IMG/VR virus record: IMGVR_UViG_3300035684_000001
Location: 64,001-128,000 of that record
Source: a virus
DNA: 64,000 bases
Direction: 5' to 3' (one strand)
In this document: positions 1-64,000 of the stretch, piece after piece
Layout: each line of letters begins with the position of its first letter
How positions within the stretch are numbered: position 1 is the first letter of the stretch
Made by a program: the position numbers and the translations under genes
The notes under the pieces: model-generated
Told to the model about the DNA's origin: nothing
The model's database searches: none
The model's input: the letters and a program-made list of their open reading frames with translations, nothing else

Positions 1-3000
1 CGCTATCAGTTTTAGCGTCGTGGATAAAGGCTATTTCTTTGGCAGGAATGCCCAGCGCAATTAAAATATCGCGCAGGGAAGTGTACGCTTCAAAGATTTT
101 GCCGTCTTTGGGTGTTGAGAAATCGCAAAAAATAGCTTGTGTTGCTTTTGCTGCGGTTCCCATTTTCCAAATACGGTATACGTTGAGGGCGCAAGTATTT
201 ATTTTGTTAAAAATAAAGTCCTTGCCATCCTTCCACCGCAGCCGGATGTCGATACCGAAGGCGGCGCGGGCATCCGTGTAAACCTTTAGAGCATTGTCCT
301 CGTCAGGTGTTACTAACCTCTTCTGAATGTAATGCAGTCGTTCAATCAGGTAGTTCATGTAAGCTGCCTGTTCGGTCGATGCCGGACATTCAACAGGGAT
401 TATTTCGTGGTTGGGCGCTGGTAGAGCCAGCATTTTGGCTGATTGTACATCTACGAACGATCGCCACAGCGACATGAATACTTGTAAATTCACGATACCG
501 CTGCACCGAGTTCGAGTTTTGTACCCAGTAGGAGTCTGTTCGGCGCTCGTCGTCAGATTGAAGAAAGTTGACAAACACGAATCGAAGGATTCAATGCCTG
601 CTTTCTTCAGCATGGACGGCGCTAGATAGCGCATCATTGTCCAAGACTCGACCAGCGTGTTCGATACTGGTGTTCCTGTGGCAAAGACGACTTTCTTTTT
701 CGTAGATAGCATCCACTGAACTTTCATATAGCAGTCAAAACTGCGAGACGTAAGTGTCCCGCCGTTCTTTCTGCTGTAGAAAGACGTGTTTGGTAGACCT
801 GCTACGTTGGTTTGCCTCGTGTGATAAGGCAAGTTCTTAAAGGCGTGAGCTTCATCTATAAATAAAGCGTCAATCCCAGTTTGTTCGAGGTAGATTACCC
901 CGTCTCCGTTTTGGTTGGCTGCTTCAATAGCTGCTGCAATCTTGGATTCGATCCTTTCTTTTGCTTTTGCAACTTGTTTGATCGATTTTTTGTCGCCACT
1001 TTCTATTGTTTCTAGTAAAAATTGATTGGCTATTTCTAGCTCTCTTTCTAGAAAAACAAGAGTTGATTCTGGCGACAGAGATATACCTGTCTTGAATTGA
1101 GTATGCGTGATTATCACGCAATCCCAATCTCCCATAGCTATTTCCGTACAAAACCGTTTGCGGTTGTCCGGCGACAGCGATTCTTGGGTTGACACTTTCA
1201 ATTTGGCAAATGGATACAACCGTCGAAACTCTGCTTCTATTCCTGAAATCGTAGAATTAAGAACCACGATCATGGGTTTATTTGCGAGTCCTAATCGACG
1301 TAACTCCATAGCGCTGGCGACCATTGCGGCGGTTTTGCCTGCTCCGACGGAGTGACTGTATAAAACAGATTCTTCTTGGAGCGTTCGCCAGATGGCGTTT
1401 TTCTGGTGCGATCGCCAGATAAAATCTGGATTAGCATCAGCGAGTGTTAATACTTCGCCTCGGTATTTGCGATCTACAAAGCAGTTAAACTGCTCGTTAT
1501 AGAGTCGCGTAATATGTTCGGCGCGATCAACATCGAGGTAAAGCCATTCTGCAAATTTTTGTTTGATTTCTTGCATTTTGGCTCTGGCATTTTCCGTTTC
1601 TTGTACGTTGACAACTGCTTTTTTGTCAACTATGTCTTTGATAACGGGGTCTTTTTGACTTAATCCCATTTCCAACAACGTTAAGAAATCAGCTTTTGGA
1701 GTACCCCATTGCTGCTTGTTTGCAGCGCTTCGGTCGATTGAGTAATAGGGTGTGATTCTATAGTAGTCGATCGGGTGCGGGATGTATGTGATTTCTACAG
1801 GTGCATCCATCAAATGAGATGCAAATTGCCCGTAGTAATGGGCTGGAACCCAAGTTGAGCCGAACAGAACTTGGTAATAGATCGAAATATCCGGTTCGCA
1901 CTTGGATGCTCCAATGCGGGTTGCAACTTCCGCTCTGGTTTCGGTACTGGCTTTTGGCAGAAAATATAGAGGTTGAATTAATTCCAGCGCTTCTATGTTT
2001 TTGAAATTGCCAGCCAACTGGGCGATCGCCAGTTTTTCTCGAACGTTGCCGCTGAGATACTCCTCAGCAGACACCCAGGTTGAGGTATTTGTGTCGAAGA
2101 AAGCTGACGAACTTTTTTCCAGTTCGTCGATTACCCCTTCGCCGCGCAGTTTGATTAGAAAATCGGTATCGATCGCCCCAAATTGATTTAGGGATAGAAT
2201 GATCGCGTCTTCGATTGAATCTGCGGACTCAGGAGTTATTTGCGGTGAAGCTGTACGCTTTGTGAATATGTCAGCTTTCGAGAAATGCTGTGTGCTTTTT
2301 AACAGATCTTTGAAGCTGTAGCCACACTGTTGTGTTGGAACCTCCAGCGCCATTAATAAATAGTATCGGGGGTCGCTACAGCAAATTTTGATGTTTGACG
2401 GGCTATTGAGATAGCCGTATTTTTTGATCCAGCGGTCGTAGGAATCGTTGAGATCCTTTCGACCTTCGATCAATCGATCTTTGTCTTGACCTTGTTGAGC
2501 CTTCAGAAGTTTTTCCAAATCTCCCCACAGCTTGAGCATGGAGTCAATTTTTTCAACTTCCTTGACTACTTCAAAGGCTTTAAATTCTCTTTTCTGCCAC
2601 AGTTTCTGGTTTTTCCAAAAAAAGTGATTGTGGGGGATGCAAGTGACCTCTGGGTCTGCCATTACAATTGTTTGAGTTTTTGCGGGTTCGTACTGCACGT
2701 CAAACTCTTTGAAGCAGCGGACTATTTCTTGCGACAAGTCGCGATCGTCACCTTTGAGGGCTATGCGTCCTCCGTATAATTCACACTCAGCAGATTCGCC
2801 GAGCATCATTGACGGATTGAACAAATAGTACCCGTTTAGAGGTAAATGCCTTACCTTTCCTAGGCTTTTTACATCACCTAGTTTGTCAAAAATTTCTTTA
2901 ATCCATTCGTTGTTTTTAGACTTGAGATGATCGGGCAGGAGGTGTGCAAATGTTTTTGCAAAAGGATCTCCCTTTACGATCGTCTGGATTACTGGTGATA

Positions 3001-3790
3001 CAGTCCAAACCTTATTTATACAAGGCTCTTTTTTGAACACCAAAATATCGGTTGTTATTTCCGTGTTCTCCTCCAGAAAAGTCGTATTTGGTAGGCGGAT
3101 TGCGCCTACTAATTCGACCGAATTACTGAGAAGTTCGCGGAAACCATTGCCACGGGCATCTAGAGTGCCTGACGTAGTTATCAGGACTATGAATCCGCCT
3201 GGGCGTACTAAATCCACTGACCTGTTAATAAAGTAGTTGTGGATATGTAAGTTCCCGATCTTGACATCTCCGAATGGGATGTTGCCGATCGCCAGATCGA
3301 ACAATCCCTCGCAATTAAAATCTTGAAATTTTTCGTTCACTATTTTTGCCTGCGGGTGAATCGCGTGGGCGATCGCTGCGGGAATGATATCCCGCTCTAT
3401 TCCAATCCAATCTATATCTAGATCGGGCGGAGCGCATTCAATAAACCGCCCAATACCGCACCCCGGCTCAAGGGCGTTAATTTTACCTCTCAAGCCGAGT
3501 GCGACTAATCCGTCCCACATGGCTTTTACCACGGGGAACGAAGTGTAATGGGCGTTAAACGTGGAAGCTTGCGCCTCTGCGTATTCTTTTTTTGTGAGCA
3601 ACGTTTGGAGTTCGTTGCGAATGTCTTGTCGCCATCCACATTTGGATGTATCAAAGACATCGGCGATCGCGCCCCAACCCGTAAATCTTGCAAGGATTGC
3701 TCTTTCTTCTTGCGAAGGGAGTTTTCCGCACAGAGATTTTAGGACTTGCACTGCTTTGAGGTTTGCACGTCCGATTGCTTCGTTATTCAT
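1..3790 (-). CDS. DarB-like N6-adenine DNA methyltransferase / SNF2 helicase fusion (3' end runs off the window start)
   Basis: Absent from the ORF track because it has no stop in the window. Hand translation from ATG 3790 gives MNNEAIGRANLKAVQVL..ARFTGWG..NAHYT..LEPGCGIG (SAM motif I)..GNIPFG (motif IV). In the same frame are HSVGAGKT (Walker A, ~1331-1354), FIDEAHAFKNL (~835-865) and ATGTPVSNTLVESWTMMRYL (~625-685). Over 1,260 codons. Confidence 0.88.
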   Translation of the reverse strand, partial: MNNEAIGRANLKAVQVLKSLCGKLPSQEERAILARFTGWGAIADVFDTSKCGWRQDIRNELQTLLTKKEYAEAQASTFNAHYTSFPVVKAMWDGLVALGLRGKINALEPGCGIGRFIECAPPDLDIDWIGIERDIIPAAIAHAIHPQAKIVNEKFQDFNCEGLFDLAIGNIPFGDVKIGNLHIHNYFINRSVDLVRPGGFIVLITTSGTLDARGNGFRELLSNSVELVGAIRLPNTTFLEENTEITTDILVFKKEPCINKVWTVSPVIQTIVKGDPFAKTFAHLLPDHLKSKNNEWIKEIFDKLGDVKSLGKVRHLPLNGYYLFNPSMMLGESAECELYGGRIALKGDDRDLSQEIVRCFKEFDVQYEPAKTQTIVMADPEVTCIPHNHFFWKNQKLWQKREFKAFEVVKEVEKIDSMLKLWGDLEKLLKAQQGQDKDRLIEGRKDLNDSYDRWIKKYGYLNSPSNIKICCSDPRYYLLMALEVPTQQCGYSFKDLLKSTQHFSKADIFTKRTASPQITPESADSIEDAIILSLNQFGAIDTDFLIKLRGEGVIDELEKSSSAFFDTNTSTWVSAEEYLSGNVREKLAIAQLAGNFKNIEALELIQPLYFLPKASTETRAEVATRIGASKCEPDISIYYQVLFGSTWVPAHYYGQFASHLMDAPVEITYIPHPIDYYRITPYYSIDRSAANKQQWGTPKADFLTLLEMGLSQKDPVIKDIVDKKAVVNVQETENARAKMQEIKQKFAEWLYLDVDRAEHITRLYNEQFNCFVDRKYRGEVLTLADANPDFIWRSHQKNAIWRTLQEESVLYSHSVGAGKTAAMVASAMELRRLGLANKPMIVVLNSTISGIEAEFRRLYPFAKLKVSTQESLSPDNRKRFCTEIAMGDWDCVIITHTQFKTGISLSPESTLVFLERELEIANQFLLETIESGDKKSIKQVAKAKERIESKIAAAIEAANQNGDGVIYLEQTGIDALFIDEAHAFKNLPYHTRQTNVAGLPNTSFYSRKNGGTLTSRSFDCYMKVQWMLSTKKKVVFATGTPVSNTLVESWTMMRYLAPSMLKKAGIESFDSCLSTFFNLTTSAEQTPTGYKTRTRCSGIVNLQVFMSLWRSFVDVQSAKMLALPAPNHEIIPVECPASTEQAAYMNYLIERLHYIQKRLVTPDEDNALKVYTDARAAFGIDIRLRWKDGKDFIFNKINTCALNVYRIWKMGTAAKATQAIFCDFSTPKDGKIFEAYTSLRDILIALGIPAKEIAFIHDAKTDS

Positions 3791-3889
3791 TGTTTTTAAT
3801 TGTTTTGAATGCTTACCTCTTTATTATACTCTATTCAAATAATATATGATATAATACGAGAGTAAATACAAAAACAAAGGTATTTTATC

Positions 3890-5305
3890 ATGTCAATTAA
3901 AGAATTTTCCAATCTTCTTTCTGACTCTTCTACCGCCATTTGCGCGTACAACGGTTTTGGCAAACTCAAGATTTTTGCTGAAATTGGCGGCGTGACCCAG
4001 ATGATCAAAGTTTCAGTTGAAGGAGGAGAAATCCCTTGGACTGGAAAAGCAAGCAAAGAAATTCTTCAACATATTAACCAAACGATCGGTCAAGACAGTG
4101 GATTTATCTTCGATCCGGCTACAAAAATAGTAGCAACCGATCGCGAATTGTTCCACTCGTCAGACGAGTATGAAATTCCGAGTTTTAATCCAAGCGACAA
4201 TCAAATTGCAGAAATCGCTACTATTTCACTTATTACTAAAGAATGGAAAGCGATCAACAAGTTTGGCGCGATCGCCAAAGACAAGGTGTATATCCAGGTA
4301 ACTGGAAATATCTTATCTTTGTCGGCGATCGCGCCTGATGGATTGATTGTAACTAATACGGTCGTCCTAGAGCATCCGCTCCAGGACGAGCAATCGATAA
4401 ATTTCAGTATTCCCAAACAAGCGCTGTTCGAGGCAGAATCTGTTGCTATCGAAATAGGCTCAGAAAAGATACTGATCGAGTCGAGCGATCGCGCATCTAT
4501 ATGGACGATCAACATCGATGAGCCAGCCTTTTTTCCGGGGTTGATTCCAGAAGGCGCGATCGAAATAGGTATCGCCCGCAAAGACTTAAACCCCCTTCTC
4601 GAAAAAGGAGGCTCTGTAAAAATTAACATCAATAAAAACAAAGGTGTTCAATTAAAAAGTACCAATGGAAAGCAGATGTTAATTCAAATAGACATCTCTT
4701 GCGACGTACCCCCGCGCACGTCATTTCAAGTGATGGCGGAAGCCCTTGAATCAGCTATCAAGCTAATTGGGACGGCGAAGCTCATAACGCTAGCCCTCCC
4801 TGTAGGGCTGCAATATATAGCAGTTTCCGCTGCTGCCGTGCGATGTCTGTTGCCAACAGTCGTCGGTGCAGCTAAAGCGCTGACAGCAAAAGAAGTGATT
4901 TCCCCAGATCCAATAGTTTTGGAATCCGAGTCTACCACTGTCGAAGTGGACGGATCTGAAGTCACGATGACGGTTTCAACCGTCGAACAACTCGACATTT
5001 CGCAGTCTGTCGAACCGAATTCTCGACAGGAGGCGATCAACAAACTTGAAGAAGCAACCGAATCAGCTAAAGAAGCGATCGCTCGCATCCCTGTTGGTTC
5101 GGAACTAGAGGTCGCTAAACAGGCGATCAAGGAAACTCTCGTAGAGCAAGCACAAGCTGTGCTTGACGCAGAAAAGAAAGGATGTCCCTTCTCGAAAGAG
5201 GATGTCAAAAAAATAACAAATGCGATCGTTCGCGCGATCGCCCGGATTGAGTCAATACGCCTCAATATGCAAACCTGGGAACTCCAGGTAACGTTCCGAA
5301 GGTAA
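3890..5305 (+). CDS. Divergent DNA polymerase III beta-clamp-like protein with C-terminal helical extension
   Basis: Motifs fall in DnaN order: DEYEIPSF, LSLSAIAPDG (ATDG-like), FSIPKQALFE, DEPAFFPGLIP (G.FPDY..VIP-like), FQVMAEALESAI, CLLPTV. About 140 extra acidic/helical residues follow. Confidence 0.5.
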   Translation: MSIKEFSNLLSDSSTAICAYNGFGKLKIFAEIGGVTQMIKVSVEGGEIPWTGKASKEILQHINQTIGQDSGFIFDPATKIVATDRELFHSSDEYEIPSFNPSDNQIAEIATISLITKEWKAINKFGAIAKDKVYIQVTGNILSLSAIAPDGLIVTNTVVLEHPLQDEQSINFSIPKQALFEAESVAIEIGSEKILIESSDRASIWTINIDEPAFFPGLIPEGAIEIGIARKDLNPLLEKGGSVKININKNKGVQLKSTNGKQMLIQIDISCDVPPRTSFQVMAEALESAIKLIGTAKLITLALPVGLQYIAVSAAAVRCLLPTVVGAAKALTAKEVISPDPIVLESESTTVEVDGSEVTMTVSTVEQLDISQSVEPNSRQEAINKLEEATESAKEAIARIPVGSELEVAKQAIKETLVEQAQAVLDAEKKGCPFSKEDVKKITNAIVRAIARIESIRLNMQTWELQVTFRR

Positions 5306-5349
5306 CAAATAGGGGACGCATTCAAATACTGAATGCGTCCCCTATTTGT
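5305..5349. terminator. Bidirectional intrinsic terminator
   Basis: Perfect 20-bp inverted repeat ACAAATAGGGGACGCATTCA-aatac-TGAATGCGTCCCCTATTTGT between convergent genes. Confidence 0.85.
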
Positions 5350-5354
5350 TTGAT

Positions 5355-5543
5355 TTATTCTAAAATAGAATCGCTATTAAACATCCTCCCAAAAAGATCA
5401 AAGACAGCTTCTTTCGTGGTTGTTGAGTGTGTTTTTAGTAAGTCCTCACATAATAAATCAAATTCTGTCTCATCCTCAGTTTCTACAAAGATTTCACAAA
5501 TTTTCGTCAATAGATCGTCTATTATTTTACTATCGGCTATCAT
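5355..5543 (-). CDS. Small acidic hypothetical protein
   Basis: 62-aa ORF with an ATG preceded by the same A/C-rich leader as other accessory genes; it ends at the terminator. Confidence 0.55.
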   Translation of the reverse strand: MIADSKIIDDLLTKICEIFVETEDETEFDLLCEDLLKTHSTTTKEAVFDLFGRMFNSDSILE

Positions 5544-5596
5544 GTTTTTGTTTTGGTAGATAGATTATTACAACTGTAACACAACCTACTGCTTGT

Positions 5597-6916
5597 TTAA
5601 GGATGTGGTACAAGCTTACCGTTTTTAACGATAGCTCGCATACTGTCATTTTCTGTTTCCGCAAATCCCATTAACTTATAGAAAGTAACTCGCTTTTCTT
5701 TATAACCATCTTCTGCGTGTGGATGACAATCGAAAATTGTTCCATCTGGCGATTTTTTGACATCTTCTTTAAGAAGCGCCCGCAATTTATACATAATAGC
5801 TTTACTCTCTTCAGGTTTCAATGGCTTTTTGTCAAATGAATCGTTAACTTTAAAATCAATAGTTTTCATTAAAAATTCAATACCTTCCTCGGCTTCTTCT
5901 GTACTTGAATTTACAGTAAACGCTACCTTATTTTTTCCAACCTTAAATGTAGATATTGTACTATTTATTTCAATGTCACCTAGTGCAGATTTTAAGATTT
6001 TTTTCTGTTTTACCTGCTTAAAATTTTCTACTAATGATTTTGTTAAAGTTTTTGCTTCTTTCTTTAACCCTTCAGCAACAATTTTTTTTGCTCCCAATTC
6101 TGCTATTTTTTTAGCTGCTAATCTAATAACTTGGTCAGATGCAATTCCTGCTACTAGCAGAACACCAACCTTGAGGACTGGATTGTCAACTTTGGCTTTG
6201 TCTAACCCTTTTTCTGCACCTTTATAAACTGCTTCTCCTAAAACAGCACTAGCAATTGCGTGGTTTAACGATTCTTTCAACAATAGTCCTATCGTAACAC
6301 CTATACCAACATTGATTGCTATGTTCGTAACGAGTGGAATAGATGCTCTAATAGACTTACCAACTAATTCCTGTTGCTGCGGTGGCGTGTATTTTTCGGG
6401 GTTTGCCAAAGCTTCTGTGTAGAGTTGATATTTGGCAACAGCAAATTCCATTTTTTCTGCAAACGAGCTATTTGCGAGTGGCTCAAGTCCATCAGATTTA
6501 CGAATAGCTTGGGCAAGCGGGTCTTTGTCTCCCCCATAATCTTTTGCCAATTTATCCGCAGATTGTTGAACAAAGCCATCTATTTTTTTCTCTAATTCCG
6601 GAGTTTTTTCTATAGCTTTTGATGTAGCCTTGATTATTTCAGCTATCCCCATTCCTGCAGAAAGTCCGACTCTTTCTCTGAATCCTGGGTCTGTAAGGGA
6701 TAGTTTAATCACATCTTTTGTGATGCCGACTGTTTTAACTGTGGAATCAATTACATCCTTTGCCTCTTTAGTTACTTTAACTGTACCACCACCAAATCTA
6801 CCATTTTCACCTCGGTTTACCCAGTCAGGGTCTTTGTCCCAACCTTCAGCTTTGATCGTCAATTGAATTCCGAGTAGCTGTAATTGGGCTTTTGCTACCG
6901 ATCCTCTTAAATCCAT
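5597..6916 (-). CDS. Putative virion-associated protein with N-terminal R..NGRF motif and C-terminal GNAT-like domain
   Basis: ORF 5597..6934, likely ATG at 6916. Contains DWVNRGENGRFGGG, a hydrophobic middle, and C-terminal RVTFYKLMGF (FY..xGF, GNAT-like). Confidence 0.5.
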   Translation of the reverse strand: MDLRGSVAKAQLQLLGIQLTIKAEGWDKDPDWVNRGENGRFGGGTVKVTKEAKDVIDSTVKTVGITKDVIKLSLTDPGFRERVGLSAGMGIAEIIKATSKAIEKTPELEKKIDGFVQQSADKLAKDYGGDKDPLAQAIRKSDGLEPLANSSFAEKMEFAVAKYQLYTEALANPEKYTPPQQQELVGKSIRASIPLVTNIAINVGIGVTIGLLLKESLNHAIASAVLGEAVYKGAEKGLDKAKVDNPVLKVGVLLVAGIASDQVIRLAAKKIAELGAKKIVAEGLKKEAKTLTKSLVENFKQVKQKKILKSALGDIEINSTISTFKVGKNKVAFTVNSSTEEAEEGIEFLMKTIDFKVNDSFDKKPLKPEESKAIMYKLRALLKEDVKKSPDGTIFDCHPHAEDGYKEKRVTFYKLMGFAETENDSMRAIVKNGKLVPHP

Positions 6917-6920
6917 ATTT

Positions 6921-9900
6921 TTGGTACAATTCAATGAAACTAATATATCACGCTACGCAGGCCACCCCACCCAATGGGGCGGCTTTTGTTGTTTGGGGGG
7001 AATTTTGGAAGAGAGTCTGGATCGGTACGGCTTAGTCGGTCAGTTTAATTTCTTAGTTGCAGACGGCAGTTTTTCTTCCATGAAATCTGTTGTCAAACAC
7101 CTGAGCAACATGGAGAAGGCTGTTGCAGACGCTTCCAAATCCGTAGACAGCAACGGGCTAGCAGGTCAATTTAAATCTGCAGCCCGATCGCTCGACACCT
7201 CCTCCGGCAACATGGCAAAGAGCTTGCAGCCTTTAAAAGCTGAGTTTAGGGTGTTAAAAGCTACTGCGGCAAATATTGATTTTGGAGATGTGCTGGACGA
7301 TCGCCAGTTCAAAAAAGCTACAACTGCTGTCAACACTTACGTTAAAAATCTCAAAGAATTAAGAAAGCAAGTTCAGGGCGAAACGGCAGCGGAGCGGGAG
7401 TTTACGGAAGTCCTCAAACGGCAGCAGCGCGTTATTAAGGACAAACTTGCTTTGCACGATGCTGAGCGCAAGGCTGCGTTTTTCTCTCAAAGAAAGGGTG
7501 AGTTTGGGGCGCTGCAACAAGTTGGGAATATAGCACTCAATCCGCTGAAGCAAGCCGGAAAAGAAGCCATTCAAGTTTTTGCTGGTTTTGACGACAAGAT
7601 GAGCGCGGTGGCAGCTATCTCGCGATCAACGGGCAAGGATTTAGATCGGTTGCGGGGTAAGGCTAAGTTATTGGGGGCGACGACTCGATTTACCGCAGGA
7701 GAGGCTGCGGATGCCGAAAAATACTTGGCGGCAGCGGGCTTTAACGCTCAACAGATTTTTGCAGGCGTTCCTGCAACTTTGGATTTAGCTTCGGCGGGAC
7801 AACTGGGATTGGCGGAATCGGCTGACATCGCTTCCAACGTGCTCAGCGGGATGCGGATGGGCGTTAGCGATTTAGGTCACATTACCGATGTTATGGCGTT
7901 GTCGGCTGCTAGCGCAAATACCAACATTCAGCAGTTGGGTGTAGCGATGAGCTACGCTGCTCCCAATGCTGCACTGTTTGGTGCGGGAATAGAAGAAACC
8001 TCTGCTTTAATTGGGGTGATGTCAAATGCGGGGATTCAGTCCGACAAGGCAGGAACGGCTGCAAGAGGAGCTTTTTTAAAGTTGGCCGCACCTACGGTCA
8101 GAGGTCGAATGGCTTTAATTCAATATGGAATTTCGCTGACCGACACCAGCGGTAAAATGCGGAATATCGTTGATGTGATGCAGGATATCGGTACAAACCT
8201 GCAATTAGATCCAGCTTCTTTAGACTCGATAATTCAAGCTGGCGATGACGTAGAAAAACTGGGACAACTTGCCCAGTCAAAGCAAATTTCTGCATTAAAA
8301 GATATTTTTGGCACAACTGGAATTTCGGGGGCATCGGCCGCAATCAGCCAAATGCAAGAATTTACTCGTCTGAGTTTGGCGGGTAGGGGCAGCTCTTTTG
8401 CTATTGAAGACTACGAAAAATTATTTAAATCTCAGGGTATTGATAAATTAGCCACAGATAAAGATGTTTTCGCTTCGCTGCTGCGAGAAGCGGGCAGCTA
8501 TCAAGATGCGCTACAAAAATTAGATGCTGCTACGATCGCCTTAGTTAAATCCAATGAATATTTAGGAAATCTTTCGAGCACCCAGCTAAGTCAATTGTCA
8601 GGATATTTCCAAATACCCGAAGGTGAGAATTTATTTGATGCGATTTTGGCGACTGCTCCCGACGCGAATGCGGCAGTCAGCAAGCTAACCTCAGCGATGG
8701 GCGAATTAGGGATTGAATTTAAGGGAAAATCCGGCGCAGCGAAAACGATGGCGCAGGTGATGGAAAACAACCTGGCCGGTTCTTTCCGATCGCTCGGTTC
8801 TGCGTTTGAAGCAGTTCAGGTCAATTTGATCGAACCGATCGCCCCAATCGTGCGGGCGATCTCCGACACATTAACTAAGTTGCTGCTGGCGATCGCCAAC
8901 CTTCCTTCCCCAATTCGAGGATTGATTGCCGGAGTTGGGGTGCTTACCGCAGGGTTTGCAGCGGTATCGGTTGCAGTCGGAACAGTTGGTGTAGTGCTGT
9001 TTGGATTTTCGCAAGCTGCGGCAACCGCGACTGCTGCGGGAATTGCACTGCAAGCTAGCGTGATTCCGCTGACCGGATTTTTCCCGGCGGCGATGGCGGC
9101 TTTTGAGGGTACGGCGTCCAACCCGTTCAAGACTGCCTCGTTTGCTGCGGAAGCTTTTTCGGACACGATCGCCTCTACGTCCAAAGATGTCAACTTGGGA
9201 TTGAACGGGATTGCTCGAAATATTGCGGTAGTTTCGAGGTCGCTGATTTCGATGTCGGTATCGTTTGCTCTGTCTCCAATGGGAATCGCGATTGCAAGCT
9301 TCCTTGCACTTAATGCTATTTTGCAACAAATTAACCCAGAAATTAATTTGCTGGGTACTATTTTCAGCGCCGTCAGTTCCATCGCTGGTTTTGCAGTTGG
9401 AATAATTCAAGGATTTGGCGAAGCGCTGCTCGCTGCACTAGATGTTCCAACATCTGTTGCAGGTTCGATGTTGACCGCTCCGTTTGCAGCAGTCAGCAGC
9501 GCTATAGAATATGCAACTGTGGCTTTTGAAACTTGGCGGAAATCCGGGCGGGCGATCGGGGTCGATATTTTTAAATTTGTAGCGCAGCCGTTTCAGCTTG
9601 CAGGCAGGGCGATCGAGACTTCATGGAACTTCACACTGAACTATATCAAGGGCTTGCTGACGCCTTTTGCTGGCTTCGTAGCTCGGATTGGCAAATTGCT
9701 GCAAGGGGGTCTAGCTGAGGCATCGCCGGGTCCGACCTACATGATTCGGGAAAAGTGGGATTACACGATCGCCTTTTTGGAAAAGCTGTTCACCAGAATT
9801 AGAAACGCTGCAGGTTTAGTTAATCGGGCTTTTTTAGGTATTGGAAGTGTAACAGAATCCTCGAAGATGGAAGCTCAGCAACAAATATTGCAAGGGGCGA

Positions 9901-12900
9901 TCAATTTAGTTACTAACTCTGTCAAGAAGCTTTCGGTTATTGGGGGAACTATTACTCAAATCCAGCAATTTGAGCGAAGTATTATTGATGGAGTTAGAGA
10001 AAACTTCGATTTTCTCAGCTTTACACTGCTAACCTTGTCGTCACTGCCTCTAACATTGCTAGCTCAATTAGAAGAAGGGGCAGCACTAATCGTTCCAGAG
10101 CTAGCGTTCATTATTGGAGAAGGAATCCCTAGGGCTTTTTTGTATGCAATGCCTGGGCTGGTCGCGATCGCCACTTCTACGGGATTAATTCAGGGAATTG
10201 AACGGGGATTCATGGGCGCAATCGATGCAATACCGGAATTTCTGGAAAGAATTTCCGACAAAATTTACAATTCCCTCTCTGTCGGGATGAAACAGAAGTT
10301 AAATCAAGGGTTGAGCGAAGGCTTGACATCTTTTGCGCGATCAATGCCTGCAATATTTCCAGGGGGGGTCGCGATCAATGTTGATATCGACAAAAGTTAC
10401 TTAGCAATTAAAGACTTTATTCGAGGTCCGCTAGTAGGACTGATTGCTTACCTCCACCGCGTCGGAGATTTGTCCAAGGAAATTGGTAAGGAAATTTACG
10501 CCGGAATCGAACCAATTTTAAGTTTCAATCCATTTACTTTTTTCCCGCTTTTTTCGGCACTGCCACCCCTGATACCGCTAGTGACTGCTATTTTGCCGAT
10601 GGAAAAGGCACTGGTGTCGCTAGCTAAGTCTCCTTCAGTTCAGGGGATTATGGGATTTTTAACTGGAACCGTTTTACCCGCTGCGCTCAGGACGATCGCG
10701 GCTATTTCTTCTCTAGTTATTTTTACTTTTAACGCGATCGTTACTTTGCCTGTATTGGCGGTATTGCAGGAAGTTATCAGCAGGCTGACTCCAATTACAG
10801 AGATCCTTCGGGCGATCGCGCTTAACGCTCAATCTGTCGCTGCTGCTGTTGGGAGGTCGCTGCTGCTGGCGGTGGATCGCGCAGTAATTGGTATTGCTGC
10901 GCTAATCCTCGAAATTCCCTATATCGGAAAACACTTGTCGGCTGCATTTTTGGTCGGAACCAAAGCCCTAGGCGGATTTTTTCAGTTAATTGCAGCATCT
11001 GCGCCTCGCTACTTAAACTTGCTGCTGAGGTTTTTTCCTACAAAACAATTAGTTGCTCTTTTCTCAAGCTACAGAAAGATTTTTACCGATTTAATGTCGG
11101 GAGTGGTTTACGCATTTAGAGAGGGGTTGAACCCAGTTTCTAATATCTTGATGAAAGCGCTCAATCCGGCAGCAGCTTTCAAGTTCTTGGCTTTTTACAT
11201 CCGAACCAAAGGATTAGCGGGAATTATTAAGAAGGGTGGTTTTGGAGGATTGTCCCAAATATTTAATCTTGCAAACTACATCAACCCTATCGATATTGCA
11301 CTGGGATTGAATAAAAGTTTGAACGAAGTTGCGAGGTTGGTATCGGGAAGTGCAGTTCCTCTGGACTTTATTTCCAGAAAACAAGCTGAAATATTCCAGG
11401 TTTTAGCTACTCCCGCAGCGAGGAGACTAGCTGAAAGAGAGAAGCGTTTGGTATCGCTAGTTGAAATTCTCGAAAGTGCATCGGGTCCGATGAAAGTATT
11501 TATCAAGCTCGTCCAGGGATTGATGATGGTTTCCCCGATCGTCCAGATTGTCAGTCGATTGGGTCTGACAATGCTGTTTTGGTACAACATCCTGAAACCA
11601 GTCAATAAAGAGATGTTGGACGCGATCGCCAATACCAGACTTTTGGGTGTCAGTTTGATGCCCGTCGCCAAGGTGTTGGAAGTCATGCGGTTTGTGGTAG
11701 TCGATCTCGGTGAAATCCTGTTCCGATTCTTAAAGGCGATACCGGGGATGGCTGCAACCGTTATGGATGTCTTTGACAAATTAGGGACAGGTATTGGGGT
11801 GACAATCCACGAAATTGTCGGAGTTTCGTCTATCCTTGCCAATGTTTTCAAATTCTCTGTCATAAACCCGCTAGCGGGCATACTCCTCGCGGTGATAGCG
11901 GTGGCAGACGGTACACTGATTGCAGTATTGGCAACATTTAAGCTGATTCGATTGAAAACTCAGCAGTACGGTGACGCGATCACGGCATTGTTGCGCGGTA
12001 ACTTTGTACCGCTAGTCAAGCAAATTTTTAGTGATTTGTTTGGAGTCATCAACTTCGGGTTTCAGCAGACAGCGATGCGGGCGGTAAGCGCGATCTCCTA
12101 TTTGGGTAAAACAGTAGGGACGATCGTCGGGGCAAGCGCCGCTGAAATTGTCAGGTTAATTCGAGATCCGATCGGTGAAATCACCAGATTAACGGAACTG
12201 TCTGTAAAAAGTTTGGCTGCTGCAACCGCCGGGGTGATGGTTTACGTCCGCCAGTTGCAACTCGATAAATTAATTCGATTTGCTGCGGATTTTTGGCCGG
12301 AAATTTTGGCAGTCGCCAGCGTGTTAGGTAGGATTTATGGTTTACTGAGTCCGATCCAGTTTGCGATCGTGGGACTGATCGAACTCGGCGGATTCTTGTC
12401 CTACGAGTACGCTACCGGATTTCAAAATTTAGATAAAATCATCACCGCTCTCCAGCACCCGATCGACGCATTGAATATGGCGATGCAGGGAATAGCTGGA
12501 TTCCTAGGGTTGTACATCTCACCGGATTTAACTGGGTTTATCGGCAACCTCGCAGAGCAATTTGTCAAATTCCTCCCGGTAATTGGGTCGGGAGTGTTTG
12601 CGATTGCGCTGTTGCTGACGCGGAATATCGGTGGTGCGTTTCAGATGATTTCTAACAACGTGCTCTTGTTTATCGGACGGATTTTGCAAGTTTCCGAGGC
12701 AATTGCAGGGGTGGGTGATCGGGTCAGACAAGTTGCTAGCAGTGCCAACATACAGGTTGGCTTGAGCGAAGTTGCAAATAAAGTGCGCCGCAGATCGACA
12801 GTTGCCGGAATTGCCAACCCGCTAGCTTATTCTCAAGATTTTCAAACCCAGCAGCAGGCAACGTTTCTCGGAGATCAAAGAGTTGCCAAATCTAAAGCAG

Positions 12901-15900
12901 CGCTACGCTATCAAAAGGAGTTAGCCAAAGCCCAGCAACAAGAACAGGCGTTATCGGAACGCGCTCTAATTTCCGAAGTTAAGCGGGGAACTGATTTTGG
13001 TAAGGGATTAGCAGATGCAGAGCGACGGTATTACCTTAAGGACAAAAACGGCATTACCGAGGGGGTGAGCGGAGCTGCTGTAGAAAAACGCCGCAACCGA
13101 TTCGGTATAGAGCAGTACCAAGTTACCGACATCGGTCGCCAACTCCTAAAAATGAGCGGTCAAGGTGGCGAAAACGTCAAGGCGGGGCGGGGCTTGCAAT
13201 TTGAAAACATACGCCGGGAGGCGGCGAAGAGATCCGGGCTAGATGCTGAGTTTTCTCGATTTGGAAATGCGCCGAGCAACGAAGAGTTGGTGAAGTTAGC
13301 CGGTGGCAAAAACGTGGCAATCGACCTTTTGACTAATTTTCAAAAGGCGATGGCTAACTTGCACGTTGAGGATATTAAAGCTGAGTACCTTTACGTGAGT
13401 AAATCAAAATTGCCGCAAGTATCGAAAGATAAACCAGATAGCGAGAGAGCTTTCGATATTCAAGTTCAACGATTCAAGGATAAGGGAAATAAAGATATAG
13501 GTATTAATAGCGTCGCTTCATCGTCAGAGATCCGAAAGGAAATGGAGGCTGCAAAAAAAGCGACCGTCAATGCTAGCACTGCCTTTTATTCAAGGTTGAA
13601 TGCTATTTTAGCTAAGGTTAAAACCTCACCGACTGACTCATCTCCTAGTTCCAAAATGTTTAACCCCGAAGCTGATACGCAAAACTACGCTGATAGGCTA
13701 AAAGCCGCTAAAGCTGTGGACAAGCAAAGGCCACAAGGAGAATTTGAGAGAACTCTTGCAGATATCATTCACACGATCAACGAAAGACAGACTAAGATGA
13801 TCGTTCAAACGGTCACGGGGTTCAATAACTTTGAAGAAGCAAACAAGCAGGCAGCTAGAGAGTTGCAAGAATCTTCTGGGCGATCAAGGCAAGTAGCTAT
13901 AGGTTTTGGCGAGGTAGCAGTACAGGGGGTAAGAAACCTCGGTCATTCAATGCAAGAGTCGTCTAACTTGCTAGAAGGACAGGTTGCTTCCACTCGGAAT
14001 TCTTTGGTTCGTACTTTGTTTGGATGGACTGGAATTCCCAAGATATTAGAAGCTATGCGATTCGATAAAACAATTGCAATTCAAGCGCGAATCGTTCAGG
14101 CTAGAACCGAAAGAATAGCTCGATCTGAAGCTACTGCCGCTTTAGTGTTAAAGAGGGCGCGAGAAAGAGGGCTAGATGCTTTAGTTAAAAACAATCCAGA
14201 ACACGCAAATTTAGATTTACTTCTAGTGAAAATGAGGCAACCAGAAAATAAACAGTTGTATCAATTCTTTAATCAGTTCATGGAGACTGGAAAGTACCAG
14301 CGAGAAGCTACTGGTAACGAAATTACCCAACTAACTGAAATGTTGAAAGCTAGCTTTGGTGAAAAGCGACCTGAGTTTCAGGGAGTAGATAATTTAAAGA
14401 CATTTTTAGACAGATTAAAATCTGCACCCGATCTGAACAAAGAAGATATTCAAAAGTTGCGAAGATATTTGACGCACGGCACGGGGGATCGTGGCAAACA
14501 ACTTAAAGAAAATGAATTTGAAGCATTAGCGAAACAATTAACCAATGCTGGCATAGGAGGAGAAAATGAATTACTGGATTTGCGAACAGCACTTCGCAGA
14601 GATGAGTCACTTGCTACTGTATTCGATCAATATTTGTTAACTGGTAAGTTTGTTTTAAAAGCGAGTCAAGAACAGCAAAATCAAATTGCTGGATTTCTTG
14701 GATTATCTTCGTCCCGTGAACTCAAAAATATTGATCAGATTAAATTAAAAAATCCTTTGGAGCAACTAAAAGTCAATGTTCGGGTTTACCTCGAAAGTAT
14801 AGACGCGGGTTTTGAACGATTCAATCGATCTACAATTAGCCAGATAGATTCCCTAGAATCGAAATTAATTAAAATACCGTTCATGAGTGTAGAGATGGCA
14901 GAAAACATTGTCCGTCCTCTCCGTAACTTTTACGCTGGTATTTACAGATCTGCTTTATCTGCCAAAGATTCATCAATCAAACTAGCTGGCGATCTGTATA
15001 ATGCCGCAGAAGCTAGTGTTAAAGGATCTAAGTTTGTTCAAAGAATTGAAAAACTGAATAAAGATTTTAGAATTGCTCAGCGAAACAGTTTACAACACAT
15101 GATGACAGAAGGGCGCGAGAAAGCCCCGAAAACTCATTATCAATTTATGGGTCAAATGTTTGCGGAGTTGACAAAAACTGACATCAAGGATCGGCAAGTT
15201 CAAGACAAAATACTGCAATCTATTCTCAAGGATCAAAAAGATAGTGAAGGAAATAACATCTCGATCAAAGACAGGCTGCTTAAGTTAGGGATGGGTGATA
15301 GGATTGAAAATATTACTAAAGCACTAGGAAAAGCTTTAGACGTAAATGAGGCTAGAGTTCGTGAGATCGTGGAGAATCCTGATTACACGGCGAAGTCTGT
15401 TGCACCTTATCAATTCTTTTTAGCCAAAGCATTCCCTGATTTAATCAAAAATTTCACCGGGGGAGTGACGTTACTTGCTGCTAAAAGCGGAGCGGGCGGA
15501 TTGATTAAAAAGATAGTTGCAGATATTTCTCCCGCATTAGGTAAACCAGTATTAATTGGACTTTCCAATGTCATCGATCGCGCCCGAATCGCTATGTCAG
15601 TCGGAACCAACCGAATCGCCCGTGAAGTCGAAGGGTTGATCGGGACAAACCCGTTTAGCAATTTCCTTAATAACTTCTCCCGATTTTTAGCTCGCAGTGG
15701 CGATTCGCTGTCCAAGTTTTTTGTTGATCGTGCCAACGGATTTGACGCAGAACGAGCTAAATCTTGGACGGTCAAAATAGTTGATAAAGCAGGAGAACTG
15801 TTCAAGACGGTTGCTGGAGTGTTGGTTCAAGCAGGGAACCAAGCGAAATCGCAGCAGGGCGGAATTTTAGGGGCGATCGGCAATTTATTCTCTGGAGTTA

Positions 15901-18900
15901 AAAAGTTTTTTTCTAATGTTTTTGGTAACAAAGATATTGCAAAGTTGCAAAAGCAAAAAGAGGCAGCAGAAAGACTGGCGCAGTCCGAAGGGGATTCTAG
16001 ATTGGGTCTTGCAGCTAAACGCCGTGCAGCAACTTTGGGTGATCGGATTGAATACACCAAACAGTTTAACTCTCCTGCTTCTAAGGCAAAAGCAGCTTTG
16101 TTTGGACTTGCTGAATTGCTGAAGACTGCTTCTCAAAAAGTTGGGCAGGGAGCTGATGCGCTGAACGCGCAATCGCGCCAAGCTGCAATTCCCCAAAGCG
16201 AAACAACAATTAGAGAAGCCAGTCGGGGAGGGCGACGCCACTACAGAAGTTTAGAGCGTCGCGGACTGATAGATTCGGCCGACGTTAGCATTGACAGCGG
16301 GATGGCTGAATATGCTAGCAATATACTCCCCTTGACCGAGAAGATATCCGCATCAATACTGAAGGGCGCTTCGTCCGCAGCCAGAGGAATTTCTACTTAC
16401 TTTCAAGGAGCGGCTACCCGCACGGAAACAGCATGGCAAGAAGCCACCAACAGAATTACTGGGAATAATTGGTGGACGATGGTGAAGCGCGCTGCGTGGG
16501 CGGGAGTCAAGATTGTGACCAGCCTCAACCACCGCGCATCCGACGTAACCAGCGCAGCCTGGGAAAATACCGAGCATTCTACCGCTGCAAATATGAACCA
16601 GATGGCTCAGGTGGCGGCGGGGACAGGGGCTGAAATTGCCCAAGATATGCAGCGCGCGGCGCAAGTTACTCAGCAGTCGATCGCCCACATCCCTCAAGTC
16701 GCAGAGCAAGCCACAACAAAATCAGTTGGATTTTTCCATAAATTAGTCGGTGCGATGGGCGGAGTTGGCAAGGCTGGAATGGCAGTGGGCGGTGCAGTGA
16801 CAGCAGCCGGATTTGCAGCGCAGACAGCTTTTTTCTCGCTACAAAACATGGGCTTTATCGACGAAGCTACAGGTCAAAGTCTTTATAAAGTAACAGAGTT
16901 GTTCACGTTGGTAGGTGCAGTTGGCGGACTGGCCGCTCCGGTACTGACTGCGTTGGGAGCTAGCTTTGGGGCGATTGTCTCAATTTCGGGCGCAACGATC
17001 GCCGGACTAACTGGCATTGGCGGAGCGATTGCCGGAGCGATGGGAGTAGCAGCGCTACCGCTAGCTCCTTTGATTGCAGGGGTTGCGGCGATCGGGCTAG
17101 CTGCGGGGGGACTATATTTAGCATTTAAAAATAACTTTTTAGGAATTGGAAATTTGGCGCGATCAACTGGAGATATGCTTTCTCAAGCCCTGTCAGCCCC
17201 GATTTCCTTTATTACCGCTGCGTGGCAAAGATTTATCGATGCGTTTGGCGGGAAATTGATGGCGATCATCCAGCCAGCACTAAACGTAGCGCAAGGTTTG
17301 ATAAACGCTCTCAACCACAACCCTACGGAGAAAATACCGACGGCATGGGAGGGAGCTGTTGCAAGCATAACAGGCTTGATACAAGGGATGGTCGCTCCAG
17401 CGAAGGGGGTAGGAGAAGAAATGTCCGAAGTGCTCCAAGCTGATGATGCCAAGCAGCGACGCAAAACGGAATTTATAAATTCAATAGCATTAGGAGCTAC
17501 AGGTGAAAAACAGAAATTGTCGTGGCAGGAGAATCTACAGATAGGCTTCGGTAAGGTTGTCGCTGCACTTACTTCGGTACTGTCGCCTCTTGACTCTGTT
17601 GGTAAGAAGTTAGACATTCAAGCTCAACTCCTCCACGCTCAAATCAGGCAGCAGCAGACCGCACAGGCGCAAACACTTTGGAGGTTCGCCACCAACAAAG
17701 AAAGGAATAAAAATCTAGCGACAAGAATAGAGGGAATGCTTCAAAGAAGATTCTCAAGGGAAGCGCCGCAGCAGTTAAGTCACTCTGCCCGGACTATGGG
17801 CGGTTTTGTCCCTAGAAGCGGTACAACAGCAACTGCTCCGCCGATGTTGGGGGCATTACAGCAAAGTGGAGCGGGTAAAGGTATTTCAAAATTCGGTAGT
17901 TTGCTTAAACCGATTTTTGGGTTAGGGATGTTAGGAGAAGTTGGCACATTAATGCTAGGTATAGGGGGGATAACAACCGCTCTATCTGTTCTCACGCTTG
18001 CTTTCACTACTGACTTTGCGGATATTAGGACAAAGACGGTTAAGTTAACAACGGCGATTGGTCATCTATTCTCCGGTGCAGTTCAAACGATTCAAAGAGC
18101 TTGGACGGGATTTGTACACTGGTTTCTTGATATGCCATTGGTCGATACCGCTTTAGAAATGGCATTGGGTCTTATTGATGCTTTAAATCACAACCCCACA
18201 GAGAAAATCCCAGCAGCATGGGAAGGTGCTGTAGAAAGAATATCAGGAGCGATAAATTGGTTGATAACACCAGCTAAGGAAGTTGCTGGGATATTGACGG
18301 GTGTATTTTCGCCAGTTAGTGACTTTTTTAGTAGTAAAGCAAAACAGGCAAACTTAGTCGTTAGTCAAGGTAAAGAAGCTGTTGTTAATACCAAAAATTC
18401 ACTGACAAACACTTATGCCGGAATGGAAGGTTTTTTCACCCAAGGTTCTCGGGCGATCGAGTCTGAGTTGCATCTACACGGACAGATATTTCTATCGATA
18501 GTTTCTACGCTCAATAACATTGCTTCTTATACTAAATCTTTGCTTTCTCTACTCGACAAGACTCAAGAAGAAACAAGGTCGTCGGCAGTCGCTCAAGCTC
18601 CCGATCTAGGAAAAAGTTCTGTGTTGGCGCAGCGCAAATATCAAATCGGGTTTGGCTTAAAAGGTGAAGGATGGAAAAAAAGAACCGAACAATCAAGACA
18701 AAAAGATATTTCCAATGATTTAGGTCAACAAAAAAGAGGATGGAATCTATTTGATAGAGTACACATTCCCGATTTTATAGAAATTAGAAATGTATTTGAC
18801 AAAGAATCTGCGTTTAGAACGCAAATTCAAGCTCAGATGCAGAAAGAAGAACTTAAGATTGCAGACACGATTCTCCAAGGACTGAATTCAAAATCATTGT

Positions 18901-21900
18901 CCTCTCAAGCAGAATATGCAGGTTTGGCAACGAAGATTACTGTACAGAAAAAAGGTCTTGGCGGACTGCTGGGTCAAACAGAAGATGTCTACAAAATTAA
19001 TCAAGCCGGTCAAAAATATATAGAAGAGCAATTGGCAGCATCTGCCAAAAATCAAGAAGGGATGTTTTCTAATGCTAGGTTGAGTGCTACGGCTGCATCT
19101 GTGGGAGCCAAGATTCCCGATCAATCGCTGTTAGATAAAGCTTTAATTGGGCAAGATTCATTGAATGATGCCATAAAAATTGCACCGGGGCAACCTGGAA
19201 AGTCGCAACAAATCCTACAACTGGAATCAATAAACAGCATATTAGCTGAAATTTTAACAGTTATAATTGGGCTGCAACCAGCATCAGTTCAAATACCCAG
19301 TAAACAGGTAATTGCTGAACCGCCCCGTGAAAAACTTCTACCATTAGAGGTTAAAGAAACAAGTTCTGCACAGAAATTCTTTGGCTTTTTAAGTCAAAGT
19401 ATAAAAGAAAATGCGCCAAAAATAACCAACTCTATTCAAGGTACTGTTAAATCTGGGATTGACAAAACTAAAGATTTTATTTCTTCACGAAAGCAAGCTT
19501 TTATCGAAAAGAAAACGTACTTGGCAGCTAAAGCAGGTGCGGGTATATTTGGTGGCACAGTTCCAAAAACCCCCGACGCGGTTGGTGTCACTGGAACGAT
19601 TGGCTTTGGTGATTTAGGTGCTAGCAGCACAAATGCAGCATGGGCTAATACCGCTTCAGCTATCACGGCGAACATTAATTCCTTGGTACAGCCAGCGGAG
19701 GATTCTGGGTACGAACTGCAAAAAGCTGTTTCTGAAGGTTCTCCCGGCCCAACTTACTGGATTCGACATTACTGGGAAAAAACTGTCGGGGCGATCGCTG
19801 GGTGGATGGGCGACATCCAGTCAACCGCTCAAGAAACCGGATCGGTTCTGCGCGGTAGCTTAACAAATTCAGCTAGCAAGATATTGCTATCGCCACCAAA
19901 AAACGACCTCAAAAGTCAGGCGATTCGATCTGCAAGTTTCTTCATGCTAGCTGTGGGTGATCGCTATCAGTATCTAGCCGATCGCGGAATAGGTAGCGCC
20001 AGTATTCTGTTCGCACCTGGGATGGAGTATGTCACAAGCAGCCTGAGTCAACTGGGTGAAGATTTAGTTGATTTTACCGGGCGATCGGCAAGAGCCTTGC
20101 TAACTCTAAATTTTGTGGAATTAGGGGACGCAGCTCACGACTTCTTCGGTAACTTCAAATATGGGGTGGGAGGGGTACTGTCGGGATTCAGTAGCATGAG
20201 TTTATCGGCGATCGCCTTCGGACTGTTTTCGCTGTCCGGTATTTCTCCGCTGCTTCTAGTCCTGGGGGGTGTCGCATTTACGGCTGCGGTAATCGTTGCG
20301 AACTTCTTGGGTATCCGAACGATTTTAACTGGGCTAATCAAAATTGGGATTGGTGCTGGCAAGATTTTGGCTGGAGTGCTGTGGGGATTAGTGGAAGCAG
20401 CGAGTGCTTTTAAAACGATCGCCCTAGGTATATTGCCCGCGCTGAAAGGAGATTTCACTCTAATCCAAGACGGCTTCCGGCGGCTGGGGTTTGCGTTTGA
20501 GAATTTTCAGCGTAGCGCGAGCGACGGGTTGAAGACGATCGCCCAAGGTTCAATCCAGATATTGCAGGGATTTGGTGAAGCGCTTGAACAAATTTTCCGA
20601 CCGTTAGGTTTTACCATCAAACAGACAACCGAATCTATCCAGAACTTTTTTTCAGCTTTCCGGTCTGGTGAGCAGGCGGGAGAAATGGTCGCATCTATAT
20701 TGATTGCTGCGGTCAAATCATTCACCAATGCTATCGGTTTTGCCATTGACAGTATTAAAAAGCATTTTCCAGTAATCAAGCAGCTTTTGGTAGAGCAACT
20801 TGATCTCGGAGTGCAGTCGATCAAAGACAAAATCTTTCAGGTTCAGGAAGCGATCAAGAATTTTACATTCAAAGATGCGATCACCAGTATCAGTCAACTC
20901 TTTGGTTCCATAGACGGATCTGTTGAGTCAGTTCCCGATCGCATCAAAAGATTAGCACCGGGAATCACTGAAGCTCTGACAGCACCTCTTAGATATGTTG
21001 GAGACTTCTGGCGGAGCTTTTTCAACACAATTCTCGCTGAGCTACCCCCAGAGATTGTGGCGACGATTCAGAAAGGGTTTGGCGACGCAATCTCCGCAGT
21101 TGAGCCGACGTTCCGGCAAATCCTCAAGACGTTGAACATTGAGGAATACTTTGATCGTGCGATAGTCAAGGTTCAAACTTCCTGGCAACACCTAAAAAAT
21201 TGGCTGGGGCAGAGTAACTTATTTCAAGTTGTGGGCGATCGGCTGCGCGAGGCTTTTAAGCCAGAAAACCTGTCTCAAGCTTTTCTTTCAACTATCAATA
21301 TCTTAGAGGCTGCATGGAGCAAGTTCGTTGGTTGGATGAGCGCAACTAATTTATTTGATTGGTTGTTCGCTCTCTTGCTCAAAGTCGGATCGGAATTTAC
21401 ATTGTTTGGAGATTTACTAAGAGAGAAGTGGTCGGATGTTCAAAAGTTGCTGGCATCTGGACAAGTATTCCAAGGATTCTTTGAGGGGATGAAGGATTTA
21501 GGTAGTAAACTAACTACCTGGGCGCTCGAAATTGGCTTAAAATTCGAGATACCAGCGATTCAAGACTTGTTTGTCAAGATTGCTTTATTAGGGGAAAATC
21601 TTAGCAATACAACGGCATTTATTCGAGAAAAATGGAATAAATTATCTGTTTGGTTAGCTGAGACTCCTCTGATTCCAGGGGCTTTAGACTTCCTAGTAGC
21701 ACTTGGTACAAAGTTTGGCGAGACAATATCTTGGATTAAATCTGAATGGCCCAATTTTATCACCTTCTTAACGTCGGCAGATTTGTTTGCGAATATATCT
21801 GCAAAGATGAAGAGTTTTGGCGAATCAATTCCCTCTTTGTTTGAAGAAATAAAAGGACAGGTAGCTAAAATTATTCCTAGCATGAATGGTGCAATCGGAT

Positions 21901-24900
21901 CTATCCAGGTTCAATGGCAACGTCTCACAGAATTCTTGAATAAAAAGGGTCTGTTTACACGGGTGTTTGCGGGACTGAGTGAAGCTCTGAATGAAAAGGG
22001 CTTGTTTACTAGGATTTTTACGGGAATCCAAGATATTCCGATCGCCCTTGGGAAAGTAGCAGACTGGATTAAGGAGAAATGGCAAAAGTTTGCCGTAGAG
22101 TTTCAAACGATATTGACTCCTATCGTAGACTTTGCTAAATGGCTGGGTCAAACCTTGATCAACTTATTGAACCATAGCCCGACGGTCAAGATCCCTGAAG
22201 CTTGGAAGGAAGCAGTCACCAAAATAACGAATTCGTTGTTGGCACTGATAGCGCCTGCGAGTTGGGTGGCAAGTCAAATTATCGAGAAGTTTAATTTAGA
22301 TGCAGTAAAAAATGGGTTTAAATCCCTGACTGGATTTATCTCTAATTTTGCAACCAGCTTGTTTTCTGAAGTTCAACAGCCACTGACAGACTTGATTGGC
22401 ATCGTAGTTTCTGCAAGTAAGTCAGTCATTGATTTTGGCAAAACTTTGTTCGACATTGCCAAGGCGGTAAATAGTGGGGCGATCGCCTCCGATGAGATGA
22501 CATCTAAATTAACGGGTGTGTCATCCGCCGTCAGACATTTGGGTGAATTCTTAGGAGTAATTCTACGGAGTTTAGGGCAGTTCTCTCAAGGATTAACTTC
22601 CGCTGGTGATGATGCCGATCGCGCATCTTCTGCGGGGAAAGGGTTGGGGCAAGTTGTAGGAAAGATGTTAGCTGGCATAGTTAGTTTCTCTACGACAGTC
22701 CTGCCACCTTTGTTCAAAGTGTTGTGGGTGTTTACGCAGATAGGTATTGAGATTTCAGCGTTCGCACTAAAGTTTGTATGGGCATTTCGCTTTGTACTGG
22801 ATTGGCCTAGTCGGGTAATGACCGCTGTTTTAGGTTTATACAATGCGGTCATGAGGTTTGTCGCGCTGTTGTCGTCATTCTCTCGTAAATCTAAGGAAGT
22901 TTTTGTAGGATTACAGGAAGGTTTTGCAAGCTTTAAGACTCAACTAGCAGGTGTTGCGCTGACTGCGAGTGAAATTGCAAGCAGTTTCCTCGGTTTCGCT
23001 AAAGACATCGGTACTTTCGGCTCGAAGATGGGAAGTGTCATAGCTGAAATATTAATCGGGCTGAAAGATGTAGGTGTTGCGCTTTTCAAGCTCGGCTTAG
23101 ATGTTTCCCTACCATTCGACATCTTCAGTGTGTTTAAAGGGATTCCCGACATAATTTCTAGCATAGGTGCTCTTGGCAGTAACGCCACTGAATTAAAAGG
23201 AAGGTTGATTTCAGAGTTGGGAGAATTGGGTGCAGCGATCACCCAGTTTCTCGAACAACCACTGAAAGCGGTGGGGGCAATTTGGGAAAAAACCGGAGGC
23301 AAAATTGTCGGGGCGATCGCGGGTATCGGTAGAAAAGCCAAGCAAACCGGACAACAATTGCAGGGCGATTTGTCGGAAGCGTCGCCGGGTCCGACTTACT
23401 GGATTCGCAAAAATTGGCTCAATACTACAGAGACTATCCAGAGTCAGTTGTCGGACTTGGCGCTGTCTGCAAAAATTGAAGGCAACGCAATTTACAAATT
23501 CTTAGACCGATCGCTCACCGCGTTATCTCCATCTAAAATTGCCGAAGCCGGGGAAGCACTTGGCGGACTGAAGTTTGATGCGCGACTAGCGATGTCGAAC
23601 GTGGGTCGTAATCCGAAAGTTGACACGCAAAGTAACCTTCATGTCATTACCGCACGGCAGTTGAGATTGAATGAACTCTACAAACAAGGGACGATCGACA
23701 GCAAAGTCTACACCCAAGGTTTGAAGAATTTAGAATCTGCCCACAAGCGGGTAACGCAAGCAGTCGAACAGGATACCGCTGCTAGGAAACAAGCTGGTGA
23801 AAGCGTTAGATCTTTGTCGCTGTCGATCGGTTCCGCACTGTCGAACATTGCCCCGCAGCTAGCGACGCCGATATTCATGTTCAATGACTTAGTGACTGCA
23901 TTCCTAGATATTCGGACTGCAATACCGGGGATGCGAGCTTTTTACGCAGCGAACGCAGCAAGTTCCGTAGCTGCTGACAGCGCGATCTCCGCATCCGCTT
24001 TAACCAAAGCTGGAATCGTGGGGGGTGCTAACGGGGCGATCGCCGCTTCTTACGGGTTTGTTGCGGGTGCTGCCAAGCTTGCCTATAGGTCAATGATTGT
24101 ACCGTTGCTGCCGTTTTTACCTTTGATATTAGGGATTAGCTCTGCCATATTTTTGCTGTACCGAGCTTACAAGGACAACATTGGCGACATTCAAGGGGTT
24201 ATGGAAAATGCAAAAAATAGTCTAGGTAATTTTGGATCGTGGATTCTTGAGTCTATTTCCAGTGTTGCTTCTGGAATTGTTGGAATGATTGCAGGCGTCC
24301 TTGGCCCATTGATTGAGGTCAGCAAATTTGCTTTTACTGTATTTGGGGTATTCGTTGAGTCACTACTGAAGATTGGCGCTGCTTTAGCTGTATTTTCTTT
24401 CCTGGGTCAAATAGGGAGTCTGTTTGTCAGCGCTGGGGCATTTGTTACTGGATTGGGGCTAGCAATTGTTGAATTTTCGACGATCGCTGGAAGTGTAGCC
24501 GCAGTATTTAGCGGAGTATTAGTTCCAGTGATTCTCAGTGGATTGAGTGCAATCTTTGCTGCGGCAGCCGCAGTAATCACCCCCTTTCTTCCTTTGATTC
24601 CATTAATTCTAGGAATTGTCACGGTCGGGTGGGTGCTGGGGAAAGTCTTCAACTTTGTTGGCAGTATTATCGGTGGCGTTTTCGGGGGGATTTGGAATTC
24701 GAGTACCGAAGTGGTTGGAACACTATTTCAGGAAATCAGTAATGTCTGGAGCGCACTCGCGGATCTAGGTGATCAAATTGTCCAACCATTCGCCCAAGCT
24801 TTTGGGGCTATCGCCAGTATCTTTGGCGGGGTAGATGGAAACATATCAGGGGTTGCCTCAACAATCATCCATGTGTTGCTGATTCCAGTTAAGCTTCTAG

Positions 24901-25880
24901 CTGCTGGCTTAATTACAATCATCAAGGCAATTTCATTTACGCTAATTGGCGTAATTAAAACGCTAGGGTTTGTTTTCAAGGTTGTCTCGAAGATTGTTCA
25001 ATCGGTTGCAATTGTCGGTACAGTGATCGCCGGAACAGTCGCGACTTTAGCCTTGATAGCAAATTTTGGTGTCGTGCTTGCTGGGATAACAGGAGCTCTT
25101 GGGGCGATCGGTACTGCTGTATCGGGAGTTGGCAGTGCCTTGATGGCGATCGGAGGCGTATTTGTCACAGTTGTCATTCCAGTCATTATGGGCGGCATTG
25201 GGGCTATAATTGCAGGTATTTCTGCTGCGGTGGTTGCAGCGTCACCTTTCTTGGCGATAATTCTTGGAGTTGTGGCGATCGGGTGGGTTTTGAAAGAAAC
25301 TTTCGTTGTAGTTGGAGGTGCTATTACTAGAGTTTTCCAAGGAATTTGGAACTTAATTCAGTGGGTTGTCACTAATTCAATGGGGATTCTAGCTAATATC
25401 CCCTTCGTTGGCGGATTGTTTGCTCCTTCATTGCGGAGTCAACCTTTACCGAGCCACCCACTACAGGTTCAGCCAGTACAGCGTTATGCGGTCGGTGGTT
25501 TGATATCGGGTCCGGGAACATCTACAGGCGATCGCGTTCCTATTTTGGCTTCACCTGGGGAGTATGTTATCAACGCTGCTGCTACGCGATCAAACCTACC
25601 GTTGTTGGAATCGATTAATCAGGGCGATCGGGTAGAAGCTTCTAACCTCCGCGCATTGCCCGTTCCCGCAACTCCAATTCCCCTTCCCCCTGTTGCATCT
25701 TCGCAGGCGACAGAGTATAACGTTCAATTAATTTTTGGAGATATTATAGTACAGGGTGCAAATCCAGGTTTTGCAGCAGAAGAATTATTACGCGAACTCA
25801 TGAAGCATTTGGAATCACCGCAAGCACAAAGAGTTATTCGCAATCAATTGCGCGATATTGTTGAAAAAGCGAAGCAATAA
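6921..25880 (+). CDS. Giant phage tail tape-measure protein (TP901/PhageMin_Tail core), ~6,300 aa
   Basis: TP901-type core (FDDKMSAVAAIS..AKLLGATTRFTAGEAADAEKYLAAAGF..GVPATLDLASAG..MENNLAGSFRSLGSAFE), long amphipathic and Trp-periodic helices, and C-terminal YAVGGLISGPGTSTGDRVPILASPGEYVINAAA. True start is more likely TTG 7005 or ATG 7080 than 6921. Confidence 0.93.
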   Translation: MVQFNETNISRYAGHPTQWGGFCCLGGILEESLDRYGLVGQFNFLVADGSFSSMKSVVKHLSNMEKAVADASKSVDSNGLAGQFKSAARSLDTSSGNMAKSLQPLKAEFRVLKATAANIDFGDVLDDRQFKKATTAVNTYVKNLKELRKQVQGETAAEREFTEVLKRQQRVIKDKLALHDAERKAAFFSQRKGEFGALQQVGNIALNPLKQAGKEAIQVFAGFDDKMSAVAAISRSTGKDLDRLRGKAKLLGATTRFTAGEAADAEKYLAAAGFNAQQIFAGVPATLDLASAGQLGLAESADIASNVLSGMRMGVSDLGHITDVMALSAASANTNIQQLGVAMSYAAPNAALFGAGIEETSALIGVMSNAGIQSDKAGTAARGAFLKLAAPTVRGRMALIQYGISLTDTSGKMRNIVDVMQDIGTNLQLDPASLDSIIQAGDDVEKLGQLAQSKQISALKDIFGTTGISGASAAISQMQEFTRLSLAGRGSSFAIEDYEKLFKSQGIDKLATDKDVFASLLREAGSYQDALQKLDAATIALVKSNEYLGNLSSTQLSQLSGYFQIPEGENLFDAILATAPDANAAVSKLTSAMGELGIEFKGKSGAAKTMAQVMENNLAGSFRSLGSAFEAVQVNLIEPIAPIVRAISDTLTKLLLAIANLPSPIRGLIAGVGVLTAGFAAVSVAVGTVGVVLFGFSQAAATATAAGIALQASVIPLTGFFPAAMAAFEGTASNPFKTASFAAEAFSDTIASTSKDVNLGLNGIARNIAVVSRSLISMSVSFALSPMGIAIASFLALNAILQQINPEINLLGTIFSAVSSIAGFAVGIIQGFGEALLAALDVPTSVAGSMLTAPFAAVSSAIEYATVAFETWRKSGRAIGVDIFKFVAQPFQLAGRAIETSWNFTLNYIKGLLTPFAGFVARIGKLLQGGLAEASPGPTYMIREKWDYTIAFLEKLFTRIRNAAGLVNRAFLGIGSVTESSKMEAQQQILQGAINLVTNSVKKLSVIGGTITQIQQFERSIIDGVRENFDFLSFTLLTLSSLPLTLLAQLEEGAALIVPELAFIIGEGIPRAFLYAMPGLVAIATSTGLIQGIERGFMGAIDAIPEFLERISDKIYNSLSVGMKQKLNQGLSEGLTSFARSMPAIFPGGVAINVDIDKSYLAIKDFIRGPLVGLIAYLHRVGDLSKEIGKEIYAGIEPILSFNPFTFFPLFSALPPLIPLVTAILPMEKALVSLAKSPSVQGIMGFLTGTVLPAALRTIAAISSLVIFTFNAIVTLPVLAVLQEVISRLTPITEILRAIALNAQSVAAAVGRSLLLAVDRAVIGIAALILEIPYIGKHLSAAFLVGTKALGGFFQLIAASAPRYLNLLLRFFPTKQLVALFSSYRKIFTDLMSGVVYAFREGLNPVSNILMKALNPAAAFKFLAFYIRTKGLAGIIKKGGFGGLSQIFNLANYINPIDIALGLNKSLNEVARLVSGSAVPLDFISRKQAEIFQVLATPAARRLAEREKRLVSLVEILESASGPMKVFIKLVQGLMMVSPIVQIVSRLGLTMLFWYNILKPVNKEMLDAIANTRLLGVSLMPVAKVLEVMRFVVVDLGEILFRFLKAIPGMAATVMDVFDKLGTGIGVTIHEIVGVSSILANVFKFSVINPLAGILLAVIAVADGTLIAVLATFKLIRLKTQQYGDAITALLRGNFVPLVKQIFSDLFGVINFGFQQTAMRAVSAISYLGKTVGTIVGASAAEIVRLIRDPIGEITRLTELSVKSLAAATAGVMVYVRQLQLDKLIRFAADFWPEILAVASVLGRIYGLLSPIQFAIVGLIELGGFLSYEYATGFQNLDKIITALQHPIDALNMAMQGIAGFLGLYISPDLTGFIGNLAEQFVKFLPVIGSGVFAIALLLTRNIGGAFQMISNNVLLFIGRILQVSEAIAGVGDRVRQVASSANIQVGLSEVANKVRRRSTVAGIANPLAYSQDFQTQQQATFLGDQRVAKSKAALRYQKELAKAQQQEQALSERALISEVKRGTDFGKGLADAERRYYLKDKNGITEGVSGAAVEKRRNRFGIEQYQVTDIGRQLLKMSGQGGENVKAGRGLQFENIRREAAKRSGLDAEFSRFGNAPSNEELVKLAGGKNVAIDLLTNFQKAMANLHVEDIKAEYLYVSKSKLPQVSKDKPDSERAFDIQVQRFKDKGNKDIGINSVASSSEIRKEMEAAKKATVNASTAFYSRLNAILAKVKTSPTDSSPSSKMFNPEADTQNYADRLKAAKAVDKQRPQGEFERTLADIIHTINERQTKMIVQTVTGFNNFEEANKQAARELQESSGRSRQVAIGFGEVAVQGVRNLGHSMQESSNLLEGQVASTRNSLVRTLFGWTGIPKILEAMRFDKTIAIQARIVQARTERIARSEATAALVLKRARERGLDALVKNNPEHANLDLLLVKMRQPENKQLYQFFNQFMETGKYQREATGNEITQLTEMLKASFGEKRPEFQGVDNLKTFLDRLKSAPDLNKEDIQKLRRYLTHGTGDRGKQLKENEFEALAKQLTNAGIGGENELLDLRTALRRDESLATVFDQYLLTGKFVLKASQEQQNQIAGFLGLSSSRELKNIDQIKLKNPLEQLKVNVRVYLESIDAGFERFNRSTISQIDSLESKLIKIPFMSVEMAENIVRPLRNFYAGIYRSALSAKDSSIKLAGDLYNAAEASVKGSKFVQRIEKLNKDFRIAQRNSLQHMMTEGREKAPKTHYQFMGQMFAELTKTDIKDRQVQDKILQSILKDQKDSEGNNISIKDRLLKLGMGDRIENITKALGKALDVNEARVREIVENPDYTAKSVAPYQFFLAKAFPDLIKNFTGGVTLLAAKSGAGGLIKKIVADISPALGKPVLIGLSNVIDRARIAMSVGTNRIAREVEGLIGTNPFSNFLNNFSRFLARSGDSLSKFFVDRANGFDAERAKSWTVKIVDKAGELFKTVAGVLVQAGNQAKSQQGGILGAIGNLFSGVKKFFSNVFGNKDIAKLQKQKEAAERLAQSEGDSRLGLAAKRRAATLGDRIEYTKQFNSPASKAKAALFGLAELLKTASQKVGQGADALNAQSRQAAIPQSETTIREASRGGRRHYRSLERRGLIDSADVSIDSGMAEYASNILPLTEKISASILKGASSAARGISTYFQGAATRTETAWQEATNRITGNNWWTMVKRAAWAGVKIVTSLNHRASDVTSAAWENTEHSTAANMNQMAQVAAGTGAEIAQDMQRAAQVTQQSIAHIPQVAEQATTKSVGFFHKLVGAMGGVGKAGMAVGGAVTAAGFAAQTAFFSLQNMGFIDEATGQSLYKVTELFTLVGAVGGLAAPVLTALGASFGAIVSISGATIAGLTGIGGAIAGAMGVAALPLAPLIAGVAAIGLAAGGLYLAFKNNFLGIGNLARSTGDMLSQALSAPISFITAAWQRFIDAFGGKLMAIIQPALNVAQGLINALNHNPTEKIPTAWEGAVASITGLIQGMVAPAKGVGEEMSEVLQADDAKQRRKTEFINSIALGATGEKQKLSWQENLQIGFGKVVAALTSVLSPLDSVGKKLDIQAQLLHAQIRQQQTAQAQTLWRFATNKERNKNLATRIEGMLQRRFSREAPQQLSHSARTMGGFVPRSGTTATAPPMLGALQQSGAGKGISKFGSLLKPIFGLGMLGEVGTLMLGIGGITTALSVLTLAFTTDFADIRTKTVKLTTAIGHLFSGAVQTIQRAWTGFVHWFLDMPLVDTALEMALGLIDALNHNPTEKIPAAWEGAVERISGAINWLITPAKEVAGILTGVFSPVSDFFSSKAKQANLVVSQGKEAVVNTKNSLTNTYAGMEGFFTQGSRAIESELHLHGQIFLSIVSTLNNIASYTKSLLSLLDKTQEETRSSAVAQAPDLGKSSVLAQRKYQIGFGLKGEGWKKRTEQSRQKDISNDLGQQKRGWNLFDRVHIPDFIEIRNVFDKESAFRTQIQAQMQKEELKIADTILQGLNSKSLSSQAEYAGLATKITVQKKGLGGLLGQTEDVYKINQAGQKYIEEQLAASAKNQEGMFSNARLSATAASVGAKIPDQSLLDKALIGQDSLNDAIKIAPGQPGKSQQILQLESINSILAEILTVIIGLQPASVQIPSKQVIAEPPREKLLPLEVKETSSAQKFFGFLSQSIKENAPKITNSIQGTVKSGIDKTKDFISSRKQAFIEKKTYLAAKAGAGIFGGTVPKTPDAVGVTGTIGFGDLGASSTNAAWANTASAITANINSLVQPAEDSGYELQKAVSEGSPGPTYWIRHYWEKTVGAIAGWMGDIQSTAQETGSVLRGSLTNSASKILLSPPKNDLKSQAIRSASFFMLAVGDRYQYLADRGIGSASILFAPGMEYVTSSLSQLGEDLVDFTGRSARALLTLNFVELGDAAHDFFGNFKYGVGGVLSGFSSMSLSAIAFGLFSLSGISPLLLVLGGVAFTAAVIVANFLGIRTILTGLIKIGIGAGKILAGVLWGLVEAASAFKTIALGILPALKGDFTLIQDGFRRLGFAFENFQRSASDGLKTIAQGSIQILQGFGEALEQIFRPLGFTIKQTTESIQNFFSAFRSGEQAGEMVASILIAAVKSFTNAIGFAIDSIKKHFPVIKQLLVEQLDLGVQSIKDKIFQVQEAIKNFTFKDAITSISQLFGSIDGSVESVPDRIKRLAPGITEALTAPLRYVGDFWRSFFNTILAELPPEIVATIQKGFGDAISAVEPTFRQILKTLNIEEYFDRAIVKVQTSWQHLKNWLGQSNLFQVVGDRLREAFKPENLSQAFLSTINILEAAWSKFVGWMSATNLFDWLFALLLKVGSEFTLFGDLLREKWSDVQKLLASGQVFQGFFEGMKDLGSKLTTWALEIGLKFEIPAIQDLFVKIALLGENLSNTTAFIREKWNKLSVWLAETPLIPGALDFLVALGTKFGETISWIKSEWPNFITFLTSADLFANISAKMKSFGESIPSLFEEIKGQVAKIIPSMNGAIGSIQVQWQRLTEFLNKKGLFTRVFAGLSEALNEKGLFTRIFTGIQDIPIALGKVADWIKEKWQKFAVEFQTILTPIVDFAKWLGQTLINLLNHSPTVKIPEAWKEAVTKITNSLLALIAPASWVASQIIEKFNLDAVKNGFKSLTGFISNFATSLFSEVQQPLTDLIGIVVSASKSVIDFGKTLFDIAKAVNSGAIASDEMTSKLTGVSSAVRHLGEFLGVILRSLGQFSQGLTSAGDDADRASSAGKGLGQVVGKMLAGIVSFSTTVLPPLFKVLWVFTQIGIEISAFALKFVWAFRFVLDWPSRVMTAVLGLYNAVMRFVALLSSFSRKSKEVFVGLQEGFASFKTQLAGVALTASEIASSFLGFAKDIGTFGSKMGSVIAEILIGLKDVGVALFKLGLDVSLPFDIFSVFKGIPDIISSIGALGSNATELKGRLISELGELGAAITQFLEQPLKAVGAIWEKTGGKIVGAIAGIGRKAKQTGQQLQGDLSEASPGPTYWIRKNWLNTTETIQSQLSDLALSAKIEGNAIYKFLDRSLTALSPSKIAEAGEALGGLKFDARLAMSNVGRNPKVDTQSNLHVITARQLRLNELYKQGTIDSKVYTQGLKNLESAHKRVTQAVEQDTAARKQAGESVRSLSLSIGSALSNIAPQLATPIFMFNDLVTAFLDIRTAIPGMRAFYAANAASSVAADSAISASALTKAGIVGGANGAIAASYGFVAGAAKLAYRSMIVPLLPFLPLILGISSAIFLLYRAYKDNIGDIQGVMENAKNSLGNFGSWILESISSVASGIVGMIAGVLGPLIEVSKFAFTVFGVFVESLLKIGAALAVFSFLGQIGSLFVSAGAFVTGLGLAIVEFSTIAGSVAAVFSGVLVPVILSGLSAIFAAAAAVITPFLPLIPLILGIVTVGWVLGKVFNFVGSIIGGVFGGIWNSSTEVVGTLFQEISNVWSALADLGDQIVQPFAQAFGAIASIFGGVDGNISGVASTIIHVLLIPVKLLAAGLITIIKAISFTLIGVIKTLGFVFKVVSKIVQSVAIVGTVIAGTVATLALIANFGVVLAGITGALGAIGTAVSGVGSALMAIGGVFVTVVIPVIMGGIGAIIAGISAAVVAASPFLAIILGVVAIGWVLKETFVVVGGAITRVFQGIWNLIQWVVTNSMGILANIPFVGGLFAPSLRSQPLPSHPLQVQPVQRYAVGGLISGPGTSTGDRVPILASPGEYVINAAATRSNLPLLESINQGDRVEASNLRALPVPATPIPLPPVASSQATEYNVQLIFGDIIVQGANPGFAAEELLRELMKHLESPQAQRVIRNQLRDIVEKAKQ
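6961..6993 (+). terminator. Hairpin plus U-tract immediately upstream of the tape-measure gene
   Basis: GCCACCCCA-cccaa-TGGGGCGGC followed by TTTTGTTGTTT. Confidence 0.45.
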
Positions 25881-25946
25881 AATACGCAATCGTGTGTTAT
25901 TATTAACAGACGACACAAAACAAATTTTGGATTAAAACGTAAAATT

Positions 25947-26237
25947 ATGGCGGTCAAAAAAGAAATCAAGTATCAAATAGCATTCCCGGAATACATTCCG
26001 GAAAGTGCGGTACACTTAATGCCTAAAAAAGAATTGTGGGGCATTGACAAACGATGTGGAACTCATGCTACTAGAATTGCTGCCATCAGAAGTCAATTAC
26101 CAGACTATGCAGGCTTTTCGGATGAACAGGTTAAATACCATTATCAATGTATTTATCGAAACCTCAGACACTGGAAAGTCGTAAAAGCTGATAGTCTTCC
26201 AGACTTAGCAGTTGTTCGACAAAGTTTTAAAGAATGA
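25947..26237 (+). CDS. Hypothetical protein
   Basis: 96-aa ATG ORF after an AT-rich promoter-like gap. Confidence 0.6.
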   Translation: MAVKKEIKYQIAFPEYIPESAVHLMPKKELWGIDKRCGTHATRIAAIRSQLPDYAGFSDEQVKYHYQCIYRNLRHWKVVKADSLPDLAVVRQSFKE

Positions 26238-26320
26238 GTTTAATTACGATAAAACTTGCTAAAGTCGTGTGCAAACTGTGCTACAATTAGGTTTAAACAC
26301 AAATCAAGCAATGTTAAATC

Positions 26321-26740
26321 ATGCAATATACTTTGATTTCATCACATAAAACTGTGTGCAAAAATAGGCGGGAAAGAATCGAATTTGTAGAAAAGTTTCT
26401 CGATCTACCAAAAAATGAATTTGGTGGCACTACTTACTGGCCGATTTTTTGCTCCCACGGGGGAGGATATGTCGAACCAAAAGAAAATCAAAGCTCAATA
26501 AGCTATTACTACGAAGAAGAAATTCTTCGTCGCGAAAAATTGCCTGTTTGTGGTTCCCATCCGGGAACAATGGAGTTCATTTTTTGGAAAACGAAAAGAT
26601 TTACTTTTACTGCAAATGAAGTCATGGTAGAAGAGGCTGAGTCTTCTAGCCATATAGATGGAACAGATCAAGATTTTCCCAATACAAGTTCTGATTCTTT
26701 TGGAAACCAAGGTTTTGGTCGCTGGAATGATAATAGATAG
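26321..26740 (+). CDS. Hypothetical protein
   Basis: 139-aa ATG ORF preceded by TGTGCTACAAT (extended -10) and an AAACACAAA leader. Confidence 0.6.
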   Translation: MQYTLISSHKTVCKNRRERIEFVEKFLDLPKNEFGGTTYWPIFCSHGGGYVEPKENQSSISYYYEEEILRREKLPVCGSHPGTMEFIFWKTKRFTFTANEVMVEEAESSSHIDGTDQDFPNTSSDSFGNQGFGRWNDNR

Positions 26741-26979
26741 CACCGGAATGTGGAACTGGGATTAAAGTTTAAACAAAAAGCCCAACAGCCAATAACTGTT
26801 TGGCTTTTTGTTTGTGTACTTAATGTTGAATATCCTTTCTATATTTCTGTTACGTGCAAACCGATCGCCCAATCAAGGTGCAACTTTCCTCCACGTCCTA
26901 TAAATGCTTACATAGAAAAAATTACAAGTATTTTACCTCCCGAAAAACTACCAGTTCTCTCTCTATCAAAAAACGTATA

Positions 26980-27022
26980 CAAAAAGCGATGTAAATTAAA
27001 AATATAATTGCATCGCTTTTTG
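26980..27022. terminator. Bidirectional terminator-like inverted repeat
   Basis: CAAAAAGCGATG...CATCGCTTTTTG between convergent ORFs. Confidence 0.6.
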
Positions 27023-27126
27023 CAGCTTCTTTAGTTAGACTATTGAATTTGAAAATTGCCTACCTTTCTAACACTTCTTTGTTGTTTTTTGTGTTTTTTT
27101 GCCAAATACCTCGTCAAAAATATCAT

Positions 27127-27310
27127 CTATTTCTTTTGTGAGATATTTAAAAAAGCATCTTGAACTGGATTTTGAACCGATCGCCCGTATTCCAAATCAA
27201 AAAACTCATCTTCTGGAAAGTTTTCTTTAAATCGCGCTATTTGTTCTGGGGTCAATCGTCCATCTTTAAATTCAGTAGCAAGTTCTTCGCCAGCTTGTTT
27301 CCACTGATAA
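27127..27310 (-). pseudogene. Probable 3' remnant of a minus-strand gene
   Basis: Protein-like C-terminal part (QWKQAGEELATEFKDGRLTPEQIARFKENFPEDEFFDLEY). It has no ATG, and its upstream part runs into the promoter of the opposite-strand gene. Confidence 0.3.
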
Positions 27311-27320
27311 TGTGTTAAAT

Positions 27321-27359
27321 GTGTTACAATAAGTATAATTCTAAACACAAACGACAATG
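27321..27359 (+). promoter_or_regulatory. Extended -10 promoter plus A/C-rich leader (type example of a recurrent motif)
   Basis: TGTGTTACAAT...TAAACACAAACGACAATG; related copies near 26278, 28178, 44103 and, on the minus strand, near 49223-49262. Confidence 0.6.
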
Positions 27360-27899
27360 AAAAAACAAATAGCAGCCTGTTTTCAAATTTCCGCCTACTC
27401 GGAAAAAACAAGAGAACAAATTGCTGAACGTATTCGCAATACCATCAAAGACTTAGACAAACCTTCCGATCCGATCGTAGAAGATTGGACAGGAGTAGAC
27501 CAAGAATGGCCACCAGAGCCAGAAGTCTATATCTTCTTCGACATGGAAGAAGAAGATGAAGTAGATGATAAAGGAATCCCGCTAAAAATCCTAAATGCGA
27601 TCGCGGGCGAAAATGTTTTTTTGTGGATGGGAGATGCCCCATCGTCTGAAGGTACTGTTCTTTTAGAAGCGAAACATCCAGAGAATGTCGAACAACACAT
27701 TCAATGGGTTGGTGTTTCGATAGATATGTACCAGCACACTTACATTGCCTGGAAAGCACACCCCTGTGCAGAGAAATACAAATGTAGCACGTCAGGGTGT
27801 CAAAAATTCGGAGAATGGTACTCGCTCCCGAAAAGTTTTGTTGAACTGACACGACCTGAGTGTCCGTCGTGCAATAAATTAGGCACAAAAATATCCTAA
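27357..27899 (+). CDS. Hypothetical protein with C-terminal Cys4 zinc-ribbon-like motif (MKKQIAA copy 1)
   Basis: 180 aa with CSTSGC...CPSC; paralog of 28221. Confidence 0.75.
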   Translation: MKKQIAACFQISAYSEKTREQIAERIRNTIKDLDKPSDPIVEDWTGVDQEWPPEPEVYIFFDMEEEDEVDDKGIPLKILNAIAGENVFLWMGDAPSSEGTVLLEAKHPENVEQHIQWVGVSIDMYQHTYIAWKAHPCAEKYKCSTSGCQKFGEWYSLPKSFVELTRPECPSCNKLGTKIS

Positions 27900-28220
27900 T
27901 TAATTACCAAGCCTCGCACAATTTTAAACTTAAGTGAGGTTTTGATCTAAAAAAACAGCATTTTAAATTTATTGTTTAAGGTGCTGTTTTTTGTTTAAAT
28001 ATAAATCTCAACAATCGCCCGCTTATAAATTTAAATTTATTCCAAAATGCGCCCCCAGCCTAAAAACCGGGTGGCGCATTTTGCGTTGAGCCGAAAATCA
28101 AATTAAGAGGCAGGTATTGGCTGAATCGTAGGGGGTAGTTCGATTGTAGGTATTGAGTCGGCAGCAGCGGTTTGAAATGTGTTATAATAAAATATATAGT
28201 TGAAGTAAACACAAACGATA

Positions 28221-28742
28221 ATGAAAAAACAAATAGCAGCAGCTTGCCAAATCTCTGTCTACTCTGAATCTAAGGCAGAAGAAATAGCTAGTCGTCTTTG
28301 CAACACAATCACAGACTCAGGAAAACCATGTAATCCTATCGTAGAAGACTGGACGGGGGATGATACAAGTTGGCCACCAGAGCCCGAAGTCTACATCTTT
28401 TTCTGTATACAGGAAGAATGTGATGTGGATAATCGGGGAATCCCCGTAAAGATCCTAAATGCGATCACAGATGAAAATGTTAGCTTACGGATGGAGGAAG
28501 ATTTCTTGCTTGAAGCAAAACGTCCAGAAAGTATTGAGCAGCACTTTGAATGGGTGGGTGTTACTATCAATGAATATCAATCGATATACGCCAATCGAAA
28601 ATTCCATCCTGATGCGGAGCAATATAAACGCAACGTACCCAAATGGGAAAAATGGAACACCTAATGTTTGCTACCAAGAAACTTTAAATTTGCAGGATCA
28701 AAATGCTCGTCCTGCAACAAATTAGAGCAAAAAATATCCTGA
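28221..28742 (+). pseudogene. MKKQIAA copy 2 with premature in-frame TAA
   Basis: The ORF stops at TAA 28662-28664, but the same frame continues CLLPRNFKFAGSKCSSCNKLEQKIS*, matching the copy 1 C-terminus CPSCNKLGTKIS*. Confidence 0.75.
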
Positions 28743-28961
28743 TTAATTACTAAACCTCGCACAATTTTAACATTACGTGAGGTTTAGCTTACTAAAAGCA
28801 GCATCTTAAATTCATTATTTAGGATGTTGCTTTTTTGTTGCTTGAATGTGTGTCTTGACGATCACCCCTTATAAAAAAACATAGATTTAGCCTACTTATT
28901 GCAAAATGCGCCACCCAGCTTTTAGGCTGGGGGCGCATTTTGCTTTGAGCCGAAAATGAAA

Positions 28962-29363
28962 TTAAGAGGCAGGTGTTGGCTGAATCGTAGGGAGTGGTTC
29001 GATTCTAGGTATTGAGTCGGCAGTAGCGGTTGGAGTAGCGGTTGGCTCTACATTAGCAACTGGTTGGGCTGGAATCTCGGATGCTGTTGGGTCTTCAACA
29101 ACAGTTGCCGTAAGTTTTTCGTTCATTGTGGCAATAGTAGCGCTGAACGTCCTCAGAGAAGCTACTAAAGCCTCTTCATCTTGTGCTTGCTTTGCATCTT
29201 CAGCCAGCTCTGTGCCTTTCAGGGAGTCAATTTCCGCTCGCTGCGATTTTATTAAACCAATCGCTTGTTCAATCGCCGGAGCAAAAACGTTCAATCCAGT
29301 GATTAGTTCTTGTACTTCTTGGAATACTTGTTGCATCTGAGTTTGCCTTATACTGGTTGCCAA
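28962..29363 (-). CDS. Hypothetical coiled-coil protein with Pro/Thr-rich tail
   Basis: 133-aa ORF; heptad-like N-terminal half and PTATPTAT-type tail. Confidence 0.65.
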   Translation of the reverse strand: MATSIRQTQMQQVFQEVQELITGLNVFAPAIEQAIGLIKSQRAEIDSLKGTELAEDAKQAQDEEALVASLRTFSATIATMNEKLTATVVEDPTASEIPAQPVANVEPTATPTATADSIPRIEPLPTIQPTPAS

Positions 29364-29389
29364 TGTATTGTAAAAGAAAAAGCGGTTGA

Positions 29390-29782
29390 TTGCAAGTCAT
29401 GTATAACACAGAATCAGAGTTGATTTTTGCATTGAAACAATTGGCTGTTAAGCTCGATGAATTCAAAGCCTGGGCTGTTAGGCTAGATGTAGTTAAAGCT
29501 GCGGAAGTCGTAACAATCGCCCCGCCCGATAAACTTGATCGCGCGATCTCCGACCTAAAAATAGCCCTTGCGATTTCTGAAAAAATGCGATCGGATTGGG
29601 GGTTGCAAAAATTCAACGACAAAACGGTTACGGGGCGGTTGATGATTTTGGAGACAAAAATATTCGAGATTCCGCCACTGCTGATCCGATCGCGTCACCA
29701 TTTAAACGACGAGCTGGTTGAGTTGATTGGCTGGGATATTAAGGGCGATCAGCTGCGACTAACTTTTCGGATACTGAGTTAA
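29390..29782 (+). CDS. Hypothetical protein
   Basis: 130-aa ATG ORF, convergent with the response-regulator operon. Confidence 0.55.
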   Translation: MQVMYNTESELIFALKQLAVKLDEFKAWAVRLDVVKAAEVVTIAPPDKLDRAISDLKIALAISEKMRSDWGLQKFNDKTVTGRLMILETKIFEIPPLLIRSRHHLNDELVELIGWDIKGDQLRLTFRILS

Positions 29783-30684
29783 CGGAAGAGTTGTTCGATA
29801 ACAACCCTGATTTTATTTTGTATTTCAGGTAATTTGCTTGTCCATTTACTCCATAGCGAAGATGTGACAACAATTGTGGTAATAAAAGTAACAAATATCA
29901 TCTTTAGATTGTCAAAAACCATTTTATAGATTTCACTAAAAATAAATACACATAAATTACAAAACTTTTGATTGAGCTTAAGTAGCCAAATAGCTTTGCT
30001 TAATAGATTCAAAAGTTTAATATTTTTTTCTGTGCTTATAATTTTGAACTCCAATTGAAACTCGCTAAACTTTATATCTATAGTTTTGTAATTTTTTTCA
30101 ATTTCTGTAATTTGCTCTTTCAATTCATAAAGTAAGTTAAGTTGAGATTCTATAGCTTTAATATCGGTTGCTAGCGCCTGCAAGTTACTTGCTCCCGACA
30201 TTAGTAATATTCCGTCAAGTTGTTTTTCTACTCTACCGAGTCTTGCAAACAGCTCGTTAACGTAAATATTTTGTCGCAAGTTTAAATTATTTGACTCAAG
30301 GTTGGCGATCGCGTCTGGCAATGCGCTAGACTTTTGAACTAAATCTAACGCATTTTCTTTTGTTAGGCATTGATATCCTCTTTGTTTTATTTCTTGAACG
30401 AGAGCGGGATTTTTGTTTCCTGTTAGTACAACTATTTGAAGATCGGGAAAACCTTCTGCCTCTAGTGCGTCTAACGCTGCAAGGGGGTTGTCTGATTTTC
30501 TTACTAACCCTCCTAAGTCCAAAACAACACGCTTGATAGTATTATCAGCTTTTAAAATTTCTATCGCATCAGAAAGTTTTGTAGTAGAAGTAACTCCTTC
30601 AAAACCAGACTCTCGAAGAATTATTTCTGCAAATTCCCCATCGTTTGGGGAATCGTCTATTATCAATATTGGTGCGTTTGTCAT
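29779..30684 (-). CDS. Response regulator: REC domain + coiled coil + C-terminal transmembrane helix
   Basis: ILIIDDS, VVLDLG (phospho-Asp), VVLTG and LTKE are intact. A heptad region and the hydrophobic segment MIFVTFITTIVVTSSLW follow. ATGA overlap with the upstream regulator. Confidence 0.8.
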   Translation of the reverse strand: MTNAPILIIDDSPNDGEFAEIILRESGFEGVTSTTKLSDAIEILKADNTIKRVVLDLGGLVRKSDNPLAALDALEAEGFPDLQIVVLTGNKNPALVQEIKQRGYQCLTKENALDLVQKSSALPDAIANLESNNLNLRQNIYVNELFARLGRVEKQLDGILLMSGASNLQALATDIKAIESQLNLLYELKEQITEIEKNYKTIDIKFSEFQLEFKIISTEKNIKLLNLLSKAIWLLKLNQKFCNLCVFIFSEIYKMVFDNLKMIFVTFITTIVVTSSLWSKWTSKLPEIQNKIRVVIEQLFR

Positions 30685-31094
30685 AAATTTTTAGGTAATA
30701 GCGTGTGCCTGCAATAGAACATCAATATATTATTCAACAGATCTATTGTGTCGTCAAACTCCAAAGGTTTTACAGTATAAGCATTGCAATGACCGTCATA
30801 AGCATCGATGATGTCGTGAGTGTTTTTTGATGTAGTTAAAATAACTACTGGAATCCGTTTTATCCTCGCAGTATTTTTAATGAAACGTAAAACGTCTTTC
30901 CCTGAAACAAGCGGTAAATTCCAATCAAGAATCACTAAGTCTGGCTGATTTGGCTCTTGCAATCGCAAGATAGCCGATCGCCCGGTTTTGACAACTTCTA
31001 GGTTGATGTTAAGTTCTGTTTTTTCAAAAGCAATTTTTGCTATTTCAGCATCGTCGGGTGAATCTTCAACCAATAAAACACTATATTTAGTCAT
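30681..31094 (-). CDS. Single-domain response regulator, Rcp1-like
   Basis: VLLVEDSPDD, PDLVILDWNLP, RIPVVILTTS, NAYTVKP: typical of regulators paired with Cph1-type kinases. Confidence 0.9.
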   Translation of the reverse strand: MTKYSVLLVEDSPDDAEIAKIAFEKTELNINLEVVKTGRSAILRLQEPNQPDLVILDWNLPLVSGKDVLRFIKNTARIKRIPVVILTTSKNTHDIIDAYDGHCNAYTVKPLEFDDTIDLLNNILMFYCRHTLLPKNL

Positions 31095-31099
31095 TGTTT

Positions 31100-33121
31100 T
31101 TAAATTGCACTAAATAACAATCCTTCTGTTGATGCTGGAATTGTAAAGTAAAATATACTTCCAGTACCATCACCTTCAGACTCTACCCAAATATTGCCTT
31201 TGTGTCTATTAATCACTTTGCGACAAATAGCTAAGCCCATTCCCGTTCCAGGAAAATCAGATTCGCTGTGCAGTCTTTTCCAAATTTCAAAAATCTGTTT
31301 TTGATACTGCGGATCGATGCCAATACCGTTATCGGCAATTGCATATTTCCAAAACCTAGACCCTTCTAGGTGGCAACTAATCCATACCGAAGGAGTTTCA
31401 GTAAGGTCGTTAAACTTGATGGCATTGCTAATTAAATTTTGAAATACCGAAACCAACTGAGAACGATCGCAATTAATCGTTGGAAAATTTGGCGTTAAAA
31501 ATTCAATTTTTGCTTTTTTTCTAGTTATTAGATCTGTTAAATTGTCTATCGCTTCCTGAATGATAGATTCACTGCTGTTTGGCTCAAATGGTTTTTTATT
31601 TGAATTTATTCGACTTAACTGTAACTGTTCTTCAATTTGTTCAGATAGTTTTCTAACGCTTGACGATACCTTTTCTAGACGATTGGTAATTTCACTGTCT
31701 TTGACTCCAATAATAGTTAACCGATTTTCTAGTAGTTTTTGATTATTGGAAATCGCTCTTAATGGTTCTTGCAAATCATGAGACAGTGAATAAACCACTG
31801 TTTCTAGATCTTTTTGAAACATAAATTGTTCTGTGTAGTCGATCGCTACACCTATAATGTCTCCGTTTTCTAACAACACGGTATGATTGTGAAAAATTGT
31901 TCCGTTAGCGCTAACGAACCCTGAGTGAGTAGAAAGTTCAAAAGCTTCCTTAAAAAACTGTTGATTTTTTGGATAATTTGCATTTTCTTCAAAGATATTT
32001 TTCCCTAATAGTCCTTTGTGAAAAACTTGATAATCGACTAGACTGTTTCCTAAGCAATATGTACAAATTCCTAATTTATCAAGCTTGTATAGGACTATAG
32101 GTGCTGTTTCGATGATTCGATCGAGATAGTAAGCCTGAAGGTAGTCTGATTCTTTGTTGGCGATCGCGCTACAAATTATAAATCCAGCTTTTCTTAAAAA
32201 TGTACTTTCTACCTCATTCCATGCAACACAGGGTGACTCTATTTCGATAAATCCCCAGTGAATGCTATTGATAAAAATTGGTATTACAACTAATTCTGGT
32301 GTTATCACATCTTGATAACTAAGAGTTCTTGTTGTTGATAAACGATCTTCTTTTAATGTAAACAAACATTCGTCGCCAAATAAAATAGAACAATTATTTG
32401 CTTGAAACAACTGTTGCAAAGACTGAATAGAAGCTTTTACTAATACTTGAAACGTTTTCCAATCGCTTGGGGTATTTAACAATGATTTGATTTTGCTTAT
32501 TGTTTTTGTGTGACCGCGATCTATAAATACCAATTTTATGTCCGATCTGGCTATTGCGTACTCCAAATATTGACACGTTTGTATTATAAGCAATAAATCG
32601 CTTTCAACCCATTCACGACTATTTTCGTTCCAGCAAATAAGTGCGCCCCACTCCAAATTGTTGATCTCTATGCAGCCACTGAGAACAGACTCAATTCCAA
32701 GACTAGAAAGCTCCTCGTGGTAAGGAGATCTATCTTTAGTCATGTCAACGCTTTCGTAAATTTGCTGCGACAAACTTCTTAAATGCCGACCAACAAATTC
32801 TTTATGTATTATTTCATTCCACCTGTCTTTTGAAGCGTCTGCAAGAATCCTTGGTCCTCGATCGGTCAAGATTAAGTTAAATTCACAAATCAAAACGCCA
32901 TCACAGCCAATTATTTCTTTGACTTTGGCTGCAAGGGCAATCGCTGCATTGCATATCTCGTCACCTGACAAATTTCGTCCTTGAGGTAGTGCTGGAAGTC
33001 CTAAGAAGTTCTTACTCGTGAGCATAATTTTTTTCAAAACATAAACCCCTTCTGGGATACCCAGAAAGGGTTTATTGTAAAGGTTTTGGCTCATTATACT
33101 CTTTTTTGGGGTTGGTGGCAA
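31100..33121 (-). CDS. Sensor histidine kinase (GAF-GAF-PAS-like-HisKA-HATPase, Cph1/BphP-class kinase module)
   Basis: SHDLQEPLR (H-box), VFQNLISNAIKF (N), DNGIGID (G1), GTGMGLAIC (G2), with two N-terminal GAF-like segments. True start may be MSQ (33094) or MLT (33025). Confidence 0.9.
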   Translation of the reverse strand: MPPTPKKSIMSQNLYNKPFLGIPEGVYVLKKIMLTSKNFLGLPALPQGRNLSGDEICNAAIALAAKVKEIIGCDGVLICEFNLILTDRGPRILADASKDRWNEIIHKEFVGRHLRSLSQQIYESVDMTKDRSPYHEELSSLGIESVLSGCIEINNLEWGALICWNENSREWVESDLLLIIQTCQYLEYAIARSDIKLVFIDRGHTKTISKIKSLLNTPSDWKTFQVLVKASIQSLQQLFQANNCSILFGDECLFTLKEDRLSTTRTLSYQDVITPELVVIPIFINSIHWGFIEIESPCVAWNEVESTFLRKAGFIICSAIANKESDYLQAYYLDRIIETAPIVLYKLDKLGICTYCLGNSLVDYQVFHKGLLGKNIFEENANYPKNQQFFKEAFELSTHSGFVSANGTIFHNHTVLLENGDIIGVAIDYTEQFMFQKDLETVVYSLSHDLQEPLRAISNNQKLLENRLTIIGVKDSEITNRLEKVSSSVRKLSEQIEEQLQLSRINSNKKPFEPNSSESIIQEAIDNLTDLITRKKAKIEFLTPNFPTINCDRSQLVSVFQNLISNAIKFNDLTETPSVWISCHLEGSRFWKYAIADNGIGIDPQYQKQIFEIWKRLHSESDFPGTGMGLAICRKVINRHKGNIWVESEGDGTGSIFYFTIPASTEGLLFSAI

Positions 33122-33360
33122 TGTTGGGCGACCGGGCTACCCAATATTGCCACCAACTCTTAAGGGCGATCGGTTTACAAACAAGAGCTCCCTTAAGTAT
33201 TGACAGCATTTTTTAGTTTGACCCATAAATTTTTTTCGATAAATGTATCTACTTTACTTTTTTGATCAGTATATTTTATTAAAGTTTTATTGGTATTGAT
33301 TTTTGATTTAAAATAATTTATATTAAAAAAGTAAACCGCAAAACAATAAAAAATAATTCA

Positions 33361-33684
33361 ATGAAAGTACAAATTAAAACAGGTAGTGAATGGCACACTA
33401 CAGAGCGTCGCGGATCAATGGTAAAGATAAACGGCAAACCTATTTATGAAGTGCTAAAACCGATTAATAAGCCCGAATGGGAACTTGTCGGAAACAAAGG
33501 CACTCACGGTAAATGGTGCGTTGCAGAATACGAACTACCAAAAGGCGCAAAAATTGAATTTAAAGCTACAGCTAACAATCGCGAAGATATAGTTAGCTCT
33601 TTTGTTGTCGGAGAAATACCGTCAATCGATGTAGACGGCTATACTTACAACAATAGCATTTGCGGTTGGATTGTTTCAATTTAA
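33361..33684 (+). CDS. Hypothetical protein
   Basis: 107-aa ATG ORF after an AT-rich divergent promoter region. Confidence 0.65.
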   Translation: MKVQIKTGSEWHTTERRGSMVKINGKPIYEVLKPINKPEWELVGNKGTHGKWCVAEYELPKGAKIEFKATANNREDIVSSFVVGEIPSIDVDGYTYNNSICGWIVSI

Positions 33685-33745
33685 CATCTAAAACAATAAA
33701 CTCGACCGCCTCGCCCGGTCGCCTGCCACCAAATCAAAACACACG

Positions 33746-33777
33746 CCCTGCCTGGGATTCCCTGAGCAGGGTTTTTT
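33746..33777 (+). terminator. Intrinsic terminator-like hairpin
   Basis: CCCTGC...GCAGGG followed by TTTTTT. Confidence 0.45.
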
Positions 33778-33781
33778 ATTT

Positions 33782-35296
33782 ATGGAAGAAACGAAAACTA
33801 AACCGATCGCCCCTGCAACGCCCGCGACTAAGCCGATCGCCCCCGCCGCGCAGCAACCGACGCAGCAATCCTACCCGACACCGGAGGATGTAAAAAAAGT
33901 TTTGCCTCAGTTCGACCTTGACTCGATCCGGAAAAACTTGCCTTACATTCTAAGGGCGATGAACGAAGCTGGGTTGAAATCAAAGAATCAACTTGTTGGC
34001 ATCATTGCCACAATGGGAACGGAAACCCTTAATTTTACGCCAGCATCGGAAATAGGGCCGGGAAGCTCCAGCGTTGAAGGTGGATCAAATTTCAGGGGCC
34101 GTGGATATATACAATTGACCCACACCTACAATTACGAGATGTTTGGGAAGTTGTTAAACTTGCCTCTGCTGCAAAATCCAGAATTAGCCGGACAGCCAGA
34201 AATTGCAGCAAAGATAGCAGTAACTTATTGGCAAGGAAAGCACAATGCCGCTCAAAACTGTCAAGTATCTGCTGAGGCACAAGATTGGCACGAGGTAAGG
34301 CGAAAAATCCAAGGAAATCCCAACGGTCACGACAACGATTTCGGGAGAACCTTCAAGCCCGCGATTGATCGCGCAATGGCAATTTTTAAATCCGGGATCG
34401 ATGGGATGCCAGCCCTCCCGGGCAACACCGGCGCAACCGATTTTGATACCGGAGGAGCACCCGCAGTTACGATGGTCGGTCAGCACAACCCAACCAGTCA
34501 ATTAGGGGCGATGGAAGCGGCGCTGGGATTGATGGCCCTGGACTCCCACAAAACCCATATTGCTCAATTCTATTTAGACCTTCACGGTCAGCCCGATATT
34601 TTAAAGTTAGATGCCGGATTGACATTTGAAGCGCGGGGGCTGGGAGAAGGACTGGACGATACTTATACTGTGGAAGAAGTTCTGTTCCTTTTTGGCGATC
34701 GCCTCGAAGCAGAAGTAACTGCTTTCAAGCCCGATCCTAATGCAAAAATTCAAATGTTCCGGGGTGATGCTTCCAAACCGGATGCCCCGCAGAAACATCA
34801 AGCCGCTCCAGAAAGCGCGATCGCTCAGACTGTCACGGTAAGCGGAATGCCAGTTTCAAAGCAGGGGTGGCGATCTCCTATGGATATTAAGGGAAATTCA
34901 GTTATAGACGTGGGTGAATATGGAAGTGCTAGGGGACGGCATCATGCAGGAATTGATTACGGTGGACATGGTTCCGGTTCAGATCCAGATGCAGTTTTTG
35001 CAGCTAAATCGGGAAAAGTTACAATAGTCAAAACCGACATGAGTGGTGGAGCCGGGCGGATGGTTCGGATCGATCACGGAGATAATACAGAATCTGTATA
35101 CATGCACTTAGCGATGCCAATTTTGGTAAAAGAAGGTCAATCTGTCCAATCTGGTCAAAAAATTGCTACAAGAGGTGGATCTGGATTTGGTTCTGAAAGC
35201 GGATATGCAATTCACTTACATTTTGGAGTTTATATTAACGGTCAAGATGTAAATCCTCGCGACGTTCTTCCTCATCCTCAAGTAGCAAGAGCTTAA
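33782..35296 (+). CDS. Tail-associated lysin: GH19 glycosidase + baseplate-hub-like segment + M23 peptidase
   Basis: GRGYIQLTHTYNY (GH19); GQPDILKLDAGLTFEARGLGEGLDDTYTVEEV (gpD/hub C-terminal-like); HHAGIDYG, VYMHL, HLHFGV (M23). Confidence 0.85.
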   Translation: MEETKTKPIAPATPATKPIAPAAQQPTQQSYPTPEDVKKVLPQFDLDSIRKNLPYILRAMNEAGLKSKNQLVGIIATMGTETLNFTPASEIGPGSSSVEGGSNFRGRGYIQLTHTYNYEMFGKLLNLPLLQNPELAGQPEIAAKIAVTYWQGKHNAAQNCQVSAEAQDWHEVRRKIQGNPNGHDNDFGRTFKPAIDRAMAIFKSGIDGMPALPGNTGATDFDTGGAPAVTMVGQHNPTSQLGAMEAALGLMALDSHKTHIAQFYLDLHGQPDILKLDAGLTFEARGLGEGLDDTYTVEEVLFLFGDRLEAEVTAFKPDPNAKIQMFRGDASKPDAPQKHQAAPESAIAQTVTVSGMPVSKQGWRSPMDIKGNSVIDVGEYGSARGRHHAGIDYGGHGSGSDPDAVFAAKSGKVTIVKTDMSGGAGRMVRIDHGDNTESVYMHLAMPILVKEGQSVQSGQKIATRGGSGFGSESGYAIHLHFGVYINGQDVNPRDVLPHPQVARA

Positions 35297-35308
35297 TTTG
35301 AAATAAAA

Positions 35309-35728
35309 ATGGAACCTTACTTTTACCAACGACTAATAAAACAAGATGGCAAAATCATCCCTAATCCTCATAAACTACGTCCCCCAACCGAATTCAGGGT
35401 TATCGGCTGGAGTGCTGTAGCGGAGTATCGAATCGTATTTTTCCAAGAAGGTTATCTAAAAGGCGAATACCTGTACCGAGGTCGGGAGCCGATCGCCATC
35501 TCTGACGGAAACCTGGCAATTTACACTCGCGACAGCAACTCCGAAGCACCCCAAGGTGCAGTGAATATGGGAAACACTCAGTCAGTAAACAAGGTAGATT
35601 GGCGAGTAGGTATGCACGGAGTTCCCTCTGCTATCGCCGATGCCCTTCGCAATCCGATGAATCAAACCTGGGATATCCGACCTGAACAGGCAGGGTTCAA
35701 AGATTGGGAGCCTCCTGACGAAGGTTAA
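35309..35728 (+). CDS. Hypothetical protein in the tail gene cluster
   Basis: 139-aa ORF tightly spaced after the lysin. Confidence 0.65.
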   Translation: MEPYFYQRLIKQDGKIIPNPHKLRPPTEFRVIGWSAVAEYRIVFFQEGYLKGEYLYRGREPIAISDGNLAIYTRDSNSEAPQGAVNMGNTQSVNKVDWRVGMHGVPSAIADALRNPMNQTWDIRPEQAGFKDWEPPDEG

Positions 35729-35909
35729 AAAAAGAGTTGCGAGTTTTGGGAGATCGGTGTATGCTTGTTGTAGAAATACCGATATCGCACGGGCGATCGG
35801 GTTGAAAATATTGTAAAACAATATTTTCAATGTCCTAAAAAATAAATAATTTGCTATGTCAGCCGTCCAAACCTTTTGGGCGGTTGTTGTCGTTTCTAGG
35901 AGTAAAAAG

Positions 35910-36974
35910 ATGGCATTGGAACTCGAAGTTAGAAATTTAGTTGCAGCCACAACTCAATTAAGCAATACTGTCAGTGAAGAACTAAATAAAGTCAGAACGG
36001 AAAATGCAAATTTTAAAGCAGATCTTGCAACTAGCTTTAATACGCAAAGGCTTACTGCAAGTCGGGTAAGTCTTGTTAGTAATTCCTATAGTCCAATAGA
36101 AGTTCAAAATACAGGCAAGATAGGAAATACTATTTGCAGGAACTACGCTTTTTTCAATATGAAAAAAGGAGAGGCTAACGGAGGAAACTGGGATGGTTTT
36201 GCGCTGTATTCTTACAGATTCACTGATGCTAACACATTAGCTCCATCTGGTGTTGCAGTTCCTTTTGTTATTTTCGACAATAATAGTGTTTCAATAGGAG
36301 GTTCTCAGCCTTCTGCAATGGCAAGCGATACTTTTGCCATTGGATATCAAGCTCTAACAGCTTCATTGCAATATACAAGTGCCGTTGGAATAGGAGCGTC
36401 AGCTAATGTTACAGGCAACAACCAAATCCAATTGGGCAACGCTGGAATGGCAGTCTATTCCCAAAACGCTATACAGCTCAGATCTGATAGAAGAGACAAA
36501 ACAGATATTCGTCCAACCGTTTTAGGTCTTGAATTTATTAAAGCTTTAAAACCAGTCGATTTCCGCTGGGACACGAGGGATGCCTATAGAGTTCCTGCAC
36601 CTACAGCTCCTACTCCAATCTCAGAAGAAGCTTCTGAAAGCGAAAAGCAAAAATACGAATCTGCGATGGTAGCTTATAACGCTGCAATAACAGAATGGCA
36701 AGAAAAAAATAAAACAGACGTTTTAAAACCTGATGGCAGTAAAAAAAGAAATAGAATTCACCACGGTTTAATAGCTCAAGATGTTGAAGAATTAATCCGT
36801 TCGACTAATCAAGATTTTGGGGGTTTTCAAGATCATAAATATTCTGGTGGTGCCGATGTTTTGAGTATTGGCTACACCGAATTAATCGCACCTTTAATTA
36901 AAGCGGTTCAGGAGTTAGCTCAAGCCAACCAGGAATTGCGGGGAAGAATTGAAACATTAGAAGCAAGGAAGTGA
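35910..36974 (+). CDS. Tail fibre/spike with C-terminal intramolecular chaperone (Peptidase_S74)
   Basis: AGGAG RBS before ATG 35910. SDRRDKTDI..ALKPVDFRW..HGLIAQDVEE..YTELIAPLIKAVQEL..IETLE. Confidence 0.9.
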   Translation: MALELEVRNLVAATTQLSNTVSEELNKVRTENANFKADLATSFNTQRLTASRVSLVSNSYSPIEVQNTGKIGNTICRNYAFFNMKKGEANGGNWDGFALYSYRFTDANTLAPSGVAVPFVIFDNNSVSIGGSQPSAMASDTFAIGYQALTASLQYTSAVGIGASANVTGNNQIQLGNAGMAVYSQNAIQLRSDRRDKTDIRPTVLGLEFIKALKPVDFRWDTRDAYRVPAPTAPTPISEEASESEKQKYESAMVAYNAAITEWQEKNKTDVLKPDGSKKRNRIHHGLIAQDVEELIRSTNQDFGGFQDHKYSGGADVLSIGYTELIAPLIKAVQELAQANQELRGRIETLEARK

Positions 36975-36981
36975 TTAATAA

Positions 36982-37860
36982 ATGCCACCAAAAATTTTGT
37001 TCAAGAGGGGAACTACAGACAAAGCTAGTGCATATGCTGGTCAACAAGGCGAAGTTATTCTCGATATCGGGCTAAAAACTTTAAGAGTTCAGGATGGAGT
37101 TACCGTAGGCGGCAATATCCTGGCTGACCGTAACTTTGTTACGGAGGCTGTTGGAAGTGCAGTTCAAGGACTGATCACTAAAACTGCTTGTCGAGTCGCA
37201 ACAACGGGGAACCTCACAGCATCCTACACCAATAAAACCCTGACAAACACGGGCAATCTAACAGCCCTGACAATCGACACGATCGCGCTAACAACAAATG
37301 ATCGCGTCCTAGTAAAAAATCAAACCAATTCAAGTCAAAACGGAATTTTTCGGGTAGTAAATCCGGGTTCCGCTTCAGTACCTTGGACTTTAGTTCGCGA
37401 TGTTGATGCAGATATTAGCTCTGAGATGCCGTCGGGAACTTACACTTTTGTTACCGAAGGAGCGGTAAACGCTAGTATTGGCTTTTCGCTGGCGACCAAA
37501 AACCCGATTACCCTCGATACCACTCCACTGGAATTTACTCAGTTCAGTGGTGCAGGTCAAATAGATGCAGGCGAAGGACTAACAAAAAGTGGGAACAGGC
37601 TTAACGTCGCTACAGCTTCCGCATCAAGGATTGCTGTTGGCGAAAATACAATCGACTTAGCAACTACGGGGGTTACTGCTGGAGAGTACCGTATATTGAC
37701 AGTTGATGCTTACGGCAGAACTACTGGGGCTAGAAACCCTAGCACTTTAGCTGACTTCGGACCAGTACCAACAGCGCCCACAGGTGCCGCCACCAATGAA
37801 CCGGCTAGTTGTGCGTTTGTTCAGCAGGAGTTGTCCATTATTGATGGTGGAGTGATGTGA
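36982..37860 (+). CDS. Tail-fibre protein with Mtd_N-like N-terminus
   Basis: ILFKRGT..GQQGEVILDIGLKTLRVQDGVTVGG (Mtd_N-like), then the RVATT..RVLVKNQT..QNGIF..FVTEG fibre module; ends IDGGVM. Confidence 0.8.
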   Translation: MPPKILFKRGTTDKASAYAGQQGEVILDIGLKTLRVQDGVTVGGNILADRNFVTEAVGSAVQGLITKTACRVATTGNLTASYTNKTLTNTGNLTALTIDTIALTTNDRVLVKNQTNSSQNGIFRVVNPGSASVPWTLVRDVDADISSEMPSGTYTFVTEGAVNASIGFSLATKNPITLDTTPLEFTQFSGAGQIDAGEGLTKSGNRLNVATASASRIAVGENTIDLATTGVTAGEYRILTVDAYGRTTGARNPSTLADFGPVPTAPTGAATNEPASCAFVQQELSIIDGGVM

Positions 37861-37950
37861 CGCTAGTTCCATCGACTGATACAACCGATGGAACTAGCAG
37901 TTTTGTTGCCAATCTTCATTGATCGTACCCAACGACCTCCTCTGAATTTT

Positions 37951-38163
37951 ATGCCAATTACTTTTGTCGCCGACCTTGATATGGACGGAAATTCAATTGA
38001 CAACGTACAACAATCTAGTTCCCTTAACTCAGTTGCTACAGTAGGAAAACTTGAAACAAGTTTGTCTGTAAAAGCAAATGCTATCCATGTTCACGATTCA
38101 GCAGATATTCAAAATATTGAGAATCTATTTCAAGATATTACTTTAGATGGAGGAACTCTTTAA
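37951..38163 (+). CDS. Small fibre-like protein ending in a DGG motif
   Basis: DLDMDGNSIDNV, KANAIHVH..DI (H-x-H fibre repeat); ends LDGGTL. ORF 37888..38163, likely ATG at 37951. Confidence 0.6.
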   Translation: MPITFVADLDMDGNSIDNVQQSSSLNSVATVGKLETSLSVKANAIHVHDSADIQNIENLFQDITLDGGTL

Positions 38164-38229
38164 TAATGCCAATAATAAAAATGGTCGCGGTAAAAAACCA
38201 GAAGATGACAGATTTAATAGCGGGGTGAT

Positions 38230-38427
38230 ATGCTGCTAGTTCCATCAATTGTGTCGATCGACCTTACAAGAAATTCTGTTCCCAATGTTCAACCGATCTC
38301 GCCCAATTCTCAAGTTCATACCGAATTAGTGCAAAAACTATTGACTCAAGTAGTGTCTCAACAGGGTTCTCAGATTGTAAATCTTTTGGACTTGAGCGAT
38401 ATCACAATTGATGGAGGAGAACTTTAA
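38230..38427 (+). CDS. Small protein ending in a DGG motif
   Basis: 65 aa; ends DITIDGGEL, like its neighbours. Confidence 0.55.
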   Translation: MLLVPSIVSIDLTRNSVPNVQPISPNSQVHTELVQKLLTQVVSQQGSQIVNLLDLSDITIDGGEL

Positions 38428-38428
38428 T

Positions 38429-39391
38429 ATGAGTACGGGTATCGTCCAACACTTCCGAGGAGACACTGATAAAAATAAGGTGTTTAAAGGTTTACCGGGA
38501 CAGATTACGGTAGATACTCAATACGGGACAGCTATAGTTCATGATGGGAATCAAGTTGGGGGATTTCGCTTAGCTAGAGAACTTGTGACTGAAGCGGTAA
38601 TTGCTAATACAGCGGCGATCGTCGATCTTCAAAAACGATTGACGCAAACAGAGGTTAATATTGATGTTGCCCTATCTGGGCTTGATATCAAGGCTTCTGT
38701 TAGGGTTGCCACCACCGGAAATCTCACCGCATCCTTTGCAAACAACGTACTTACTAACACAGGTACATTATCACCGATCGCCGTTGACACAATTTCCCTA
38801 GCTTTGGGTGATCGGGTCTTAGTCTGGAACCAGACTGCTGCGCTGCAAAACGGTTTGTATACCGTCACTAACGTCGGATCTGCTACGGTTGCTTGGACTT
38901 TAACTAGAGCTACTGATGCCAACACCTCGGCTCTAGTGCTAAAAGGGATGTATTGCTTTGTCTCTGAAGGGAGCGCAAACAGGAACAAAGGATTTGCGCT
39001 AATTACTTCTGGGACGATCACCCTCAACAGCACACCCCTAACTTTTACTCAAGTTTCGGCAGCGGGGCAACTAATTGGCGGTAACGGATTAATTAACTCC
39101 GGTCAAGCCTTAGATGTTGTAACTGCCTCTAGTTCTCGGATCGTTGTTGCACCAGACGCGATCGACTTGGCAACTACTGGAGTGACTCCAGCGACATACG
39201 GAAGAGTTGTGGTTGACTCCTACGGGCGCGTAATCTCTGGGAGCAACCCGTCGGCTATGGGCTGGGCTTCGCCCACGGGAAACCCCAACCGTCAGACTTT
39301 TGTGACATCTACCGTAACAACAGTTGGGCTAGCTGAAAGGCTGAAAGCATTGATTGACGATTTGACGGCGATCGGGGTACTCAAACCGTAG
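38429..39391 (+). CDS. Tail-fibre protein with Mtd_N-like N-terminus (paralog of 36982)
   Basis: QHFRGDT..GQITVDT..VHDGNQVGG, KASVRVATTGN, DRVLVWNQT..QNGLY, FVSEG. Confidence 0.8.
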   Translation: MSTGIVQHFRGDTDKNKVFKGLPGQITVDTQYGTAIVHDGNQVGGFRLARELVTEAVIANTAAIVDLQKRLTQTEVNIDVALSGLDIKASVRVATTGNLTASFANNVLTNTGTLSPIAVDTISLALGDRVLVWNQTAALQNGLYTVTNVGSATVAWTLTRATDANTSALVLKGMYCFVSEGSANRNKGFALITSGTITLNSTPLTFTQVSAAGQLIGGNGLINSGQALDVVTASSSRIVVAPDAIDLATTGVTPATYGRVVVDSYGRVISGSNPSAMGWASPTGNPNRQTFVTSTVTTVGLAERLKALIDDLTAIGVLKP

Positions 39392-39505
39392 CAAAAATTA
39401 AGCAATGTTAAGTAGATTTTTTAAGAGCATTCTGATACACTAAAAAAAAGCGGGCGCTTTTAGAGAAGCGACCCCGCTGAAAAAAAAGAACACTAAGGAA
39501 TCATT

Positions 39506-41956
39506 ATGAAGGATATCGAACTCGATTGTCAAGTAGTTTCTGACTTAGCTCCAGTTCAAGACTGGACGATCAACGCAGAAGAATTGCTCAAAACTTTGGC
39601 TGTTGATACCACTCAGCTATTGGAATCAGTCAAAAACCATTTCTTAAAAATAGGACAAGCTTATCGAAAAATACTGAACTTGGCAGAAGAATCTCAAGAA
39701 GAAAAGCAAGTTCAGCGGTTTTTCAAGCATAATTTTAGTCCAGAACTTCGGAAAGACATAAGAAAAGGTCTAAGATTTTGGGACTACACTCAACAACTTG
39801 ATGACGTAGAAGAGGATATTCGCTTCGTTCTTTCTAACACAGGATTTGACGCTGGAAATGCACTTATAGGGAAACTTCCTGATACGCTGTCGAAGGTTAA
39901 ATTTCCAGGAGTTTTAGAAGATCCGATCGCCAAAAAAATCGATGTTGCGGCAAATATTGTAACCGAACTGGTTGAGGCTACGCTGAAGGAGAAAGAAGGT
40001 ATAGATAAAGGTGTCAAACCTTCTGACGTAGGGAGGTTAATCAAGCTTCATTCCGTTCCCGACTGCGATCGCGTTGAATTCAAAGAAAACCACGCCACAT
40101 ACCGAGCCGAAGTTGTTGATTACTGTCCGGATACCGATTCGATCAAGGTAAGGGTTGACGGCTCGGGAGAAGAAAAAGAAATTCCTCGGGGTACGATCGC
40201 CCTCAAAGAACAAAAAGCTCCGAAGTTACACGAACCTTGTTTGATACAGGGAGATGAAGTGGAACACTACAACAGGTGCGGCATACTTAAAGCCCTTCTT
40301 GCGGACGATAAAGCTTTAGTATTGTTACTAGACGGTCACCTCGTTGAAGTCCCGAAAAAGCAAATCATCAAAGGCAAAAAAGGTAGCCCAATCCCTGAAC
40401 TCTTGCACCTGTTAGACGAATCCGGTAATACAGAAAAGGTTTCTCTAGCTGTGGAAAAGGCTAAGGCGGAAACAAAGGAAGCTCTTCAGAAACAAATTGA
40501 CGAACTGACAAAAGAAGTAGGCAAGGCTTACAAAGATGGTAAAGAATTCGTCGCAGCACAAATGCAGCCCAAAATTCCATTTGAGGTGTTCCTCGGAATT
40601 CCGGTAGAAGAAAAAATAGAAATCTTTAAGGCTCAGCCAGACGAAACCCAACATTTAATTTTGAGCAATTACGTCAGCTCGCTACCTCTCAAAAAAAACG
40701 ATCGCCCCGTTGTTGAAATTGAAACTTCGGTTAAAACAGAGCCTGTTGAAATACCAGTCGCAAAGTGCGTTAATCGCCCGGTCGTCCGCGCTGAAGCAGT
40801 CGTCGAAACTAACACAACAATCACAGAAATATTGCCAGACGCAAAACCTGTCGATCTCGACATGACTCGGTTCGCCCCAAAAGATTTGACGGAAACACTA
40901 CCTGTGGAGTTGACGCTAAGCTTGGAAGAAGCTGAGGTTGAGTACCAGAAGGCGGTAGATACCCTTGAACGTAAGAAAAAAGAATTAGGCGTAGATCCAA
41001 CCTTAGTTGCAATAAATCCCGCAGTAAAAAAACAGTGTGAGAGTGAAATAAAAGCGGTAGATAACGCCAAGACAAAGTTGTTTAGATTGAGACTCGATTT
41101 AAAGGCACTATCTCAAACCACGCTCCAAGAGCCAGAACCCCAAAGAGTTGAGACAAGCTTCTCGGAAGAAGAGGTAATTAAAGCAGGCGAATTGTTATTA
41201 AAGGGATATCGCGCGATCGAAGATGGAGCTAAAGTTCAATCTGTATTAAAGGAAGTGTCCATTGAATTTCCTCAAATTGCAGATTATTTGGCATCATTTT
41301 CTGGCAAAGAATGGTTGTGTCTGTACTATTTCAAAAACGCAGCCGATGCTCAGGTGATTGTCCGAACGGTTGTTTCCAATCAAAAGGAAGCAGATGCGAT
41401 TATAGATCGGGCGATAGACTGCTCGCAAGAATTGGACAACATAGCTGGATATTACCGGGAAGGAAATTTTTCAGCCTTAGAAAGATTTGACACTAGGCTG
41501 AAAGTGATAGCAGAACTCCTTCTCACAAAAGAAGATATTGCTGCCATTGAAGCCGGGATATCCAAGTCTAAAGTTCAGGTTGCAAGCGAAGAGGCAAAAA
41601 TTACTACTAGGACTAAAGACGATCCTGCAAGTAGCAGCTACTCAATAGAGACAATCAGAGAGTGGCTTTGTTCTTATCAAGTCCAAAACGGAATAGCGTA
41701 TTTAGAGGCAAACGGAATTCCATTGACCGACGTACTTAGCGCGAACGAGTTACAAGCTATGTACGATGGGGGAGGGCAAAAACGAGTTAACGCCATCGTA
41801 TTGGTTGATCGTTTTAAGTGCACAAATTTAATCAACTTTGAGTCGATTGCCAACTCCAAATCGAAAAGCCAAAAACCCTCTTCGTCGAAACCAAGACAGT
41901 TGCCTCCAAAAATTGGACCAATAGAAACATCAGAAGAAATTCCGGGAGGTTTCTAA
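39506..41956 (+). CDS. Large hypothetical protein (coiled coils, SH3/KOW-like segments)
   Basis: 816-aa ATG ORF with an AAGGA RBS; no catalytic motif recognised. Confidence 0.7.
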   Translation: MKDIELDCQVVSDLAPVQDWTINAEELLKTLAVDTTQLLESVKNHFLKIGQAYRKILNLAEESQEEKQVQRFFKHNFSPELRKDIRKGLRFWDYTQQLDDVEEDIRFVLSNTGFDAGNALIGKLPDTLSKVKFPGVLEDPIAKKIDVAANIVTELVEATLKEKEGIDKGVKPSDVGRLIKLHSVPDCDRVEFKENHATYRAEVVDYCPDTDSIKVRVDGSGEEKEIPRGTIALKEQKAPKLHEPCLIQGDEVEHYNRCGILKALLADDKALVLLLDGHLVEVPKKQIIKGKKGSPIPELLHLLDESGNTEKVSLAVEKAKAETKEALQKQIDELTKEVGKAYKDGKEFVAAQMQPKIPFEVFLGIPVEEKIEIFKAQPDETQHLILSNYVSSLPLKKNDRPVVEIETSVKTEPVEIPVAKCVNRPVVRAEAVVETNTTITEILPDAKPVDLDMTRFAPKDLTETLPVELTLSLEEAEVEYQKAVDTLERKKKELGVDPTLVAINPAVKKQCESEIKAVDNAKTKLFRLRLDLKALSQTTLQEPEPQRVETSFSEEEVIKAGELLLKGYRAIEDGAKVQSVLKEVSIEFPQIADYLASFSGKEWLCLYYFKNAADAQVIVRTVVSNQKEADAIIDRAIDCSQELDNIAGYYREGNFSALERFDTRLKVIAELLLTKEDIAAIEAGISKSKVQVASEEAKITTRTKDDPASSSYSIETIREWLCSYQVQNGIAYLEANGIPLTDVLSANELQAMYDGGGQKRVNAIVLVDRFKCTNLINFESIANSKSKSQKPSSSKPRQLPPKIGPIETSEEIPGGF

Positions 41957-41958
41957 AA

Positions 41959-42195
41959 TTGAAAAGCGACATCCCTTTACGGTTGATGGATTCAGTCGCT
42001 ATAGGCGATCAACACATCTATAAAAAAGTCTTAGAAATTGTGTTGATCGCCCCAATTCCTCCCAATCAAGCCATACTCGCCCGATTGTTAAATATTCCCG
42101 ATTGCAAAATTCAAAATGCTGTAGAATTTTGGCGATTGCACGGTATGATTCGAGTTGAACAAGGAATGTTTTATGCCATTCAGCACTTGAACTAA
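41959..42195 (+). CDS. Small winged-HTH-like protein
   Basis: NQAILARLLNIPDCKIQNAVEFWRLHGMI resembles a winged helix-turn-helix. Confidence 0.4.
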   Translation: MKSDIPLRLMDSVAIGDQHIYKKVLEIVLIAPIPPNQAILARLLNIPDCKIQNAVEFWRLHGMIRVEQGMFYAIQHLN

Positions 42196-42209
42196 AAACA
42201 CAAAACAAA

Positions 42210-43757
42210 ATGAAATACAATCCGATCGCCAAACAAAACCAAATTAGTTGCGGGACTGGAAATGTTGCGGTAATTACCGGGTGGACGCCAGCACAAGTTA
42301 TAAAGGAAAAATTAAGTCTGCAAGACTACGGGGCGATCGGGCAACTGTATTCCCCCACTCGCGGTATTAATTTTTTGGTAAAGAACTTGTTGGCAAATCC
42401 TCAAATTAGGCATTTAGTATTGCTCAGCGCTACTGAAGCAGACAGAAACAGCGGCGCAATCGAAGTTTTTTTGTGGTTTTTACACTATGGATGCGAGAGA
42501 GGAGTTACAGATTTAGGACAAAAAGCATGGGTTATTAACTGCAACTGCAAAGAAAATAAGGATAGCAACAATTTATCTTTTCAGGGTAAGGGTTACATAG
42601 ACGCTGAAATTCCTGAACCGGATTTAAATTTGCTCAGAAAATCTCTGTCATGGGTCGTTGTCAGCAAAATCCAAGATTGCATTAACGAGGTGTGGGGTGT
42701 GCCAAAGAATACTGTACCTTGGGGGCTACCCAAAAATTATCCGGCTCCAGAACAAGAAGTGCCAAAAGTTATCCCGGGCGATCGGTACGGGCATCGGATT
42801 GAAGGCAAAACAATTGCCGAAACGTGGGTAAAGATCGTCCACCGCATTAAAACCACGGGAACTGTTAGACCAACAGGTTATGACGGTCACTGGCAAGAGT
42901 TAATTGACTTAATGGCGATCGTCACCGACGAACCCAAAGAATTCTATTTCCCAGAGCCGAATTACCTGTCGTGCGATCGCGCTTTTGTTGAAAAATATCG
43001 ATCGCAAATTTTAGAAGATACGCCCTACGAGGAAGGTGTTAAATATACCTACGCGCAGCGGATGCGGTCGTGGTTTGGATGTGATCAGATTGAAGAAGTT
43101 ATCAACAAGCTAATTAAAGAGATTGACGCAGCAAGTGCTGTAATTAGCTTGTGGGATTCAGGCGGGAATCTTTATAGAAGACCTGATGGTTCTTCCGATC
43201 ACCAGCACAGCGGTAGCCCTTGTTTAAATCAAGTTTGGGTGCGAGTCGTCAATGATGAAATGTCGATGACAGCGATCTTCCGCAGTAACGATATGTTTAG
43301 TGCATGGCCGGCTAATGCTATGGGGTTGCGGGCGTTGCAGCAACACATTCGAGACGAAATAGCTGGGCGATCAAGTTACGACTTAAAAATGGGACCGCTA
43401 ATCACTATCAGTCAAAGCGCTCATATTTACAGTGACTGCTGGGACTACGCAGATAAATTGATTACAGAACACTACGATCGCCTCGCAAAGAAAGAAGCGA
43501 GATCGTTTGCAGACCCTATTGGGAGTTTTTTGATATCAGTAAATAACAAAAACCAGTTAATTGAAGTCGAACACATTTCACCGAGTCCAGGTGATGAACC
43601 TCTTCAGTTTTTTGCTGGAAAAGACCCACAGGAGTTGGGTGTTCAAATCCTGAAAGCTTGCCCCGGAATACTAGCTTCCCATTGCTTGTACTTAGGAATT
43701 CAACTTAAAAAAGCATCCCAGTGTGCAATGAACGGGCTATCTTACACCCAAGAATAA
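42210..43757 (+). CDS. thyA: Thymidylate synthase, cyanobacterial long form (N-terminal MtrA-like, C-terminal DUF4346-like)
   Basis: SPCL (catalytic Cys), FRSNDMFSAWPAN, SAHIY, plus N- and C-terminal accessory domains. Confidence 0.85.
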   Translation: MKYNPIAKQNQISCGTGNVAVITGWTPAQVIKEKLSLQDYGAIGQLYSPTRGINFLVKNLLANPQIRHLVLLSATEADRNSGAIEVFLWFLHYGCERGVTDLGQKAWVINCNCKENKDSNNLSFQGKGYIDAEIPEPDLNLLRKSLSWVVVSKIQDCINEVWGVPKNTVPWGLPKNYPAPEQEVPKVIPGDRYGHRIEGKTIAETWVKIVHRIKTTGTVRPTGYDGHWQELIDLMAIVTDEPKEFYFPEPNYLSCDRAFVEKYRSQILEDTPYEEGVKYTYAQRMRSWFGCDQIEEVINKLIKEIDAASAVISLWDSGGNLYRRPDGSSDHQHSGSPCLNQVWVRVVNDEMSMTAIFRSNDMFSAWPANAMGLRALQQHIRDEIAGRSSYDLKMGPLITISQSAHIYSDCWDYADKLITEHYDRLAKKEARSFADPIGSFLISVNNKNQLIEVEHISPSPGDEPLQFFAGKDPQELGVQILKACPGILASHCLYLGIQLKKASQCAMNGLSYTQE

Positions 43758-43760
43758 AAA

Positions 43761-44096
43761 ATGCAATCGATTATATCTGAAATCGAACAAGAAAGAAAAA
43801 GGCAAGACTTGAAATTTGGAACACCGCCGAGATCGCGCAAACCTGCGCTTTATTTGGCTGTTTTGATGGAAGAAGTGGGCGAAATTGCTAGAAGCATACT
43901 TGAAGGGGATAGCGATAACTACCGCATTGAACTAATTCAAGTAGCTGCTGTAGCTGTAGCAGCGCTCCAAGATTTCGATTACGGTAATTCGACGTATGCA
44001 ATAGAATCTATTTGCAAACCTATTGTTTATCGAAATGATAAATTGACTTACTGTTGTGAAATGGTGGGCGATTGCGTACAATATGAGTTTTTCTAG
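43761..44096 (+). CDS. MazG-like nucleotide pyrophosphohydrolase
   Basis: LMEEVGEIARSI...ELIQVAAVAVA. Confidence 0.75.
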   Translation: MQSIISEIEQERKRQDLKFGTPPRSRKPALYLAVLMEEVGEIARSILEGDSDNYRIELIQVAAVAVAALQDFDYGNSTYAIESICKPIVYRNDKLTYCCEMVGDCVQYEFF

Positions 44097-44152
44097 TGAA
44101 TTGTGTGATATAATTGTTGTAGAAACAAAAACAATGAATCACGCACAAAATC

Positions 44153-44494
44153 ATGAAAAATTTACTCCCGATGATTGTTGCAGTTAAAAGAATTGTATTT
44201 GACAATTCTACGCCTGAATCGAAATTTTCGGAAAACAATCTGAAGTATGCGGCTGAATATAGCTTGCAAATAGGTGGGTTTATGATTCCTCCAACCTTAT
44301 TAAGAGAGGGGACAGAAATAAACCCTTCTTACCGCGTTTTAGCCGGACATTTCCAGTGCTACGCAGCATTGAGAGCATATAAGCTTGATCCACTACGCGG
44401 TGAGACTATTCCCGCGATCGTCATCCGAAAAGATGACCCAAATCTGGAGATTTTACTGCATCAATTGAACTACATCAACTATAGCGACAGTTAG
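44153..44494 (+). CDS. ParB/Srx N-terminal-like domain protein
   Basis: PPTLLRE..YRVLAGHFQCYAA..IPAIVI, matching the stand-alone ParBc pattern. Confidence 0.6.
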   Translation: MKNLLPMIVAVKRIVFDNSTPESKFSENNLKYAAEYSLQIGGFMIPPTLLREGTEINPSYRVLAGHFQCYAALRAYKLDPLRGETIPAIVIRKDDPNLEILLHQLNYINYSDS

Positions 44495-44510
44495 TAGTTA
44501 ATCTGACATT

Positions 44511-44547
44511 AAAAAGCCCTTGGAACTAAAAATCCCAAGGGCTTTTT
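44511..44547. terminator. Bidirectional terminator
   Basis: AAAAAGCCCTTGG...CCAAGGGCTTTTT between convergent genes. Confidence 0.85.
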
Positions 44548-44574
44548 GCTGTGCTTAATTTTAGGTTACTTTAA

Positions 44575-44820
44575 TCATTTTTGCCCGATCACTCGCAACA
44601 CCCGTCGAGCTTCGCCAAATCCCGACTTTTCCTCAATTTTTTCGCGAGTCATCGGGCGATTCTCGATTTCAGGCCGTTCTACCTCGCGTGATCGCATAAA
44701 TTGTAGCTGGTCGTCTGTGGGTAAAATCATTAGTAGTTTGATGGACTGCTGATTTTCCGCTTGAGCGCTACTCTTGACTTGGTAGCCCACGATCATATGT
44801 AAAAGACGAGAGATTGACAT
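44575..44820 (-). CDS. Hypothetical protein
   Basis: 81-aa ATG ORF ending near the terminator. Confidence 0.55.
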   Translation of the reverse strand: MSISRLLHMIVGYQVKSSAQAENQQSIKLLMILPTDDQLQFMRSREVERPEIENRPMTREKIEEKSGFGEARRVLRVIGQK

Positions 44821-44907
44821 AGCCCGTAGTTTAGGCGAAAAAGCAAATCAAAATGCTCTACCGCCGGACAAAAACAAGTAACAGCACAAAAATGTCAATC
44901 TCACAAT

Positions 44908-44948
44908 AAAAGAAGGGGCGATCGTGTTTACGATCGCCCCCTCTTTTT
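44908..44948. terminator. Terminator whose stem is built from HIP1-like arms
   Basis: GGGGCGATCG-tgttta-CGATCGCCCC with flanking A-rich and T-rich runs, just past the end of 44966..45253. Confidence 0.75.
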
Positions 44949-44965
44949 ATTACATCAACCTACCA

Positions 44966-45253
44966 TTAATCCTTGTCGCGTTCTGAGGTAGTTGGCGGAA
45001 ACAAATCGCGGTAAGAAATTCCCACACGTTCGTAGCAAACAGCAGCGTTGGCTAACATTCTGACTTTCTGAATCTCCCGTAGTATTGTTGTCAATTCTGC
45101 GGGGTTTTTGATAACGCCAGCTAAGCGCTTTACGTAGGCTAGCGAAGCTTCGTTCACCACTATGTGCAGTTCTTGTTCGGCGTCGCTGTTAAACGGGTGG
45201 TAGGAGAATAACTTTTCAAGCTTTCGTAAGAGTTCAGTATTGTCTTCTGGCAT
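44966..45253 (-). CDS. Acb2/Tad1-like helical-hairpin protein (candidate cyclic-nucleotide sponge)
   Basis: FSYHP...ELTTILREIQKVRMLANAAV matches the FTYH.P...LEEA.MWANAAI pattern. ATG at 45253 (ORF-track start 45277). Confidence 0.55.
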   Translation of the reverse strand: MPEDNTELLRKLEKLFSYHPFNSDAEQELHIVVNEASLAYVKRLAGVIKNPAELTTILREIQKVRMLANAAVCYERVGISYRDLFPPTTSERDKD

Positions 45254-45354
45254 ACGATTTTTGCAATTCCTATTCAAAGACTACAGATGCGTTTTGTTCC
45301 CGAATTGAAAGATTATTTTTTGGGCGATCAACGTAATATGGTATTATATCACAA

Positions 45355-45639
45355 GTGAAAGCAATTAGGTATATGAATATCATCCATTTCAACCTAAACG
45401 ATCAAGTTAAAGTTAAGCTCACCAAAACCGGAAGAAAATATTTGAAACAAAAAAATGTTAAATTGGCGACAGACAAAGAGGGTTTTTTAACTTTGTCTCT
45501 ACAAGAATTTGCGGGAATATTTGGTGACGCCTTGCAGTTACCAACATTTAATCCGCCTGTTGAGCCAAATATTATTTTGATAGTGGATCAGGAATTAACA
45601 TCAAAAAGTCCAAATCAAGTGAAGGCGGAAAAACCATGA
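45355..45639 (+). CDS. Conserved phage-type hypothetical protein
   Basis: FNLNDQVKVKLTKTG..DKEGFLTLSLQEFAGIFG pattern, recalled from small phage proteins. Confidence 0.6.
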   Translation: MKAIRYMNIIHFNLNDQVKVKLTKTGRKYLKQKNVKLATDKEGFLTLSLQEFAGIFGDALQLPTFNPPVEPNIILIVDQELTSKSPNQVKAEKP

Positions 45640-45770
45640 ATTATGACGAAAACAGTTTGGAGCAAGAGTTTCAGCTTTATAGTGCTATTTTGGATATTGA
45701 AACAACACTAAACGAGTTGAACGAGCTTATGCCAGCGGATATCGTAACCACGATCAACCTCAAAGCCTGA
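45636..45770 (+). CDS. 44-aa hypothetical protein (not in the ORF track)
   Basis: ATGA overlap with the preceding stop; MNYDENSLEQEFQLYSAILDIETTLNELNELMPADIVTTINLKA. Confidence 0.45.
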   Translation: MNYDENSLEQEFQLYSAILDIETTLNELNELMPADIVTTINLKA

Positions 45771-45778
45771 TTCCTTCG

Positions 45779-45985
45779 TTGACCTATATGCCAAGTCTGT
45801 ACCCAAGTTTGATGTCAGATTTTATAATTCATATCACAAAAAATAATTGGCATCTTTTAAATAAAAACGATCGCGTTGCTATTAAAAACGAGGTGCAGTT
45901 GGCAATCGCAACTGAAAACCTAAAAATGAACTGCAATTTGCAAACTTGGAAAAGTTTCAATTATTGGCTTGCTGCAAAAATTTAA
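45779..45985 (+). CDS. Hypothetical protein
   Basis: 68-aa ORF in the same small-gene run. Confidence 0.45.
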   Translation: MTYMPSLYPSLMSDFIIHITKNNWHLLNKNDRVAIKNEVQLAIATENLKMNCNLQTWKSFNYWLAAKI

Positions 45986-46054
45986 GTTTTAATTAGTGAT
46001 CGCCCGTGTTAGCATCTATGGTAACTACAGGCTTTCACAATATTTCCTAAAACT

Positions 46055-46261
46055 ATGCCAGTGTTTGATGATGCCGAATCTCAAAAAAGTTACGAAGCCC
46101 GCAGAACAACCCCACCACCACTGCCCGATCCAAACAGGGAAAGAAGCAGATTGGAATGGTTAGCGCTTCCTGTCGGTTTGCAGCCATACCCTTTTGATGC
46201 CAATTTGCAAGAATTCAAAGACTGGTTTAAGCAAAAATATGGAAAAGACGCAACATTTTAA
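46055..46261 (+). CDS. Hypothetical protein
   Basis: 68-aa ATG ORF; a terminator-like hairpin follows at ~46345-46380. Confidence 0.55.
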   Translation: MPVFDDAESQKSYEARRTTPPPLPDPNRERSRLEWLALPVGLQPYPFDANLQEFKDWFKQKYGKDATF

Positions 46262-46410
46262 GCAGACGATCGTGCTAAACTCTAAGTGATGAGGCTATTC
46301 TCGGGAAGCTTAGCCTCCTCGCCAACACCCATGTTAAGACTGTAGAAGCGCTGAAATCCTTGTGATGTTAGCGCTTTTTTGTTGTGGAAGTGGAACGGGC
46401 GATCAAAGTG

Positions 46411-46725
46411 TTAAGCGCCCCTTCTGAATTTTTGGTGAATTCGCATCTCTAGTGCCTGAATGACGACCATGTACCGAAAATCCAGATCGGCTTCAAGCTC
46501 CCCCTCCTCTTCCCCTTCATCATTAACTTTCTGTGACTTTGGATTTGCTGTATAACGCCCAAATTCCATGTTCATATTAGCGTAAGCTTTTAGTAAGTTT
46601 GCAGCGCTAGCATTAGGGTTTTTCAATATTTCACGAGCGCGATTATATGGCATTTTTTTACCAAATATTTGACCATTAGAAATAAAAAGACCGATCGCGC
46701 AAGGGACGCCGATCGAATCGAACAA
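46411..46725 (-). CDS. Hypothetical protein
   Basis: 104-aa ORF converging on the 46345-46380 hairpin; start uncertain. Confidence 0.5.
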   Translation of the reverse strand: MFDSIGVPCAIGLFISNGQIFGKKMPYNRAREILKNPNASAANLLKAYANMNMEFGRYTANPKSQKVNDEGEEEGELEADLDFRYMVVIQALEMRIHQKFRRGA

Positions 46726-47131
46726 TCAAGCGTAGCGTTCAACAACAATTGGATCGCGGATCATGACTTCCATCACAAATTGCGTTTAAGCTGCACTGGC
46801 CCAGCCACGTCCAAAAAGCAGCTATCGCCTACCGCGATTTCACTGGATCGGAACCCAGCGCTGGTGCTGCCCCAGTTCGCTGCTAGTTTGATTTTAACAA
46901 AAGCTTGCTCGATCTCCCGGAACGCATCCACTTCGTCGTCGCGCCCACATCCTCAACCATATTTTTAGCCTTACCAAGTTTTGGGCGATTAGTTCCGTAC
47001 TTTGGGCTAACCGAATCCAAGTAGTTGAGCTAACTCCAGATTGTGATTGCATTTGCCACCATATCAACCCCGCTGCTCACGACGAATGTCCAACTCAGAG
47101 TACAATAAGCCTAATCTTCTTTGTTCATAAT

Positions 47132-47686
47132 ATGGAATATTACCTAGATACTGAGTTTATTGAATTAAGCGAAAATAAAACAATCGACTTTATCTCGATT
47201 GGAGTTGTAGCAGGGGATGGACGGGAATATTACGCAATCAGCGAAGAATTTGATGCAAGTACAGCCTCTGAATGGGTTGTGGAAAATGTATTGAATAAAT
47301 TGCCACCACGTCCAGGCTTGTTCAAATCTACAGAAGTGTCACTTCGACAGCGATACGAATCAAAAGCCTGGAAATCGCGAAAAAGAATAAAAAAAGAACT
47401 TTTGGATTTTATTGTTCCAGACGAAAATGGGATTGAGTTTTGGGCAGGTTGGGCCTCTTATGACTGGGTAGTGTTTTGCTGGATATTTGGCTGTATGATC
47501 GATCTCCCCAAAGGCTACCCCAATTATTGTAATGATGTAATTCAGTGGATGAATCAACTGGGGTTAAAACGAGAAGATCTACCATCAGAACCAAAAGACG
47601 CTCACAATGCACTAGCTGATGCTCGATGGGTGAAACAGGCTTACGATGCACTCAAAAAATATGACAATAATGTATACAACTTTTAG
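47132..47686 (+). CDS. DEDDh 3'-5' exoribonuclease (Rv2179c/RNase T-like)
   Basis: YYLDTEFIE...WASYDWVVF...HNALADARW. Confidence 0.85.
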   Translation: MEYYLDTEFIELSENKTIDFISIGVVAGDGREYYAISEEFDASTASEWVVENVLNKLPPRPGLFKSTEVSLRQRYESKAWKSRKRIKKELLDFIVPDENGIEFWAGWASYDWVVFCWIFGCMIDLPKGYPNYCNDVIQWMNQLGLKREDLPSEPKDAHNALADARWVKQAYDALKKYDNNVYNF

Positions 47687-47775
47687 CGCAATGAGTTAAT
47701 AATAGTGCATTGTTATTTTTTCAGCATCTTGCAAAGTAAACAAATGGGCGATTTCCCAATTTTCGCCTGTCTTGT

Positions 47776-48294
47776 TTATACATCTTCAAAAATAAATTGT
47801 TGTATACCAGAAAGTGAAAAAAGTCCAGACTGTGTTTTGCCACTAACAAATAAAGAGTAATTACAACTATTTTCATCCCAATTTTGTACGAATGCTACAT
47901 AGTCAACATCTAGAATTTTTTCGTGTAACGGATTCATCCGCCAACGACAGCACTGCGACACTTTTTGTACTGCTTCTGCCAGCGACAGCACTTCAGGAGT
48001 TAAAAATAAAGTAAAATCAGCATAACCCGAAGAATGCACAGTACCGCTAACTCTGCGTTTTACAGAAAGTTTCAACGAGTATAGTTTATTAAAAAGTTCT
48101 ACCTCTAATAGAATAGTTCCAACGAAATATTCATACGATTTTTCGTTTAAACCCTCTAATGCAGCAGCACATTTAAAAGCACTTGGATCGAAATCAAAAA
48201 ATATCAAACGATTGTTAACGCGATTAACATTGTAGAGATGCGCTGCTATTTTTTCAGCAATTTGCTCAGACTGTAGTATGACGACTTTTTTCAT
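47776..48294 (-). CDS. Hypothetical protein (paralog of 62455..62847)
   Basis: IAEKIAAHLY..FDPSAFKCAAALEGLNEKSY versus MAKKVQAHLY..FDKQAFDCVIALEGLNEQDY. Confidence 0.65.
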   Translation of the reverse strand: MKKVVILQSEQIAEKIAAHLYNVNRVNNRLIFFDFDPSAFKCAAALEGLNEKSYEYFVGTILLEVELFNKLYSLKLSVKRRVSGTVHSSGYADFTLFLTPEVLSLAEAVQKVSQCCRWRMNPLHEKILDVDYVAFVQNWDENSCNYSLFVSGKTQSGLFSLSGIQQFIFEDV

Positions 48295-48361
48295 TTTTTT
48301 CTATTGATTTATTAAAATTATATACGATCATTTGTAATGCTCAACTAACTTGACACAAAAA

Positions 48362-48396
48362 AACATCTCTCAATCATTATCCGATTGAGAGATGTT
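48362..48396 (-). terminator. Intrinsic terminator-like inverted repeat
   Basis: AACATCTCTCAATC...GATTGAGAGATGTT just past the 48420 gene end, with a T-rich tract on the minus strand. Confidence 0.7.
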
Positions 48397-48419
48397 AGTA
48401 GCGAAATCACTAGATATTG

Positions 48420-49223
48420 CTAATCAAAATTATCAATGAAACAGCCGCAACCACCAAGTGCCTCAAAATCAAAGGAAAGCTGCAAGGGAGCTGACTGTAT
48501 TTCCTCCCTGAACGCTTTAAGAGTAAGACCTTTAGTTACTCCATTTTTTGTGCGCCGCAAGATACCGACTGAATCATTATTTATCGATTGCAAAAACTCT
48601 TGTTCTTGTTGTTCGTGGTGCGCGTAAACATCTGGTAGATATTTTAATAAATTTCGGTAGTGTTTTAACCCTGCTTTCGTGCAAAAGCCACCACAATTGG
48701 CATGAGCAAAGCCCATGTCGTAAAGCCTAGGTTGCTTAAGGTTGTTCAGTTTGAGTTGGCGGTTAATTTCTTGCTTGTCTACCCAGCGATCGCCCCAGCA
48801 GAGTGGAGCTTCTACCTGGAATGGGTGCCAGTTTTTGGAGATCGCCTCCATCCGTTCCAACTCTTCAAATCCAATTCCAAAGTATAAAACCGTGTCATCA
48901 GGTGAAAAGTTAGCATTGATCCAATTTTCGCAAGGTTTAACCTTAAGCTCGATCGAGCAATCAGATGCGCGATGATTAATAAATCGTTTTTCATTAAAGA
49001 TATCCCACGGATTCCGACCGTCTTTAACTTTGATCAACTGACCACCAACGTTTTTCGCTGCTTCTTCTAAAAATCGGTAGTTGTCGGGGTCTTCGATAGT
49101 CGTGTCCGCAAAGACTAGCCACAAGTTATCTGTGCCAAACTTCTGAGCTATTATCTTAGCGGCAAACCATGAAGCTTTGCCGCTTGAAAAAAACACTACG
49201 TGGTTTTGTGTTGGTGCTGACAT
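48420..49223 (-). CDS. Phage-type PAPS-reductase-like (PP-loop, Cys-rich) protein
   Basis: VFFSSGKAS (PP-loop), FADTTIED, CSIELK..PC, GFAHANCGGFCTKAG, GGCGCF. Confidence 0.75.
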   Translation of the reverse strand: MSAPTQNHVVFFSSGKASWFAAKIIAQKFGTDNLWLVFADTTIEDPDNYRFLEEAAKNVGGQLIKVKDGRNPWDIFNEKRFINHRASDCSIELKVKPCENWINANFSPDDTVLYFGIGFEELERMEAISKNWHPFQVEAPLCWGDRWVDKQEINRQLKLNNLKQPRLYDMGFAHANCGGFCTKAGLKHYRNLLKYLPDVYAHHEQQEQEFLQSINNDSVGILRRTKNGVTKGLTLKAFREEIQSAPLQLSFDFEALGGCGCFIDNFD

Positions 49224-49433
49224 TGTTTTGTGTGTTGATTATTATTCAATACAACAATTATACTACGAATGTAGTTAAATTGCTGTCAATAATTAACTAA
49301 ATTATTTTTGTTTACAACCTTTAAAATGATTTTATCTGCTAGAAGATCCCATTGATGATTCTAAAAAAATAATCCTACCAAGGATCGAACTTATTGACGA
49401 CTGAATCTCGGTTGATATTGAAAGATTAACCCC

Positions 49434-49533
49434 TTGACACTCTTCGGCCTAAAGGTGCGAGGATTCTTTCTTCATAGGGACACCAATGCGTTTACCCTCA
49501 GAAAGCTTCTTGACCGTATGTCCTACGGCTGCA
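49434..49533 (-). ncRNA. omegaRNA/reRNA-like scaffold, distal copy with intact right end
   Basis: TGCAGCCGTAGGACATACGGTCAAG...GAGGGTAAA...hairpin-GTGTCAA; the predicted guide is the flank GGGGTTAATCTTTCAATATC. Confidence 0.65.
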
Positions 49534-49590
49534 ACCACCGCGTCGAGATACTCTTTGACAACACTTGTTTGATATTTACGATTACCGGGT

Positions 49591-49710
49591 TTGACAGACT
49601 AGCACGATCGGCGTCTTGTTTGGGAAGCCTCAAGTTAAGCTTCTTGGTTCGCAGGGATTCCAACGAATTTACCCTCTCCAAGCATCTTGACCGTGTGTCC
49701 CACGGCTGCA
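49591..49710 (-). ncRNA. omegaRNA-like scaffold, proximal copy overlapping the tnpB 3' end, with degenerate right end
   Basis: TGCAGCCGTGGGACACACGGTCAAG...GAGGGTAAA...AAGAAGC, a direct repeat of the distal copy at a 177-nt offset. Confidence 0.5.
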
Positions 49711-50840
49711 AGTCCTCGTATTAGAACTACTTGTGCTGCTGCTACATCCCTATCGGTTGTGTAACCACAGCTAGAACATAAATGTACGCGCTCCGACAAT
49801 TCTTTTTTCCCGGTTTCTACTCCACAACTAGGGCAAATTTGACTTGTCTTGTGGGCGCTTACTTTTTGGAAGTACACGCCATGCTTGAAACAGGCTTGAC
49901 CTAAAATATTAAAAAACTGACCCCAGCCTGCGTCCAAGCAATGTTTCGCTAGCATCGCCTTAGCCAACCCAACGAGGTTCAAGTCTTCGACAAAGATCGT
50001 GTCCGCGTCTTTGCATAGTTGGTGTGCCAACTTCCAGTGCCAATCTTTACGGCAGTTGGCAACGTACTCGTGAAACTTAGCAACCTTTTTTTGAGCTTTC
50101 AGTCTATTTTGGGAACCCGGTTTTTTGCGACTGACGCGCTTTTGCAGCAATTTAAGCTTGCGTTCGGCGTCAACGAAAAACTTTTGGCGCTTGACTAAAA
50201 GACCGTTAGATGTTGCGATGAAGTTTGTTAGGCCAACGTCTATCCCAAGAGCTTCGCCGTGCGGCATGACTGACGGTACGGAAACATCCCATTGTAAGGT
50301 CAGCATCACATACCAGCCGCTAGCTTTGCGGACTACTCTTGCTTGCTTGATAGTTGCACCGTCTGGAATAGGGCGCGACTGGTGAAATTTAACCAAACCA
50401 ATTTTCGGCAATTTTACTGCACCGTTCTGAATTGGGTTAACTCCCAATTGGGGGAACACAAAAGACCGCATTGCTCCCGCTTTCTTGAAGCGAGGAAAGC
50501 CGTGCTTCTGTTCCCACATACTGACGAAAGCTTTTTCAAGTCTTCGCAACGTTTGCTGCAAAACGTGTACTTGTACAGCTCCCAAGTCAGGTATCCTTGC
50601 CCTAGCAGCAGTTAAGTGTTTGCACTGACTGAGGTAAGTTGGTCGCTTTGCTTCAGCAGAAATGATAAATTCAGAGCGGATAGAGCAAGCGTTAACCTGA
50701 CAGCTACGAGATTGAAACCAATGCTTTCTCTCCGCCAGTGCGTAGTTGTAGACGCGACGACACTGTTCCAGCCAGTCTTCAAAGATGGCTGCCTGTGCAG
50801 TCGTTGGTTTCAATTTGAATTCGTAGGTTAGATTTAACAT
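49635..50840 (-). CDS. tnpB: RNA-guided endonuclease TnpB
   Basis: YEFKLKPT (HTH_OrfB), GIDVGL / VEDL / DRD RuvC D-E-D triad intact, CPSCG..CSSCG zinc finger; GGAGG RBS. Confidence 0.95.
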   Translation of the reverse strand: MLNLTYEFKLKPTTAQAAIFEDWLEQCRRVYNYALAERKHWFQSRSCQVNACSIRSEFIISAEAKRPTYLSQCKHLTAARARIPDLGAVQVHVLQQTLRRLEKAFVSMWEQKHGFPRFKKAGAMRSFVFPQLGVNPIQNGAVKLPKIGLVKFHQSRPIPDGATIKQARVVRKASGWYVMLTLQWDVSVPSVMPHGEALGIDVGLTNFIATSNGLLVKRQKFFVDAERKLKLLQKRVSRKKPGSQNRLKAQKKVAKFHEYVANCRKDWHWKLAHQLCKDADTIFVEDLNLVGLAKAMLAKHCLDAGWGQFFNILGQACFKHGVYFQKVSAHKTSQICPSCGVETGKKELSERVHLCSSCGYTTDRDVAAAQVVLIRGLAAVGHTVKMLGEGKFVGIPANQEA

Positions 50841-51063
50841 TTGCTTACCCTCCTTTCCGAATTATAGAACATTGAATAAGGACTGAACCGATTATTCACG
50901 ATTCTTAACTAAATCCACTCTAAAAGGGCAAGGTTGTACCCAATCTTTTAGTTAATCATTTGTTCTGTGTTGCTTTTTTGGTCATATATTAGCTGTATTA
51001 CAGCCGTAGGACGCTTGGCAATAAGTAATGAGTGATTATTCTGTTTTCGATATTAATAGTGTC

Positions 51064-54000
51064 TTACCTACTAGAAGAATTTGTTGATGATTCTAAGACG
51101 ATAAGTCTAGAAAGTATCGAACCTATCGATAGCTGAATCTCGCTTATTATTGAAAGATTTACGCCATCAACAAAAACACCATCCTCGTTTATTTCGATTT
51201 CATGCAACGTTTCAGGTTCCATTCCTTCTTTAGGGTCAGACAAAGATCGGAAAATAACTTTTTTCCCCTGAATATACACAACTTCTGGCGTACATAAAAC
51301 TTCATTACAAAAAGAACCATCTTCATTAAACGATTGGATATGTGCATTGCGACCTTGAAGCGCAAACCTTGCCGCCTGTTTATCCCAGACAATCGGTTCT
51401 TCTGGTTTATCATCATCATCGTCATTGTCGTCAATCTCAACCGGGGGCTTATTGTGATCGCCAGAAAAGAATGAACTTAGCGACAGCAACCCGCTCTTGG
51501 GATCGAGCAAGACTCCCACACCTTTGGAACCGTCCTCAGAGCCGTTGCGGAACACAGTTGTACCGATTGACGACAAGGATGTTCCAGATCCGCCCATGCT
51601 CAGCATTCCGCCCAGACCTTTAGAAAGTAATTTCTTAGGACTAATGCTCAGAGAAACCTTGCCCCCAGGCCCGAGTAACTTTGTCACCTTCCCTAACATC
51701 TGAAGCCCCGATTTGCCGTCCATACCCAAAAGTTTCAATCCTTGTTCAGCCATCGCCATTTGAGAACCACCGGGTCCTAACAGTTTCACAAAATCCATGC
51801 CGATTTGCATCGCCTTTTTCCCGTCAGGACCCAACAGCTCAGCAACTTTCTCGGCAAGCTTCAATTTAGAAACTCCATCTGCTCCTACCAACTGAGAGTA
51901 AGTTTTTACCATTTCCAGCAGTCCTTTACCCGACGGACCGAGCATTTTAGCGAGTTCTTGCGTAACAACCGTCATTGCCCCCTCCTTACCGCCAGCCCAA
52001 ACAGTTGCCGATTTTTCATCGGCAAAGATATTTGTGCGGATCAACTCCCCGATCGCATCCTCGACTTGCGGACCCAGTAATTCCCCTATTTTTTCGTTGA
52101 CGTAGCTGATTGCAGCTTTCTCACCCGCACCTTTCATGCCGATGTCATTTTCCCAAGCGAACATTTCTGTCCTGACTTTTTTGCCATCTTTCTCAATGGC
52201 TGGGCCAAGGATTCCCGATTTTACTGGATCGACAAAGCTACAAGCACCATCCCCGCCAGATTTCATTGCCACAGTTCCATTTTTTTCAGCACACATGGAA
52301 CTTCTTAGTTTAGATTTTTTTGGTTTTTCTAACTCTTTTTCCTTTGCTTCACCTCCTTTTTCCATTGACTTTGCAACAAAAGGAGTGAACTTAAATCCAG
52401 CAAAATCGCTAGGCGGCTCATAATCATCGTCGTCCTGAGTTGCATCGTTGCGAATTGGAGACAGCATTTCTGCACGATTTGCCCCAACAACTGTCATAGC
52501 TCCCTCGCCCGGAGCAAACATAGCTGTTTCTTCGGATGCTGCCTGCATCCCCGATCGAGTCTTTTCTCCATTGATTTCAATCGCCGGTCCGTGCATTCCA
52601 CTTTTGGTTTCATCCGCTGAAAAGCAAGCTCCGTCACCGCCAGATTTACCGCCTACCAATCCTTTCCGATCGGCAAACAGACAAGTCCTCAATTTTTTCT
52701 TGGCTTCTGCATCTGCAAATTTGCCCGTTTTACCTTCTTCCCGATCGCCCCCCTTCTTAAATTTGACCGACTTGAGGTCAAATTCAAACCCATCATAGTC
52801 GCTGGCGGGAGGATCGTCTTGTTCATCTTTAAACTCGCCTTCTTCTCTTTCTGGACCAAGAACTTCTGCCCGATCGCGCGCAACGTAAGATATTGCACCG
52901 TCAGCAGCCTCGCTTCCTGCTTCCTGAGCGAATACAAAACTACCAGTCCGCAGTTTTTTACCGTCTAATTCAATTTCCGGACCGAAAGTCTCGGCTTTTT
53001 CTAGGTGGACGATCGATCCCGCGCCGCGTCCTCCCGATAAAGTTCCAGCCCCGCCGTAACCGTCCGCGAATAAGGAAGTTCGTACCATCCGGTCTTTTTC
53101 TTCTAGATCGTCGTACTTGGGCCGCTTTTTAGCTTCTTCCTGTTCCCCACCTTGTTTGCGACGCTGCCCTTTAGAAAATATTTTGTAACCACCTTTTTTA
53201 CCTTTACCTGGTTTATCTTCCTCGCGTTCTGGTAATTCCCCATCTTTGCGTTCCGGTCCTAGAATCTCTGCCATGCGTCGCTCTACGCGAACGCCGCCGC
53301 CTTTATCCCCTGCGGTCATACCTCCGCCAGCTTTGTCGGCAAACATAGACACTCGAAGGTTGGGAGCAAATTCCGGACCCATTATCTGAGCACCTTCTTT
53401 GCCAATGCGGGCGATCGCCCCTTTCTCACCGCGATTTGACTCCATCTGCACGTAAGTTTCGCGGGCAGTAATCCTAGCCCCTTTGGGTTCGTCGGGTATT
53501 GCGCGAAGGAGTTTGCTGTAGTCGTCGATTGCCGACTCTAGAATTGGAATCAATTTTTGCGCCAGTTCTTTGCAAGATTTAGGCAATACTTTTTCTACAG
53601 CATTTTGCAGGATATCATCGGAACTGTTGGTGATTGCAAAATGCTTGGCAACTTCTTTGAGCGGTTCAACCAGTATGTCTTTGTTAAAAAGTACGTCATC
53701 TCTAAGCAATAGAAATGCCAAAGCTTCTAACGGTGCAATCCCTTTGATACTTTTCTGCCCCTTCAATACTGCACTTAAAGTTTTTTCGGTTTTTTCAATT
53801 AATCCTTGAGTTACTTCCCCAAATAGTATTGATAGTGGAGATTCCCCCGCCACCAATTTATCCACGTTTTTTTTATCTTCTTCGATTTGTTTCGCTTCTC
53901 GATCTTTGTCGGCTAGCTGTTCTTTTGTCAAAAATTTAGCAGCTTTTAAATCTTGATTGCTGAACACCCGAGAAACTGCTTGTTCCGTCAAGGTTTCGTC

Positions 54001-55470
54001 GCCTTTGTGTAACTGGTAAACGCCCATATTGCCCTTAGCAAATTCAGAATATTCCCCGAGCTGCCCGATCGCCCCTTCTACCCTTTCCGGCAGCTCGTCC
54101 CACCACTCTTTCTCTTCTTTGATAGTAAATTTTTCTAAACGCTCTGGCTTGGGATTGATGGTATCTTCCATACCTTTGATTTTGTCCTGCAATCGCATTC
54201 TGACGATCGCGTCAATCGAATGCCAACCGTTCGGCACTATCTCGGCTATTAGTGCTTCCTTCTGCAAAACAACGTCGTACCTCAGCGCGTCCAGTGTGGG
54301 TACAATCGCGTCCAACCTTGCAAACAGAGCCTTTTTTTCCTCAGCGTCTAGCAGTGCCAGCAGTTTTTTGAGATCCTTCGGTATCATCCCCAGTGCTGTT
54401 CCGACGATCGCGCTGCCGGGTTTATCCTTGGCGACTGATTTTTCTGCGATGTTAACTATTTTGTCTAATTCAATTCTCAAAGCTTCTCGCAGTTGACCGT
54501 CTAAGCTTTCGCCCAGATCGACAGCAGGGGCTGTCTTTAGTTCCTGCAAGATTCCAATTCCTTTTGGCAGGTTCACCGCTACCCCATCTCGCAGCCTCCG
54601 CAAAACTGCATTAGCTTCGTAAATATAGTGCGACGTGCCAAATGCTCCGCTTTCAAAACCGTCAGTCAGTTTTTCTAGTTGTTTTAACAGTTTGACCCCT
54701 TGATCTAAATCTGCCGATAAAAATCCCCTAGCTTCAGAGAGCAAACGCGAATGGCGGCGCAAGGGTCCTTCTAAATGTGCATTTTTGCTGTTCAGACTTA
54801 ACTGAGATTTTTCGGCGCAGGCGATGGTAAGCGTCCCGTCTTTATTCAAATTAATGGCAGCACCGCCGAGCGATCGCGCGTTCAGATTCCCTTCCGGCGA
54901 TGCAGTGAAACTGGCATTGTCGTTCTCGATGCTCGCAGCGCCGTCTTTCATCAAATGGACTCTAGCCTTGCCCGGTGATTCTTGGAGGATAGAACCATCT
55001 CCAGAAACCGACTGAACGGCTTTACTCGCAAAAGTCTTGAAATAGGAGCCATCTTTGTCGTTGTTGATTTCAATCGTCCCGCCTGCCGACGCGCTGCCTG
55101 TGACTCCGTGCGATCGGTCGAAGTCTGGATGCGGGCGATCAACTCGGTTGTGCAAACACCCCATTATTATCAGTCTGGTAGGGTCGCCAAACATCGGACT
55201 TAAAACAACCAAACTCCCTAATCCCAGCGGACTGTGAGAACCTCCGGGTACGCCATTTGCCGTGAATTGTTCCATTACCGGAATCCAGCCGTCATCTTCG
55301 TTAGGTAGATAAGCAGTTTCGGAAAGCAAGTCACATTTGACTCTGGCGCGACCGATCTTCTCTGGATCGTTTACGTCTACGACTGTTCCCGGCATCCAGC
55401 CCATAACAAAGCCTTCTTTGATGTGCGTTGCCTGGACTTTTTCTGGCGTTATTTTGGATTCAAAGCTCAT
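51064..55470 (-). CDS. Giant baseplate central spike (gp5/gpV/VgrG OB-fold N-terminus), 1,468 aa
   Basis: GTVVDVNDPEKIGRARVK..GWIPV..LGSLVVLSPMFGDPTRLIIMGCLHN (OB fold), then beta-strand repeats, a helical insert and many (A/S)xxLGP repeats. Confidence 0.85.
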   Translation of the reverse strand: MSFESKITPEKVQATHIKEGFVMGWMPGTVVDVNDPEKIGRARVKCDLLSETAYLPNEDDGWIPVMEQFTANGVPGGSHSPLGLGSLVVLSPMFGDPTRLIIMGCLHNRVDRPHPDFDRSHGVTGSASAGGTIEINNDKDGSYFKTFASKAVQSVSGDGSILQESPGKARVHLMKDGAASIENDNASFTASPEGNLNARSLGGAAINLNKDGTLTIACAEKSQLSLNSKNAHLEGPLRRHSRLLSEARGFLSADLDQGVKLLKQLEKLTDGFESGAFGTSHYIYEANAVLRRLRDGVAVNLPKGIGILQELKTAPAVDLGESLDGQLREALRIELDKIVNIAEKSVAKDKPGSAIVGTALGMIPKDLKKLLALLDAEEKKALFARLDAIVPTLDALRYDVVLQKEALIAEIVPNGWHSIDAIVRMRLQDKIKGMEDTINPKPERLEKFTIKEEKEWWDELPERVEGAIGQLGEYSEFAKGNMGVYQLHKGDETLTEQAVSRVFSNQDLKAAKFLTKEQLADKDREAKQIEEDKKNVDKLVAGESPLSILFGEVTQGLIEKTEKTLSAVLKGQKSIKGIAPLEALAFLLLRDDVLFNKDILVEPLKEVAKHFAITNSSDDILQNAVEKVLPKSCKELAQKLIPILESAIDDYSKLLRAIPDEPKGARITARETYVQMESNRGEKGAIARIGKEGAQIMGPEFAPNLRVSMFADKAGGGMTAGDKGGGVRVERRMAEILGPERKDGELPEREEDKPGKGKKGGYKIFSKGQRRKQGGEQEEAKKRPKYDDLEEKDRMVRTSLFADGYGGAGTLSGGRGAGSIVHLEKAETFGPEIELDGKKLRTGSFVFAQEAGSEAADGAISYVARDRAEVLGPEREEGEFKDEQDDPPASDYDGFEFDLKSVKFKKGGDREEGKTGKFADAEAKKKLRTCLFADRKGLVGGKSGGDGACFSADETKSGMHGPAIEINGEKTRSGMQAASEETAMFAPGEGAMTVVGANRAEMLSPIRNDATQDDDDYEPPSDFAGFKFTPFVAKSMEKGGEAKEKELEKPKKSKLRSSMCAEKNGTVAMKSGGDGACSFVDPVKSGILGPAIEKDGKKVRTEMFAWENDIGMKGAGEKAAISYVNEKIGELLGPQVEDAIGELIRTNIFADEKSATVWAGGKEGAMTVVTQELAKMLGPSGKGLLEMVKTYSQLVGADGVSKLKLAEKVAELLGPDGKKAMQIGMDFVKLLGPGGSQMAMAEQGLKLLGMDGKSGLQMLGKVTKLLGPGGKVSLSISPKKLLSKGLGGMLSMGGSGTSLSSIGTTVFRNGSEDGSKGVGVLLDPKSGLLSLSSFFSGDHNKPPVEIDDNDDDDDKPEEPIVWDKQAARFALQGRNAHIQSFNEDGSFCNEVLCTPEVVYIQGKKVIFRSLSDPKEGMEPETLHEIEINEDGVFVDGVNLSIISEIQLSIGSILSRLIVLESSTNSSSR

Positions 55471-55553
55471 AAAACAAAAAAACCGCCAGAGAGAAACCTG
55501 GCGGGGCGTGTGTTTAATTTTTGGTAGGGCGGGCGATCGGGTGGGCGATCGGG

Positions 55554-56042
55554 CTAGCTATTTAGTTCGTCGATGTCATCGCGGTTAAATTGCAGCCCAC
55601 GTCGAAATTCCTCTTGAGTCCAATCTCGAACATGGGGATTTACTGTTCCGAATTCCTGCATTTGTGATAACCACAGACTGATCCGAGCAAAAAAGCGAGC
55701 ATCTGACATAGAATAAGCAAACGCTACAGATGGGTGAACAAAGATAGATCCTTCATCACCTCTAACGTAGTCTATCAAAGCTTTTGAGCGACTACTCATT
55801 TCTGAGTACCCGCTCTTAACGGCTAATTCTGTGTCAGCATTAGCGACTGGCAGACCCGTTAAAAGTGAAAGCTCTTCTAACACATCTTTTGCAAACTGAG
55901 TTCTAGTCCAATTGTTGAACCGCTTTCCGATCGCCTTACTGATGTCTCGAACAGACACATACCCATCCTTGCCTCGAATTTCAATTTTTTGACCGTTGTA
56001 CTCAGGAAATTGATCGAACCATGATACCATTGCTTTAGACAT
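55554..56042 (-). CDS. KilA-N domain protein
   Basis: IEIRGKDGYVSVRDISKAIGKRFNNWTRT...GSIFVHPSVAFAYS. Confidence 0.85.
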   Translation of the reverse strand: MSKAMVSWFDQFPEYNGQKIEIRGKDGYVSVRDISKAIGKRFNNWTRTQFAKDVLEELSLLTGLPVANADTELAVKSGYSEMSSRSKALIDYVRGDEGSIFVHPSVAFAYSMSDARFFARISLWLSQMQEFGTVNPHVRDWTQEEFRRGLQFNRDDIDELNS

Positions 56043-56242
56043 TTGGTTTTCCGGTATAGAGTTGAGTGTTTAGTTAAGGGCGAGTCGAGCCAAACGATCG
56101 CCTTTAACGCCAATTTTAACAAAATATTTATCCCAAAGCTTATTTCCAAGAGGCGATAATTCAACTACAAAACTATATGAATGAAAAGAATCAATACTGG
56201 AAACAATCAAGGTTGAATTAGGGCTGATACCAATCCAAGAAC

Positions 56243-56285
56243 AAAAAGAGGGGGCGATCGGATATTAATCCGATTGTCCCTTTTT
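56243..56285. terminator. Terminator with a HIP1-like arm
   Basis: AAAAAGAGGGGGCGATCGG-atattaat-CCGATTGTCCCTTTTT. Confidence 0.65.
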
Positions 56286-56306
56286 AGATAGATCGGGCAG
56301 ACAGAA

Positions 56307-56603
56307 TTAAACCATTTGTCTGTCTTTTTTTGCCCTTAACATTGCTTCACGAACGACTGAAGTTGATTCTTTTTCGATCGCCCCATTTTTTAGGGCTAAT
56401 TCCCTTTTGCTGGGAATCAAATCATAGTGAGGCAAAAAAGCGTGATTCTGAAAATACGATTTTTTCAAGCCTATCTTCAGTGCCATTTGGTGTAACTCTT
56501 CAATATTTCCATCATCGGAAAAAAGATGACACCATCGGTTGCCAAATCTTGATACTGACTTACTTTTTGGTTGGATTGTTTGTAAGCTGTCTACACAAAT
56601 CAT
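56307..56603 (-). CDS. DUF4031-like protein
   Basis: ICVD..WCHLFSD..EELHQMALKIGLKKSYFQ..PHYDL..KRELALKNGA. Confidence 0.8.
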   Translation of the reverse strand: MICVDSLQTIQPKSKSVSRFGNRWCHLFSDDGNIEELHQMALKIGLKKSYFQNHAFLPHYDLIPSKRELALKNGAIEKESTSVVREAMLRAKKDRQMV

Positions 56604-56678
56604 AATTTTTGTTAACAGTAATCGAGTAAGGTAATTTTTTAGAAATGGGCGATCGCATAATTGCCCAACTCTAAAATG

Positions 56679-56903
56679 TCAATCTCTGAATTTACTCCAC
56701 CCGGCTACGACACATCGTTTTGTGTAGTCAGGATTTGAAACTTTTTCGGCAATTAAAACGCTACCTCTTTGATCTACCAACCTCCAAGCTAATGGATGTT
56801 TTTTTGCTTCTTCGTGACTTTTTATTTCGTAAGGAGTAATGTGTTCAAAAAGGATCGTTCCTTTAGGGTGAGGCCAAAACTTGTATTTTTCGTTATCGTT
56901 CAT
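56679..56903 (-). CDS. Hypothetical protein
   Basis: ORF 56679..56966, likely start MNDNEK at 56903. Confidence 0.5.
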   Translation of the reverse strand: MNDNEKYKFWPHPKGTILFEHITPYEIKSHEEAKKHPLAWRLVDQRGSVLIAEKVSNPDYTKRCVVAGWSKFRD

Positions 56904-56996
56904 CGTTGTCACTGTTTTGTTTGTTTTTGCTAATATGTTAACGGGCGATCGGTAATTTAACACCAATTGTGGATTTTATCAAGTTGTTATTCTATT

Positions 56997-58019
56997 TTAG
57001 CGTCTGCTCTTAGATTTTGCTGCTGCTTTGTCCATTTCTTTCTTCCGATCCTCTCTCAGTTTGGATAATTTCTTTATCCAAAACTCCCTAGAGCTGGGAG
57101 TCATATCAAGGACATCGACTTGAGGAGAATCTTCGTCATGAAAAGCAAATTTTAATTCATTAAAGTATTTCTCGACAGAGCCAATTTTTTGATTCGGTCG
57201 CGGTGGAGTGAAAGTTGAAAAGTAAAAGTCGGCATCAACGGCTGCTATCCACTCTCCCGCACAGCTCGGACAATCCATTGGAATAGTTTGCTCAGGACCG
57301 AACCATACCTCCCCGATCGCCCGCTGAATTTTATTGTAATCTCGATAATGCAACTTATCGAGCATTTGATCGGGCATGGAGATTAAGGCATCTGCTGCCC
57401 GCAACTTAACTTTGGAAAATGCGTCGCTCGCTTCCGAGGAAACTTCTTTAAATCTTGGGGGTTCCCAGTAACACTTGTCGGTATCATCGACTGGACGGGT
57501 TAGCTGTACGTGAAACAGTGGAGGGGCAAGAAGTGCGGCACATCCTCGGAGTACCACGGACGATAAATCGTGAGTATATATGTCGCCAGACTCTTTGTGG
57601 TTGATCCTGTGACCGCAGTAAGGACAGGTACAGGGAATCGCAATGTCCGGCCCCGCCCCCTTGCACCTAATGTTTAACAACAAACTCAAAATGTCGGCCA
57701 AGTACATCCCCTGAAACAAGCGCGGGGGAGAAGTATTTAGCTTGTTAGCTACTTCGGCAAGCGGCCATCCGTCGATCGTCTCCACAATTTGCGGCAAGAA
57801 CTGTGAATAAATCCGAACTAGGCGATCGGGAGTTTCTCTGTTTTCATCCTCAAGCCGTCCGAGCAACACGTCGTGATGGCCTATGTACGGTTTGAGGGTG
57901 TACTCGCGGAGGCGATCGCCGTTCAAAAAAATACCCAGCGGAAGGTTCTGTCCCCACTGATACAGCTCCCGATCTTGAACAGACAGACTGCTATAATCAA
58001 ATGATTTAATCACTCTCAA
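56997..58019 (-). CDS. T4 gp26/gp51-like baseplate-hub / tape-measure assembly chaperone
   Basis: DILSLLLNIRCKGAG..CTCPYCG and DCPSC (gp26-like), C-terminal VLDMTPSSREFWIKKL (gp51-like). Confidence 0.65.
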   Translation of the reverse strand: MRVIKSFDYSSLSVQDRELYQWGQNLPLGIFLNGDRLREYTLKPYIGHHDVLLGRLEDENRETPDRLVRIYSQFLPQIVETIDGWPLAEVANKLNTSPPRLFQGMYLADILSLLLNIRCKGAGPDIAIPCTCPYCGHRINHKESGDIYTHDLSSVVLRGCAALLAPPLFHVQLTRPVDDTDKCYWEPPRFKEVSSEASDAFSKVKLRAADALISMPDQMLDKLHYRDYNKIQRAIGEVWFGPEQTIPMDCPSCAGEWIAAVDADFYFSTFTPPRPNQKIGSVEKYFNELKFAFHDEDSPQVDVLDMTPSSREFWIKKLSKLREDRKKEMDKAAAKSKSRR

Positions 58020-58027
58020 GTAAAATC

Positions 58028-58891
58028 ATGAACTTAATTACCTTTGAGTATATCGCCAATCAGGGCTTGCCAAATGAATGGCGAATAGAAAAATGTCAAT
58101 TTGGTCAACTTAATTTAATAGTAGGTAAAAATGCGAGCGGTAAGTCTATGCTTTTAAAAGCAATTGCCAAGCTAGCAGATCTACTTAGAGGAGTCGAAAT
58201 TACTGAAACAGAAAATCACGAATGGCGTGTATTGTTTGATATTGGCAAACCAGACTACTACATAGAATACTCACTTAAAATACAAGAAGGTTTTGTACAC
58301 AAAGAACAGGTACTCTTATGCAGAGACGCAAGCAAGTATATTTTGCTGGTTTTACTAGATCGAAACCAGTCAGGCGAAAGTACCGTTTATACGGAAAGGC
58401 TACAAAAAGACGTTAAATTTCAAGCTCACAAAACAAAAACCGTAATAGCACAACAAATAGCGCAATATCCAAATTATATTCAATATCCATTTTTAAAATT
58501 GTTTTTTCTATGGTCTGATCGAATAAATTTTTATCAATATAGGGAAGTCTTGAATACAAATTTAAGTCTCAATATTTGTGGCAATCCCGCGCTAGATATA
58601 TCTAAAACGGTTGTTGTCGATGATGTTGGATGCAAACTAGACTATGAATTTTCACCCATTCTTGCTAAGAATTTAGTGGAATATAGCAATCGATCGCCTG
58701 TTCAATTTATCCTAGCTACGAACAATCAATTTGTGGTAAACAGCGTACCGCTAGACTGCTTGTCGGTCATCGAACAATCCCTTAGCGTCATCAAAGTACA
58801 CAACATTTTTAACTCGCGGGACAAGTTTGAAAAGTTTAAATTTATAGGACTCAACAACTTTGACTTATTTACCAGCGAGTTTTTGTTGTAA
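58028..58891 (+). CDS. ABC/AAA-type ATPase, probably internally deleted
   Basis: NLIVGKNASGKS (Walker A), VVVDD (Walker B-like), QFILATN; no ABC signature segment visible. Confidence 0.65.
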   Translation: MNLITFEYIANQGLPNEWRIEKCQFGQLNLIVGKNASGKSMLLKAIAKLADLLRGVEITETENHEWRVLFDIGKPDYYIEYSLKIQEGFVHKEQVLLCRDASKYILLVLLDRNQSGESTVYTERLQKDVKFQAHKTKTVIAQQIAQYPNYIQYPFLKLFFLWSDRINFYQYREVLNTNLSLNICGNPALDISKTVVVDDVGCKLDYEFSPILAKNLVEYSNRSPVQFILATNNQFVVNSVPLDCLSVIEQSLSVIKVHNIFNSRDKFEKFKFIGLNNFDLFTSEFLL

Positions 58892-58946
58892 CTGGCGATC
58901 ACCGATCTCAATTCACCAAAAATACAACAAAAACTAAATTGATAGA

Positions 58947-59264
58947 TTATTTTTTATATCTGCGCTGAATCGCTGGGAAATTAGCAACTTCTTCAGCCGA
59001 TTCAACATCAAGAATTTCACGAATACGAACTCCGTCTATTTCACATTCCACTTTCAATGTAAAAACACCTTCTTTTTTCACAAGTATTAATGACGAAAAT
59101 TGCAAAAATTTATTAGAATAATCAAAGCCTAACCCTTTTGTTTCAAGACTCCATTCAGTCTGTATAGAGTTTTCTGTTGAAGATCTTACCTCAGCCGTAA
59201 AAACAATTTCATTTAACCATGCTATTTGTTTTTCCTGTGGCAGAATTTGTACTTTAACTAGCAT
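58947..59264 (-). CDS. Hypothetical protein
   Basis: 105-aa beta-rich ATG ORF. Confidence 0.55.
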   Translation of the reverse strand: MLVKVQILPQEKQIAWLNEIVFTAEVRSSTENSIQTEWSLETKGLGFDYSNKFLQFSSLILVKKEGVFTLKVECEIDGVRIREILDVESAEEVANFPAIQRRYKK

Positions 59265-59320
59265 TGATGAACACCTCTTAAGTTTTTAGAATTTTTTGAT
59301 ATATTCGATCGCCCTCAACT

Positions 59321-59707
59321 TTAAAGTGAGCAAACGCGACAGAACGTTAAATCGGTTACACCTAAAACGATCGGATCGGGAGTTGTCAATATCCACACAG
59401 TACCGCTATTCATACTACCACCCAAAACAAGAAATGTCGTACCTTGCGCGATCCTAGTATCAGCGTCAGCATTTTCAGCTCGAACCCACGATTCTTGATC
59501 TGCTAAATACAAACCGTTTTCAGTTCGATCTGTTTGCGCCGTAAGTAGTACGCGATCGCCAGTACATAGTGTTGTATCTTGAATAGTTAACAATCCACCC
59601 GTTGTAATGTCAATATTTTCAACAGCAGCGATTGTGCAAACATAATTGGTATGAACGTAATCTCTAGAGCTAGATATAGCCTCCCATTCTCGCGAAGAAA
59701 GAACAAA
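59321..59707 (-). CDS. Stand-alone tail-fibre module (third copy), start codon unclear
   Basis: GDRVLLTAQTDRTENGLY..WVRA..FLVLGG..GTVW..PIVLG..LTF is homologous to the module in 36982 and 38429. The open frame extends 38 codons upstream of TTG 59593. Confidence 0.65.
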   Translation of the reverse strand, partial: FVLSSREWEAISSSRDYVHTNYVCTIAAVENIDITTGGLLTIQDTTLCTGDRVLLTAQTDRTENGLYLADQESWVRAENADADTRIAQGTTFLVLGGSMNSGTVWILTTPDPIVLGVTDLTFCRVCSL

Positions 59708-59926
59708 TTAAGGAAGATTAGCTATATTTAAAATCTTCCATTCTGTTGAGCCCACTCCTTCTAAAGCTCGCGCTAAATTAAAAGCTGCGCCATCAAATTT
59801 GGTGAATTTCAACAGCGGGCGATCGGTAGTGGTGTCAATTGCGACGTGATGTAGGTGAGACACAACTTTTTGTGCAACATCCAATGAATCAAACTGGACT
59901 ACCTTCTCAAAAATTTCAGCTACCAT
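59708..59926 (-). CDS. Hypothetical protein
   Basis: 72-aa ORF overlapping the rep stop codon. Confidence 0.5.
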   Translation of the reverse strand: MVAEIFEKVVQFDSLDVAQKVVSHLHHVAIDTTTDRPLLKFTKFDGAAFNLARALEGVGSTEWKILNIANLP

Positions 59927-61503
59927 ATTTCATCCTCGTTTGCAGTTTCACGCTGAAGCAAATAATCAGCTAGACCATTGTCCCTATCGCTAGCATTTTC
60001 CGTTTCCATTGCCGTATCGACAGCCGCAACCTTTGCAGAATTTTGCTCTATTGACAGTAAAGATGCAGCTTCCCGCAAGCTAGCTTCTCGAATACGCTGC
60101 CTTGGAGATACTGCGGTTTTGCACTTGCTTAAAATTTCTTTGATCTTAGCAAAAGCAGCTTTTTTTTCATCAACGTCTACCTGTTCCAGCTCTGTCGATT
60201 CCTCTGTTGGCACAACTTCTTCGGTTTCTTCTATCTCTTCCCCGATCGTCGCTTCAATCAATTTTTCCGGTTCTGGTGCAACCAAAGCACTGATTGGGAC
60301 GATCGCCGTAGCATAAGTTGGCAGGCAGTTGGCAATCGCCTGTTCAGGAGATATTCCTAGCGCCTCTTGCTTGGCAGCTTCTTCGCCAGCACGGATTAAC
60401 TGTTGGCGAGCAGCATCGGCGACAGCGCGAACTACGGGGGCTTTAGCCAAACTTCTCGCAGCATTTGCAGCAGCTTCCGTACCAGTAGCACCTACTTTCC
60501 CTCGCTGGTCTTGGGTGATCGCCTCCCCAACAATCCGTTCCGGTACGCCCCGCAATCTGTATCCAAAGGGAACAAGGCGGCTGCCGAGTTCTTCGCCTGA
60601 AAGATATTCCTCCCACAACAACTGGGCGATCGGGTCTGCATCGCCCGATTTTAGTTCGCGGATTGTAGCCTTGGTATACCCCTCCGGGGAATTAATGTTG
60701 ATGCACTGCTGAGCGTATATCAGTAGCTTGTAGAAAAAATCCTGTTGTTGAGTCTGGTTGACCGAACTGAGCTTTGCGGAACTTTCGTCCAATGCTTGAA
60801 CTTCAGTTGTAACGACAAGCTCTGGTTTATTTTTAACCGTGTCAAAAATCTTTTCGGCATTTGTCTTTGTCGTTAGTCGATCCTCTTGGTCAATTATATT
60901 TTCAAAGTCTTCCCCACCCCCTTTTTTGTTTATTGCTGGCTTCGGTTTTACCGATCGCCCTACTGGAGTGGGTTTGTTTTGATAAAGTCTTTCTGAATAG
61001 GTATTTTGATATGATTTGTCACCATTCGACAAATCGAGGTGATCAGATTTGACAGATCGATGTGTTCTGTTTTGACAAATGCAGAGCGGCGCACGTTTCA
61101 GTAGCTCAGCTAGCTTGGTGTAATTTACCGTGTAATATTTACACTGATCCCAGAATTGGGCTCGAAGTTTTTCGGAAATGATGAGCCCAGTTTCTTCGAG
61201 ATAATTAAAGATTCTGCGGAGCTTGGCAAAAGTAGCCCAAGTAAAATTCGACAGCCAATCTATCAGCTTCCCGTGTTCCCGACTTTTTTCTAGTTTGCGC
61301 TGGCTCGTGCAGGCGATCGGATTGCGGATGTACTTTGCGCCGTCGGGGGCGATCGTCCCTGCCATATCTGGGTTTTCGACGCACCACTGAATTTTAGAAA
61401 AGACTGTTGCGGCCTCTACGCCTACTATCTCAGCCACGTCTGGCGAGAAGAAGGAAAGTTTTTCTGTTTCTCGAACGACGTTTTGCGAATTATGTGATAT
61501 CAT
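59920..61503 (-). CDS. Putative replication initiator (phage/plasmid Rep with N-terminal winged HTH)
   Basis: FSPDVAEIVGVEAATVFSKIQW...LRRIFNYLEETGLII...KYYTVNY is the replisome-organiser-type N-terminus; low-complexity linker and helical C-terminus follow. Confidence 0.7.
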   Translation of the reverse strand: MISHNSQNVVRETEKLSFFSPDVAEIVGVEAATVFSKIQWCVENPDMAGTIAPDGAKYIRNPIACTSQRKLEKSREHGKLIDWLSNFTWATFAKLRRIFNYLEETGLIISEKLRAQFWDQCKYYTVNYTKLAELLKRAPLCICQNRTHRSVKSDHLDLSNGDKSYQNTYSERLYQNKPTPVGRSVKPKPAINKKGGGEDFENIIDQEDRLTTKTNAEKIFDTVKNKPELVVTTEVQALDESSAKLSSVNQTQQQDFFYKLLIYAQQCININSPEGYTKATIRELKSGDADPIAQLLWEEYLSGEELGSRLVPFGYRLRGVPERIVGEAITQDQRGKVGATGTEAAANAARSLAKAPVVRAVADAARQQLIRAGEEAAKQEALGISPEQAIANCLPTYATAIVPISALVAPEPEKLIEATIGEEIEETEEVVPTEESTELEQVDVDEKKAAFAKIKEILSKCKTAVSPRQRIREASLREAASLLSIEQNSAKVAAVDTAMETENASDRDNGLADYLLQRETANEDEIW

Positions 61504-61915
61504 GGTGGTTATACACAAAATTTTATCTTCAAGGAAGTACGACTGTCCAGGTCGCGCTTCCTATTTTTTTGAGTATAATCGATGATCGCCATTTGCGCTA
61601 GCCTTGGACGCAAAAAAACAATAACCCGCGATAACTTTCGATTAAGGGCGGGCGATCGCGTACAATTACTTTTAACACTATATTTTATTGCAATTTTGTG
61701 AGCGATAAATTAAAACTGCTTTGTGGTACAAACGAAGTTACTGAAAATAACCATAGATAATTAACGCTGTTTTGCTAAAGTGCTGGTGATCGGTGAGACA
61801 AACTTCTCTACCGGGCAATCACAATTTTCCACAATCTTTACCCCATCGCCCGCGTGATAAGAGCTTAGGCTTTTTGTTGCGGTTGTTTGAACGGTGGAGT
61901 GATCAATGGTAATAT

Positions 61916-62161
61916 TTAATCATTTACAACAAGGGAGGGATCGTCCGGAGGTATCCAAACGCCATTTGCGTCAAATAAGCAATCCACCGCTTGAGCTAAG
62001 TATGGGTTGATCGCCCGATCTTTCTCGCCGGCACCGATATCCCAAACTCCAGTCCGATCGCCCCTTTCAAGCAAAGGCTCAAGACCTATCATTTCTCGCG
62101 CTTGGTTTACGGTTATTACACGATAGAAACAAAGTGCTTCTGCTGTTGCGCGATTGCTCAT
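61916..62161 (-). CDS. Small protein resembling the C-terminal segment of phage portal proteins
   Basis: VITVNQAREMIGLEPLLERGD resembles the portal motif IT.NEAR...GL.P..GGD. Confidence 0.4.
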   Translation of the reverse strand: MSNRATAEALCFYRVITVNQAREMIGLEPLLERGDRTGVWDIGAGEKDRAINPYLAQAVDCLFDANGVWIPPDDPSLVVND

Positions 62162-62454
62162 GTTTTTAAAATTGAATTAATGTAACGGTAAGTTACAGCT
62201 ATAATAGCAAAAACGTCTGAATACGCCTTTTGTAACATAAATTGCTAATTATGTCAAATATTCCTTTGCTTATTACTGAAAAGTGGCGATCCAGCTCACT
62301 TTCATTGCGAATACCAGAACGTCAATTGTCTGTTGTTGTGAAATTTGACGATAATAAAGAATGTGTATATTTCTGTAAAGATGAGTACGTTGCTTTCTGA
62401 CTAATCAAAAATGGTTATTGTGTTACAGCCCCTTGTTACCCTAAGAATTAGAAA

Positions 62455-62847
62455 ATGAAAATAGTAAGATTTCGATCGCCCGAGTCGCCTGAAACCGCAC
62501 AACAGATGGCAAAAAAAGTTCAAGCACATTTGTACGACGTTATAAAAGAGGAAAATGAGCTGACATTTTCTAAATTTGATAAACAAGCTTTTGATTGCGT
62601 TATTGCTTTAGAAGGTCTTAACGAACAAGATTATTTTTTTGTTGACACTGAACTTTCCTCTGCACTTTTTTCTGGTTTTACGCAACTTAATATTTGTATA
62701 GAGATAGTTATTCAATCGTCACAAAGTAATTCTAGTATGTCTGGTCATTTTTACAATCATTTAGTTTGCAACTATTTTCAATGCTTGGGAGGTGCAAATG
62801 AATTTTTTTCGCAATCACTCCAAGGTTGGTTGGATTTATCAATTTAA
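62455..62847 (+). CDS. Hypothetical protein (paralog of 47776..48294)
   Basis: Shared AHLY and AF.C..ALEGLNE motifs. Confidence 0.65.
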   Translation: MKIVRFRSPESPETAQQMAKKVQAHLYDVIKEENELTFSKFDKQAFDCVIALEGLNEQDYFFVDTELSSALFSGFTQLNICIEIVIQSSQSNSSMSGHFYNHLVCNYFQCLGGANEFFSQSLQGWLDLSI

Positions 62848-63056
62848 TTTTGAGAGAACTAATAACAAGCTCTACACTGACACTTTTAAATCCTATATTA
62901 AGCACAAATGAAATAACTGAATTTGTTTATATAACGGATTGTATTTACAATCCTACAATACACGTTTTAAGATTTAAAAGAAATGGAGAGCTGCAATTAC
63001 ATCAATTTTTCCCAACCAGGTTAACGATTAGTTTATTTGAGAATTTTACTGAGTAT

Positions 63057-63374
63057 TTATAACCGATCGCCCCTACTTTCGCCTCCATCATCTTCAACAG
63101 TTTGCTCAATATCTACCCGATCGATATGCCCTACTCGTGTCTGCTCTTGCCTTCTTTCTTTTGACTGGGGATTGTAAGTACCGCAAGCACCTGTTAATGC
63201 TGAACCTGCAACACCAAGGGCAATCGCAAATTTTTCGGAGGACAAGTTTGTTGCAGTAATAACGTAAATAGCAACCACCGCTCCAGAAGCCGTAAGCGCT
63301 AACGGTGTGAACGATCTAACTATTTCGGCGAGCGCGTAATAATGTTCGGGCGTGTTTTTCACTTTATTTACCAC
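63057..63374 (-). CDS. Small two-TM membrane protein (holin-like topology)
   Basis: Two hydrophobic segments (PLALTASGAVVAIYVI; FAIALGVAGSALTGAC) and a charged C-terminal tail. Confidence 0.5.
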   Translation of the reverse strand: MVNKVKNTPEHYYALAEIVRSFTPLALTASGAVVAIYVITATNLSSEKFAIALGVAGSALTGACGTYNPQSKERRQEQTRVGHIDRVDIEQTVEDDGGESRGDRL

Positions 63375-63475
63375 TTGGTGTTTCTATCTAAACAAGAAAA
63401 TAACAATACAGCCATTGTTAGACCCGTCAAACAAATTACTACTAAAACCTCATACCATTCCATATTAATATTCCT

Positions 63476-63874
63476 TTAATTTCCATCTGTTTTAACTAGA
63501 CTATACTTGTACTGCAACACGACGCCGCGACTGTAAATTTCATCAACCAGTTCCATTTGATAATAAATGCTTCCTACCAGCAATCTAGAATTGGGCAAAA
63601 CATCTTTATTCGTAAACCCCTCGATCGCCAGTATATAGGCAAAAATTTTTTCTGTCGTTACCCAGCCTGCGTCTGTTGGAATTCTTGACTGTTTCCGCTC
63701 GATATGACCCTGAACAGATCGCCTAGTAAATCCAACTTGTGCTTTTACCGCGTATTCAGGATTTGCTGGTTCCACAATTCCTTTTTGACATAGAAACAGT
63801 GGAGTCCCCTGCTCTAGAGAACATTGTCTAAATGCCTCCATGTCAAACCAAGGCGAGTTCATGTCTAGAACCAT
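63476..63874 (-). CDS. Putative head-closure / head-tail adaptor protein
   Basis: 132-aa beta-rich ORF ending GVVLQYKYSL; overlaps the upstream connector-like ORF. Confidence 0.4.
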   Translation of the reverse strand: MVLDMNSPWFDMEAFRQCSLEQGTPLFLCQKGIVEPANPEYAVKAQVGFTRRSVQGHIERKQSRIPTDAGWVTTEKIFAYILAIEGFTNKDVLPNSRLLVGSIYYQMELVDEIYSRGVVLQYKYSLVKTDGN

Positions 63875-64000
63875 AGTTTTTTCCGGTAGCGTTCCAGCGG
63901 CGACATCAAATCGTCGAGGTTGGTTGAGGATCGCTGGTTTTTGGCTTCTTTCCCCACCGCGAAAGTTTGAGAAATTCCGCCTTGCAGCCCAACGTTTATT
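63865..64000 (-). CDS. 3' end of a head-tail-connector-like gene (partial)
   Basis: Frame reads INVGLQGGISQTFAVGKEAKNQRSSTNLDDLMSPLERYRKKLWF*; the L..YR ending is connector-like. Confidence 0.35.
   Translation of the reverse strand, partial: INVGLQGGISQTFAVGKEAKNQRSSTNLDDLMSPLERYRKKLWF

Follow-up and report, generated by a model that had tools for sequence, protein, structure and literature searches.

A stretch of 64,000 nucleotides (the window) comprises bases 64,001–128,000 of one IMG/VR virus record of 188,553 bp (G000), and the question it raises is what kind of replicon it belongs to. An earlier note, made from the letters of the window, had proposed a temperate jumbo phage of a cyanobacterium, a prophage or phage-plasmid with a contractile tail. 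Our analysis indicates that the window is probably the central third of a complete, ~189-kb circular-map genome of an uncultivated contractile-tailed phage infecting Microcoleaceae, the Microcoleus-type filamentous cyanobacteria.

Virion genes in the window and on the rest of the contig

The following virion genes were identified in the window:

6921–25880, + strand: tape measure protein, 6,319 aa (single open frame by translation; PHROG tape-measure matches)
33782–35296, + strand: two-domain peptidoglycan hydrolase, GH19 muramidase-like plus M23 endopeptidase (Pfam; phrog_181 endolysin, 6.5e-30)
35856–36974, + strand: tail fibre or tail spike whose C-terminus is an S74 intramolecular chaperone (Pfam Peptidase_S74; phrog_4636 tail spike, 3e-62)
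36982–37860 and 38408–39391, + strand: pair of paralogues of 292 and 327 aa, resembling fibre or decoration proteins and separated by small ORFs (phrog_8745 tail fibre, phrog_2647 head decoration)
39506–41956, + strand: 816-aa conserved protein, candidate virion protein (76% amino acid identity over its full length in the sister genome described below)
51064–55470, − strand: central spike, 1,468 aa, with an N-terminal gp5/VgrG OB domain (Pfam Phage_base_V; phrog_430 baseplate hub/tail lysozyme)
56997–58019, − strand: candidate baseplate hub, 340 aa (phrog_150 baseplate hub, 6e-5; T4_baseplate at E = 0.0023, below the cut-off)

The tape measure, fibres and spike named in the earlier note were thus recovered. 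Its "hub-lysin" is a lysin by its GH19 and Peptidase_M23 domains, and nothing indicates a hub role. Its gp26/51-like chaperone fared weakly: the phrog_150 match agrees with a baseplate protein, the T4_baseplate match is sub-threshold and the PDB gave no match. No ORF in the window matched a neck or connector protein, and the 816-aa protein matched no family in Pfam, PHROG, NCBIfam or other searches.

The window alone holds no capsid or terminase gene; these lie elsewhere on the contig. We identified a GpA-type large terminase, TerL (phrog_675 at 6e-23; PF05876), a portal (phrog_2662 at 2e-20) and a capsid protein whose AF2 model (pLDDT 84.6) gave 370 Foldseek matches at E ≤ 1e-3, with HK97-fold capsids among them (SPO1 at 1.7e-11). 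The contig also encodes a 1,000-aa sheath (phrog_23 at 1e-16; PDB 9ezm_A at 2e-8), a gp19-type tube (PF06841 in homologues) and J/gp6-like and P2 gpI-like baseplate proteins. The terminase, portal and HK97-fold capsid protein account for head formation and filling, and the tail set consists of sheath, tube, baseplate proteins, spike, wall hydrolase, S74 fibres and the 6,319-aa tape measure, in agreement with the contractile tail first proposed. The virion genes form at least ten blocks on both strands over ~150 kb, with replication, defence, antirestriction, nucleotide-metabolism and signalling genes between them, which bears out the scattered layout described earlier.

A tape measure gene of record length

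The N-terminal half of the tape measure matched 13 tape-measure PHROGs, phrog_1533 at 1e-75 among them, and the C-terminal half matched five further ones. This is a tail-ruler gene of record length. At ~1.5 Å per residue, it predicts, from gene length alone, a tail of ~0.9–1 µm, and contraction of the sheath would push the tube through the host's thick extracellular sheath and wall. Three related genomes (G001–G003) pair a sheath of ~1,000 aa with tape measures of 6,339, 6,043 and 3,686 aa, respectively; the 6,339-aa frame shares 87.8% amino acid identity with that of G000.

The Thermus phages P23-45 and P74-26 have genomes of ~83 kb. They carry the longest known tails, nearly 1 µm, with a tape measure of 5,002 aa (PMC10034513, PMC10770324), and likewise have a giant single-ORF tape measure implying a micrometre-scale tail; the likeness is one of ORF size. 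They are, however, non-contractile siphoviruses of a thermophile, and the N-terminus of their tape measure is a virion RNA polymerase, so that part of the 5,002 aa of P23-45 is not ruler (PMC10770324). The protein described here is ~26% longer and is encoded beside a sheath, a tube and a myovirus-type baseplate.

A complete genome and its sister

The sister genome G001 (188,942 bp) was assembled independently from another sample. It is collinear with G000 over 133 kb at ~70–90% nucleotide identity and is circularly permuted; the termini of G000 map to neighbouring positions in it, in order and at most ~1 kb apart. This arrangement indicates a closed, complete map, as the circularity check proposed earlier had sought; the G000 contig has no terminal overlap, and circularity rests on the comparison with this one sister genome. 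IMG/VR labels G000 "linear", with a CheckV completeness of 67%; contigs of its relatives span 180–195 kb. The usual threshold for a jumbo phage is 200 kb, so "jumbo" holds loosely, for a large cyanophage of ~189 kb.

Coding density was 89%. The virion genes are full length in G001 at 66–96% amino acid identity (lysin 91%, spike 91% over its full length, candidate hub 85%), except for the fibre at 35856–36974, which at 41.5% has diverged further than any other virion gene of the pair. No pseudogenisation of structural genes was seen.

Replication, metabolic, signalling and defence genes

Between the virion genes, the window carries the following features:

2–3790, − strand: DarB-like antirestriction protein, N6-MTase plus DEAD/SNF2 helicase, C-terminal 1,263 of 1,758 aa (Pfam Eco57I, ResIII, DEAD, SNF2)
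3890–5305, + strand: probable divergent beta sliding clamp of 471 aa, at the level of a lead (ESM-Atlas structural neighbour)
29779–33121, − strand: histidine kinase of 673 aa and two receiver-domain proteins of 137 and 301 aa (Pfam HisKA, HATPase_c, Response_reg)
42210–43757, + strand: ThyA-like fusion of an archaeal-type thymidylate synthase core with a DUF4346 pterin-binding domain (Pfam, NCBIfam)
within 42210–44096, + strand: MazG-like gene, after the ThyA-like fusion (Pfam, NCBIfam)
47132–47686, + strand: RNase AS / Rv2179c-like 3'-5' exoribonuclease (Pfam 1.4e-12; NCBIfam RNase_AS 1.5e-44)
48420–49223, − strand: PAPS-reductase-fold protein, SspD-like (Pfam PAPS_reduct; PADLOC SspD 9.5e-14)
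49635–50840, − strand: TnpB of an IS200/605-type element (Pfam OrfB_IS605, Cas12f1-like_TNB)
55554–56042, − strand: KilA-N domain DNA-binding protein (Pfam KilA-N 2.2e-9)
58028–58891, + strand: AAA_15/21 ATPase, AbiLi-like (Pfam; PADLOC AbiLi 3.9e-9)
59920–61518, − strand: DnaD/Rep-like replication initiator (phrog_6493, phrog_11233; DnaD/replication-initiator PHROGs at 9e-7)

The Rep, ThyA, signalling and anti-defence genes that the earlier note had listed all found support in these family matches. Its beta clamp was supported in part: a beta sliding clamp came out as the structure nearest to the ESM-Atlas model (TM 0.56/0.69 over 306 residues, within residues 1–326), and Pfam, NCBIfam and PDB sequence searches returned no match. 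The Rep-like initiator has two paralogues elsewhere on the genome (g081 and g231). No PolA, PolB or PolIII-alpha was recognised in the 188 kb, and replication would therefore depend on the host, whose replisome is probably recruited through the phage initiators, a DnaB-like helicase and the clamp-like protein.

The DarB-like gene extends upstream past the edge of the window, as far as contig position 67,790. The product is ~32% identical, along 87% of its length, to phage proteins carrying the annotation "DarB-like antirestriction", several of which are among the 121 phage records matched by tblastn, and PADLOC classed it as DrmD/MTase_II-like. Genome-wide, the defence genes include an AbiLi-like gene (7.5e-57) and an RmrA-like (RosmerTA-like) gene.

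Microcoleaceae as the host family

Six CRISPR spacers, from arrays of 25–42 repeats in six Microcoleaceae genomes, matched the window at 89–100% identity, one of them perfectly (38/38). Four target the tape measure gene, and a spacer of G051 matches positions 40051–40087, within the gene of the 816-aa protein. TnpB shares up to 89% amino acid identity with copies in genomes of the mat-forming Microcoleus, and the ThyA core (42786–43423) shares 77–80% nucleotide identity with chromosomal genes in ~40 of the 144 Microcoleaceae genomes, with weaker matches (67–74%) in further ones. By these sequence matches together, the host family is Microcoleaceae, which narrows the cyanobacterial host suggested earlier. 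The TnpB element, judged by its sequence, was acquired from the host, and it occupies different positions in G000 and G001.

HIP1 content

The window holds 33 HIP1 copies vs 0.91 ± 1.12 in dinucleotide-preserving shuffles, none of 100 of which reached 33; the whole contig holds 112 vs 1.5 expected. The reported HIP1 abundance is therefore far above background, and its density equals or exceeds that of sampled Microcoleus DNA (0.59 vs 0.40 per kb). This HIP1 (CGATCG) richness would reflect host-like oligonucleotide usage. The earlier assumption that lytic cyanophages generally have little HIP1 did not hold: A-1(L) (0.54/kb) and CL131 (1.80/kb), both isolated by lytic propagation, are as HIP1-rich as G000, and only A-4L and Ma-LMM01 were HIP1-poor among the cyanophages compared. 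HIP1 is thus no evidence of lysogeny.

Lifestyle and alternative explanations

Two readings would deny that the contig is a viral genome. A tailocin, an eCIS-like particle or a decaying prophage relic would fit the scattering of the virion genes, with no single late operon, and the lack of capsid and terminase genes within the window alone; this reading, to which the earlier note would have turned had capsid and terminase been missing, is already refuted by the terminase, portal and HK97-fold capsid genes on the same contig, which are intact and conserved in the independently assembled genome. With sheath, tube and baseplate also on the contig, these genes indicate a whole contractile-tailed phage, and its genome is a target of CRISPR arrays in the host family; we give the reading a negligible probability. 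A chimeric assembly, or a genomic island of a cyanobacterium wrongly classed as viral, would account for the HIP1 density and for close host homologues of several genes (kinase, TnpB and ThyA) as host DNA. It is scarcely more credible, since an independent assembly repeats the gene order along all 189 kb, phage hallmark genes span the entire contig, and the gene list shows no rRNA, tRNA or housekeeping block.

The reading favoured earlier, a temperate phage of Microcoleus, integrated or extrachromosomal, whose long residence produced host-level HIP1, deserves more weight. The lack of a polymerase, the three initiators, the AbiLi-like, RmrA-like and (as in P1) DarB-like genes, and the host-origin IS at differing sites in two genomes speak for it, as do the "provirus" labels of IMG/VR on G001 and G003 and fragments of a distant relative in one Microcoleaceae assembly (G052). 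Those fragments, however, are phage from end to end. Six-frame profile searches of G000 and G001 (PF00589, PF00239, PF02195, PF13614, PF00665, PF16684) found no tyrosine integrase, serine recombinase, rve transposase, protelomerase, ParA or ParB; tubulin (PF00091) was not found in G000, the sole genome searched, and tyrosine integrase was not found in G002 or G003. Novel recombinases and partition systems escape such searches, and the ParM profile matched nothing, its control included. G000 has no host flank and its ends join, PLSDB held no plasmid match, and no integrated multi-gene relative was found in 545 cyanobacterial genomes (144 Microcoleaceae and 401 others); one chromosomal TerL match, in G163, shares only TerL. 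G001 was excised from a parent scaffold of 194,977 bp, only ~6 kb longer, and its ends fall at a 3.25-kb stretch of G000 with the RosmerTA-like gene beside an AbiL-like gene, a defence island of host-like character, which provirus callers could plausibly trim; a host junction may lie inside the trimmed ~6 kb. Together with the HIP1-rich phages isolated by lytic propagation, these results leave a temperate phage unlikely. For the virus itself, we lean modestly towards a non-lysogenic (virulent) lifestyle and regard some form of non-integrating carriage as about half as probable, with the rest of the estimate unassigned. The absent polymerase, the three initiators, the AbiL-/RosmerTA-like genes and the resident IS may leave room for long-term carriage.

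Comparison with known phages

The predicted phages My-WqHQDG / My-ElHQDG and Si-ElHQDG are likewise uncultivated and assigned to Microcoleus in mat metagenomes, and the first two share a sheath and baseplate with the present genome (bioRxiv 10.1101/2023.04.12.536658). By their descriptions, My-WqHQDG / My-ElHQDG stand apart, with ~239 kb, a DNA polymerase, a primase and a ribonucleotide reductase, as against 189 kb and no polymerase found here, and Si-ElHQDG is a smaller integrated prophage, a siphovirus of 86 genes related to Phormidium phage MIS-PhV1A (same source). P1-type phage-plasmids resemble the present genome as large myoviruses with a DarB-like protein, host-dependent replication, accessory defence genes and no integrase. 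A plasmid replicon together with a ParA/ParB partition system defines such elements; in this genome no ParA or ParB was found, and PLSDB gave no match.

Queried by tblastn, the large terminase matched no phage record, A-1(L) included, and terminase and portal matched no cyanophage record, Ma-LMM01 included. The Nostoc/Anabaena myophage A-1(L) (KU234533) shares a contractile tail, a filamentous cyanobacterial host, HIP1 richness and baseplate genes set apart from the sheath and tube block; it differs in having a 68-kb genome, a DNA polymerase and a primase of its own, and an ordinary tail. The Microcystis myophage Ma-LMM01 (AB231700) is HIP1-poor (0.02/kb), unlike the genome described here; it is also a large (162 kb) freshwater cyanomyovirus with IS transposases and a putative thymidylate synthase of ~490 aa.

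A closed genome without cultured relatives

The contig G000 holds the window, is the sole contig of its assembly and is classed in IMG/VR as a "linear" virus record; it is 188,553 bp long with 42.9% GC and no N. A simple gene call gave 235 ORFs at 89% coding density, mostly small and in a phage-like layout on both strands. No tRNA gene was found in the window, and the contig has no terminal overlap. Its sister record in IMG/VR, G001 (IMGVR_UViG_3300036939_000082), measures 188,942 bp and carries a terminase 96% identical to the G000 large terminase (TerL). Whole-genome blastn demonstrated that the two are collinear over 133 kb at ~70–90% identity, in reverse orientation, and that their maps are circularly permuted relative to each other: the ends of G000 fall inside G001, and those of G001 correspond to G000 positions 38,593 and 41,849. 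In a finer comparison, the terminal 2.5 kb of G000 and the few hundred bases at its start lay in order and less than about 1 kb apart in G001. Because the ends are adjacent and ordered in the sister, the G000 map, judged by this alignment, is closed and essentially complete.

The two phages have 167 of the 235 genes in common, with a median amino acid identity of 78%. All virion genes, the tape measure included, are full length in both, and the comparison revealed no pseudogenisation among them. Other contigs bearing proteins of this family are 179.9, 182.6, 193.9 and 195.0 kb long, which places the family in a size class of 180–195 kb, just below the 200-kb "jumbo" threshold. The description of this phage as jumbo in the earlier note is therefore loose, since neither G000, nor its sister (194,977 bp as a scaffold), nor the relatives exceed 200 kb.

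Megablast with 24 kb of the window returned no match among phages and none among PLSDB plasmids; tblastn with TerL returned none among 50,697 phage records, and with the portal a single match, 25% identical, in a Faecalibacterium phage. A TerL peptide scan of genome contigs found none, and a scan of metagenome contigs with the G001 end gene found no relative. G000 represents a myophage lineage of Microcoleaceae that is new and uncultivated; the sister and the more remote relatives are also part of this lineage, which has no cultured relative. Microcoleus phages described earlier are of two types: myoviruses of ~239 kb that encode a polymerase, and an integrated prophage of siphovirus type with 86 genes (bioRxiv 10.1101/2023.04.12.536658). 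By that description G000 is unlike both.

Virion genes and body plan

Virion genes of G000 (contig coordinates)
34,489-36,510, large terminase, GpA-type (phrog_675, 6e-23; PF05876)
150,041-151,468, portal (phrog_2662, 2e-20)
153,276-154,331, capsid protein, 351 aa (AlphaFold model resembles HK97-fold capsids by Foldseek)
129,856-132,858, tail sheath, 1,000 aa (phrog_23, 1e-16; PDB 9ezm_A, 2e-8, and 8bky_A, 2e-6)
Directly downstream of the sheath, tail tube, 188 aa (60%-identical homologues carry PF06841, T4 gp19)
31,511-32,686, gp6/J-like baseplate wedge (phrog_6, 9e-14)
136,457-138,367, P2 gpI-like protein (Tail_P2_I above cut-off)
58,925-61,666, beta-helix/TIG tailspike-like protein

Virion genes of G000 (window coordinates)
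6921-25880, tape measure, one 6,319-aa ORF (phrog_1533, 1e-75, at the N-terminus; more tape-measure PHROGs in the C-terminal half)
33782-35296, wall hydrolase, GH19 and M23
35856-36974, fibre or spike with S74 chaperone
36982-37860 and 38408-39391, fibre- or decoration-like paralogues
51064-55470, spike, 1,468 aa, with gp5-type OB domain (Phage_base_V above cut-off)
56997-58019, baseplate-hub candidate (sub-threshold baseplate-hub matches only)

The capsid model (AF2, pLDDT 84.6) was built from a 29-sequence alignment; Foldseek matched it to SPO1 at 1.7e-11 and gave 370 PDB hits at E ≤ 1e-3. A PDB sequence search was negative for the spike, for an 816-aa protein and for the hub candidate. Most gene labels that the earlier note had assigned in the window from sequence alone were borne out by Pfam, PHROGs, NCBIfam, PADLOC, PDB or ESM-Atlas. 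No gene was identifiable for its "connector". For the ORF at 5597-6934, Pfam, PHROGs and NCBIfam gave no family.

The virion genes occupy at least 10 blocks across ~150 kb, on both strands and with non-structural genes between them, as had been proposed from the window. The contractile tail proposed there is likewise well supported, the sheath, gp19-type tube, gp6/J wedge, gpI-like protein, gp5-OB spike and tape measure all being present. The note had also held that a replicon lacking capsid or terminase genes would point to a tailocin, an extracellular contractile injection system (eCIS) or a relic. Terminase, portal and HK97-fold capsid genes are all on the contig and intact, which excludes a tailocin or eCIS, and the full-length virion genes of both G000 and G001 exclude a decaying prophage relic. 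Assignment to contractile-tailed Caudoviricetes, with a myovirus body plan, is thus well supported.

A giant tape measure

The giant tape measure is the most remarkable feature of the genome. It comprises 6,319 aa in G000 and 6,339 aa in G001, at 87.8% identity. The frames of relatives measure 6,339 aa (G001), 6,043 aa (G002), 3,686 aa (G003) and ~1,300 aa (G052:C6; G052 is a Microcoleaceae assembly with fragments of a distant relative). Over this approximately five-fold spread, the ~1,000-aa sheath is kept in all four, of which G002 and G003 are more distant from G000 than G001 is. Tape measures usually scale at about 1.5 Å per residue, and on this rule 6,319 aa predicts a tail of ~0.95 µm.

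A contractile tail near 1 µm would, to our knowledge, lie far beyond any other contractile tail. We regard it as a serious prospect, falling slightly short of an even chance, that virions of this lineage carry a contractile tail of ~1 µm, above any tail measured, and that this length was reached by growth of the tape measure from ~1,300 through 3,686 to more than 6,300 aa at a constant ~1,000-aa sheath. Such a tail might plausibly let the phage get to its host cells across the thick sheath common to Microcoleus bundles, and the long-tailed lineage would manage on a 189-kb genome without a polymerase of its own. Electron microscopy on the lineage would be a direct test both of the tape-measure rule and of sheath contraction at the micrometre scale. 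The tail of P74-26, at nearly 1 µm, is described as longer than that of any other known virus, and the tape measure protein of P23-45 has 5,002 aa and is partly an RNA polymerase (PMC10034513, PMC10770324). In the present lineage, a contractile tail occurs together with a tape measure gene longer than any other that we found reported (6,319 aa versus 5,002 aa in P23-45).

Non-structural genes

Non-structural genes in the window
DarB-like methyltransferase/helicase, 1,758 aa, C-terminal part in the window
Clamp-like protein, whose ESM-Atlas model resembles a beta clamp (a lead only)
Histidine kinase and two receiver proteins (Pfam)
ThyA-like fusion and MazG-like gene (Pfam, NCBIfam)
RNase AS-like exonuclease (Pfam, NCBIfam)
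SspD-like protein (PADLOC)
TnpB (Pfam)
KilA-N protein (Pfam)
AbiLi-like ATPase (PADLOC)
DnaD/Rep-like initiator (PHROGs)

Searches across the 188-kb genome detected no DNA polymerase of family A, B or C. G000 encodes a DnaB-like helicase besides the clamp-like protein, for which a beta-clamp Pfam search was negative, and three DnaD/Rep-like proteins with weak matches (1e-5 to 3e-9) to phage "replication initiation" PHROGs. Initiators of this type are also found in virulent phages. The MazG-like gene lies directly after the ThyA-like gene, an arrangement in which a role in nucleotide modification is possible.

A defence island outside the window spans contig 37,239-41,877 and contains another AbiLi-like ATPase (7.5e-57) and an HTH+M78 protein. 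The latter was considered as a possible CI/ImmR-type lysogeny regulator; PADLOC placed it with RmrA, the RosmerTA antitoxin, and because it adjoins this AbiLi-like ATPase we read the locus as defence. The RmrA-like gene sits in a 3.25-kb stretch present only in G000, with the AbiLi-like gene just beside it.

HIP1 does not indicate lifestyle

HIP1 (GCGATCGC), an oligonucleotide abundant in cyanobacterial DNA, had been reported as frequent throughout the window. It is indeed abundant there, with 33 copies against 0.91 expected from dinucleotide-preserving shuffles of the window, and its density in G000 (0.59 per kb) compares with 0.40 per kb in a 139-kb sample of Microcoleus DNA and 0.67 per kb in G001. 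The commonest 8-mers of the whole contig are GGCGATCG (204 copies) and CGATCGCC (191), canonical HIP1 having 112, and the favoured 10-mers are (C/G)GGGCGATCG(G/C). CGATCG is more frequent in the contig (2.8 per kb) than in the sampled host DNA. Three methyltransferases are encoded by the phage, two of them C5-methyltransferases.

A literature search found no paper linking HIP1 to cyanophage lifestyle, and we therefore measured HIP1 directly in comparator phages.

HIP1 density in comparator cyanophages
Anabaena phage A-4L, 0 per kb
Ma-LMM01, 0.02 per kb
PaV-LD, 0.54 per kb
Nostoc myophage A-1(L), 0.54 per kb
Aphanizomenon siphovirus CL131, 1.80 per kb

Four phages of filamentous cyanobacteria had high densities, and those of A-4L and Ma-LMM01 were close to zero. 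The premise that lytic cyanophages are poor in HIP1 fails on A-1(L) and CL131, both lytically propagated. Because such isolates can be as rich as G000, HIP1 is unusable for inferring lysogeny here. This corrects the heuristic: HIP1 richness does not distinguish temperate from lytic cyanophages, and seems to vary with the individual phage and its host. A-4L avoids GATC completely, with no site in 41 kb, in contrast to 6.7 GATC per kb in G000.

Prophage, phage-plasmid or carrier state

The earlier note had favoured a temperate phage, either a prophage or a phage-plasmid. In six-frame searches, neither G000 nor G001 matched the profiles for tyrosine integrase, serine recombinase and rve transposase (PF00589, PF00239, PF00665) or those for ParB, ParA-type ATPase and protelomerase (PF02195, PF13614, PF16684), with positive controls in each case. 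Tubulin (PF00091) was not found in G000, nor a tyrosine integrase in G002 and G003; a ParM profile search gave no match even in its control genome. G000 has no host chromosomal flanks or att sites, phage genes running up to both ends. Neither the partition or protelomerase genes nor, for the 24 kb of the window compared with PLSDB, the plasmid-record matches expected of phage-plasmids of the P1, N15 and SSU5 types were found, and on these results the prophage, phage-plasmid and temperate readings are not upheld. A non-integrating carrier state is possible, given the negative polymerase searches, the three Rep/DnaD-like initiators, the DnaB-like helicase, the defence genes and an insertion element at different sites in the two genomes.

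Integrated relatives were sought by running a TerL profile against the genomes of 144 Microcoleaceae and of 401 other cyanobacteria. The one real relative, G052, lies in contigs of 12-21 kb, phage throughout and free of host DNA. The single match checked in a chromosome-scale contig, a strong one (E = 3e-243) in the cyanobacterial genome G163, was rejected as an integrated relative after a 360-kb tblastn scan revealed no other shared virion gene nearby; the 160 kb to each side hold no other gene shared with G000, and the matching terminase probably belongs to an unrelated prophage that uses a related packaging enzyme. That terminase (G163:C1:3,900,695-3,902,722), in a complete 5.5-Mb chromosome, belongs to the family at 40% amino acid identity. 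Weaker matches came from two further cyanobacterial genomes, G011, which has only a 27%-identical TerL, and G178.

In IMG/VR, G001 carries the label "provirus". A protein identical to the G001 terminase is recorded on a 194,977-bp contig, which means that only ~6 kb was trimmed from G001, and the "provirus" ends coincide exactly with the 3.25-kb stretch found only in G000. We infer that the provirus call trimmed a host-like defence island, not chromosome.

Host

Three lines of evidence, from TnpB, CRISPR spacers and the ThyA-like core, identify the host family as Microcoleaceae. The closest relatives of TnpB are in many Microcoleus genomes, at up to 89% amino acid identity. At the nucleotide level, chromosomal genes in ~40 of the 144 Microcoleaceae genomes are 77–80% identical to the ThyA-like core (window 42786-43423), a similarity that suggests a recent exchange between phage and host.

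For CRISPR evidence, 35 kb of window DNA was searched for short matches in the 144 Microcoleaceae genomes. Six matches lay exactly within spacers, in CRISPR arrays of 25–42 repeats in six different genomes. Four target the tape measure gene (89–97% identity) and one the 816-aa ORF (89%). A perfect 38/38 match, to window 45,000-45,037 in a small ORF (44966-45277, minus strand), comes from a 41-repeat array of the Microcoleaceae genome G074 (G074:C377). As read from these matches, spacers against the G000 lineage have entered the CRISPR arrays of its hosts. Microcoleus forms toxic mats in rivers and soil crusts in deserts, and the viruses known from it are very few.

The TnpB element (window 49332-51170) adjoins the spike gene in G000. 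The G001 copy (160001-180000 segment, positions 7146-8665) is 83% identical and lies ~57 kb off the collinear diagonal, and the element has therefore moved since the two phages diverged.

Follow-up and report, generated by a model that had tools for sequence, protein, structure and literature searches.

How long a tail does a phage build when its tape measure gene fills 19 kb? The question is raised by an uncultivated virus, IMG/VR record IMGVR_UViG_3300035684_000001, of which positions 64,001 to 128,000 were analysed as one window of 64,000 nucleotides. A first-pass annotation of this DNA had described an uninterrupted 19-kb ORF with a TP901 core and a canonical C-terminal motif, a description that is borne out by the ORF at 6921-25880, by PF10145, TIGR01760 and PHROG matches and by tblastn. 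We lean, with somewhat better than even confidence, towards the view that this ORF encodes an authentic, full-length tail tape measure of a contractile-tailed phage and that the protein acts as a ruler that would produce a tail of approximately 0.95-1.0 micrometre.

Extent and integrity of the tape measure gene

The gene and its upstream neighbour are divergently arranged:

5597..6934, minus strand: divergent upstream gene, 445 aa, no family (Pfam/PHROG scans)
6921..25880, plus strand: tape measure protein gene, maximal ORF of 6,319 aa (ORF call, PF10145, TIGR01760, PHROG, dN/dS)

The frame at 6921..25880 is single and unbroken, with 6,319 codons plus a stop and zero internal stops; from stop to stop it comprises 6,337 codons. 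The TTG at 6921 falls within the beginning of the divergently oriented upstream neighbour, and the alignments of homologues begin only at residue ~25-34, from which we surmise that the true start is probably the TTG at 6990 or 7002, giving a protein of ~6,292-6,296 aa.

Against the 88%-identical sister contig (G001) the gene gave dN/dS values of 0.05-0.18 in all 16 of its 400-codon windows, with only 46 gap columns. The concern that the ORF is an assembly chimera, which the first-pass annotation had raised, or else a run-on frame caused by sequencing error, is effectively refuted by such comparisons and retains a vanishingly small probability. Purifying selection at the codon level is seen in every window over the full length, independent full-length homologues from JGI, ENA, Logan and NCBI assemblies share the architecture at 24-89% identity, and the gene is also found on a finished circular replicon, pC052_F of Nostoc sp. 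C052. No point in favour of a chimera was found.

Domains and composition of the protein

The features recognized along the tape measure are:

7551..8363, plus strand: TP901-type core domain, aa 211-481 (PF10145 = aa 246-464; also TIGR01760; many invariant columns among 11 homologues)
8700..12750, plus strand: first of the long hydrophobic blocks, rich in Gly and Ala, aa ~600-1950, several segments resembling membrane helices (Kyte-Doolittle, crude 19-residue scan; conserved in homologues)
9555-9812, plus strand: copy of the SPGPTYWIR module, aa 879-964 (chunked self-BLAST)
12771..16370, plus strand: charged stretch, aa 1951-3150, 25-32% charged residues, predicted all-helical (single-sequence AF2, weak, pLDDT 39)
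17004..18284, plus strand: two copies of a ~135-aa module with the motif LNHNPTEKIPxAWEGAV, aa 3362-3497 and 3654-3788 (chunked self-BLAST, E 6e-21 to 1e-10)
19572..19901, plus strand: ~100-aa SPGPTYWIR module, one of three copies (chunked self-BLAST, E 6e-10 to 3e-12)
21183..22040, plus strand: six degenerate repeats of ~38-56 aa, pattern W..(F/L)..(W/F)L...LF, aa ~4755-5040 (regex scan, spacing)
22062-22277, plus strand: third copy of the LNHNPTEKIPxAWEGAV module, aa 5048-5119 (chunked self-BLAST, motif positions)
23145-23537, plus strand: copy of the SPGPTYWIR module, aa 5409-5539 (chunked self-BLAST)
24018..25310, plus strand: C-terminal hydrophobic block, aa ~5700-6130, with ~13 membrane-helix-like segments (hydropathy)
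25302..25676, plus strand: conserved C-terminal motif YAxGGLxSGPGTSTGDRVP...ASPGE (PHROG, tblastn)

The N-terminal core lies far above the curated cut-offs of the family typified by TP901-1 Tmp: PF10145 matches aa 246-464 at E 1.3e-39 (136.6 bits against a cut-off of 33.2) and TIGR01760 (tape_meas_TP901) matches at E 5.5e-55 (186.8 bits against 28.8). Matches were also obtained to fifteen PHROG families named "tail length tape measure". The C-terminal motif at ~aa 6128-6255, which is common to many members of this family, matches PHROG tape-measure families (phrog_25241, E 5.5e-15; phrog_13338, E 5e-8) and, in tblastn, the tape-measure C-termini of mycobacteriophages (TM4-like), Burkholderia phages and Pseudanabaena phage Pan1. 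By these matches the product is confirmed as a TP901-type tape measure with a canonical C-terminus. Typical TIGR01760/PF10145 members from siphoviruses and P2/Mu-like myoviruses have 600-1,500 aa, whereas the window gene is 4-10 times longer, and ~5,000 of its residues are found only in its own clade.

The ~5,000 residues between core and C-terminus showed no Pfam or PHROG family match and no enzyme domain; the motifs DxDxD and HExxH are both absent from the tape measure, as is a lysin domain. About one-third of the protein is strongly hydrophobic, with ~25 membrane-helix-like segments in total. Single-sequence AF2 modelling of aa 1951-3150 gave 68% helix, no strands and no compact fold; since the pLDDT was only 39, this low-confidence model is weak evidence and was used for secondary-structure content only. 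Chunked self-comparison revealed modest repeats only, among them an internal duplication (aa 5839-5926 / 6064-6144); residues P936, G937 and P938 of the SPGPTYWIR module are invariant across homologues. An origin of the protein by tandem-repeat expansion was rejected because internal repetition is small, and its length is therefore not that of a collapsed or expanded repeat.

Relatives of the tape measure

Full-length relatives number at least 40, range from 3,995 to 7,596 aa and come from independent assemblies; 11 proteins of 6,319-7,596 aa can be aligned from one end to the other, and residues that never vary are spread over the whole length. When aa 1-1200 were scored against 1.84 billion representative proteins, at least ~30 further clusters of 3,995-7,556 aa were among the best matches (the best 150 of 37,632). 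The core is located at aa ~150-470 in most of the 41 relatives checked (all of at least 3,995 aa), and the motif stands at the extreme C-terminus in almost all of them, the exceptions being P0047, where it lies at aa ~4525-4572 of 6,881, and P0033. Differences in size take the form of block insertions at a few hot spots, and a DnaJ domain is present in one relative (P0006).

An intact orthologue of 8,170 aa, WP_179070682.1 ("phage tail tape measure protein"), is encoded on the circular 223-kb "plasmid" pC052_F (NZ_CP040278.1) of the cultured strain Nostoc sp. C052. It is collinear with the window protein end to end at 25-46% identity and possesses the same N-terminal core, repeated modules and C-terminal motif; it differs in its greater length, in its location on a circular replicon of a cultured strain and in having been annotated only automatically. 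Judged by these alignments, the window tape measure is neither unique nor the largest in its family, which reaches 8,170 aa. The replicon shares the sheath (48%), tube (40%), terminase (44%), portal (48%) and baseplate genes with this phage; with the tape measure included, identities between phage and Nostoc element are 27-48%. A literature search returned no study of pC052_F as a phage, no paper on the lineage or its particles, and nothing relevant on very long-tailed cyanophages. A "moraphage" paper (PMC12619734) concerns an unrelated T4-like group and not this lineage.

Contractile tail genes and gene order

The other genes that bear on the tail are as follows:

L007:3856-6858 (genome 129,856-132,858, just outside the window): candidate tail sheath, 1,000 aa (phrog_23, E 1.4e-16; PDB sheath chains)
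L007:6886-7452: candidate inner tube, T4 gp19/Afp1-like, 188 aa, adjoining the sheath gene (homologue PF06841, AF2 and Foldseek)
33782..35296, plus strand: cell-wall hydrolase with GH19 and M23 peptidase domains (PF00182, PF01551; phrog_181 endolysin, E 6.5e-30)
35856..36974, plus strand: tail fibre or spike with Peptidase_S74 intramolecular chaperone (PF13884, E 1.2e-11; phrog_4636 tail spike, E 3.4e-62)
51064..55470, minus strand: candidate central hub or spike, 1,468 aa, the N-terminus of which weakly resembles a gp5-type baseplate hub and tail lysozyme

The candidate sheath matches PDB sheath chains (9ezm_A at E 2e-8, also 8bky, 8bl4 and Afp3; range E 2e-8 to 4e-3), and both G001 and the Nostoc element have kept its gene. 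The AF2 model of the candidate tube is of moderate confidence (pLDDT 69), with Afp1, Pvc1, T4 gp19 and the P1 tube as its top Foldseek matches (E 8e-5 to 1e-3, TM 0.35-0.57); nearly all of the best matches (E <= 1e-3) belong to the tubes of contractile systems, and two homologues of the tube carry PF06841. The Pfam models for sheath (PF04984) and tube (PF04985, PF06841) found no match in the record, and the two assignments were made from PHROG and PDB sequence matches together with a moderately confident fold. Portal and capsid genes are also present, as is a putative wedge protein resembling P2 gpI (PF09684, Tail_P2_I, 23.6 bits against a cut-off of 20.6). The hub or spike candidate matches phrog_430 (hub and lysozyme) at E 1.8e-6, weakly and over aa 16-110 only; a phrog_150 match at E 6e-5 is likewise weak.

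By gene content, the phage is contractile-tailed. A contractile tail had been guessed at in the first-pass annotation from the spike and its chaperone. The guess stands, on account of the sheath and tube genes past the end of the window and the weak gp5-like hub match; the chaperone was no pointer to it, since a Peptidase_S74 fibre chaperone does not bear on contractility. The search for a sheath gene that the same annotation had proposed led to the 1,000-aa gene, ~40 kb downstream of the tape measure.

The tape measure does not sit in the classical tube-chaperone-tape measure-hub order: the upstream gene is on the opposite strand, so that no G/GT-type chaperone pair lies directly upstream, and the sheath and tube genes are ~40 kb away. 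Pfam and PHROG scans of the immediate neighbours, including the small downstream ORFs, gave no match, and no tail assembly chaperone was identified. The classical order is a habit of the TP901-type family and not part of the definition of a tape measure.

Genome and host

The genome is ~189-190 kb in size with a circular or circularly permuted map, and its lineage includes the extrachromosomal element of a cultured Nostoc. The window's contig and G001 are circular permutations of each other, as is expected of a packaged or circular phage genome; IMG/VR labels G001 a provirus. The filamentous cyanobacterial host proposed at first reading is supported for the lineage by the orthologous element in Nostoc sp. 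C052; for this contig itself it is a candidate host. A protein-atlas look-up of the phage histidine kinase yielded nothing useful on the host. A first scan of species-representative genomes found no relative; a second found one related tube gene, on a contig that had been assigned to an Acetobacteraceae bin; mis-binning is the probable cause, and the match was not taken as host evidence. A gene for the cyanobacterial clock regulator Pex was not confirmed, the match being a weak generic PadR one (26.5 bits against a cut-off of 101.8).

Predicted tail length

Contractile tails of known length offer a calibration: a tape measure of 590 aa goes with a tail of 92.5 nm in T4, and one of 2,893 aa with a tail of 450 nm in Bacillus phage G, which in both cases amounts to 0.156 nm per residue (PMC8570332). 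With 0.15-0.156 nm for each residue, the predicted tail of the window phage would be ~0.95-1.0 micrometre long, about twice the longest contractile tail that we found described.

The protein would work in the manner of the T4, P2 and phage G tape measures, with a few copies present and the C-terminal motif anchored at the baseplate hub. Stretched as a largely helical rod, it would be surrounded by the polymerizing gp19-like tube and then by the 1,000-aa sheath, both of which would stop at its N-terminal end. A ruler of ~6,300 residues would call for ~240 rings of tube and sheath, each of the two proteins being present in ~1,400 copies. Upon infection, the hydrophobic blocks would presumably exit the tube and help to form a channel through the envelope.

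A parallel is offered by the Thermus phages P23-45 and P74-26, in which a giant tape measure with membrane-like segments likewise accompanies a tail near 1 micrometre (PMC10034513, PMC10770324). The figure of ~5,000 aa originally quoted for them is accurate: P23-45 gp96 has 5,002 aa (PMC10770324) and the P74-26 protein, annotated at 52470..67490, has 5,006 aa. The window protein is ~1,300 residues longer and has no detectable sequence similarity to gp96 (BLASTP, no match at E 1e-3). The Thermus phages are siphoviruses with non-contractile tails, whereas the window phage is contractile, and neither the virion RNA polymerase (DFDGD) nor the metallopeptidase of the Thermus tape measure was found in its counterpart here. 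Phage G gp183, the tape measure of a jumbo myovirus with a 450-nm contractile tail (PMC8570332), is under half the size of the window protein, carries C-terminal lysin domains and lies in the classical sheath-chaperone-tape measure order; in the present phage the lysin is encoded by a gene of its own (33782-35296), and the tail genes are dispersed.

Alternative readings

P23-45 also supplies the argument for a shorter tail. The first ~1,100 residues of its tape measure contain a folded virion RNA polymerase (PMC10770324), and the residue count of a giant tape measure therefore need not equal its ruler length. Part of the window protein might accordingly set the length while large segments, for instance the two hydrophobic blocks (aa 600-1950 and aa 5700-6130) or the modules that recur, form packed or folded cargo that is ejected to make a trans-envelope channel or to act in the cell, with a tail of ~0.4-0.7 micrometre as the outcome. 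The strongly hydrophobic third of the protein, with its membrane-helix-like segments, is compatible with this, as are the DnaJ domain in P0006 and the block insertions at hot spots among relatives; folded modules may also sit in the ~5,000 residues lacking a family, where the only fold model (aa 1951-3150) has a pLDDT of 39. We nevertheless consider it rather unlikely. In those residues no domain, enzymatic or other, was detected, DxDxD and HExxH motifs are absent, the 1,200 sampled are predicted, at low confidence, to be all-helical with no compact fold, and ordinary tape measures that follow the length rule normally contain hydrophobic segments as well. Even with its lysin domains, phage G still fits 0.156 nm per residue.

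Some tape measures, such as lambda gpH, are trimmed in the course of tail maturation. A 6,300-aa product could similarly be cut during assembly, one fragment serving as the ruler in the tail and others having separate roles, and the two module types, in three copies each, could mark the boundaries of such units. This is distinctly improbable: neither a protease domain nor a recognizable cleavage signal was found, and nearly all relatives carry the core at the N-terminal and the anchoring motif at the very C-terminal end, an arrangement to be expected when a single chain needs both its ends. It is more improbable still that the gene sets no infectious phage's tail and belongs to a plasmid-like replicon that has ceased to make particles or to tailocin-like particles, although the Nostoc relative was deposited as a circular plasmid from a pure culture and the sister contig is called a provirus. 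Strong purifying selection extends across the 19 kb; even distantly related members have retained intact terminase, portal, capsid, sheath, tube and baseplate genes; and the mutual circular permutation of the two metagenome contigs is that of a packaged or circular phage genome.

Implications

Returning to the tape measure as a full-length ruler, we see about an even chance that a widespread lineage of jumbo phages of ~190-245 kb infecting filamentous cyanobacteria builds contractile tails of ~1.0-1.25 micrometres. Such tails would exceed the Thermus siphovirus record and be more than twice as long as that of phage G (450 nm), the longest contractile tail of which we found a description, and each would need at least ~1,400 copies of a 110-kDa sheath protein. 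If the tail follows the ruler rule, it would hold the record for length among all viruses and the known size range of contractile injection machines would be doubled. Should it be shorter, the protein would represent a second independent case, after P23-45, of a cargo-loaded tape measure. Particles can be sought directly, given that the 8,170-aa orthologue resides on the circular 223-kb replicon of Nostoc sp. C052, which has been cultured and sequenced. A 1-micrometre sheath would raise the questions of how it is assembled faithfully, how its metastability is maintained and how contraction spreads along it, and also of what role an ejected 680-kDa protein plays in the cyanobacterial envelope. 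The purpose of such a tail may be to cross a sheath or EPS: contraction would drive the tube several hundred nm, which might carry it across the gelatinous sheath and the thick envelope of hosts similar to Nostoc.

Tape measure protein

Positions in the window and residues of the protein are as follows.
6921-25880, + strand: tape-measure ORF, 6,319 codons without an internal stop
aa 246-464: match to PF10145 (Pfam, E 1.3e-39)
aa 211-481: match to TIGR01760, tape_meas_TP901 (E 5.5e-55)

The first-pass annotation described an uninterrupted 19-kb ORF with a TP901 core and a canonical C-terminal motif, and this is confirmed by Pfam, TIGR01760 (186.8 bits, cut-off 28.8) and PHROG. Fifteen PHROG tape-measure families hit within the first ~1,100 residues, and several more hit residues ~6128-6255, a motif also found at the tape-measure C-termini of TM4-like mycobacteriophages, Burkholderia phages, and Pseudanabaena phage Pan1. 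Pfam and PHROG scans assigned no family to the ~5,000 residues between core and motif. Measured stop-to-stop, the frame spans 6,337 codons. Since the annotated TTG and the start of a divergently transcribed 445-aa gene on the opposite strand overlap, and homologues align only from residue ~25-34 onward, the true start is probably the TTG at 6990 or 7002, giving a protein of ~6,295 aa. Strongly hydrophobic stretches take up about a third of the chain, which fits the known channel-forming role of ejected tape measures.

A word-indexed search limited to proteins of 3,475-11,059 aa recovered ten homologues (6,321-7,596 aa, 24-88% identity) from JGI, ENA, Logan, and NCBI assemblies; with the tape measure they form an end-to-end alignment with invariant residues over the full length. 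One relative, P0018 (7,312 aa), lies on a 242,445-bp contig, and another, P0006 (7,596 aa, Logan assembly), has a precomputed DnaJ domain (PF00226), an example of cargo added within the family. With residues 1-1200 as query, exhaustive HMMER searching gave 37,632 hits, the best of which include at least ~30 further 50%-identity clusters (3,995-7,556 aa); nearly all of them have the C-terminal motif at their extreme end, and in most the core lies at residues ~150-470.

Could the length be artefactual? Internal repetition is modest, consisting of two module types of 70-140 aa in three copies each and six degenerate W/F repeats, so a repeat artefact is ruled out. An assembly chimera is rejected on the independent end-to-end homologues and on comparison with the sister contig IMGVR_UViG_3300036939_000082 (G001), where dN/dS is 0.05-0.18 in all 16 windows of 400 codons; synonymous divergence is 0.2-0.57 across the gene, and only 46 alignment columns contain gaps. 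The protein thus stands at the extreme of a known family and does not represent a novel type of system; its clade holds larger tape measures.

Genome

The window takes up bases 64,001-128,000 of an IMG/VR viral contig, the source record. The whole source record (188,553 bp) and G001 (188,942 bp; labeled a provirus in IMG/VR) are collinear and mutually circularly permuted, with 1-37 kb of the former corresponding to 27->1 kb of the latter, and 59-188 kb to 165->35 kb. This permutation suggests a circular or terminally redundant genome of ~189 kb, essentially complete in both records. CheckV completeness is 98% for G001 and 67% for the source record, the latter value probably being too low.

Contractile tail and virion genes

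The source record appears to carry a full gene set for a contractile tail, and its virion genes are dispersed. The sheath candidate, in locus L007, lies just past the window end.
Genome 129,856-132,858 (L007:3856-6858): tail sheath candidate, 1,000 aa, ~40 kb downstream of the tape measure
Genome 132,886-133,452 (L007:6886-7452): tube candidate, 188 aa, next gene after the sheath
Window 51064-55470: gp5-like hub candidate, weak match
Window 35856-36974: fiber with S74 chaperone
Window 33782-35296: lysin (GH19+M23), a separate gene

The sheath candidate, found by the proposed search for such a gene, matches PHROG 23 "tail sheath" over its C-terminal third (E 1.4e-16) and also hits solved sheaths (9ezm_A, E 2e-8, then 8bky, 8bl4, and Afp3). 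The tube candidate has 21 homologues, two of them with PF06841 (T4 gp19); the best Foldseek PDB matches (E ≤ 1e-3) of its AF2 model (pLDDT 69) are almost exclusively tubes of contractile systems, namely Afp1, Pvc1, T4 gp19, and the P1 tube. The earlier suggestion of a contractile tail is thus supported by the sheath matches and the gp19-type tube fold. Genes near these encode a wedge protein resembling P2 gpI, a portal, and head decoration proteins, and there is also a weak match to a capsid protein. Among the neighboring genes examined, no G/GT-type chaperone lies directly upstream of the tape measure.

At 1,000 aa the sheath protein is larger than usual, and its aa ~304-377 form an inserted fiber-like/distal-tail-like domain (phrog_1980, E 5e-18; PDB "distal tail protein gp20"); the sheath exterior may thus be decorated. 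The ORF following the tube (genome 133,409-134,275; L007:7409-8275) is in another frame, overlaps the 3′-end of the tube gene by 44 nt and encodes IPT/TIG (Ig-like) domains; it may represent an Ig-like tube extension made through programmed frameshifting.

Other genes

The following lie in or near the window.
2-3790, - strand, extending upstream to genome 62,514: 1,758-aa protein with an Eco57I-like methyltransferase region and SNF2/DEAD/ResIII helicase motifs
29779-33121, - strand: compact operon of histidine kinase, single-domain response regulator, and 301-aa REC protein
42210-44096, + strand: 515-aa protein with an archaeal-type thymidylate synthase-like domain (TIGR03283, E 1e-36, under its cut-off) and C-terminal pterin-binding DUF4346, followed by a MazG-like gene
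48420-49223, - strand: PAPS reductase-like protein (phrog_424, E 1.5e-48), adjoining a TnpB-like gene (49635-50840)

The signaling operon, an unusual module for a phage, sits between the tape measure and the lysin/fiber block. The 515-aa protein and the MazG-like gene after it may constitute a nucleotide modification module.

A related element in Nostoc

When the clade-specific middle of the tape measure was compared with PLSDB by tblastn, a single record matched, the circular 223,442-bp plasmid pC052_F (NZ_CP040278.1). The strain that carries it, Nostoc sp. C052, was isolated from the liverwort Blasia pusilla and is a pure culture. The plasmid's ORF annotated by RefSeq as "phage tail tape measure protein" (20766..45278) is intact, encodes 8,170 aa and is collinear end-to-end with the 6,319-aa protein. 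The plasmid's sheath (1,001 aa) is 48% identical to that of the source record; tube, large terminase, portal, capsid-region, and baseplate proteins are also present at 27-48% identity. The large terminase, portal, sheath, tube, and this tape measure mark the deposited plasmid (loci L011, L025, L026) as a phage genome or phage-plasmid, which also has cas5d, Csx3, DndB, TnpB/IS607, nrdJ, and several DNA methyltransferases. The shared tape-measure and virion genes place the lineage, by orthology, in a filamentous cyanobacterium; the cyanobacterial link proposed at first pass is in this way supported for the lineage via pC052_F, not for the source contig itself. A gene for the cyanobacterial clock regulator Pex was not confirmed in the source record, where the scan gave just a weak generic PadR match (26.5 bits, cut-off 101.8).

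A tube 56% identical to that of the source record occurs on JBIPLY010000571.1, a 51.6-kb contig from a Lake Mendota MAG labeled Acetobacteraceae. The likely explanation is a binning error that placed a phage contig in a bacterial MAG, and the label was set aside as a host signal.

Tail length and significance

Among contractile tails, both T4 (590-aa tape measure, 92.5-nm tail) and phage G (2,893 aa, 450 nm) give 0.156 nm per residue (PMC8570332). At this rate ~6,300 residues predict a tail of 0.95-1.0 µm, and the 8,170-aa Nostoc protein one of ~1.25 µm. The chief caution is that not every residue has to serve as ruler: in P23-45, a folded virion RNA polymerase occupies the first ~1,100 residues of the tape measure (PMC10770324). 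Pfam and PHROG revealed no enzyme domain in the 6,319-aa protein, and neither DxDxD nor HExxH motifs were found in it. Modeled by AF2 from the single sequence, residues 1951-3150 come out as 68% helix with no strands, in agreement with a helical rod, though at a pLDDT of only 39 the model falls short of proof. The Thermus phage figure of ~5,000 aa used for comparison at first pass is borne out by P74-26 (5,006 aa), whose tape measure has no sequence similarity to this one. Every testable part of that interpretation is supported, tail length still being a prediction.

A literature search returned no publication on this phage lineage. The most useful new point is the orthologous element in a cultured Nostoc strain, which makes the tail prediction testable by microscopy.

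Follow-up and report, generated by a model that had tools for sequence, protein, structure and literature searches.

A putative three-gene signalling switch conserved in one lineage of very large cyanobacterial viruses

An intact operon of three genes, encoding a sensor histidine kinase and two receiver proteins, has been found on a large virus. The window analysed, a stretch of 64,000 nucleotides, belongs to a 188.5-kb IMG/VR virus record (IMGVR_UViG_3300035684_000001), in agreement with the viral origin proposed in a preliminary description of this DNA. Sequence comparisons indicate that the switch is genuine and conserved, and that it is restricted to this lineage of very large cyanobacterial viruses. 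The cassette lies among the tail genes of a cyanophage of about 190 kb or larger. The explanation that we place first, tentatively and with less than even confidence, is a branched two-component system carried by one virus lineage as an accessory cassette, in which the phosphorylated second receiver would be the effector, the small receiver would be a buffer, and cell fate or surface state would be controlled. The preliminary interpretation is partly supported: the viral origin and the intact, tightly coupled trio hold, whereas the gating of a membrane event such as lysis by phosphorylation is a proposal.

Organization and distribution of the operon

The operon comprises three co-directional open reading frames on the minus strand, as are the domains described below: 31100-33121 (673 aa from a TTG codon), 30681-31094 (137 aa), and 29779-30684 (301 aa). 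They encode, respectively, a soluble sensor histidine kinase, a stand-alone receiver of the Rcp1 subfamily (RR1), and a receiver followed by a helical/coiled-coil region and a C-terminal hydrophobic helix (RR2). The tight coupling described earlier is visible in the coordinates, with a gap of 5 nt between the kinase and RR1 and an ATGA overlap between RR1 and RR2. The kinase most likely starts at ATG 33025 (31100..33025, 641 aa) and not at TTG 33121, because its homologues are about 640 aa long and because a conserved promoter falls inside the TTG extension. This sigma-70-type promoter, located by consensus scan at 33093..33121 (minus strand), consists of TTGCCA and TATAAT separated by 17 nt, with 11 of 12 consensus matches. 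Both hexamers are kept in the related contigs L004, L005, and L011; the -10 reads TACAAT in L009. A terminator-like leader hairpin with a U-rich run (33035..33088, minus strand) ends 10 nt before the kinase ATG. The leader RNA folds at -27.4 kcal/mol (z -5.8; none of 200 shuffles was equally good), and its stem is kept in relatives, with A-U pairs replaced by G-C and G-U pairs by A-U. The hairpin matches no Rfam family. Conserved promoter and hairpin are both consistent with the favoured explanation.

Catalytic and phospho-acceptor residues are invariant in all three families, which confirms that the phosphotransfer residues are intact, and the reported lack of a DNA-binding output domain in the trio holds; neither an enzymatic nor a DNA-binding output was found for the system. 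The name "phosphorelay", on the other hand, has to be abandoned. The system has no hybrid kinase, and the virus record contains a single kinase, only RR1 and RR2 as receivers, and no Hpt domain. Since an Hpt domain is absent, the arrangement is that of a branched two-component system and not of a strict phosphorelay. Gene coupling, invariant residues, and the presence of one kinase with two receivers all argue for the favoured explanation.

The virus record is rich in the cyanobacterial HIP1 motif. It is 67% complete and in this portion contains no tyrosine integrase; the virus is apparently non-integrating. The same three genes reappear in about 14 related metagenomic contigs, and always as a full set wherever a contig is long enough (the window, L002, L003/L004, L005, L009, and L010). 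At the end of contig L015, RR1 is accompanied by a frameshifted RR2 and the downstream context is different. Every related contig with informative context is phage-like. RR2 has 12 homologues among 5.8 billion proteins and none in 185,579 species genomes, the ten homologues of the sensor all come from this virus lineage, and these searches found neither the sensor nor RR2 in any cellular genome. The architecture of receiver, coiled coil, and membrane helix, for which a search had been proposed, occurs in phage-like contigs only and in every case together with this kinase and RR1, which speaks against the recent capture of a common chromosomal module.

A host chromosomal sensory operon, recently acquired and passively carried with no phage-specific role, would suit the clearly cyanobacterial ancestry of the kinase and RR1 and the higher AT content of the operon compared with the structural genes around it. 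It is nevertheless very improbable, given the missing cellular counterparts and the divergence of the family. Phage-lineage copies of RR1 are at least 54% identical, and cellular relatives reach at most 44%; RR2 family members are 39-90% identical, the phage lineage having diverged to 39-54% with synteny kept. HIP1 sites occur within the operon, synonymous sites are saturated, and purifying selection is strong on all three genes (dN/dS 0.02-0.13). This selection, which extends to the C-terminal module of RR2, the constant completeness of the trio, and the restriction of the family to phage-like contigs also favour the branched system with an RR2 effector.

The sensor kinase and the stand-alone receiver

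The kinase lacks any hydrophobic span. Pfam recognizes HisKA and HATPase_c, and the core has the bacteriophytochrome kinase 8f71 as its closest match (E 5.9e-35). The GAF-GAF-PAS sensor first described is upheld, for GAF1 by Pfam, PDB profile, and fold, and for the second GAF-like and the PAS-like domains by AF2 topology only. GAF1 (32528..32992, residues ~12-166) is of the cyanobacteriochrome/phytochrome type with a degenerate chromophore pocket. Pfam detects it in all 12 members (best E 2.8e-18), its profile matches NpR6012g4 (6.9e-12), AnPixJg2 (2.7e-10), miRFP670nano, Slr1393g3, TePixJ, and RcaE in the PDB, and its fold matches the GAF domain of DrBphP (Z 16.9, rmsd 2.6 A, 146 residues). 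The PHY-like GAF2 (32126..32518, residues ~170-300; pLDDT mostly 70-90) has no Pfam match of its own; the GAF-PHY of phytochromes gives multi-domain alignments with model residues 5-290 and 5-398. The PAS-like domain (31832..32104, residues ~308-398), with the motif GTxFHNHTVLL, is the best conserved part of the sensor and near-invariant even at 40% overall identity. Its fold assignment is tentative because pLDDT is below 50, though the secondary structure fits PAS. The DHp domain (H-box SHDLQEPLR, H416) and the catalytic ATP-binding domain (31127..31831, by Pfam) match the folds of HK853, CpxA, and ThkA (Z ~16-17). Invariant residues include H416, N534, D565/G567/G569, F579, and G593-G597 (N, G1, F, and G2 boxes), and the dN/dS of the kinase against L004 is 0.049.

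Sequence comparison traces the sensor to cyanobacteriochrome/phytochrome kinases and shows that its bilin-binding residues have been lost. Y102 occupies the canonical Cys position and G79 that of the pocket Asp, and neither is conserved in the family. Light sensing is unsupported because both chromophore-site residues of GAF1 are replaced.

RR1 carries a Response_reg domain (61 bits in Pfam), and its PDB matches are Rcp1 (1.3e-19), RcpA (1.6e-17), RcpB, and phytochrome-linked regulators, in line with the Rcp1-like regulator reported earlier. The PDB profiles likewise bear out a cyanobacterial phytochrome/cyanobacteriochrome-Rcp1 ancestry for the pair. E10, D57, T88, and K109 are invariant in 17 sequences, and D11 is present in at least 90% of them. 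The likeness to Cph1-Rcp1 and cyanobacteriochrome pairs thus lies in RR1, in a core nearest to bacteriophytochrome kinases, in a GAF1 homologous to the bilin-binding GAFs, and, for phytochromes, in the tandem GAF-GAF that aligns with GAF-PHY. The viral system differs in that the kinase lacks an N-terminal PAS and has the order GAF-GAF-PAS, the canonical Cys and Asp are replaced and not conserved, a second receiver with a predicted membrane anchor is added, and it occurs only in phages.

In cyanobacterial kinase-Rcp1 pairs the small receiver is normally the output and not a sink, which weighs against RR1 as a buffer. Phosphorylated RR1 might instead be the diffusible output, as in cellular phytochrome/cyanobacteriochrome-Rcp1 or CheY-like pathways, binding a host machine, e.g., the type IV pilus motor or a different membrane complex, with RR2 as membrane-tethered scaffold, localizer, or sink; the phage would then tune host behaviour or metabolism to day/night or redox state. 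We regard this as unlikely, though with some weight. RR1 is a bona fide Rcp1-subfamily receiver and the most constrained of the three genes (dN/dS 0.024), the kinase core and GAF1 have a photosensory ancestry, the promoter is of the host sigma-70 type, and PadR-family genes in the same record suggest investment in host timing. Against it stand the unsupported light input and the fact that we know of no host target for Rcp1-type receivers. The novel RR2 module is, moreover, strictly co-inherited and under purifying selection, so RR2 should be more than a sink.

The second receiver and its proposed action

The receiver domain of RR2 (30301..30684, residues 1-128) is divergent, its Response_reg score of 27.5 bits lying below the Pfam gathering cut-off of 30.2, and its acidic pocket is complete. 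D10, D11, D56, T88, and K109 are invariant in 12 sequences, the model places them where strands beta1, beta3, beta4, and beta5 end, Foldseek matches receiver domains (TM 0.7-0.77 on target), and dN/dS is 0.04-0.05. Pfam finds no DNA-binding domain in RR2. The helical/coiled-coil region (30040..30279, residues ~136-215) consists of long AF2 helices at 136-162 and 168-213, with a heptad pattern over residues ~165-215 (score up to 0.9 at 181-200) and a conserved block of E144, L145, F146, R148, R151, E153, Q155, D157, L160, and L161. The predicted membrane module (29782..29961) contains an amphipathic helix at 241-258, a uniformly hydrophobic one at 260-278, and a C-terminal amphipathic one at 281-300, with hydrophobic moments of 1.41, 0.29, and 1.37. 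The Hessa sum of the hydrophobic helix is ~0 kcal/mol in RR2 and 0.0-2.0 for the corresponding helix of all 12 members; W233, W278, and P286 are invariant, and the module has a dN/dS of 0.13. All elements of the layout first described, receiver, coiled coil, and single C-terminal hydrophobic helix, are thus present, the helix in a conserved position. An exhaustive profile search of 1.84 billion representatives found no relative of the C-terminal module outside the family, and by sequence this helical module is novel.

The membrane anchor is a prediction from hydrophobicity, the flanking charges showing no consistent inside/outside bias, and AF2 models the helical part with low confidence (pLDDT 40-70); both points weaken the favoured explanation. 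RR2 could also be soluble, with the hydrophobic helix packed inside a bundle of helices and the protein serving as a phosphorylation-controlled adaptor in the manner of FrzS/AglZ, which are proteins of the receiver-coiled-coil type. The segment is short (17-19 residues), Thr/Ser-rich, and borderline on the Hessa scale (0 to 2 kcal/mol), the surrounding charges give no clear topology, and the model places it in one long helix, 218-274. We give a soluble RR2 little credence, as hydrophobicity and not sequence is conserved there across members 39-90% identical, a moment of 0.29 against strongly amphipathic flanks is what a membrane span between interfacial helices would show, and an invariant Trp stands at both ends (W233, W278).

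In the branched system that we favour, the kinase would read an intracellular cue through GAF/GAF/PAS, autophosphorylate on H416, and pass the phosphoryl group to both RR1 and RR2. Phosphorylation of the RR2 receiver would alter coiled-coil packing, and with it the membrane-embedded end, which might oligomerize, disturb the membrane, or dock onto a membrane partner. RR1 would be a competing acceptor, a sink or buffer by which the threshold is set. This scheme is supported by the hydrophobic helix with amphipathic flanks kept in position and by the likeness of RR1 and RR2, which is confined to beta1-alpha1 (38% over 26 residues), the main specificity surface of receivers in kinase-regulator pairing.

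Neighbouring genes and known systems

The operon lies on the strand opposite to the virion genes and, in three lineages, runs divergently to a gene whose product combines GH19 and M23 peptidoglycan-hydrolase domains. The divergence noted earlier therefore stands, and direct adjacency does not, as a small ORF (33361-33684) intervenes. The GH19/M23 protein, 504 aa long with a middle region of 180 aa, is probably a virion-associated, tail-associated lysin, because its gene lies within the tail module between tape measure and fibres and has PHROG matches to tape-measure, tail, and "minor head" proteins as well as to endolysins. It has no holin-like neighbour, the adjacent genes encoding no hydrophobic spans. 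Control of lysis, once proposed from this neighbourhood, would make RR2 a phosphorylation-gated holin, antiholin, or XhlA-like accessory coupling lysis to the kinase signal. Besides the divergent lysin gene, a cytoplasmic domain, coiled coil, and near-C-terminal hydrophobic helix recall small phage lysis proteins. RR2 is, however, three times larger than XhlA/holin proteins, has a receiver domain, lies in no recognizable holin-endolysin cassette, and shows no homology to XhlA, PHROG lysis families, or Pfam holins. The kinship with XhlA suggested at first is not supported, since one of five members matches Pfam XhlA at E 0.33, i.e., noise. With the adjacency to GH19/M23 lost in L009, a different downstream context in L015, and an early-type promoter of its own on the opposite strand, lysis timing is improbable.

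The closest known logic is that of Detocs, a defensive two-component system of a kinase, a stand-alone receiver, and a receiver-effector (DtcA/DtcB/DtcC), for which a buffer role of DtcB has been proposed and whose effector variants include membrane-spanning ones (Rousset et al., bioRxiv 10.1101/2023.01.24.525353). All three features favour our explanation by analogy. The gene order is the same, the effector receiver is fused to a non-DNA-binding output, both systems are on mobile DNA, and the proposed logic, in which the kinase senses, the small receiver buffers, and the receiver-effector acts, is shared. The likeness is one of architecture and not of sequence: PADLOC returned nothing for the kinase or RR2 and a weak receiver match for RR1, and that neither Detocs nor any other defence family is linked to it by sequence counts against the explanation. 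DtcA has a TPR-based sensor, whereas the viral one is GAF-GAF-PAS of cyanobacteriochrome ancestry; RR1 belongs to the Rcp1 type; the viral effector has a coiled coil and one hydrophobic helix in place of an enzymatic domain; and Detocs is encoded by bacteria, whereas the present system is phage-encoded. Its most likely use would be the control of cell fate or surface state during infection, e.g., in keeping out rival phages or an abortive-type switch, a role in a canonical lysis cassette being less likely. A rationale is needed, however, for why a phage that apparently does not integrate should carry an abortive-type effector. Defence-type or signalling genes beside the trio agree with such a use: L002 and L010 have an AAA_21/SMC_N ATPase together with a MASE1 kinase, and L009 has a Cas1-like gene that replaces the GH19/M23 gene.

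Organisation of the operon and its leader

A sensor histidine kinase (31100-33121), the stand-alone receiver RR1 (30681-31094) and RR2 (29779-30684), a receiver with a long C-terminal extension, are encoded one after another on the minus strand of a linear IMG/VR virus record of 188,553 bp (CheckV completeness 67%), of which the window covers bases 64001-128000. The tight coupling noted in the preliminary description was recovered at both junctions, which consist of a 5-nt gap followed by an ATGA start/stop overlap. The operon has a GC content of 35-39% and is AT-richer than the structural genes. Pfam assigns HisKA (29.7 bits) and HATPase_c (82 bits) to the kinase and Response_reg to both receivers, with 61 bits for RR1 and 27.5 bits for RR2, just below the cut-off of 30.2. 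The phosphotransfer residues had been described as intact, and this holds for all three proteins. In the kinase, the H, N, G1, F and G2 boxes (H416, N534, D565-G569, F579, G593-G597) are invariant in 12 sequences. E10, D57, T88 and K109 are invariant in RR1, where D11 is also present, and D10, D11, D56, T88 and K109 are invariant in RR2, lying in its model at the ends of beta1, beta3, beta4 and beta5.

The kinase boxes and the receiver acidic pocket, phospho-Asp, Thr/Ser and Lys of classical HisKA two-component systems are thus all present. The term phosphorelay, used earlier, does not apply because one kinase faces two receivers with no Hpt protein: PF01627 was absent from the 188.5-kb record (67% complete) at E <= 0.1, and Pfam detected no receiver fused to the kinase. 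Judged from its domains, the trio is a branched HisKA-type two-component system, and no other kinases or receivers occur in the record. RR1 belongs to the Rcp1 subfamily of stand-alone receivers (Rcp1 1i3c, E 1.3e-19; RcpA, 1.6e-17; RcpB, 4.7e-14); copies from the phage lineage share at least 54% identity, against at most 44% with the next best proteins, which come from varied bacteria. The only similarity between RR1 and RR2 lies in beta1-alpha1, the surface that determines kinase-receiver specificity.

A near-consensus sigma-70-type promoter (TTGCCA, 17 nt, TATAAT; 33121-33093, minus strand) lies inside the TTG-extended kinase reading frame. Since it does so, and since the kinase homologues are about 640 aa long, translation likely starts at ATG 33025 (641 aa). 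The stretch from the promoter to this start contains a predicted terminator-like hairpin with a U-rich tail (33035-33088, minus strand; -27.4 kcal/mol, z -5.8). Promoter and hairpin are both kept in relatives whose kinases are 65-88% identical, with compensating changes in the stem, and an Rfam scan of operon and leader matched no family. The hairpin may act as an attenuator or as a stabilising 5' structure. It folds just as well on the plus strand and could therefore also stop antisense transcription from the tail genes.

Sensor domains and the C-terminal module of RR2

The kinase contains no hydrophobic span, and the closest solved relatives of its core are bacteriophytochrome kinases (8f71, E 5.9e-35). 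Its AF2 model (mean pLDDT 62) comprises a GAF domain (~12-166), a GAF-like domain (~170-300), a PAS-like domain of low confidence (~308-398), DHp and CA. The first domain matches Pfam GAF in all 12 family members (best E 2.8e-18), and in fold comparison it aligns with the DrBphP GAF that binds bilin (146 residues at rmsd 2.6 A, Z 16.9). With a sensor-only profile, the best solved relatives were cyanobacteriochrome and phytochrome GAFs, namely NpR6012g4 (6.9e-12) and AnPixJg2 (2.7e-10), with further matches to miRFP670nano, Slr1393g3, TePixJ and RcaE.

The earlier comparison with Cph1-Rcp1-type pairs is borne out for the Rcp1-type partner and for the homology of the sensor to the bilin-binding GAFs of phytochromes and cyanobacteriochromes, but not for the photosensory features. 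In the HMMER alignment, the chromophore Cys of the SPCH motif is replaced by Y102 (S-P-Y-H) and the pocket Asp of W-E-D by G79, and neither column is conserved among the 12 family members. Model and Pfam likewise show no N-terminal PAS domain, so the PAS-GAF-PHY order is absent. As neither the Cys nor the Asp column is conserved, the sensor, a descendant of photoreceptor kinases, has most likely lost its chromophore. Conservation is highest in its PAS-like domain (GTxFHNHTVLL) and at six cysteines that are invariant (C41, C131, C151, C212, C220, C324).

RR2 is a divergent receiver by sequence; its family profile retrieved nothing from the PDB sequences at E <= 0.01, and Foldseek with the RR2 model returned receiver domains only. 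Helices make up residues 136-215, where heptads are evident around 165-215. Further on, the helix at 260-278 is hydrophobic throughout (Hessa sum about 0 kcal/mol, moment 0.29) and has a strongly amphipathic helix on either side. The layout reported previously, a receiver followed by a coiled coil and a hydrophobic C-terminal helix, was thus recovered. The amphipathic-hydrophobic-amphipathic arrangement is kept in position in every family member while its sequence varies, and RR2 is therefore predicted to be probably membrane-anchored. That RR2 acts as a soluble coiled-coil adaptor is improbable.

For the C-terminal module (131-301), neither Pfam nor PADLOC has a matching family or model. When 1.84 billion representatives were searched exhaustively with its profile, only its own family, a frameshifted member and two chance matches to coiled coils were recovered. 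In the ESM Atlas, whole RR2 retrieved only an unnamed viral cluster and generic receivers, and its C-terminal part gave no usable match; NCBIfam yielded domain-level matches far under the cut-offs. A KaiA-like protein, with a pseudo-receiver and a helical domain, was considered and dropped because Pfam KaiA was not matched at lenient thresholds and the acidic pocket of RR2 is full. The proposed resemblance to XhlA-like lysis proteins is not borne out as homology: Pfam XhlA appeared in one of five members at E 0.33, which is noise, and the sole PHROG match of RR2 is a receiver-containing family with function unassigned.

Known systems and proposed mode of action

The closest architectural parallel is Detocs, in which a kinase, a stand-alone receiver and a receiver fused to a non-DNA-binding effector follow in that order, the effectors include membrane-spanning variants, and a sensor-buffer-effector logic has been proposed (bioRxiv 10.1101/2023.01.24.525353). 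The hallmark of Detocs is a His/Asp-dependent anti-phage phenotype, with toxicity when the buffer receiver is mutated. The phage trio shares the gene order and, by domain content, a receiver-effector that does not bind DNA, as the preliminary description had already observed of the trio's output. It differs in its sensor, which is of GAF/PAS type, whereas that of DtcA is built of TPRs. In PADLOC-DB v2.0.0, a release in which the presence of Detocs models is unconfirmed, the kinase and RR2 had no match, and RR1 matched only PDC-M60B (1.7e-6).

It is tentatively proposed, with somewhat less than even confidence, that the kinase passes its phosphoryl group to both receivers, which are alike in beta1-alpha1 only, that phosphorylated RR2 would work at the membrane through its coiled coil, and that RR1 would serve as a competing sink, as in the logic proposed for Detocs. 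A more doubtful arrangement takes RR1 as the true output, directed at a host machine, and RR2 as a scaffold. Going beyond the proposed scheme of RR2 as effector and RR1 as sink, the degenerate photoreceptor-type kinase might read a host state such as redox, a metabolite or day/night and trigger a membrane event through the receiver-membrane module. This extension is speculative and rather unlikely; timed lysis, rival-phage exclusion and cell killing would be the candidate events under it.

Two-component signalling and the Detocs-like architecture are already known as kinds of system. Phage-encoded complete kinase-plus-receiver systems are hardly described: the literature searched contained agr-type phage kinases, as well as phage proteins interfering with host systems, and nothing comparable to a phage-borne trio of this design. 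A complete phage-borne pathway, a degenerate cyanobacteriochrome-type sensor and a receiver joined to a new membrane module all appear to be undescribed. If the speculative extension is true, the trio would be the first two-component pathway to be phage-owned over its entire chain from input to output, and RR2 would represent a new class of receiver effector. Should the trio work as proposed, large phages would use two-component circuits of their own to take decisions that depend on signals. The Detocs logic of sensor, buffer and effector would then have appeared, or been taken up again, in a setting other than bacterial defence, and a minimal membrane module would be a new kind of output for receiver domains. 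With its three small genes and clear point mutants, the trio offers a tractable test case in which the phenotypes can be scored as growth, membrane integrity and phage plating.

Distribution and genomic setting

Twelve RR2 homologues were found among 5.8 billion proteins and none in 185,579 species genomes, and a DNA search of plasmid and phage collections gave no match. One further IMG/VR contig with RR2 represents a sister phage. The complete trio is present on every related metagenomic contig of sufficient length (L003/L004, L005, L009, L002 and L010); as the preliminary description proposed to test, this receiver architecture is confined to phage-like contigs and travels with its kinase. 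RR2 is 79% identical to that of the window in L003/L004 (contigs of up to 195 kb), 60% in L009 and 39% in L002 (a 192-kb contig). Another contig, L015, carries RR1 and a frameshifted RR2 beside a small terminase gene; its receiver is split into ORFs of 45 aa and 273 aa (L015:701-1634), either as a pseudogene or through an assembly error. The receivers at about 30% identity on other IMG/VR contigs (L017-L022) were set aside as a different system because they are orphans with no kinase nearby.

In a comparison with L004, where synonymous sites approach saturation, dN/dS is lowest for RR1 (0.024), followed by the kinase (0.049) and RR2 (0.124); within RR2 it is 0.05 in the receiver and 0.13 in the C-terminal module. 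Direct observation covers the parts of the trio, the fact that they are intact and inherited together, and their confinement to a phage lineage. The whole trio is viral, conserved and under selection. With the receiver architecture absent from the species genomes, the operon is not a common chromosomal module recently captured, and a passively carried, recently captured host operon is highly improbable. The HIP1 octamer GCGATCGC occurs 33 times in the window (0.9 expected), with two sites inside the operon, and this excess points to a cyanobacterial host or to long residence in one.

The operon of the window, of L003/L004 and of L002 has a tape-measure gene of some 6,300 codons on one side and, on the other, a gene for a GH19/M23 protein followed by fibre genes, all on the opposite strand. 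In the window, the former is a single 6,319-codon ORF (6921-25880, plus strand), read as a giant tape-measure gene because its homologues in L003 and L004 match Pfam PhageMin_Tail. The described position beside the GH19/M23-fibre cluster is thus kept in these genomes but not in L009, where a Cas1-like gene takes the place of GH19/M23. That gene (L009:1266-2096, plus strand), on a 5.5-kb contig from a Xenococcaceae MAG bin, encodes a 276-aa Cas1-family protein and immediately precedes the kinase gene. Window and L004 have different genes in the position immediately divergent from the operon, the mark of a variable spot, and the operon has the look of an accessory cassette inserted among the tail genes. 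No tyrosine integrase was found in the record.

The GH19/M23 protein has 504 aa, including a 180-aa middle part, and its PHROG matches are endolysin but also tape-measure, tail-fibre and minor-head families. The small proteins flanking its gene have no hydrophobic span, and no small multi-span protein is adjacent. Because of these features and its place between tape-measure and fibre genes, it is probably a virion-associated lysin rather than part of a lysis cassette. A lysis-timing device, suggested by the lysin next door and the hydrophobic helix of RR2, is an unlikely role for the trio.

Several neighbouring genes deserve mention. Just downstream of RR2 lie two small genes, at 29390-29782 (plus strand) and 28962-29363 (minus strand), with 79% and 59% identity in L004; the former runs towards RR2, whose stop codon it overlaps by 4 nt. 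Two paralogous plus-strand ORFs of 180 and 147 aa (27357-27899 and 28221-28664) have near-identical N-terminal halves (MKKQIAA...EDWTG...WPPEPEVYIFF) and no Pfam match, and the longer ends in a zinc-ribbon-like CxxC...CxxC tail. In the most distant clade, a membrane kinase with MASE1 and HATPase_c domains is found downstream of and convergent with RR2, joined in L002 only by an SMC_N/AAA_21-type ATPase, likewise downstream and convergent; these surroundings (L002:11020-14193; L010:3712-5202) form a small signalling or defence-like island. A 515-aa protein at 42210-43757 (plus strand) fuses a thymidylate-synthase-like domain to PterinBD-DUF4346, and the same fusion is encoded near the operon in L002 and L010. 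Two further minus-strand genes of the window encode a protein longer than 1,263 aa, in which Eco57I-type methylase and SNF2/DEAD helicase domains are combined (2-3790), and a TnpB with OrfB_IS605 and Cas12f-like TNB domains (49635-50840). Elsewhere in the record, two PadR-family genes are present (G000:C1:176098-176313 and 187824-188045, counted on the whole record).

Follow-up and report, generated by a model that had tools for sequence, protein, structure and literature searches.

Does a TnpB nuclease that is followed by two tandem omegaRNA-like scaffolds work with two guides, or is the pair of scaffolds a product of how the element was assembled? The question is raised by a locus in the stretch of DNA analysed here (the window, 64,000 nt), which covers bases 64001-128000 of a linear viral record of 188.5 kb with an estimated completeness of ~67%. 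The record is a cyanophage genome. We gathered loci carrying the same scaffold family with a degenerate pattern (>240 loci), and nearly all of those in named genomes lie in filamentous cyanobacteria, among others Nostoc, Anabaena, Nodularia, Calothrix, Scytonema, Microcoleus and Symploca. Given this distribution, the host of the phage is very probably a filamentous cyanobacterium. On the minus strand a tail spike gene (55470-51064) is followed by a leader of ~220 nt, by tnpB (50840-49635) and by the two scaffolds, which we refer to as proximal (P) and distal (D). The features of the locus, in this order, are as follows.

51064-55470, minus strand: tail/baseplate central-spike gene, 1468 aa (Pfam Phage_base_V), with 84.5% DNA identity to the gene of a related phage (locus L008).
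50955-51165, minus strand: copy (a) of a flanking duplication, comprising the spike-gene end after TTGAT, with its stop at 51066-51064, and intergenic DNA up to ATGAT.
50955-50958, minus strand: TGAT, the transposon-adjacent motif (TAM) at the left junction; six left junctions of the sublineage read TGAC or TGAT, and the site in the spike gene reads TTGAT.
50841-50954, minus strand: left end of the element and leader, collinear with the left ends of loci L003, L004, L005, L009 and L057.
49635-50840, minus strand: tnpB, 401 aa; both the RuvC and the zinc-finger motifs are intact, and the protein has Pfam matches and a full-length match to ISDra2 TnpB.
49591-49712, minus strand: proximal scaffold (P), 86.8 bits in covariance model R1; its core (49712-49641) overlaps the region encoding the TnpB C-terminus.
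49536-49590, minus strand: inter-scaffold spacer (b), taken as the first guide in a preliminary description of the locus; 47-56% identity among four composite elements, no target found in the sequences searched.
49434-49535, minus strand: distal scaffold (D), 107.9 bits in R1 over model positions 1-102, canonical and free of insertions, ending in GAGTGTCAA.
49219-49433, minus strand: copy (c) of the flanking duplication, a start-less open spike-gene end of 33 codons with its stop at 49334-49332, and an intergenic promoter region.
48420-49223, minus strand: intact PAPS-reductase-like gene (Pfam PAPS_reduct), homologous to L008 6415-8522.

The related phage, IMGVR_UViG_3300036939_000082, has the same spike and downstream genes as the window with no tnpB in between. 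Where the window has the tnpB element, the L008 locus carries an additional ORF of 212 aa (5646-6284) between the spike and PAPS-reductase-like genes. Further along the window, a Pfam scan identified a homologue of the Rv2179c-like 3'-5' exoribonuclease (47132-47686, plus strand), and a 172-aa ORF without a Pfam match lies at 47776-48294 on the minus strand.

The protein encoded by tnpB, which ends in a TAA stop at 49637-49635, scores above the Pfam cut-offs for HTH_OrfB_IS605, OrfB_IS605 and Cas12f1-like_TNB. Residues 3-393 align to ISDra2 TnpB (8exa) with an E value of 5e-35, and the three motifs of the D-E-D triad (GIDVG, VEDLN and DRD) line up with those of solved relatives. The preliminary description had called the RuvC triad intact and tnpA absent, and both statements are borne out: the gene is full length, and no Y1 or serine tnpA was found in the 188.5 kb record, with its estimated completeness of 67%. 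Three cyanobacterial genomes that carry the scaffold family contain between 3 and 16 Y1 TnpA matches each. As the phage has no tnpA of its own and family-bearing genomes do encode Y1 TnpA, it is plausible that the element would be mobilised in trans by the enzyme of the host. The element is a tnpB-only member of the IS200/IS605 family and occupies window positions 50954-49434 on the minus strand. At six left junctions of its sublineage either TGAC or TGAT immediately precedes the left end, and its TAM is therefore about TGAY, close to the TTGAT of ISDra2 (PMC13565253). An alternative left boundary at TGAC followed by CAAAAAAG (~50975), hinted at by L003, L005 and L009, was set aside. We prefer 50954 because the homology between copies (a) and (c) reaches ATGAT and because L004 starts in the same way, with TGAT followed by TAA; the boundary is uncertain by ~25 nt. 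In fold, triad, scaffold and insertion directly 3' of a TAM, with no duplicated target and with a vacant counterpart, the locus has the attributes of a TnpB (OMEGA) system, for which RNA-guided cleavage is predicted.

The scaffold occurs twice at a spacing of 177 nt, as had been noted before. The two copies, at 49711-49641 and 49534-49464, are 71 nt each and 79% identical (blastn E 6.6e-14). To model the RNA we aligned the scaffolds of 98 non-redundant cyanobacterial relatives from CTTGCAGCCG to GAGTGTCAA, a span of ~102 nt, and built covariance model R1 from this alignment. The consensus contains five helices with 96% of cells paired. Double-sided changes number 260, compared with 74 in shuffles, and the pairing collapses once the partners are slid. 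Helix 5, the last of the five, shows covariation and is 90% paired over the 98 family members. Given the E value of the repeat and scores of >85 bits for both copies, a chance repeat is ruled out. An Rfam scan of window positions 48000-52000 with E up to 1 matched no family.

Within this model the two copies behave differently. D folds completely and ends, as first described, in its hairpin followed by GAGTGTCAA at 49434. P pairs throughout helices 1-4; its helix 5 is down to 2 pairs around a 37-nt insert. The terminal region of P (49640-49591) is non-canonical and finishes with GTCTGTCAA at 49591, in agreement with the different hairpin and later end previously reported for the proximal copy. 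The covariance fold that had been proposed for both copies is thus complete for D and partial for P, from which the terminal hairpin is missing. We also observed a solo terminal hairpin of ~36 nt with the GAGTGTCAA tip (GAATCCCCACGCCTTTAGGCTGGGGAGTGTCAA) and no scaffold core, in four copies in the phage genome outside the window (genome positions 181036-181071 minus, 28915-28950 minus, 188392-188426 plus and 947-978 minus). Each of these solo tips could be a remnant, or else a small hairpin with a function of its own, for example as a TnpA site or a terminator.

Which of the two scaffolds marks the end of the element? A three-way alignment of the intact spike-gene ends of both phages with the DNA after D shows that homology starts exactly after TTGAT in the genes and, on the side of the window, exactly after the GAGTGTCAA of D. 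Since the TCAA of D abuts the spike-gene homology exactly, D is, judged from this alignment, the true right end of the element, with a guide that starts GGGGTTAATCTTTCAATATC. The first ~20 nt of copy (c) form this D guide. A second full copy of the element (L004) is located elsewhere in the same related phage, with the order left end, tnpB, P, spacer and D. The whole unit (L004 3883-5376) is one precise insertion, and the matching vacant site is found in the phage studied here, between CCACATGAC and AACTCTCAC at genome positions 56803/56804. The composite as a whole is therefore a single precise insertion.

Two rearrangements were noticed around these insertion sites. A segment of ~530 bp that holds the L004 insertion site is inverted between the phages (L004 3598-5630 compared with 56347-57154 of the present genome, G000), such that the flanking blocks of the L004 segment match the minus strand of G000 and the inner block matches the plus strand. 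In the window, positions 49288-49321 on the plus strand hold an inverted, ~80% identical copy of the TAM and the first ~25 nt of the left end of the element. This inverted copy sits just beyond the stop codon of copy (c) and suggests that the hot spot had once before received an insertion, oriented the other way.

To see how common the doubled scaffold is, we scanned ~250 loci of the family with nhmmer. Tandem scaffolds were found in only four of them: the window, L004 (identical to L012), L006 (identical to L009) and a metagenome contig, L057. In the L006 locus an internal deletion has spared the left end, P with 117 nt of the tnpB 3' end, the spacer and D. In the four composites the DNA between the scaffolds measures 55-105 nt. 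All four D copies read AAGAAGCTT where 98/98 family members read AAGATGCTT. The D-specific change, T to A, turns a conserved Met codon (ATG) into Lys (AAG) and is permitted only outside the ORF. That the four copies share a change at a column otherwise invariant in the family argues for the composite having arisen once. At the core positions D is identical to other family members at 61-65/69 and to its own P at 50-56/69. Since D is closer to other members of the family than to P, it was most likely acquired from a sibling element and not copied in place from P, as far as these alignments can tell. The suggestion of a nested insertion of a non-autonomous sibling, made in the preliminary description, therefore comes near to the data in that D belongs to another lineage than P and is the true end. 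Its variant in which the insertion went into the gene of the sibling, so that the spacer would be the decayed 3' coding end of the sibling tnpB, was rejected, as the spacers of all four composites (4/4) showed no likeness to such sequence beyond that of shuffles.

The same four composites allowed us to compare how strongly each part is conserved. Identity among them is 89-97% in the P core, 84-92% in D and 47-56% in the inter-scaffold DNA, compared with ~67% at the third codon positions of tnpB. Because D is non-coding and yet well above the level of the third positions, the outer, ORF-free scaffold is under clear purifying selection. The spacer drifts at about the neutral rate; the residual likeness between the spacers of different composites is borderline (p 0.06-0.12 in shuffles). 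Among codons for the same amino acid, 82-91% are identical in the P core and 60-74% in the rest of tnpB (three pairs, not independent of one another; Fisher p 0.10, 0.054 and 0.005). This excess hints at a continuing use of P, either as RNA or in the form of structured DNA. In the four inter-scaffold segments TGTCAA occurs six times against an expectation of 0.13, and these tips lie at conserved offsets after the core, at +20/21 and at +49 to 57. Pairing in helices 1-4 is 100% in all eight scaffolds (four P and four D), and the differences between P and D are fully compensated. The P copies of L004 and L057 fold a long terminal hairpin ending in TGTCAA, which those of the window and L006 do not.

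The reading that we favour, and consider probable, is that the element is a composite whose doubled right end is of hybrid origin: D would be the end that works, and P an inner copy in partial decay. D is a complete omegaRNA scaffold and right end that sets the boundary of the transposon, and its guide would be the 3' end of a spike-gene allele after TTGAT. P would represent the 3' end that this tnpB lineage had at first. The core of P would have been kept since it encodes the TnpB C-terminus, and possibly also under a constraint at the RNA level, and its terminal hairpin and cleavage tip would have decayed in the window copy. The 55-105 nt between the scaffolds would be fossil DNA that travels with the element. 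We infer a history in which a P-type element was joined once to the right end of a sibling and has moved as one unit since, probably via a host Y1 TnpA acting in trans. The coding strand contains no terminator-like or promoter-like site between P and D, which makes it likely that tnpB, P and D are co-transcribed. TnpB would then load mainly the D scaffold with its flanking guide, and as D lies outside the ORF, excision of the omegaRNA would spare the coding part of the mRNA. Some observations run against a decayed P. Its core keeps every pair of helices 1-4 and has the excess of synonymous conservation, the TGTCAA tips persist, and the P copies of L004 and L057 retain the long terminal hairpin. 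Nor does the spacer, which might record how P and D were joined, show any detectable likeness to tnpB coding DNA.

The role of the D guide brings in the DNA on either side of the element. A diverged direct repeat of ~211 nt lies on both sides of the element (51165-51039 against 49433-49306, 72.7% identity, E 4.6e-20), with a weaker collinear extension to ATGAT at 50955 (p ~0.01-0.03). In the other copy this weaker extension reaches the start codon of the PAPS-reductase-like gene. The final 33 codons of the spike gene are copy (a), which completes that gene, and the duplication leaves both adjoining genes intact. Copy (c) has a promoter-like TTGACA-18-TAGTAT at 49289-49260. A duplication of this kind may have come, we infer, from an unequal crossover of two diverged phages in which the element occupied positions ~211 nt apart, one in the spike gene at TTGAT and the other at the ATGAT beside the downstream start codon. 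The product of such a crossover would keep the element and spare both genes.

The favoured reading is compatible with a further possibility, namely that phages use the element against one another as a cassette for RNA-guided homing or competition. Directed by the D guide, TnpB would cleave the spike alleles of co-infecting relatives after TTGAT. Copy (a) would be spared by its mismatches, and the outcome of repair would be a transfer of the cassette or the elimination of the rival. Phage-to-phage homing by TnpB has been put forward in the literature as a proposal only (PMC13565253). The search with the outer 20-mer, as the preliminary description had advised, did return spike-gene alleles: the D guide begins exactly at the spike-gene target, and the resident copy (a) and the L008 spike gene each present TTGAT with a 16/20 match, the mismatches in copy (a) falling at guide positions 3, 6, 19 and 20. 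The frame of copy (c), open over 33 codons and identical to the L008 gene end at 28/33 amino acids, points to a sequence that was recently part of a working allele, and the sparing of both flanking genes by the duplication also fits such a cassette. However, a match to the pre-insertion site is built into every TnpB guide, and so the match alone is nothing special. The mismatches in copy (a) lie at synonymous positions and may be mere drift, and the comparison rests on one related locus. In the search for related phages we found no phage with a perfect target for the D guide; for the spike-gene target or an occupied site the search gave the known relative alone, the one further match (L258) being unrelated and due to chance. 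We regard homing as a tentative explanation of what the D guide does, one that is doubtful at present and that can stand together with the composite element.

The D guide also gave many matches with 4-5 mismatches in a conserved tnpB coding motif (GGGGTCAATTTTTCAATATC). These were discounted because they amount to a single coincidence repeated over homologous loci, with no TGAY before the motif. In the window this motif (GGGGTCAGTTTTTTAATATT, 49905-49935, minus strand) resembles the spike target and D guide at 15-16/20 positions, again with no preceding TGAY, and the likeness is probably a coincidence.

Could P supply a second guide? If P and D both became omegaRNAs loaded by one TnpB, P would provide a fixed guide that is carried along and D a site-specific guide from the flank, and the locus would be a minimal array in a mobile TnpB element with an active nuclease. 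Much of what was described above would suit this. Both scaffolds match the family model with helices 1-4 intact in 8/8 copies and P/D differences compensated, the P core has its excess synonymous conservation, the TGTCAA tips are kept at fixed offsets, and co-transcription from P to D is likely given that no terminator-like site intervenes. The layout persists at four sites, one of them a derivative with tnpB deleted, and other systems offer precedents for omegaRNA arrays and for standalone omegaRNAs that act in trans (PMC10691335). Against it, the P copy of the window has lost helix 5, and coding for the TnpB C-terminus accounts for at least part of the conservation seen in the P core.

The would-be inner guide itself also speaks against two guides, as it drifts neutrally and is different in all four composites. 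The preliminary description had pointed out that the sequences after the two TCAA ends resemble each other. In the window this holds weakly: spacer (b), after GTCTGTCAA, and flank (c) align over ~40 columns with a local score of 13, which is reached by 0.2-0.5% of shuffles before correction for ~19 comparisons. It does not extend to the other three composites, in which no likeness between spacer and flank was detected (p 0.65-0.96 in shuffles), and in the window spacer (b) shows no likeness to the other target alleles, copy (a) and L008. A homology of the spacer to the spike-gene target in all composites was rejected as well, the window copy being the only one to show it (p 0.88-0.96 for the others). 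We searched for targets of the inner 20-mer from two possible starts, and none turned up whether or not a TAM was required. The phage genome and ~250 loci (~1.8 Mb) gave noise matches only, with 4-5 mismatches and no TAM; no target was found in a phage collection of 50,697 records; and among 401 Nostocales genomes there were three matches with per-genome E values of 0.001-0.007, about what is expected by chance. In an array each guide should have a plausible target, which the D guide has in the spike gene and the inner spacer lacks. The idea of one nuclease with two related guides is therefore not supported, with an inner guide that drifts, no target for it and a weak likeness (p ~0.002, uncorrected) confined to the window copy, and we consider a working two-guide unit unlikely.

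A combination of the last two proposals, in which an outer omegaRNA would be aimed at spike alleles for homing or elimination and an inner omegaRNA with a fixed guide would serve the same mobile, nuclease-active TnpB, is in our estimation improbable. If true, the locus would represent a naturally occurring omegaRNA array of two units that has not yet lost its mobility and whose working scaffold is already uncoupled from the ORF, and an array of this kind would fit an early step expected on the way from TnpB towards Cas12. An in-place tandem duplication of the 177-nt unit of scaffold and flank at the spike site, followed by divergence with P held by coding constraint and D by RNA constraint, would account for the 177-nt period spanning scaffold and spacer, for the register of spacer (b) with flank (c) over ~40 nt and for an ATG to AAG change in D that only a position outside the ORF permits, but it is very improbable given that many family members are closer to D than P is, that the differing compensated pair states both pre-exist in the family, that the same P/D pair occurs at three other unrelated sites with spacers unlike their flanks, and that the spacers of the other composites are unlike the spike gene (p 0.88-0.96).

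The favoured composite element can be placed among known systems. It resembles ISDra2 in its full-length homologous TnpB (E 5e-35 to 8exa), in an omegaRNA scaffold that overlaps the tnpB 3' end, in a guide taken from the DNA flanking the right end, in a right end finishing with TCAA and in its TAM (TGAY/TTGAT here, TTGAT in ISDra2; PMC13565253). It departs from ISDra2 in the absence of tnpA from the element (IS1341-like), in being housed by a phage genome, and in having a doubled right end to which a second complete scaffold has been added beyond the ORF. Standalone trans-acting omegaRNAs and omegaRNA arrays were described by Altae-Tran et al. (PMC10691335), where duplication of the omegaRNA segment is discussed as a route to CRISPR arrays. 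The arrays known from that work belong to immobilised, mostly nuclease-dead clades of Bacteroidota derived from TnpB/Cas12f. The present locus shares with them more than one omegaRNA scaffold per effector (PMC10691335) and differs in being a mobile element with an intact nuclease and only two units of different lineages, in which the inner tip has decayed and the inner spacer drifts neutrally.

The internally deleted L006/L009 copy and the solo right-end tips scattered in the phage genome are reminiscent of non-autonomous IS200/IS605 derivatives of the PATE/MITE type. Composite ends made from sibling elements are typical IS debris. Unlike PATE/MITE-like derivatives and nested insertion sequences, however, the composite is conserved and still moves as one unit, with clear purifying selection acting on the outer scaffold. 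A likeness also exists to the free-standing homing endonucleases of T4-like phages (Seg/Mob, intronless homing), in that a nuclease gene lies between conserved phage genes, with its target in a neighbouring essential gene and a resident allele that differs from the target. Here recognition would be RNA-guided and not protein-based, and cleavage and homing are hypothetical. Related tnpB genes with 68-74% DNA identity are present in the Nostocales phages A-1(L), vB_NspS-kac65/kac68 and vB_NpeS-2AV2, the latter being Nodularia phages, and the tnpB of cyanophage A-1(L) is transcribed during infection (bioRxiv 10.64898/2026.02.14.705889). A doubled scaffold and a placement at the end of a spike gene have not been reported for these phages.

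What is new at this locus, a variation on known elements, is that a doubled right end with the working scaffold outside the ORF is found in an element that is conserved and has kept its mobility. Known omegaRNA arrays are found in immobilised, mostly inactivated lineages, whereas here the doubled scaffold persists in an element transposing at four sites. The locus thus offers a natural test system for whether a second scaffold leads to a second guide, for whether a scaffold outside the ORF relieves the conflict between mRNA and omegaRNA, and for whether a phage-borne TnpB acts as an RNA-guided homing or competition nuclease against alleles of structural genes. If the inner copy is inert the arrangement is ordinary IS debris, yet it would remain useful as an illustration of the origin and spread of composite right ends.

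A minor observation concerns the opposite strand of the right end. The tip TGTCAA has TTGACA as its reverse complement, and it thereby creates -35-like boxes and TTGAC TAM-like sites on that strand; in the window a promoter-like TTGACA-16-TACGAT (49555-49582, plus strand) points antisense into tnpB.
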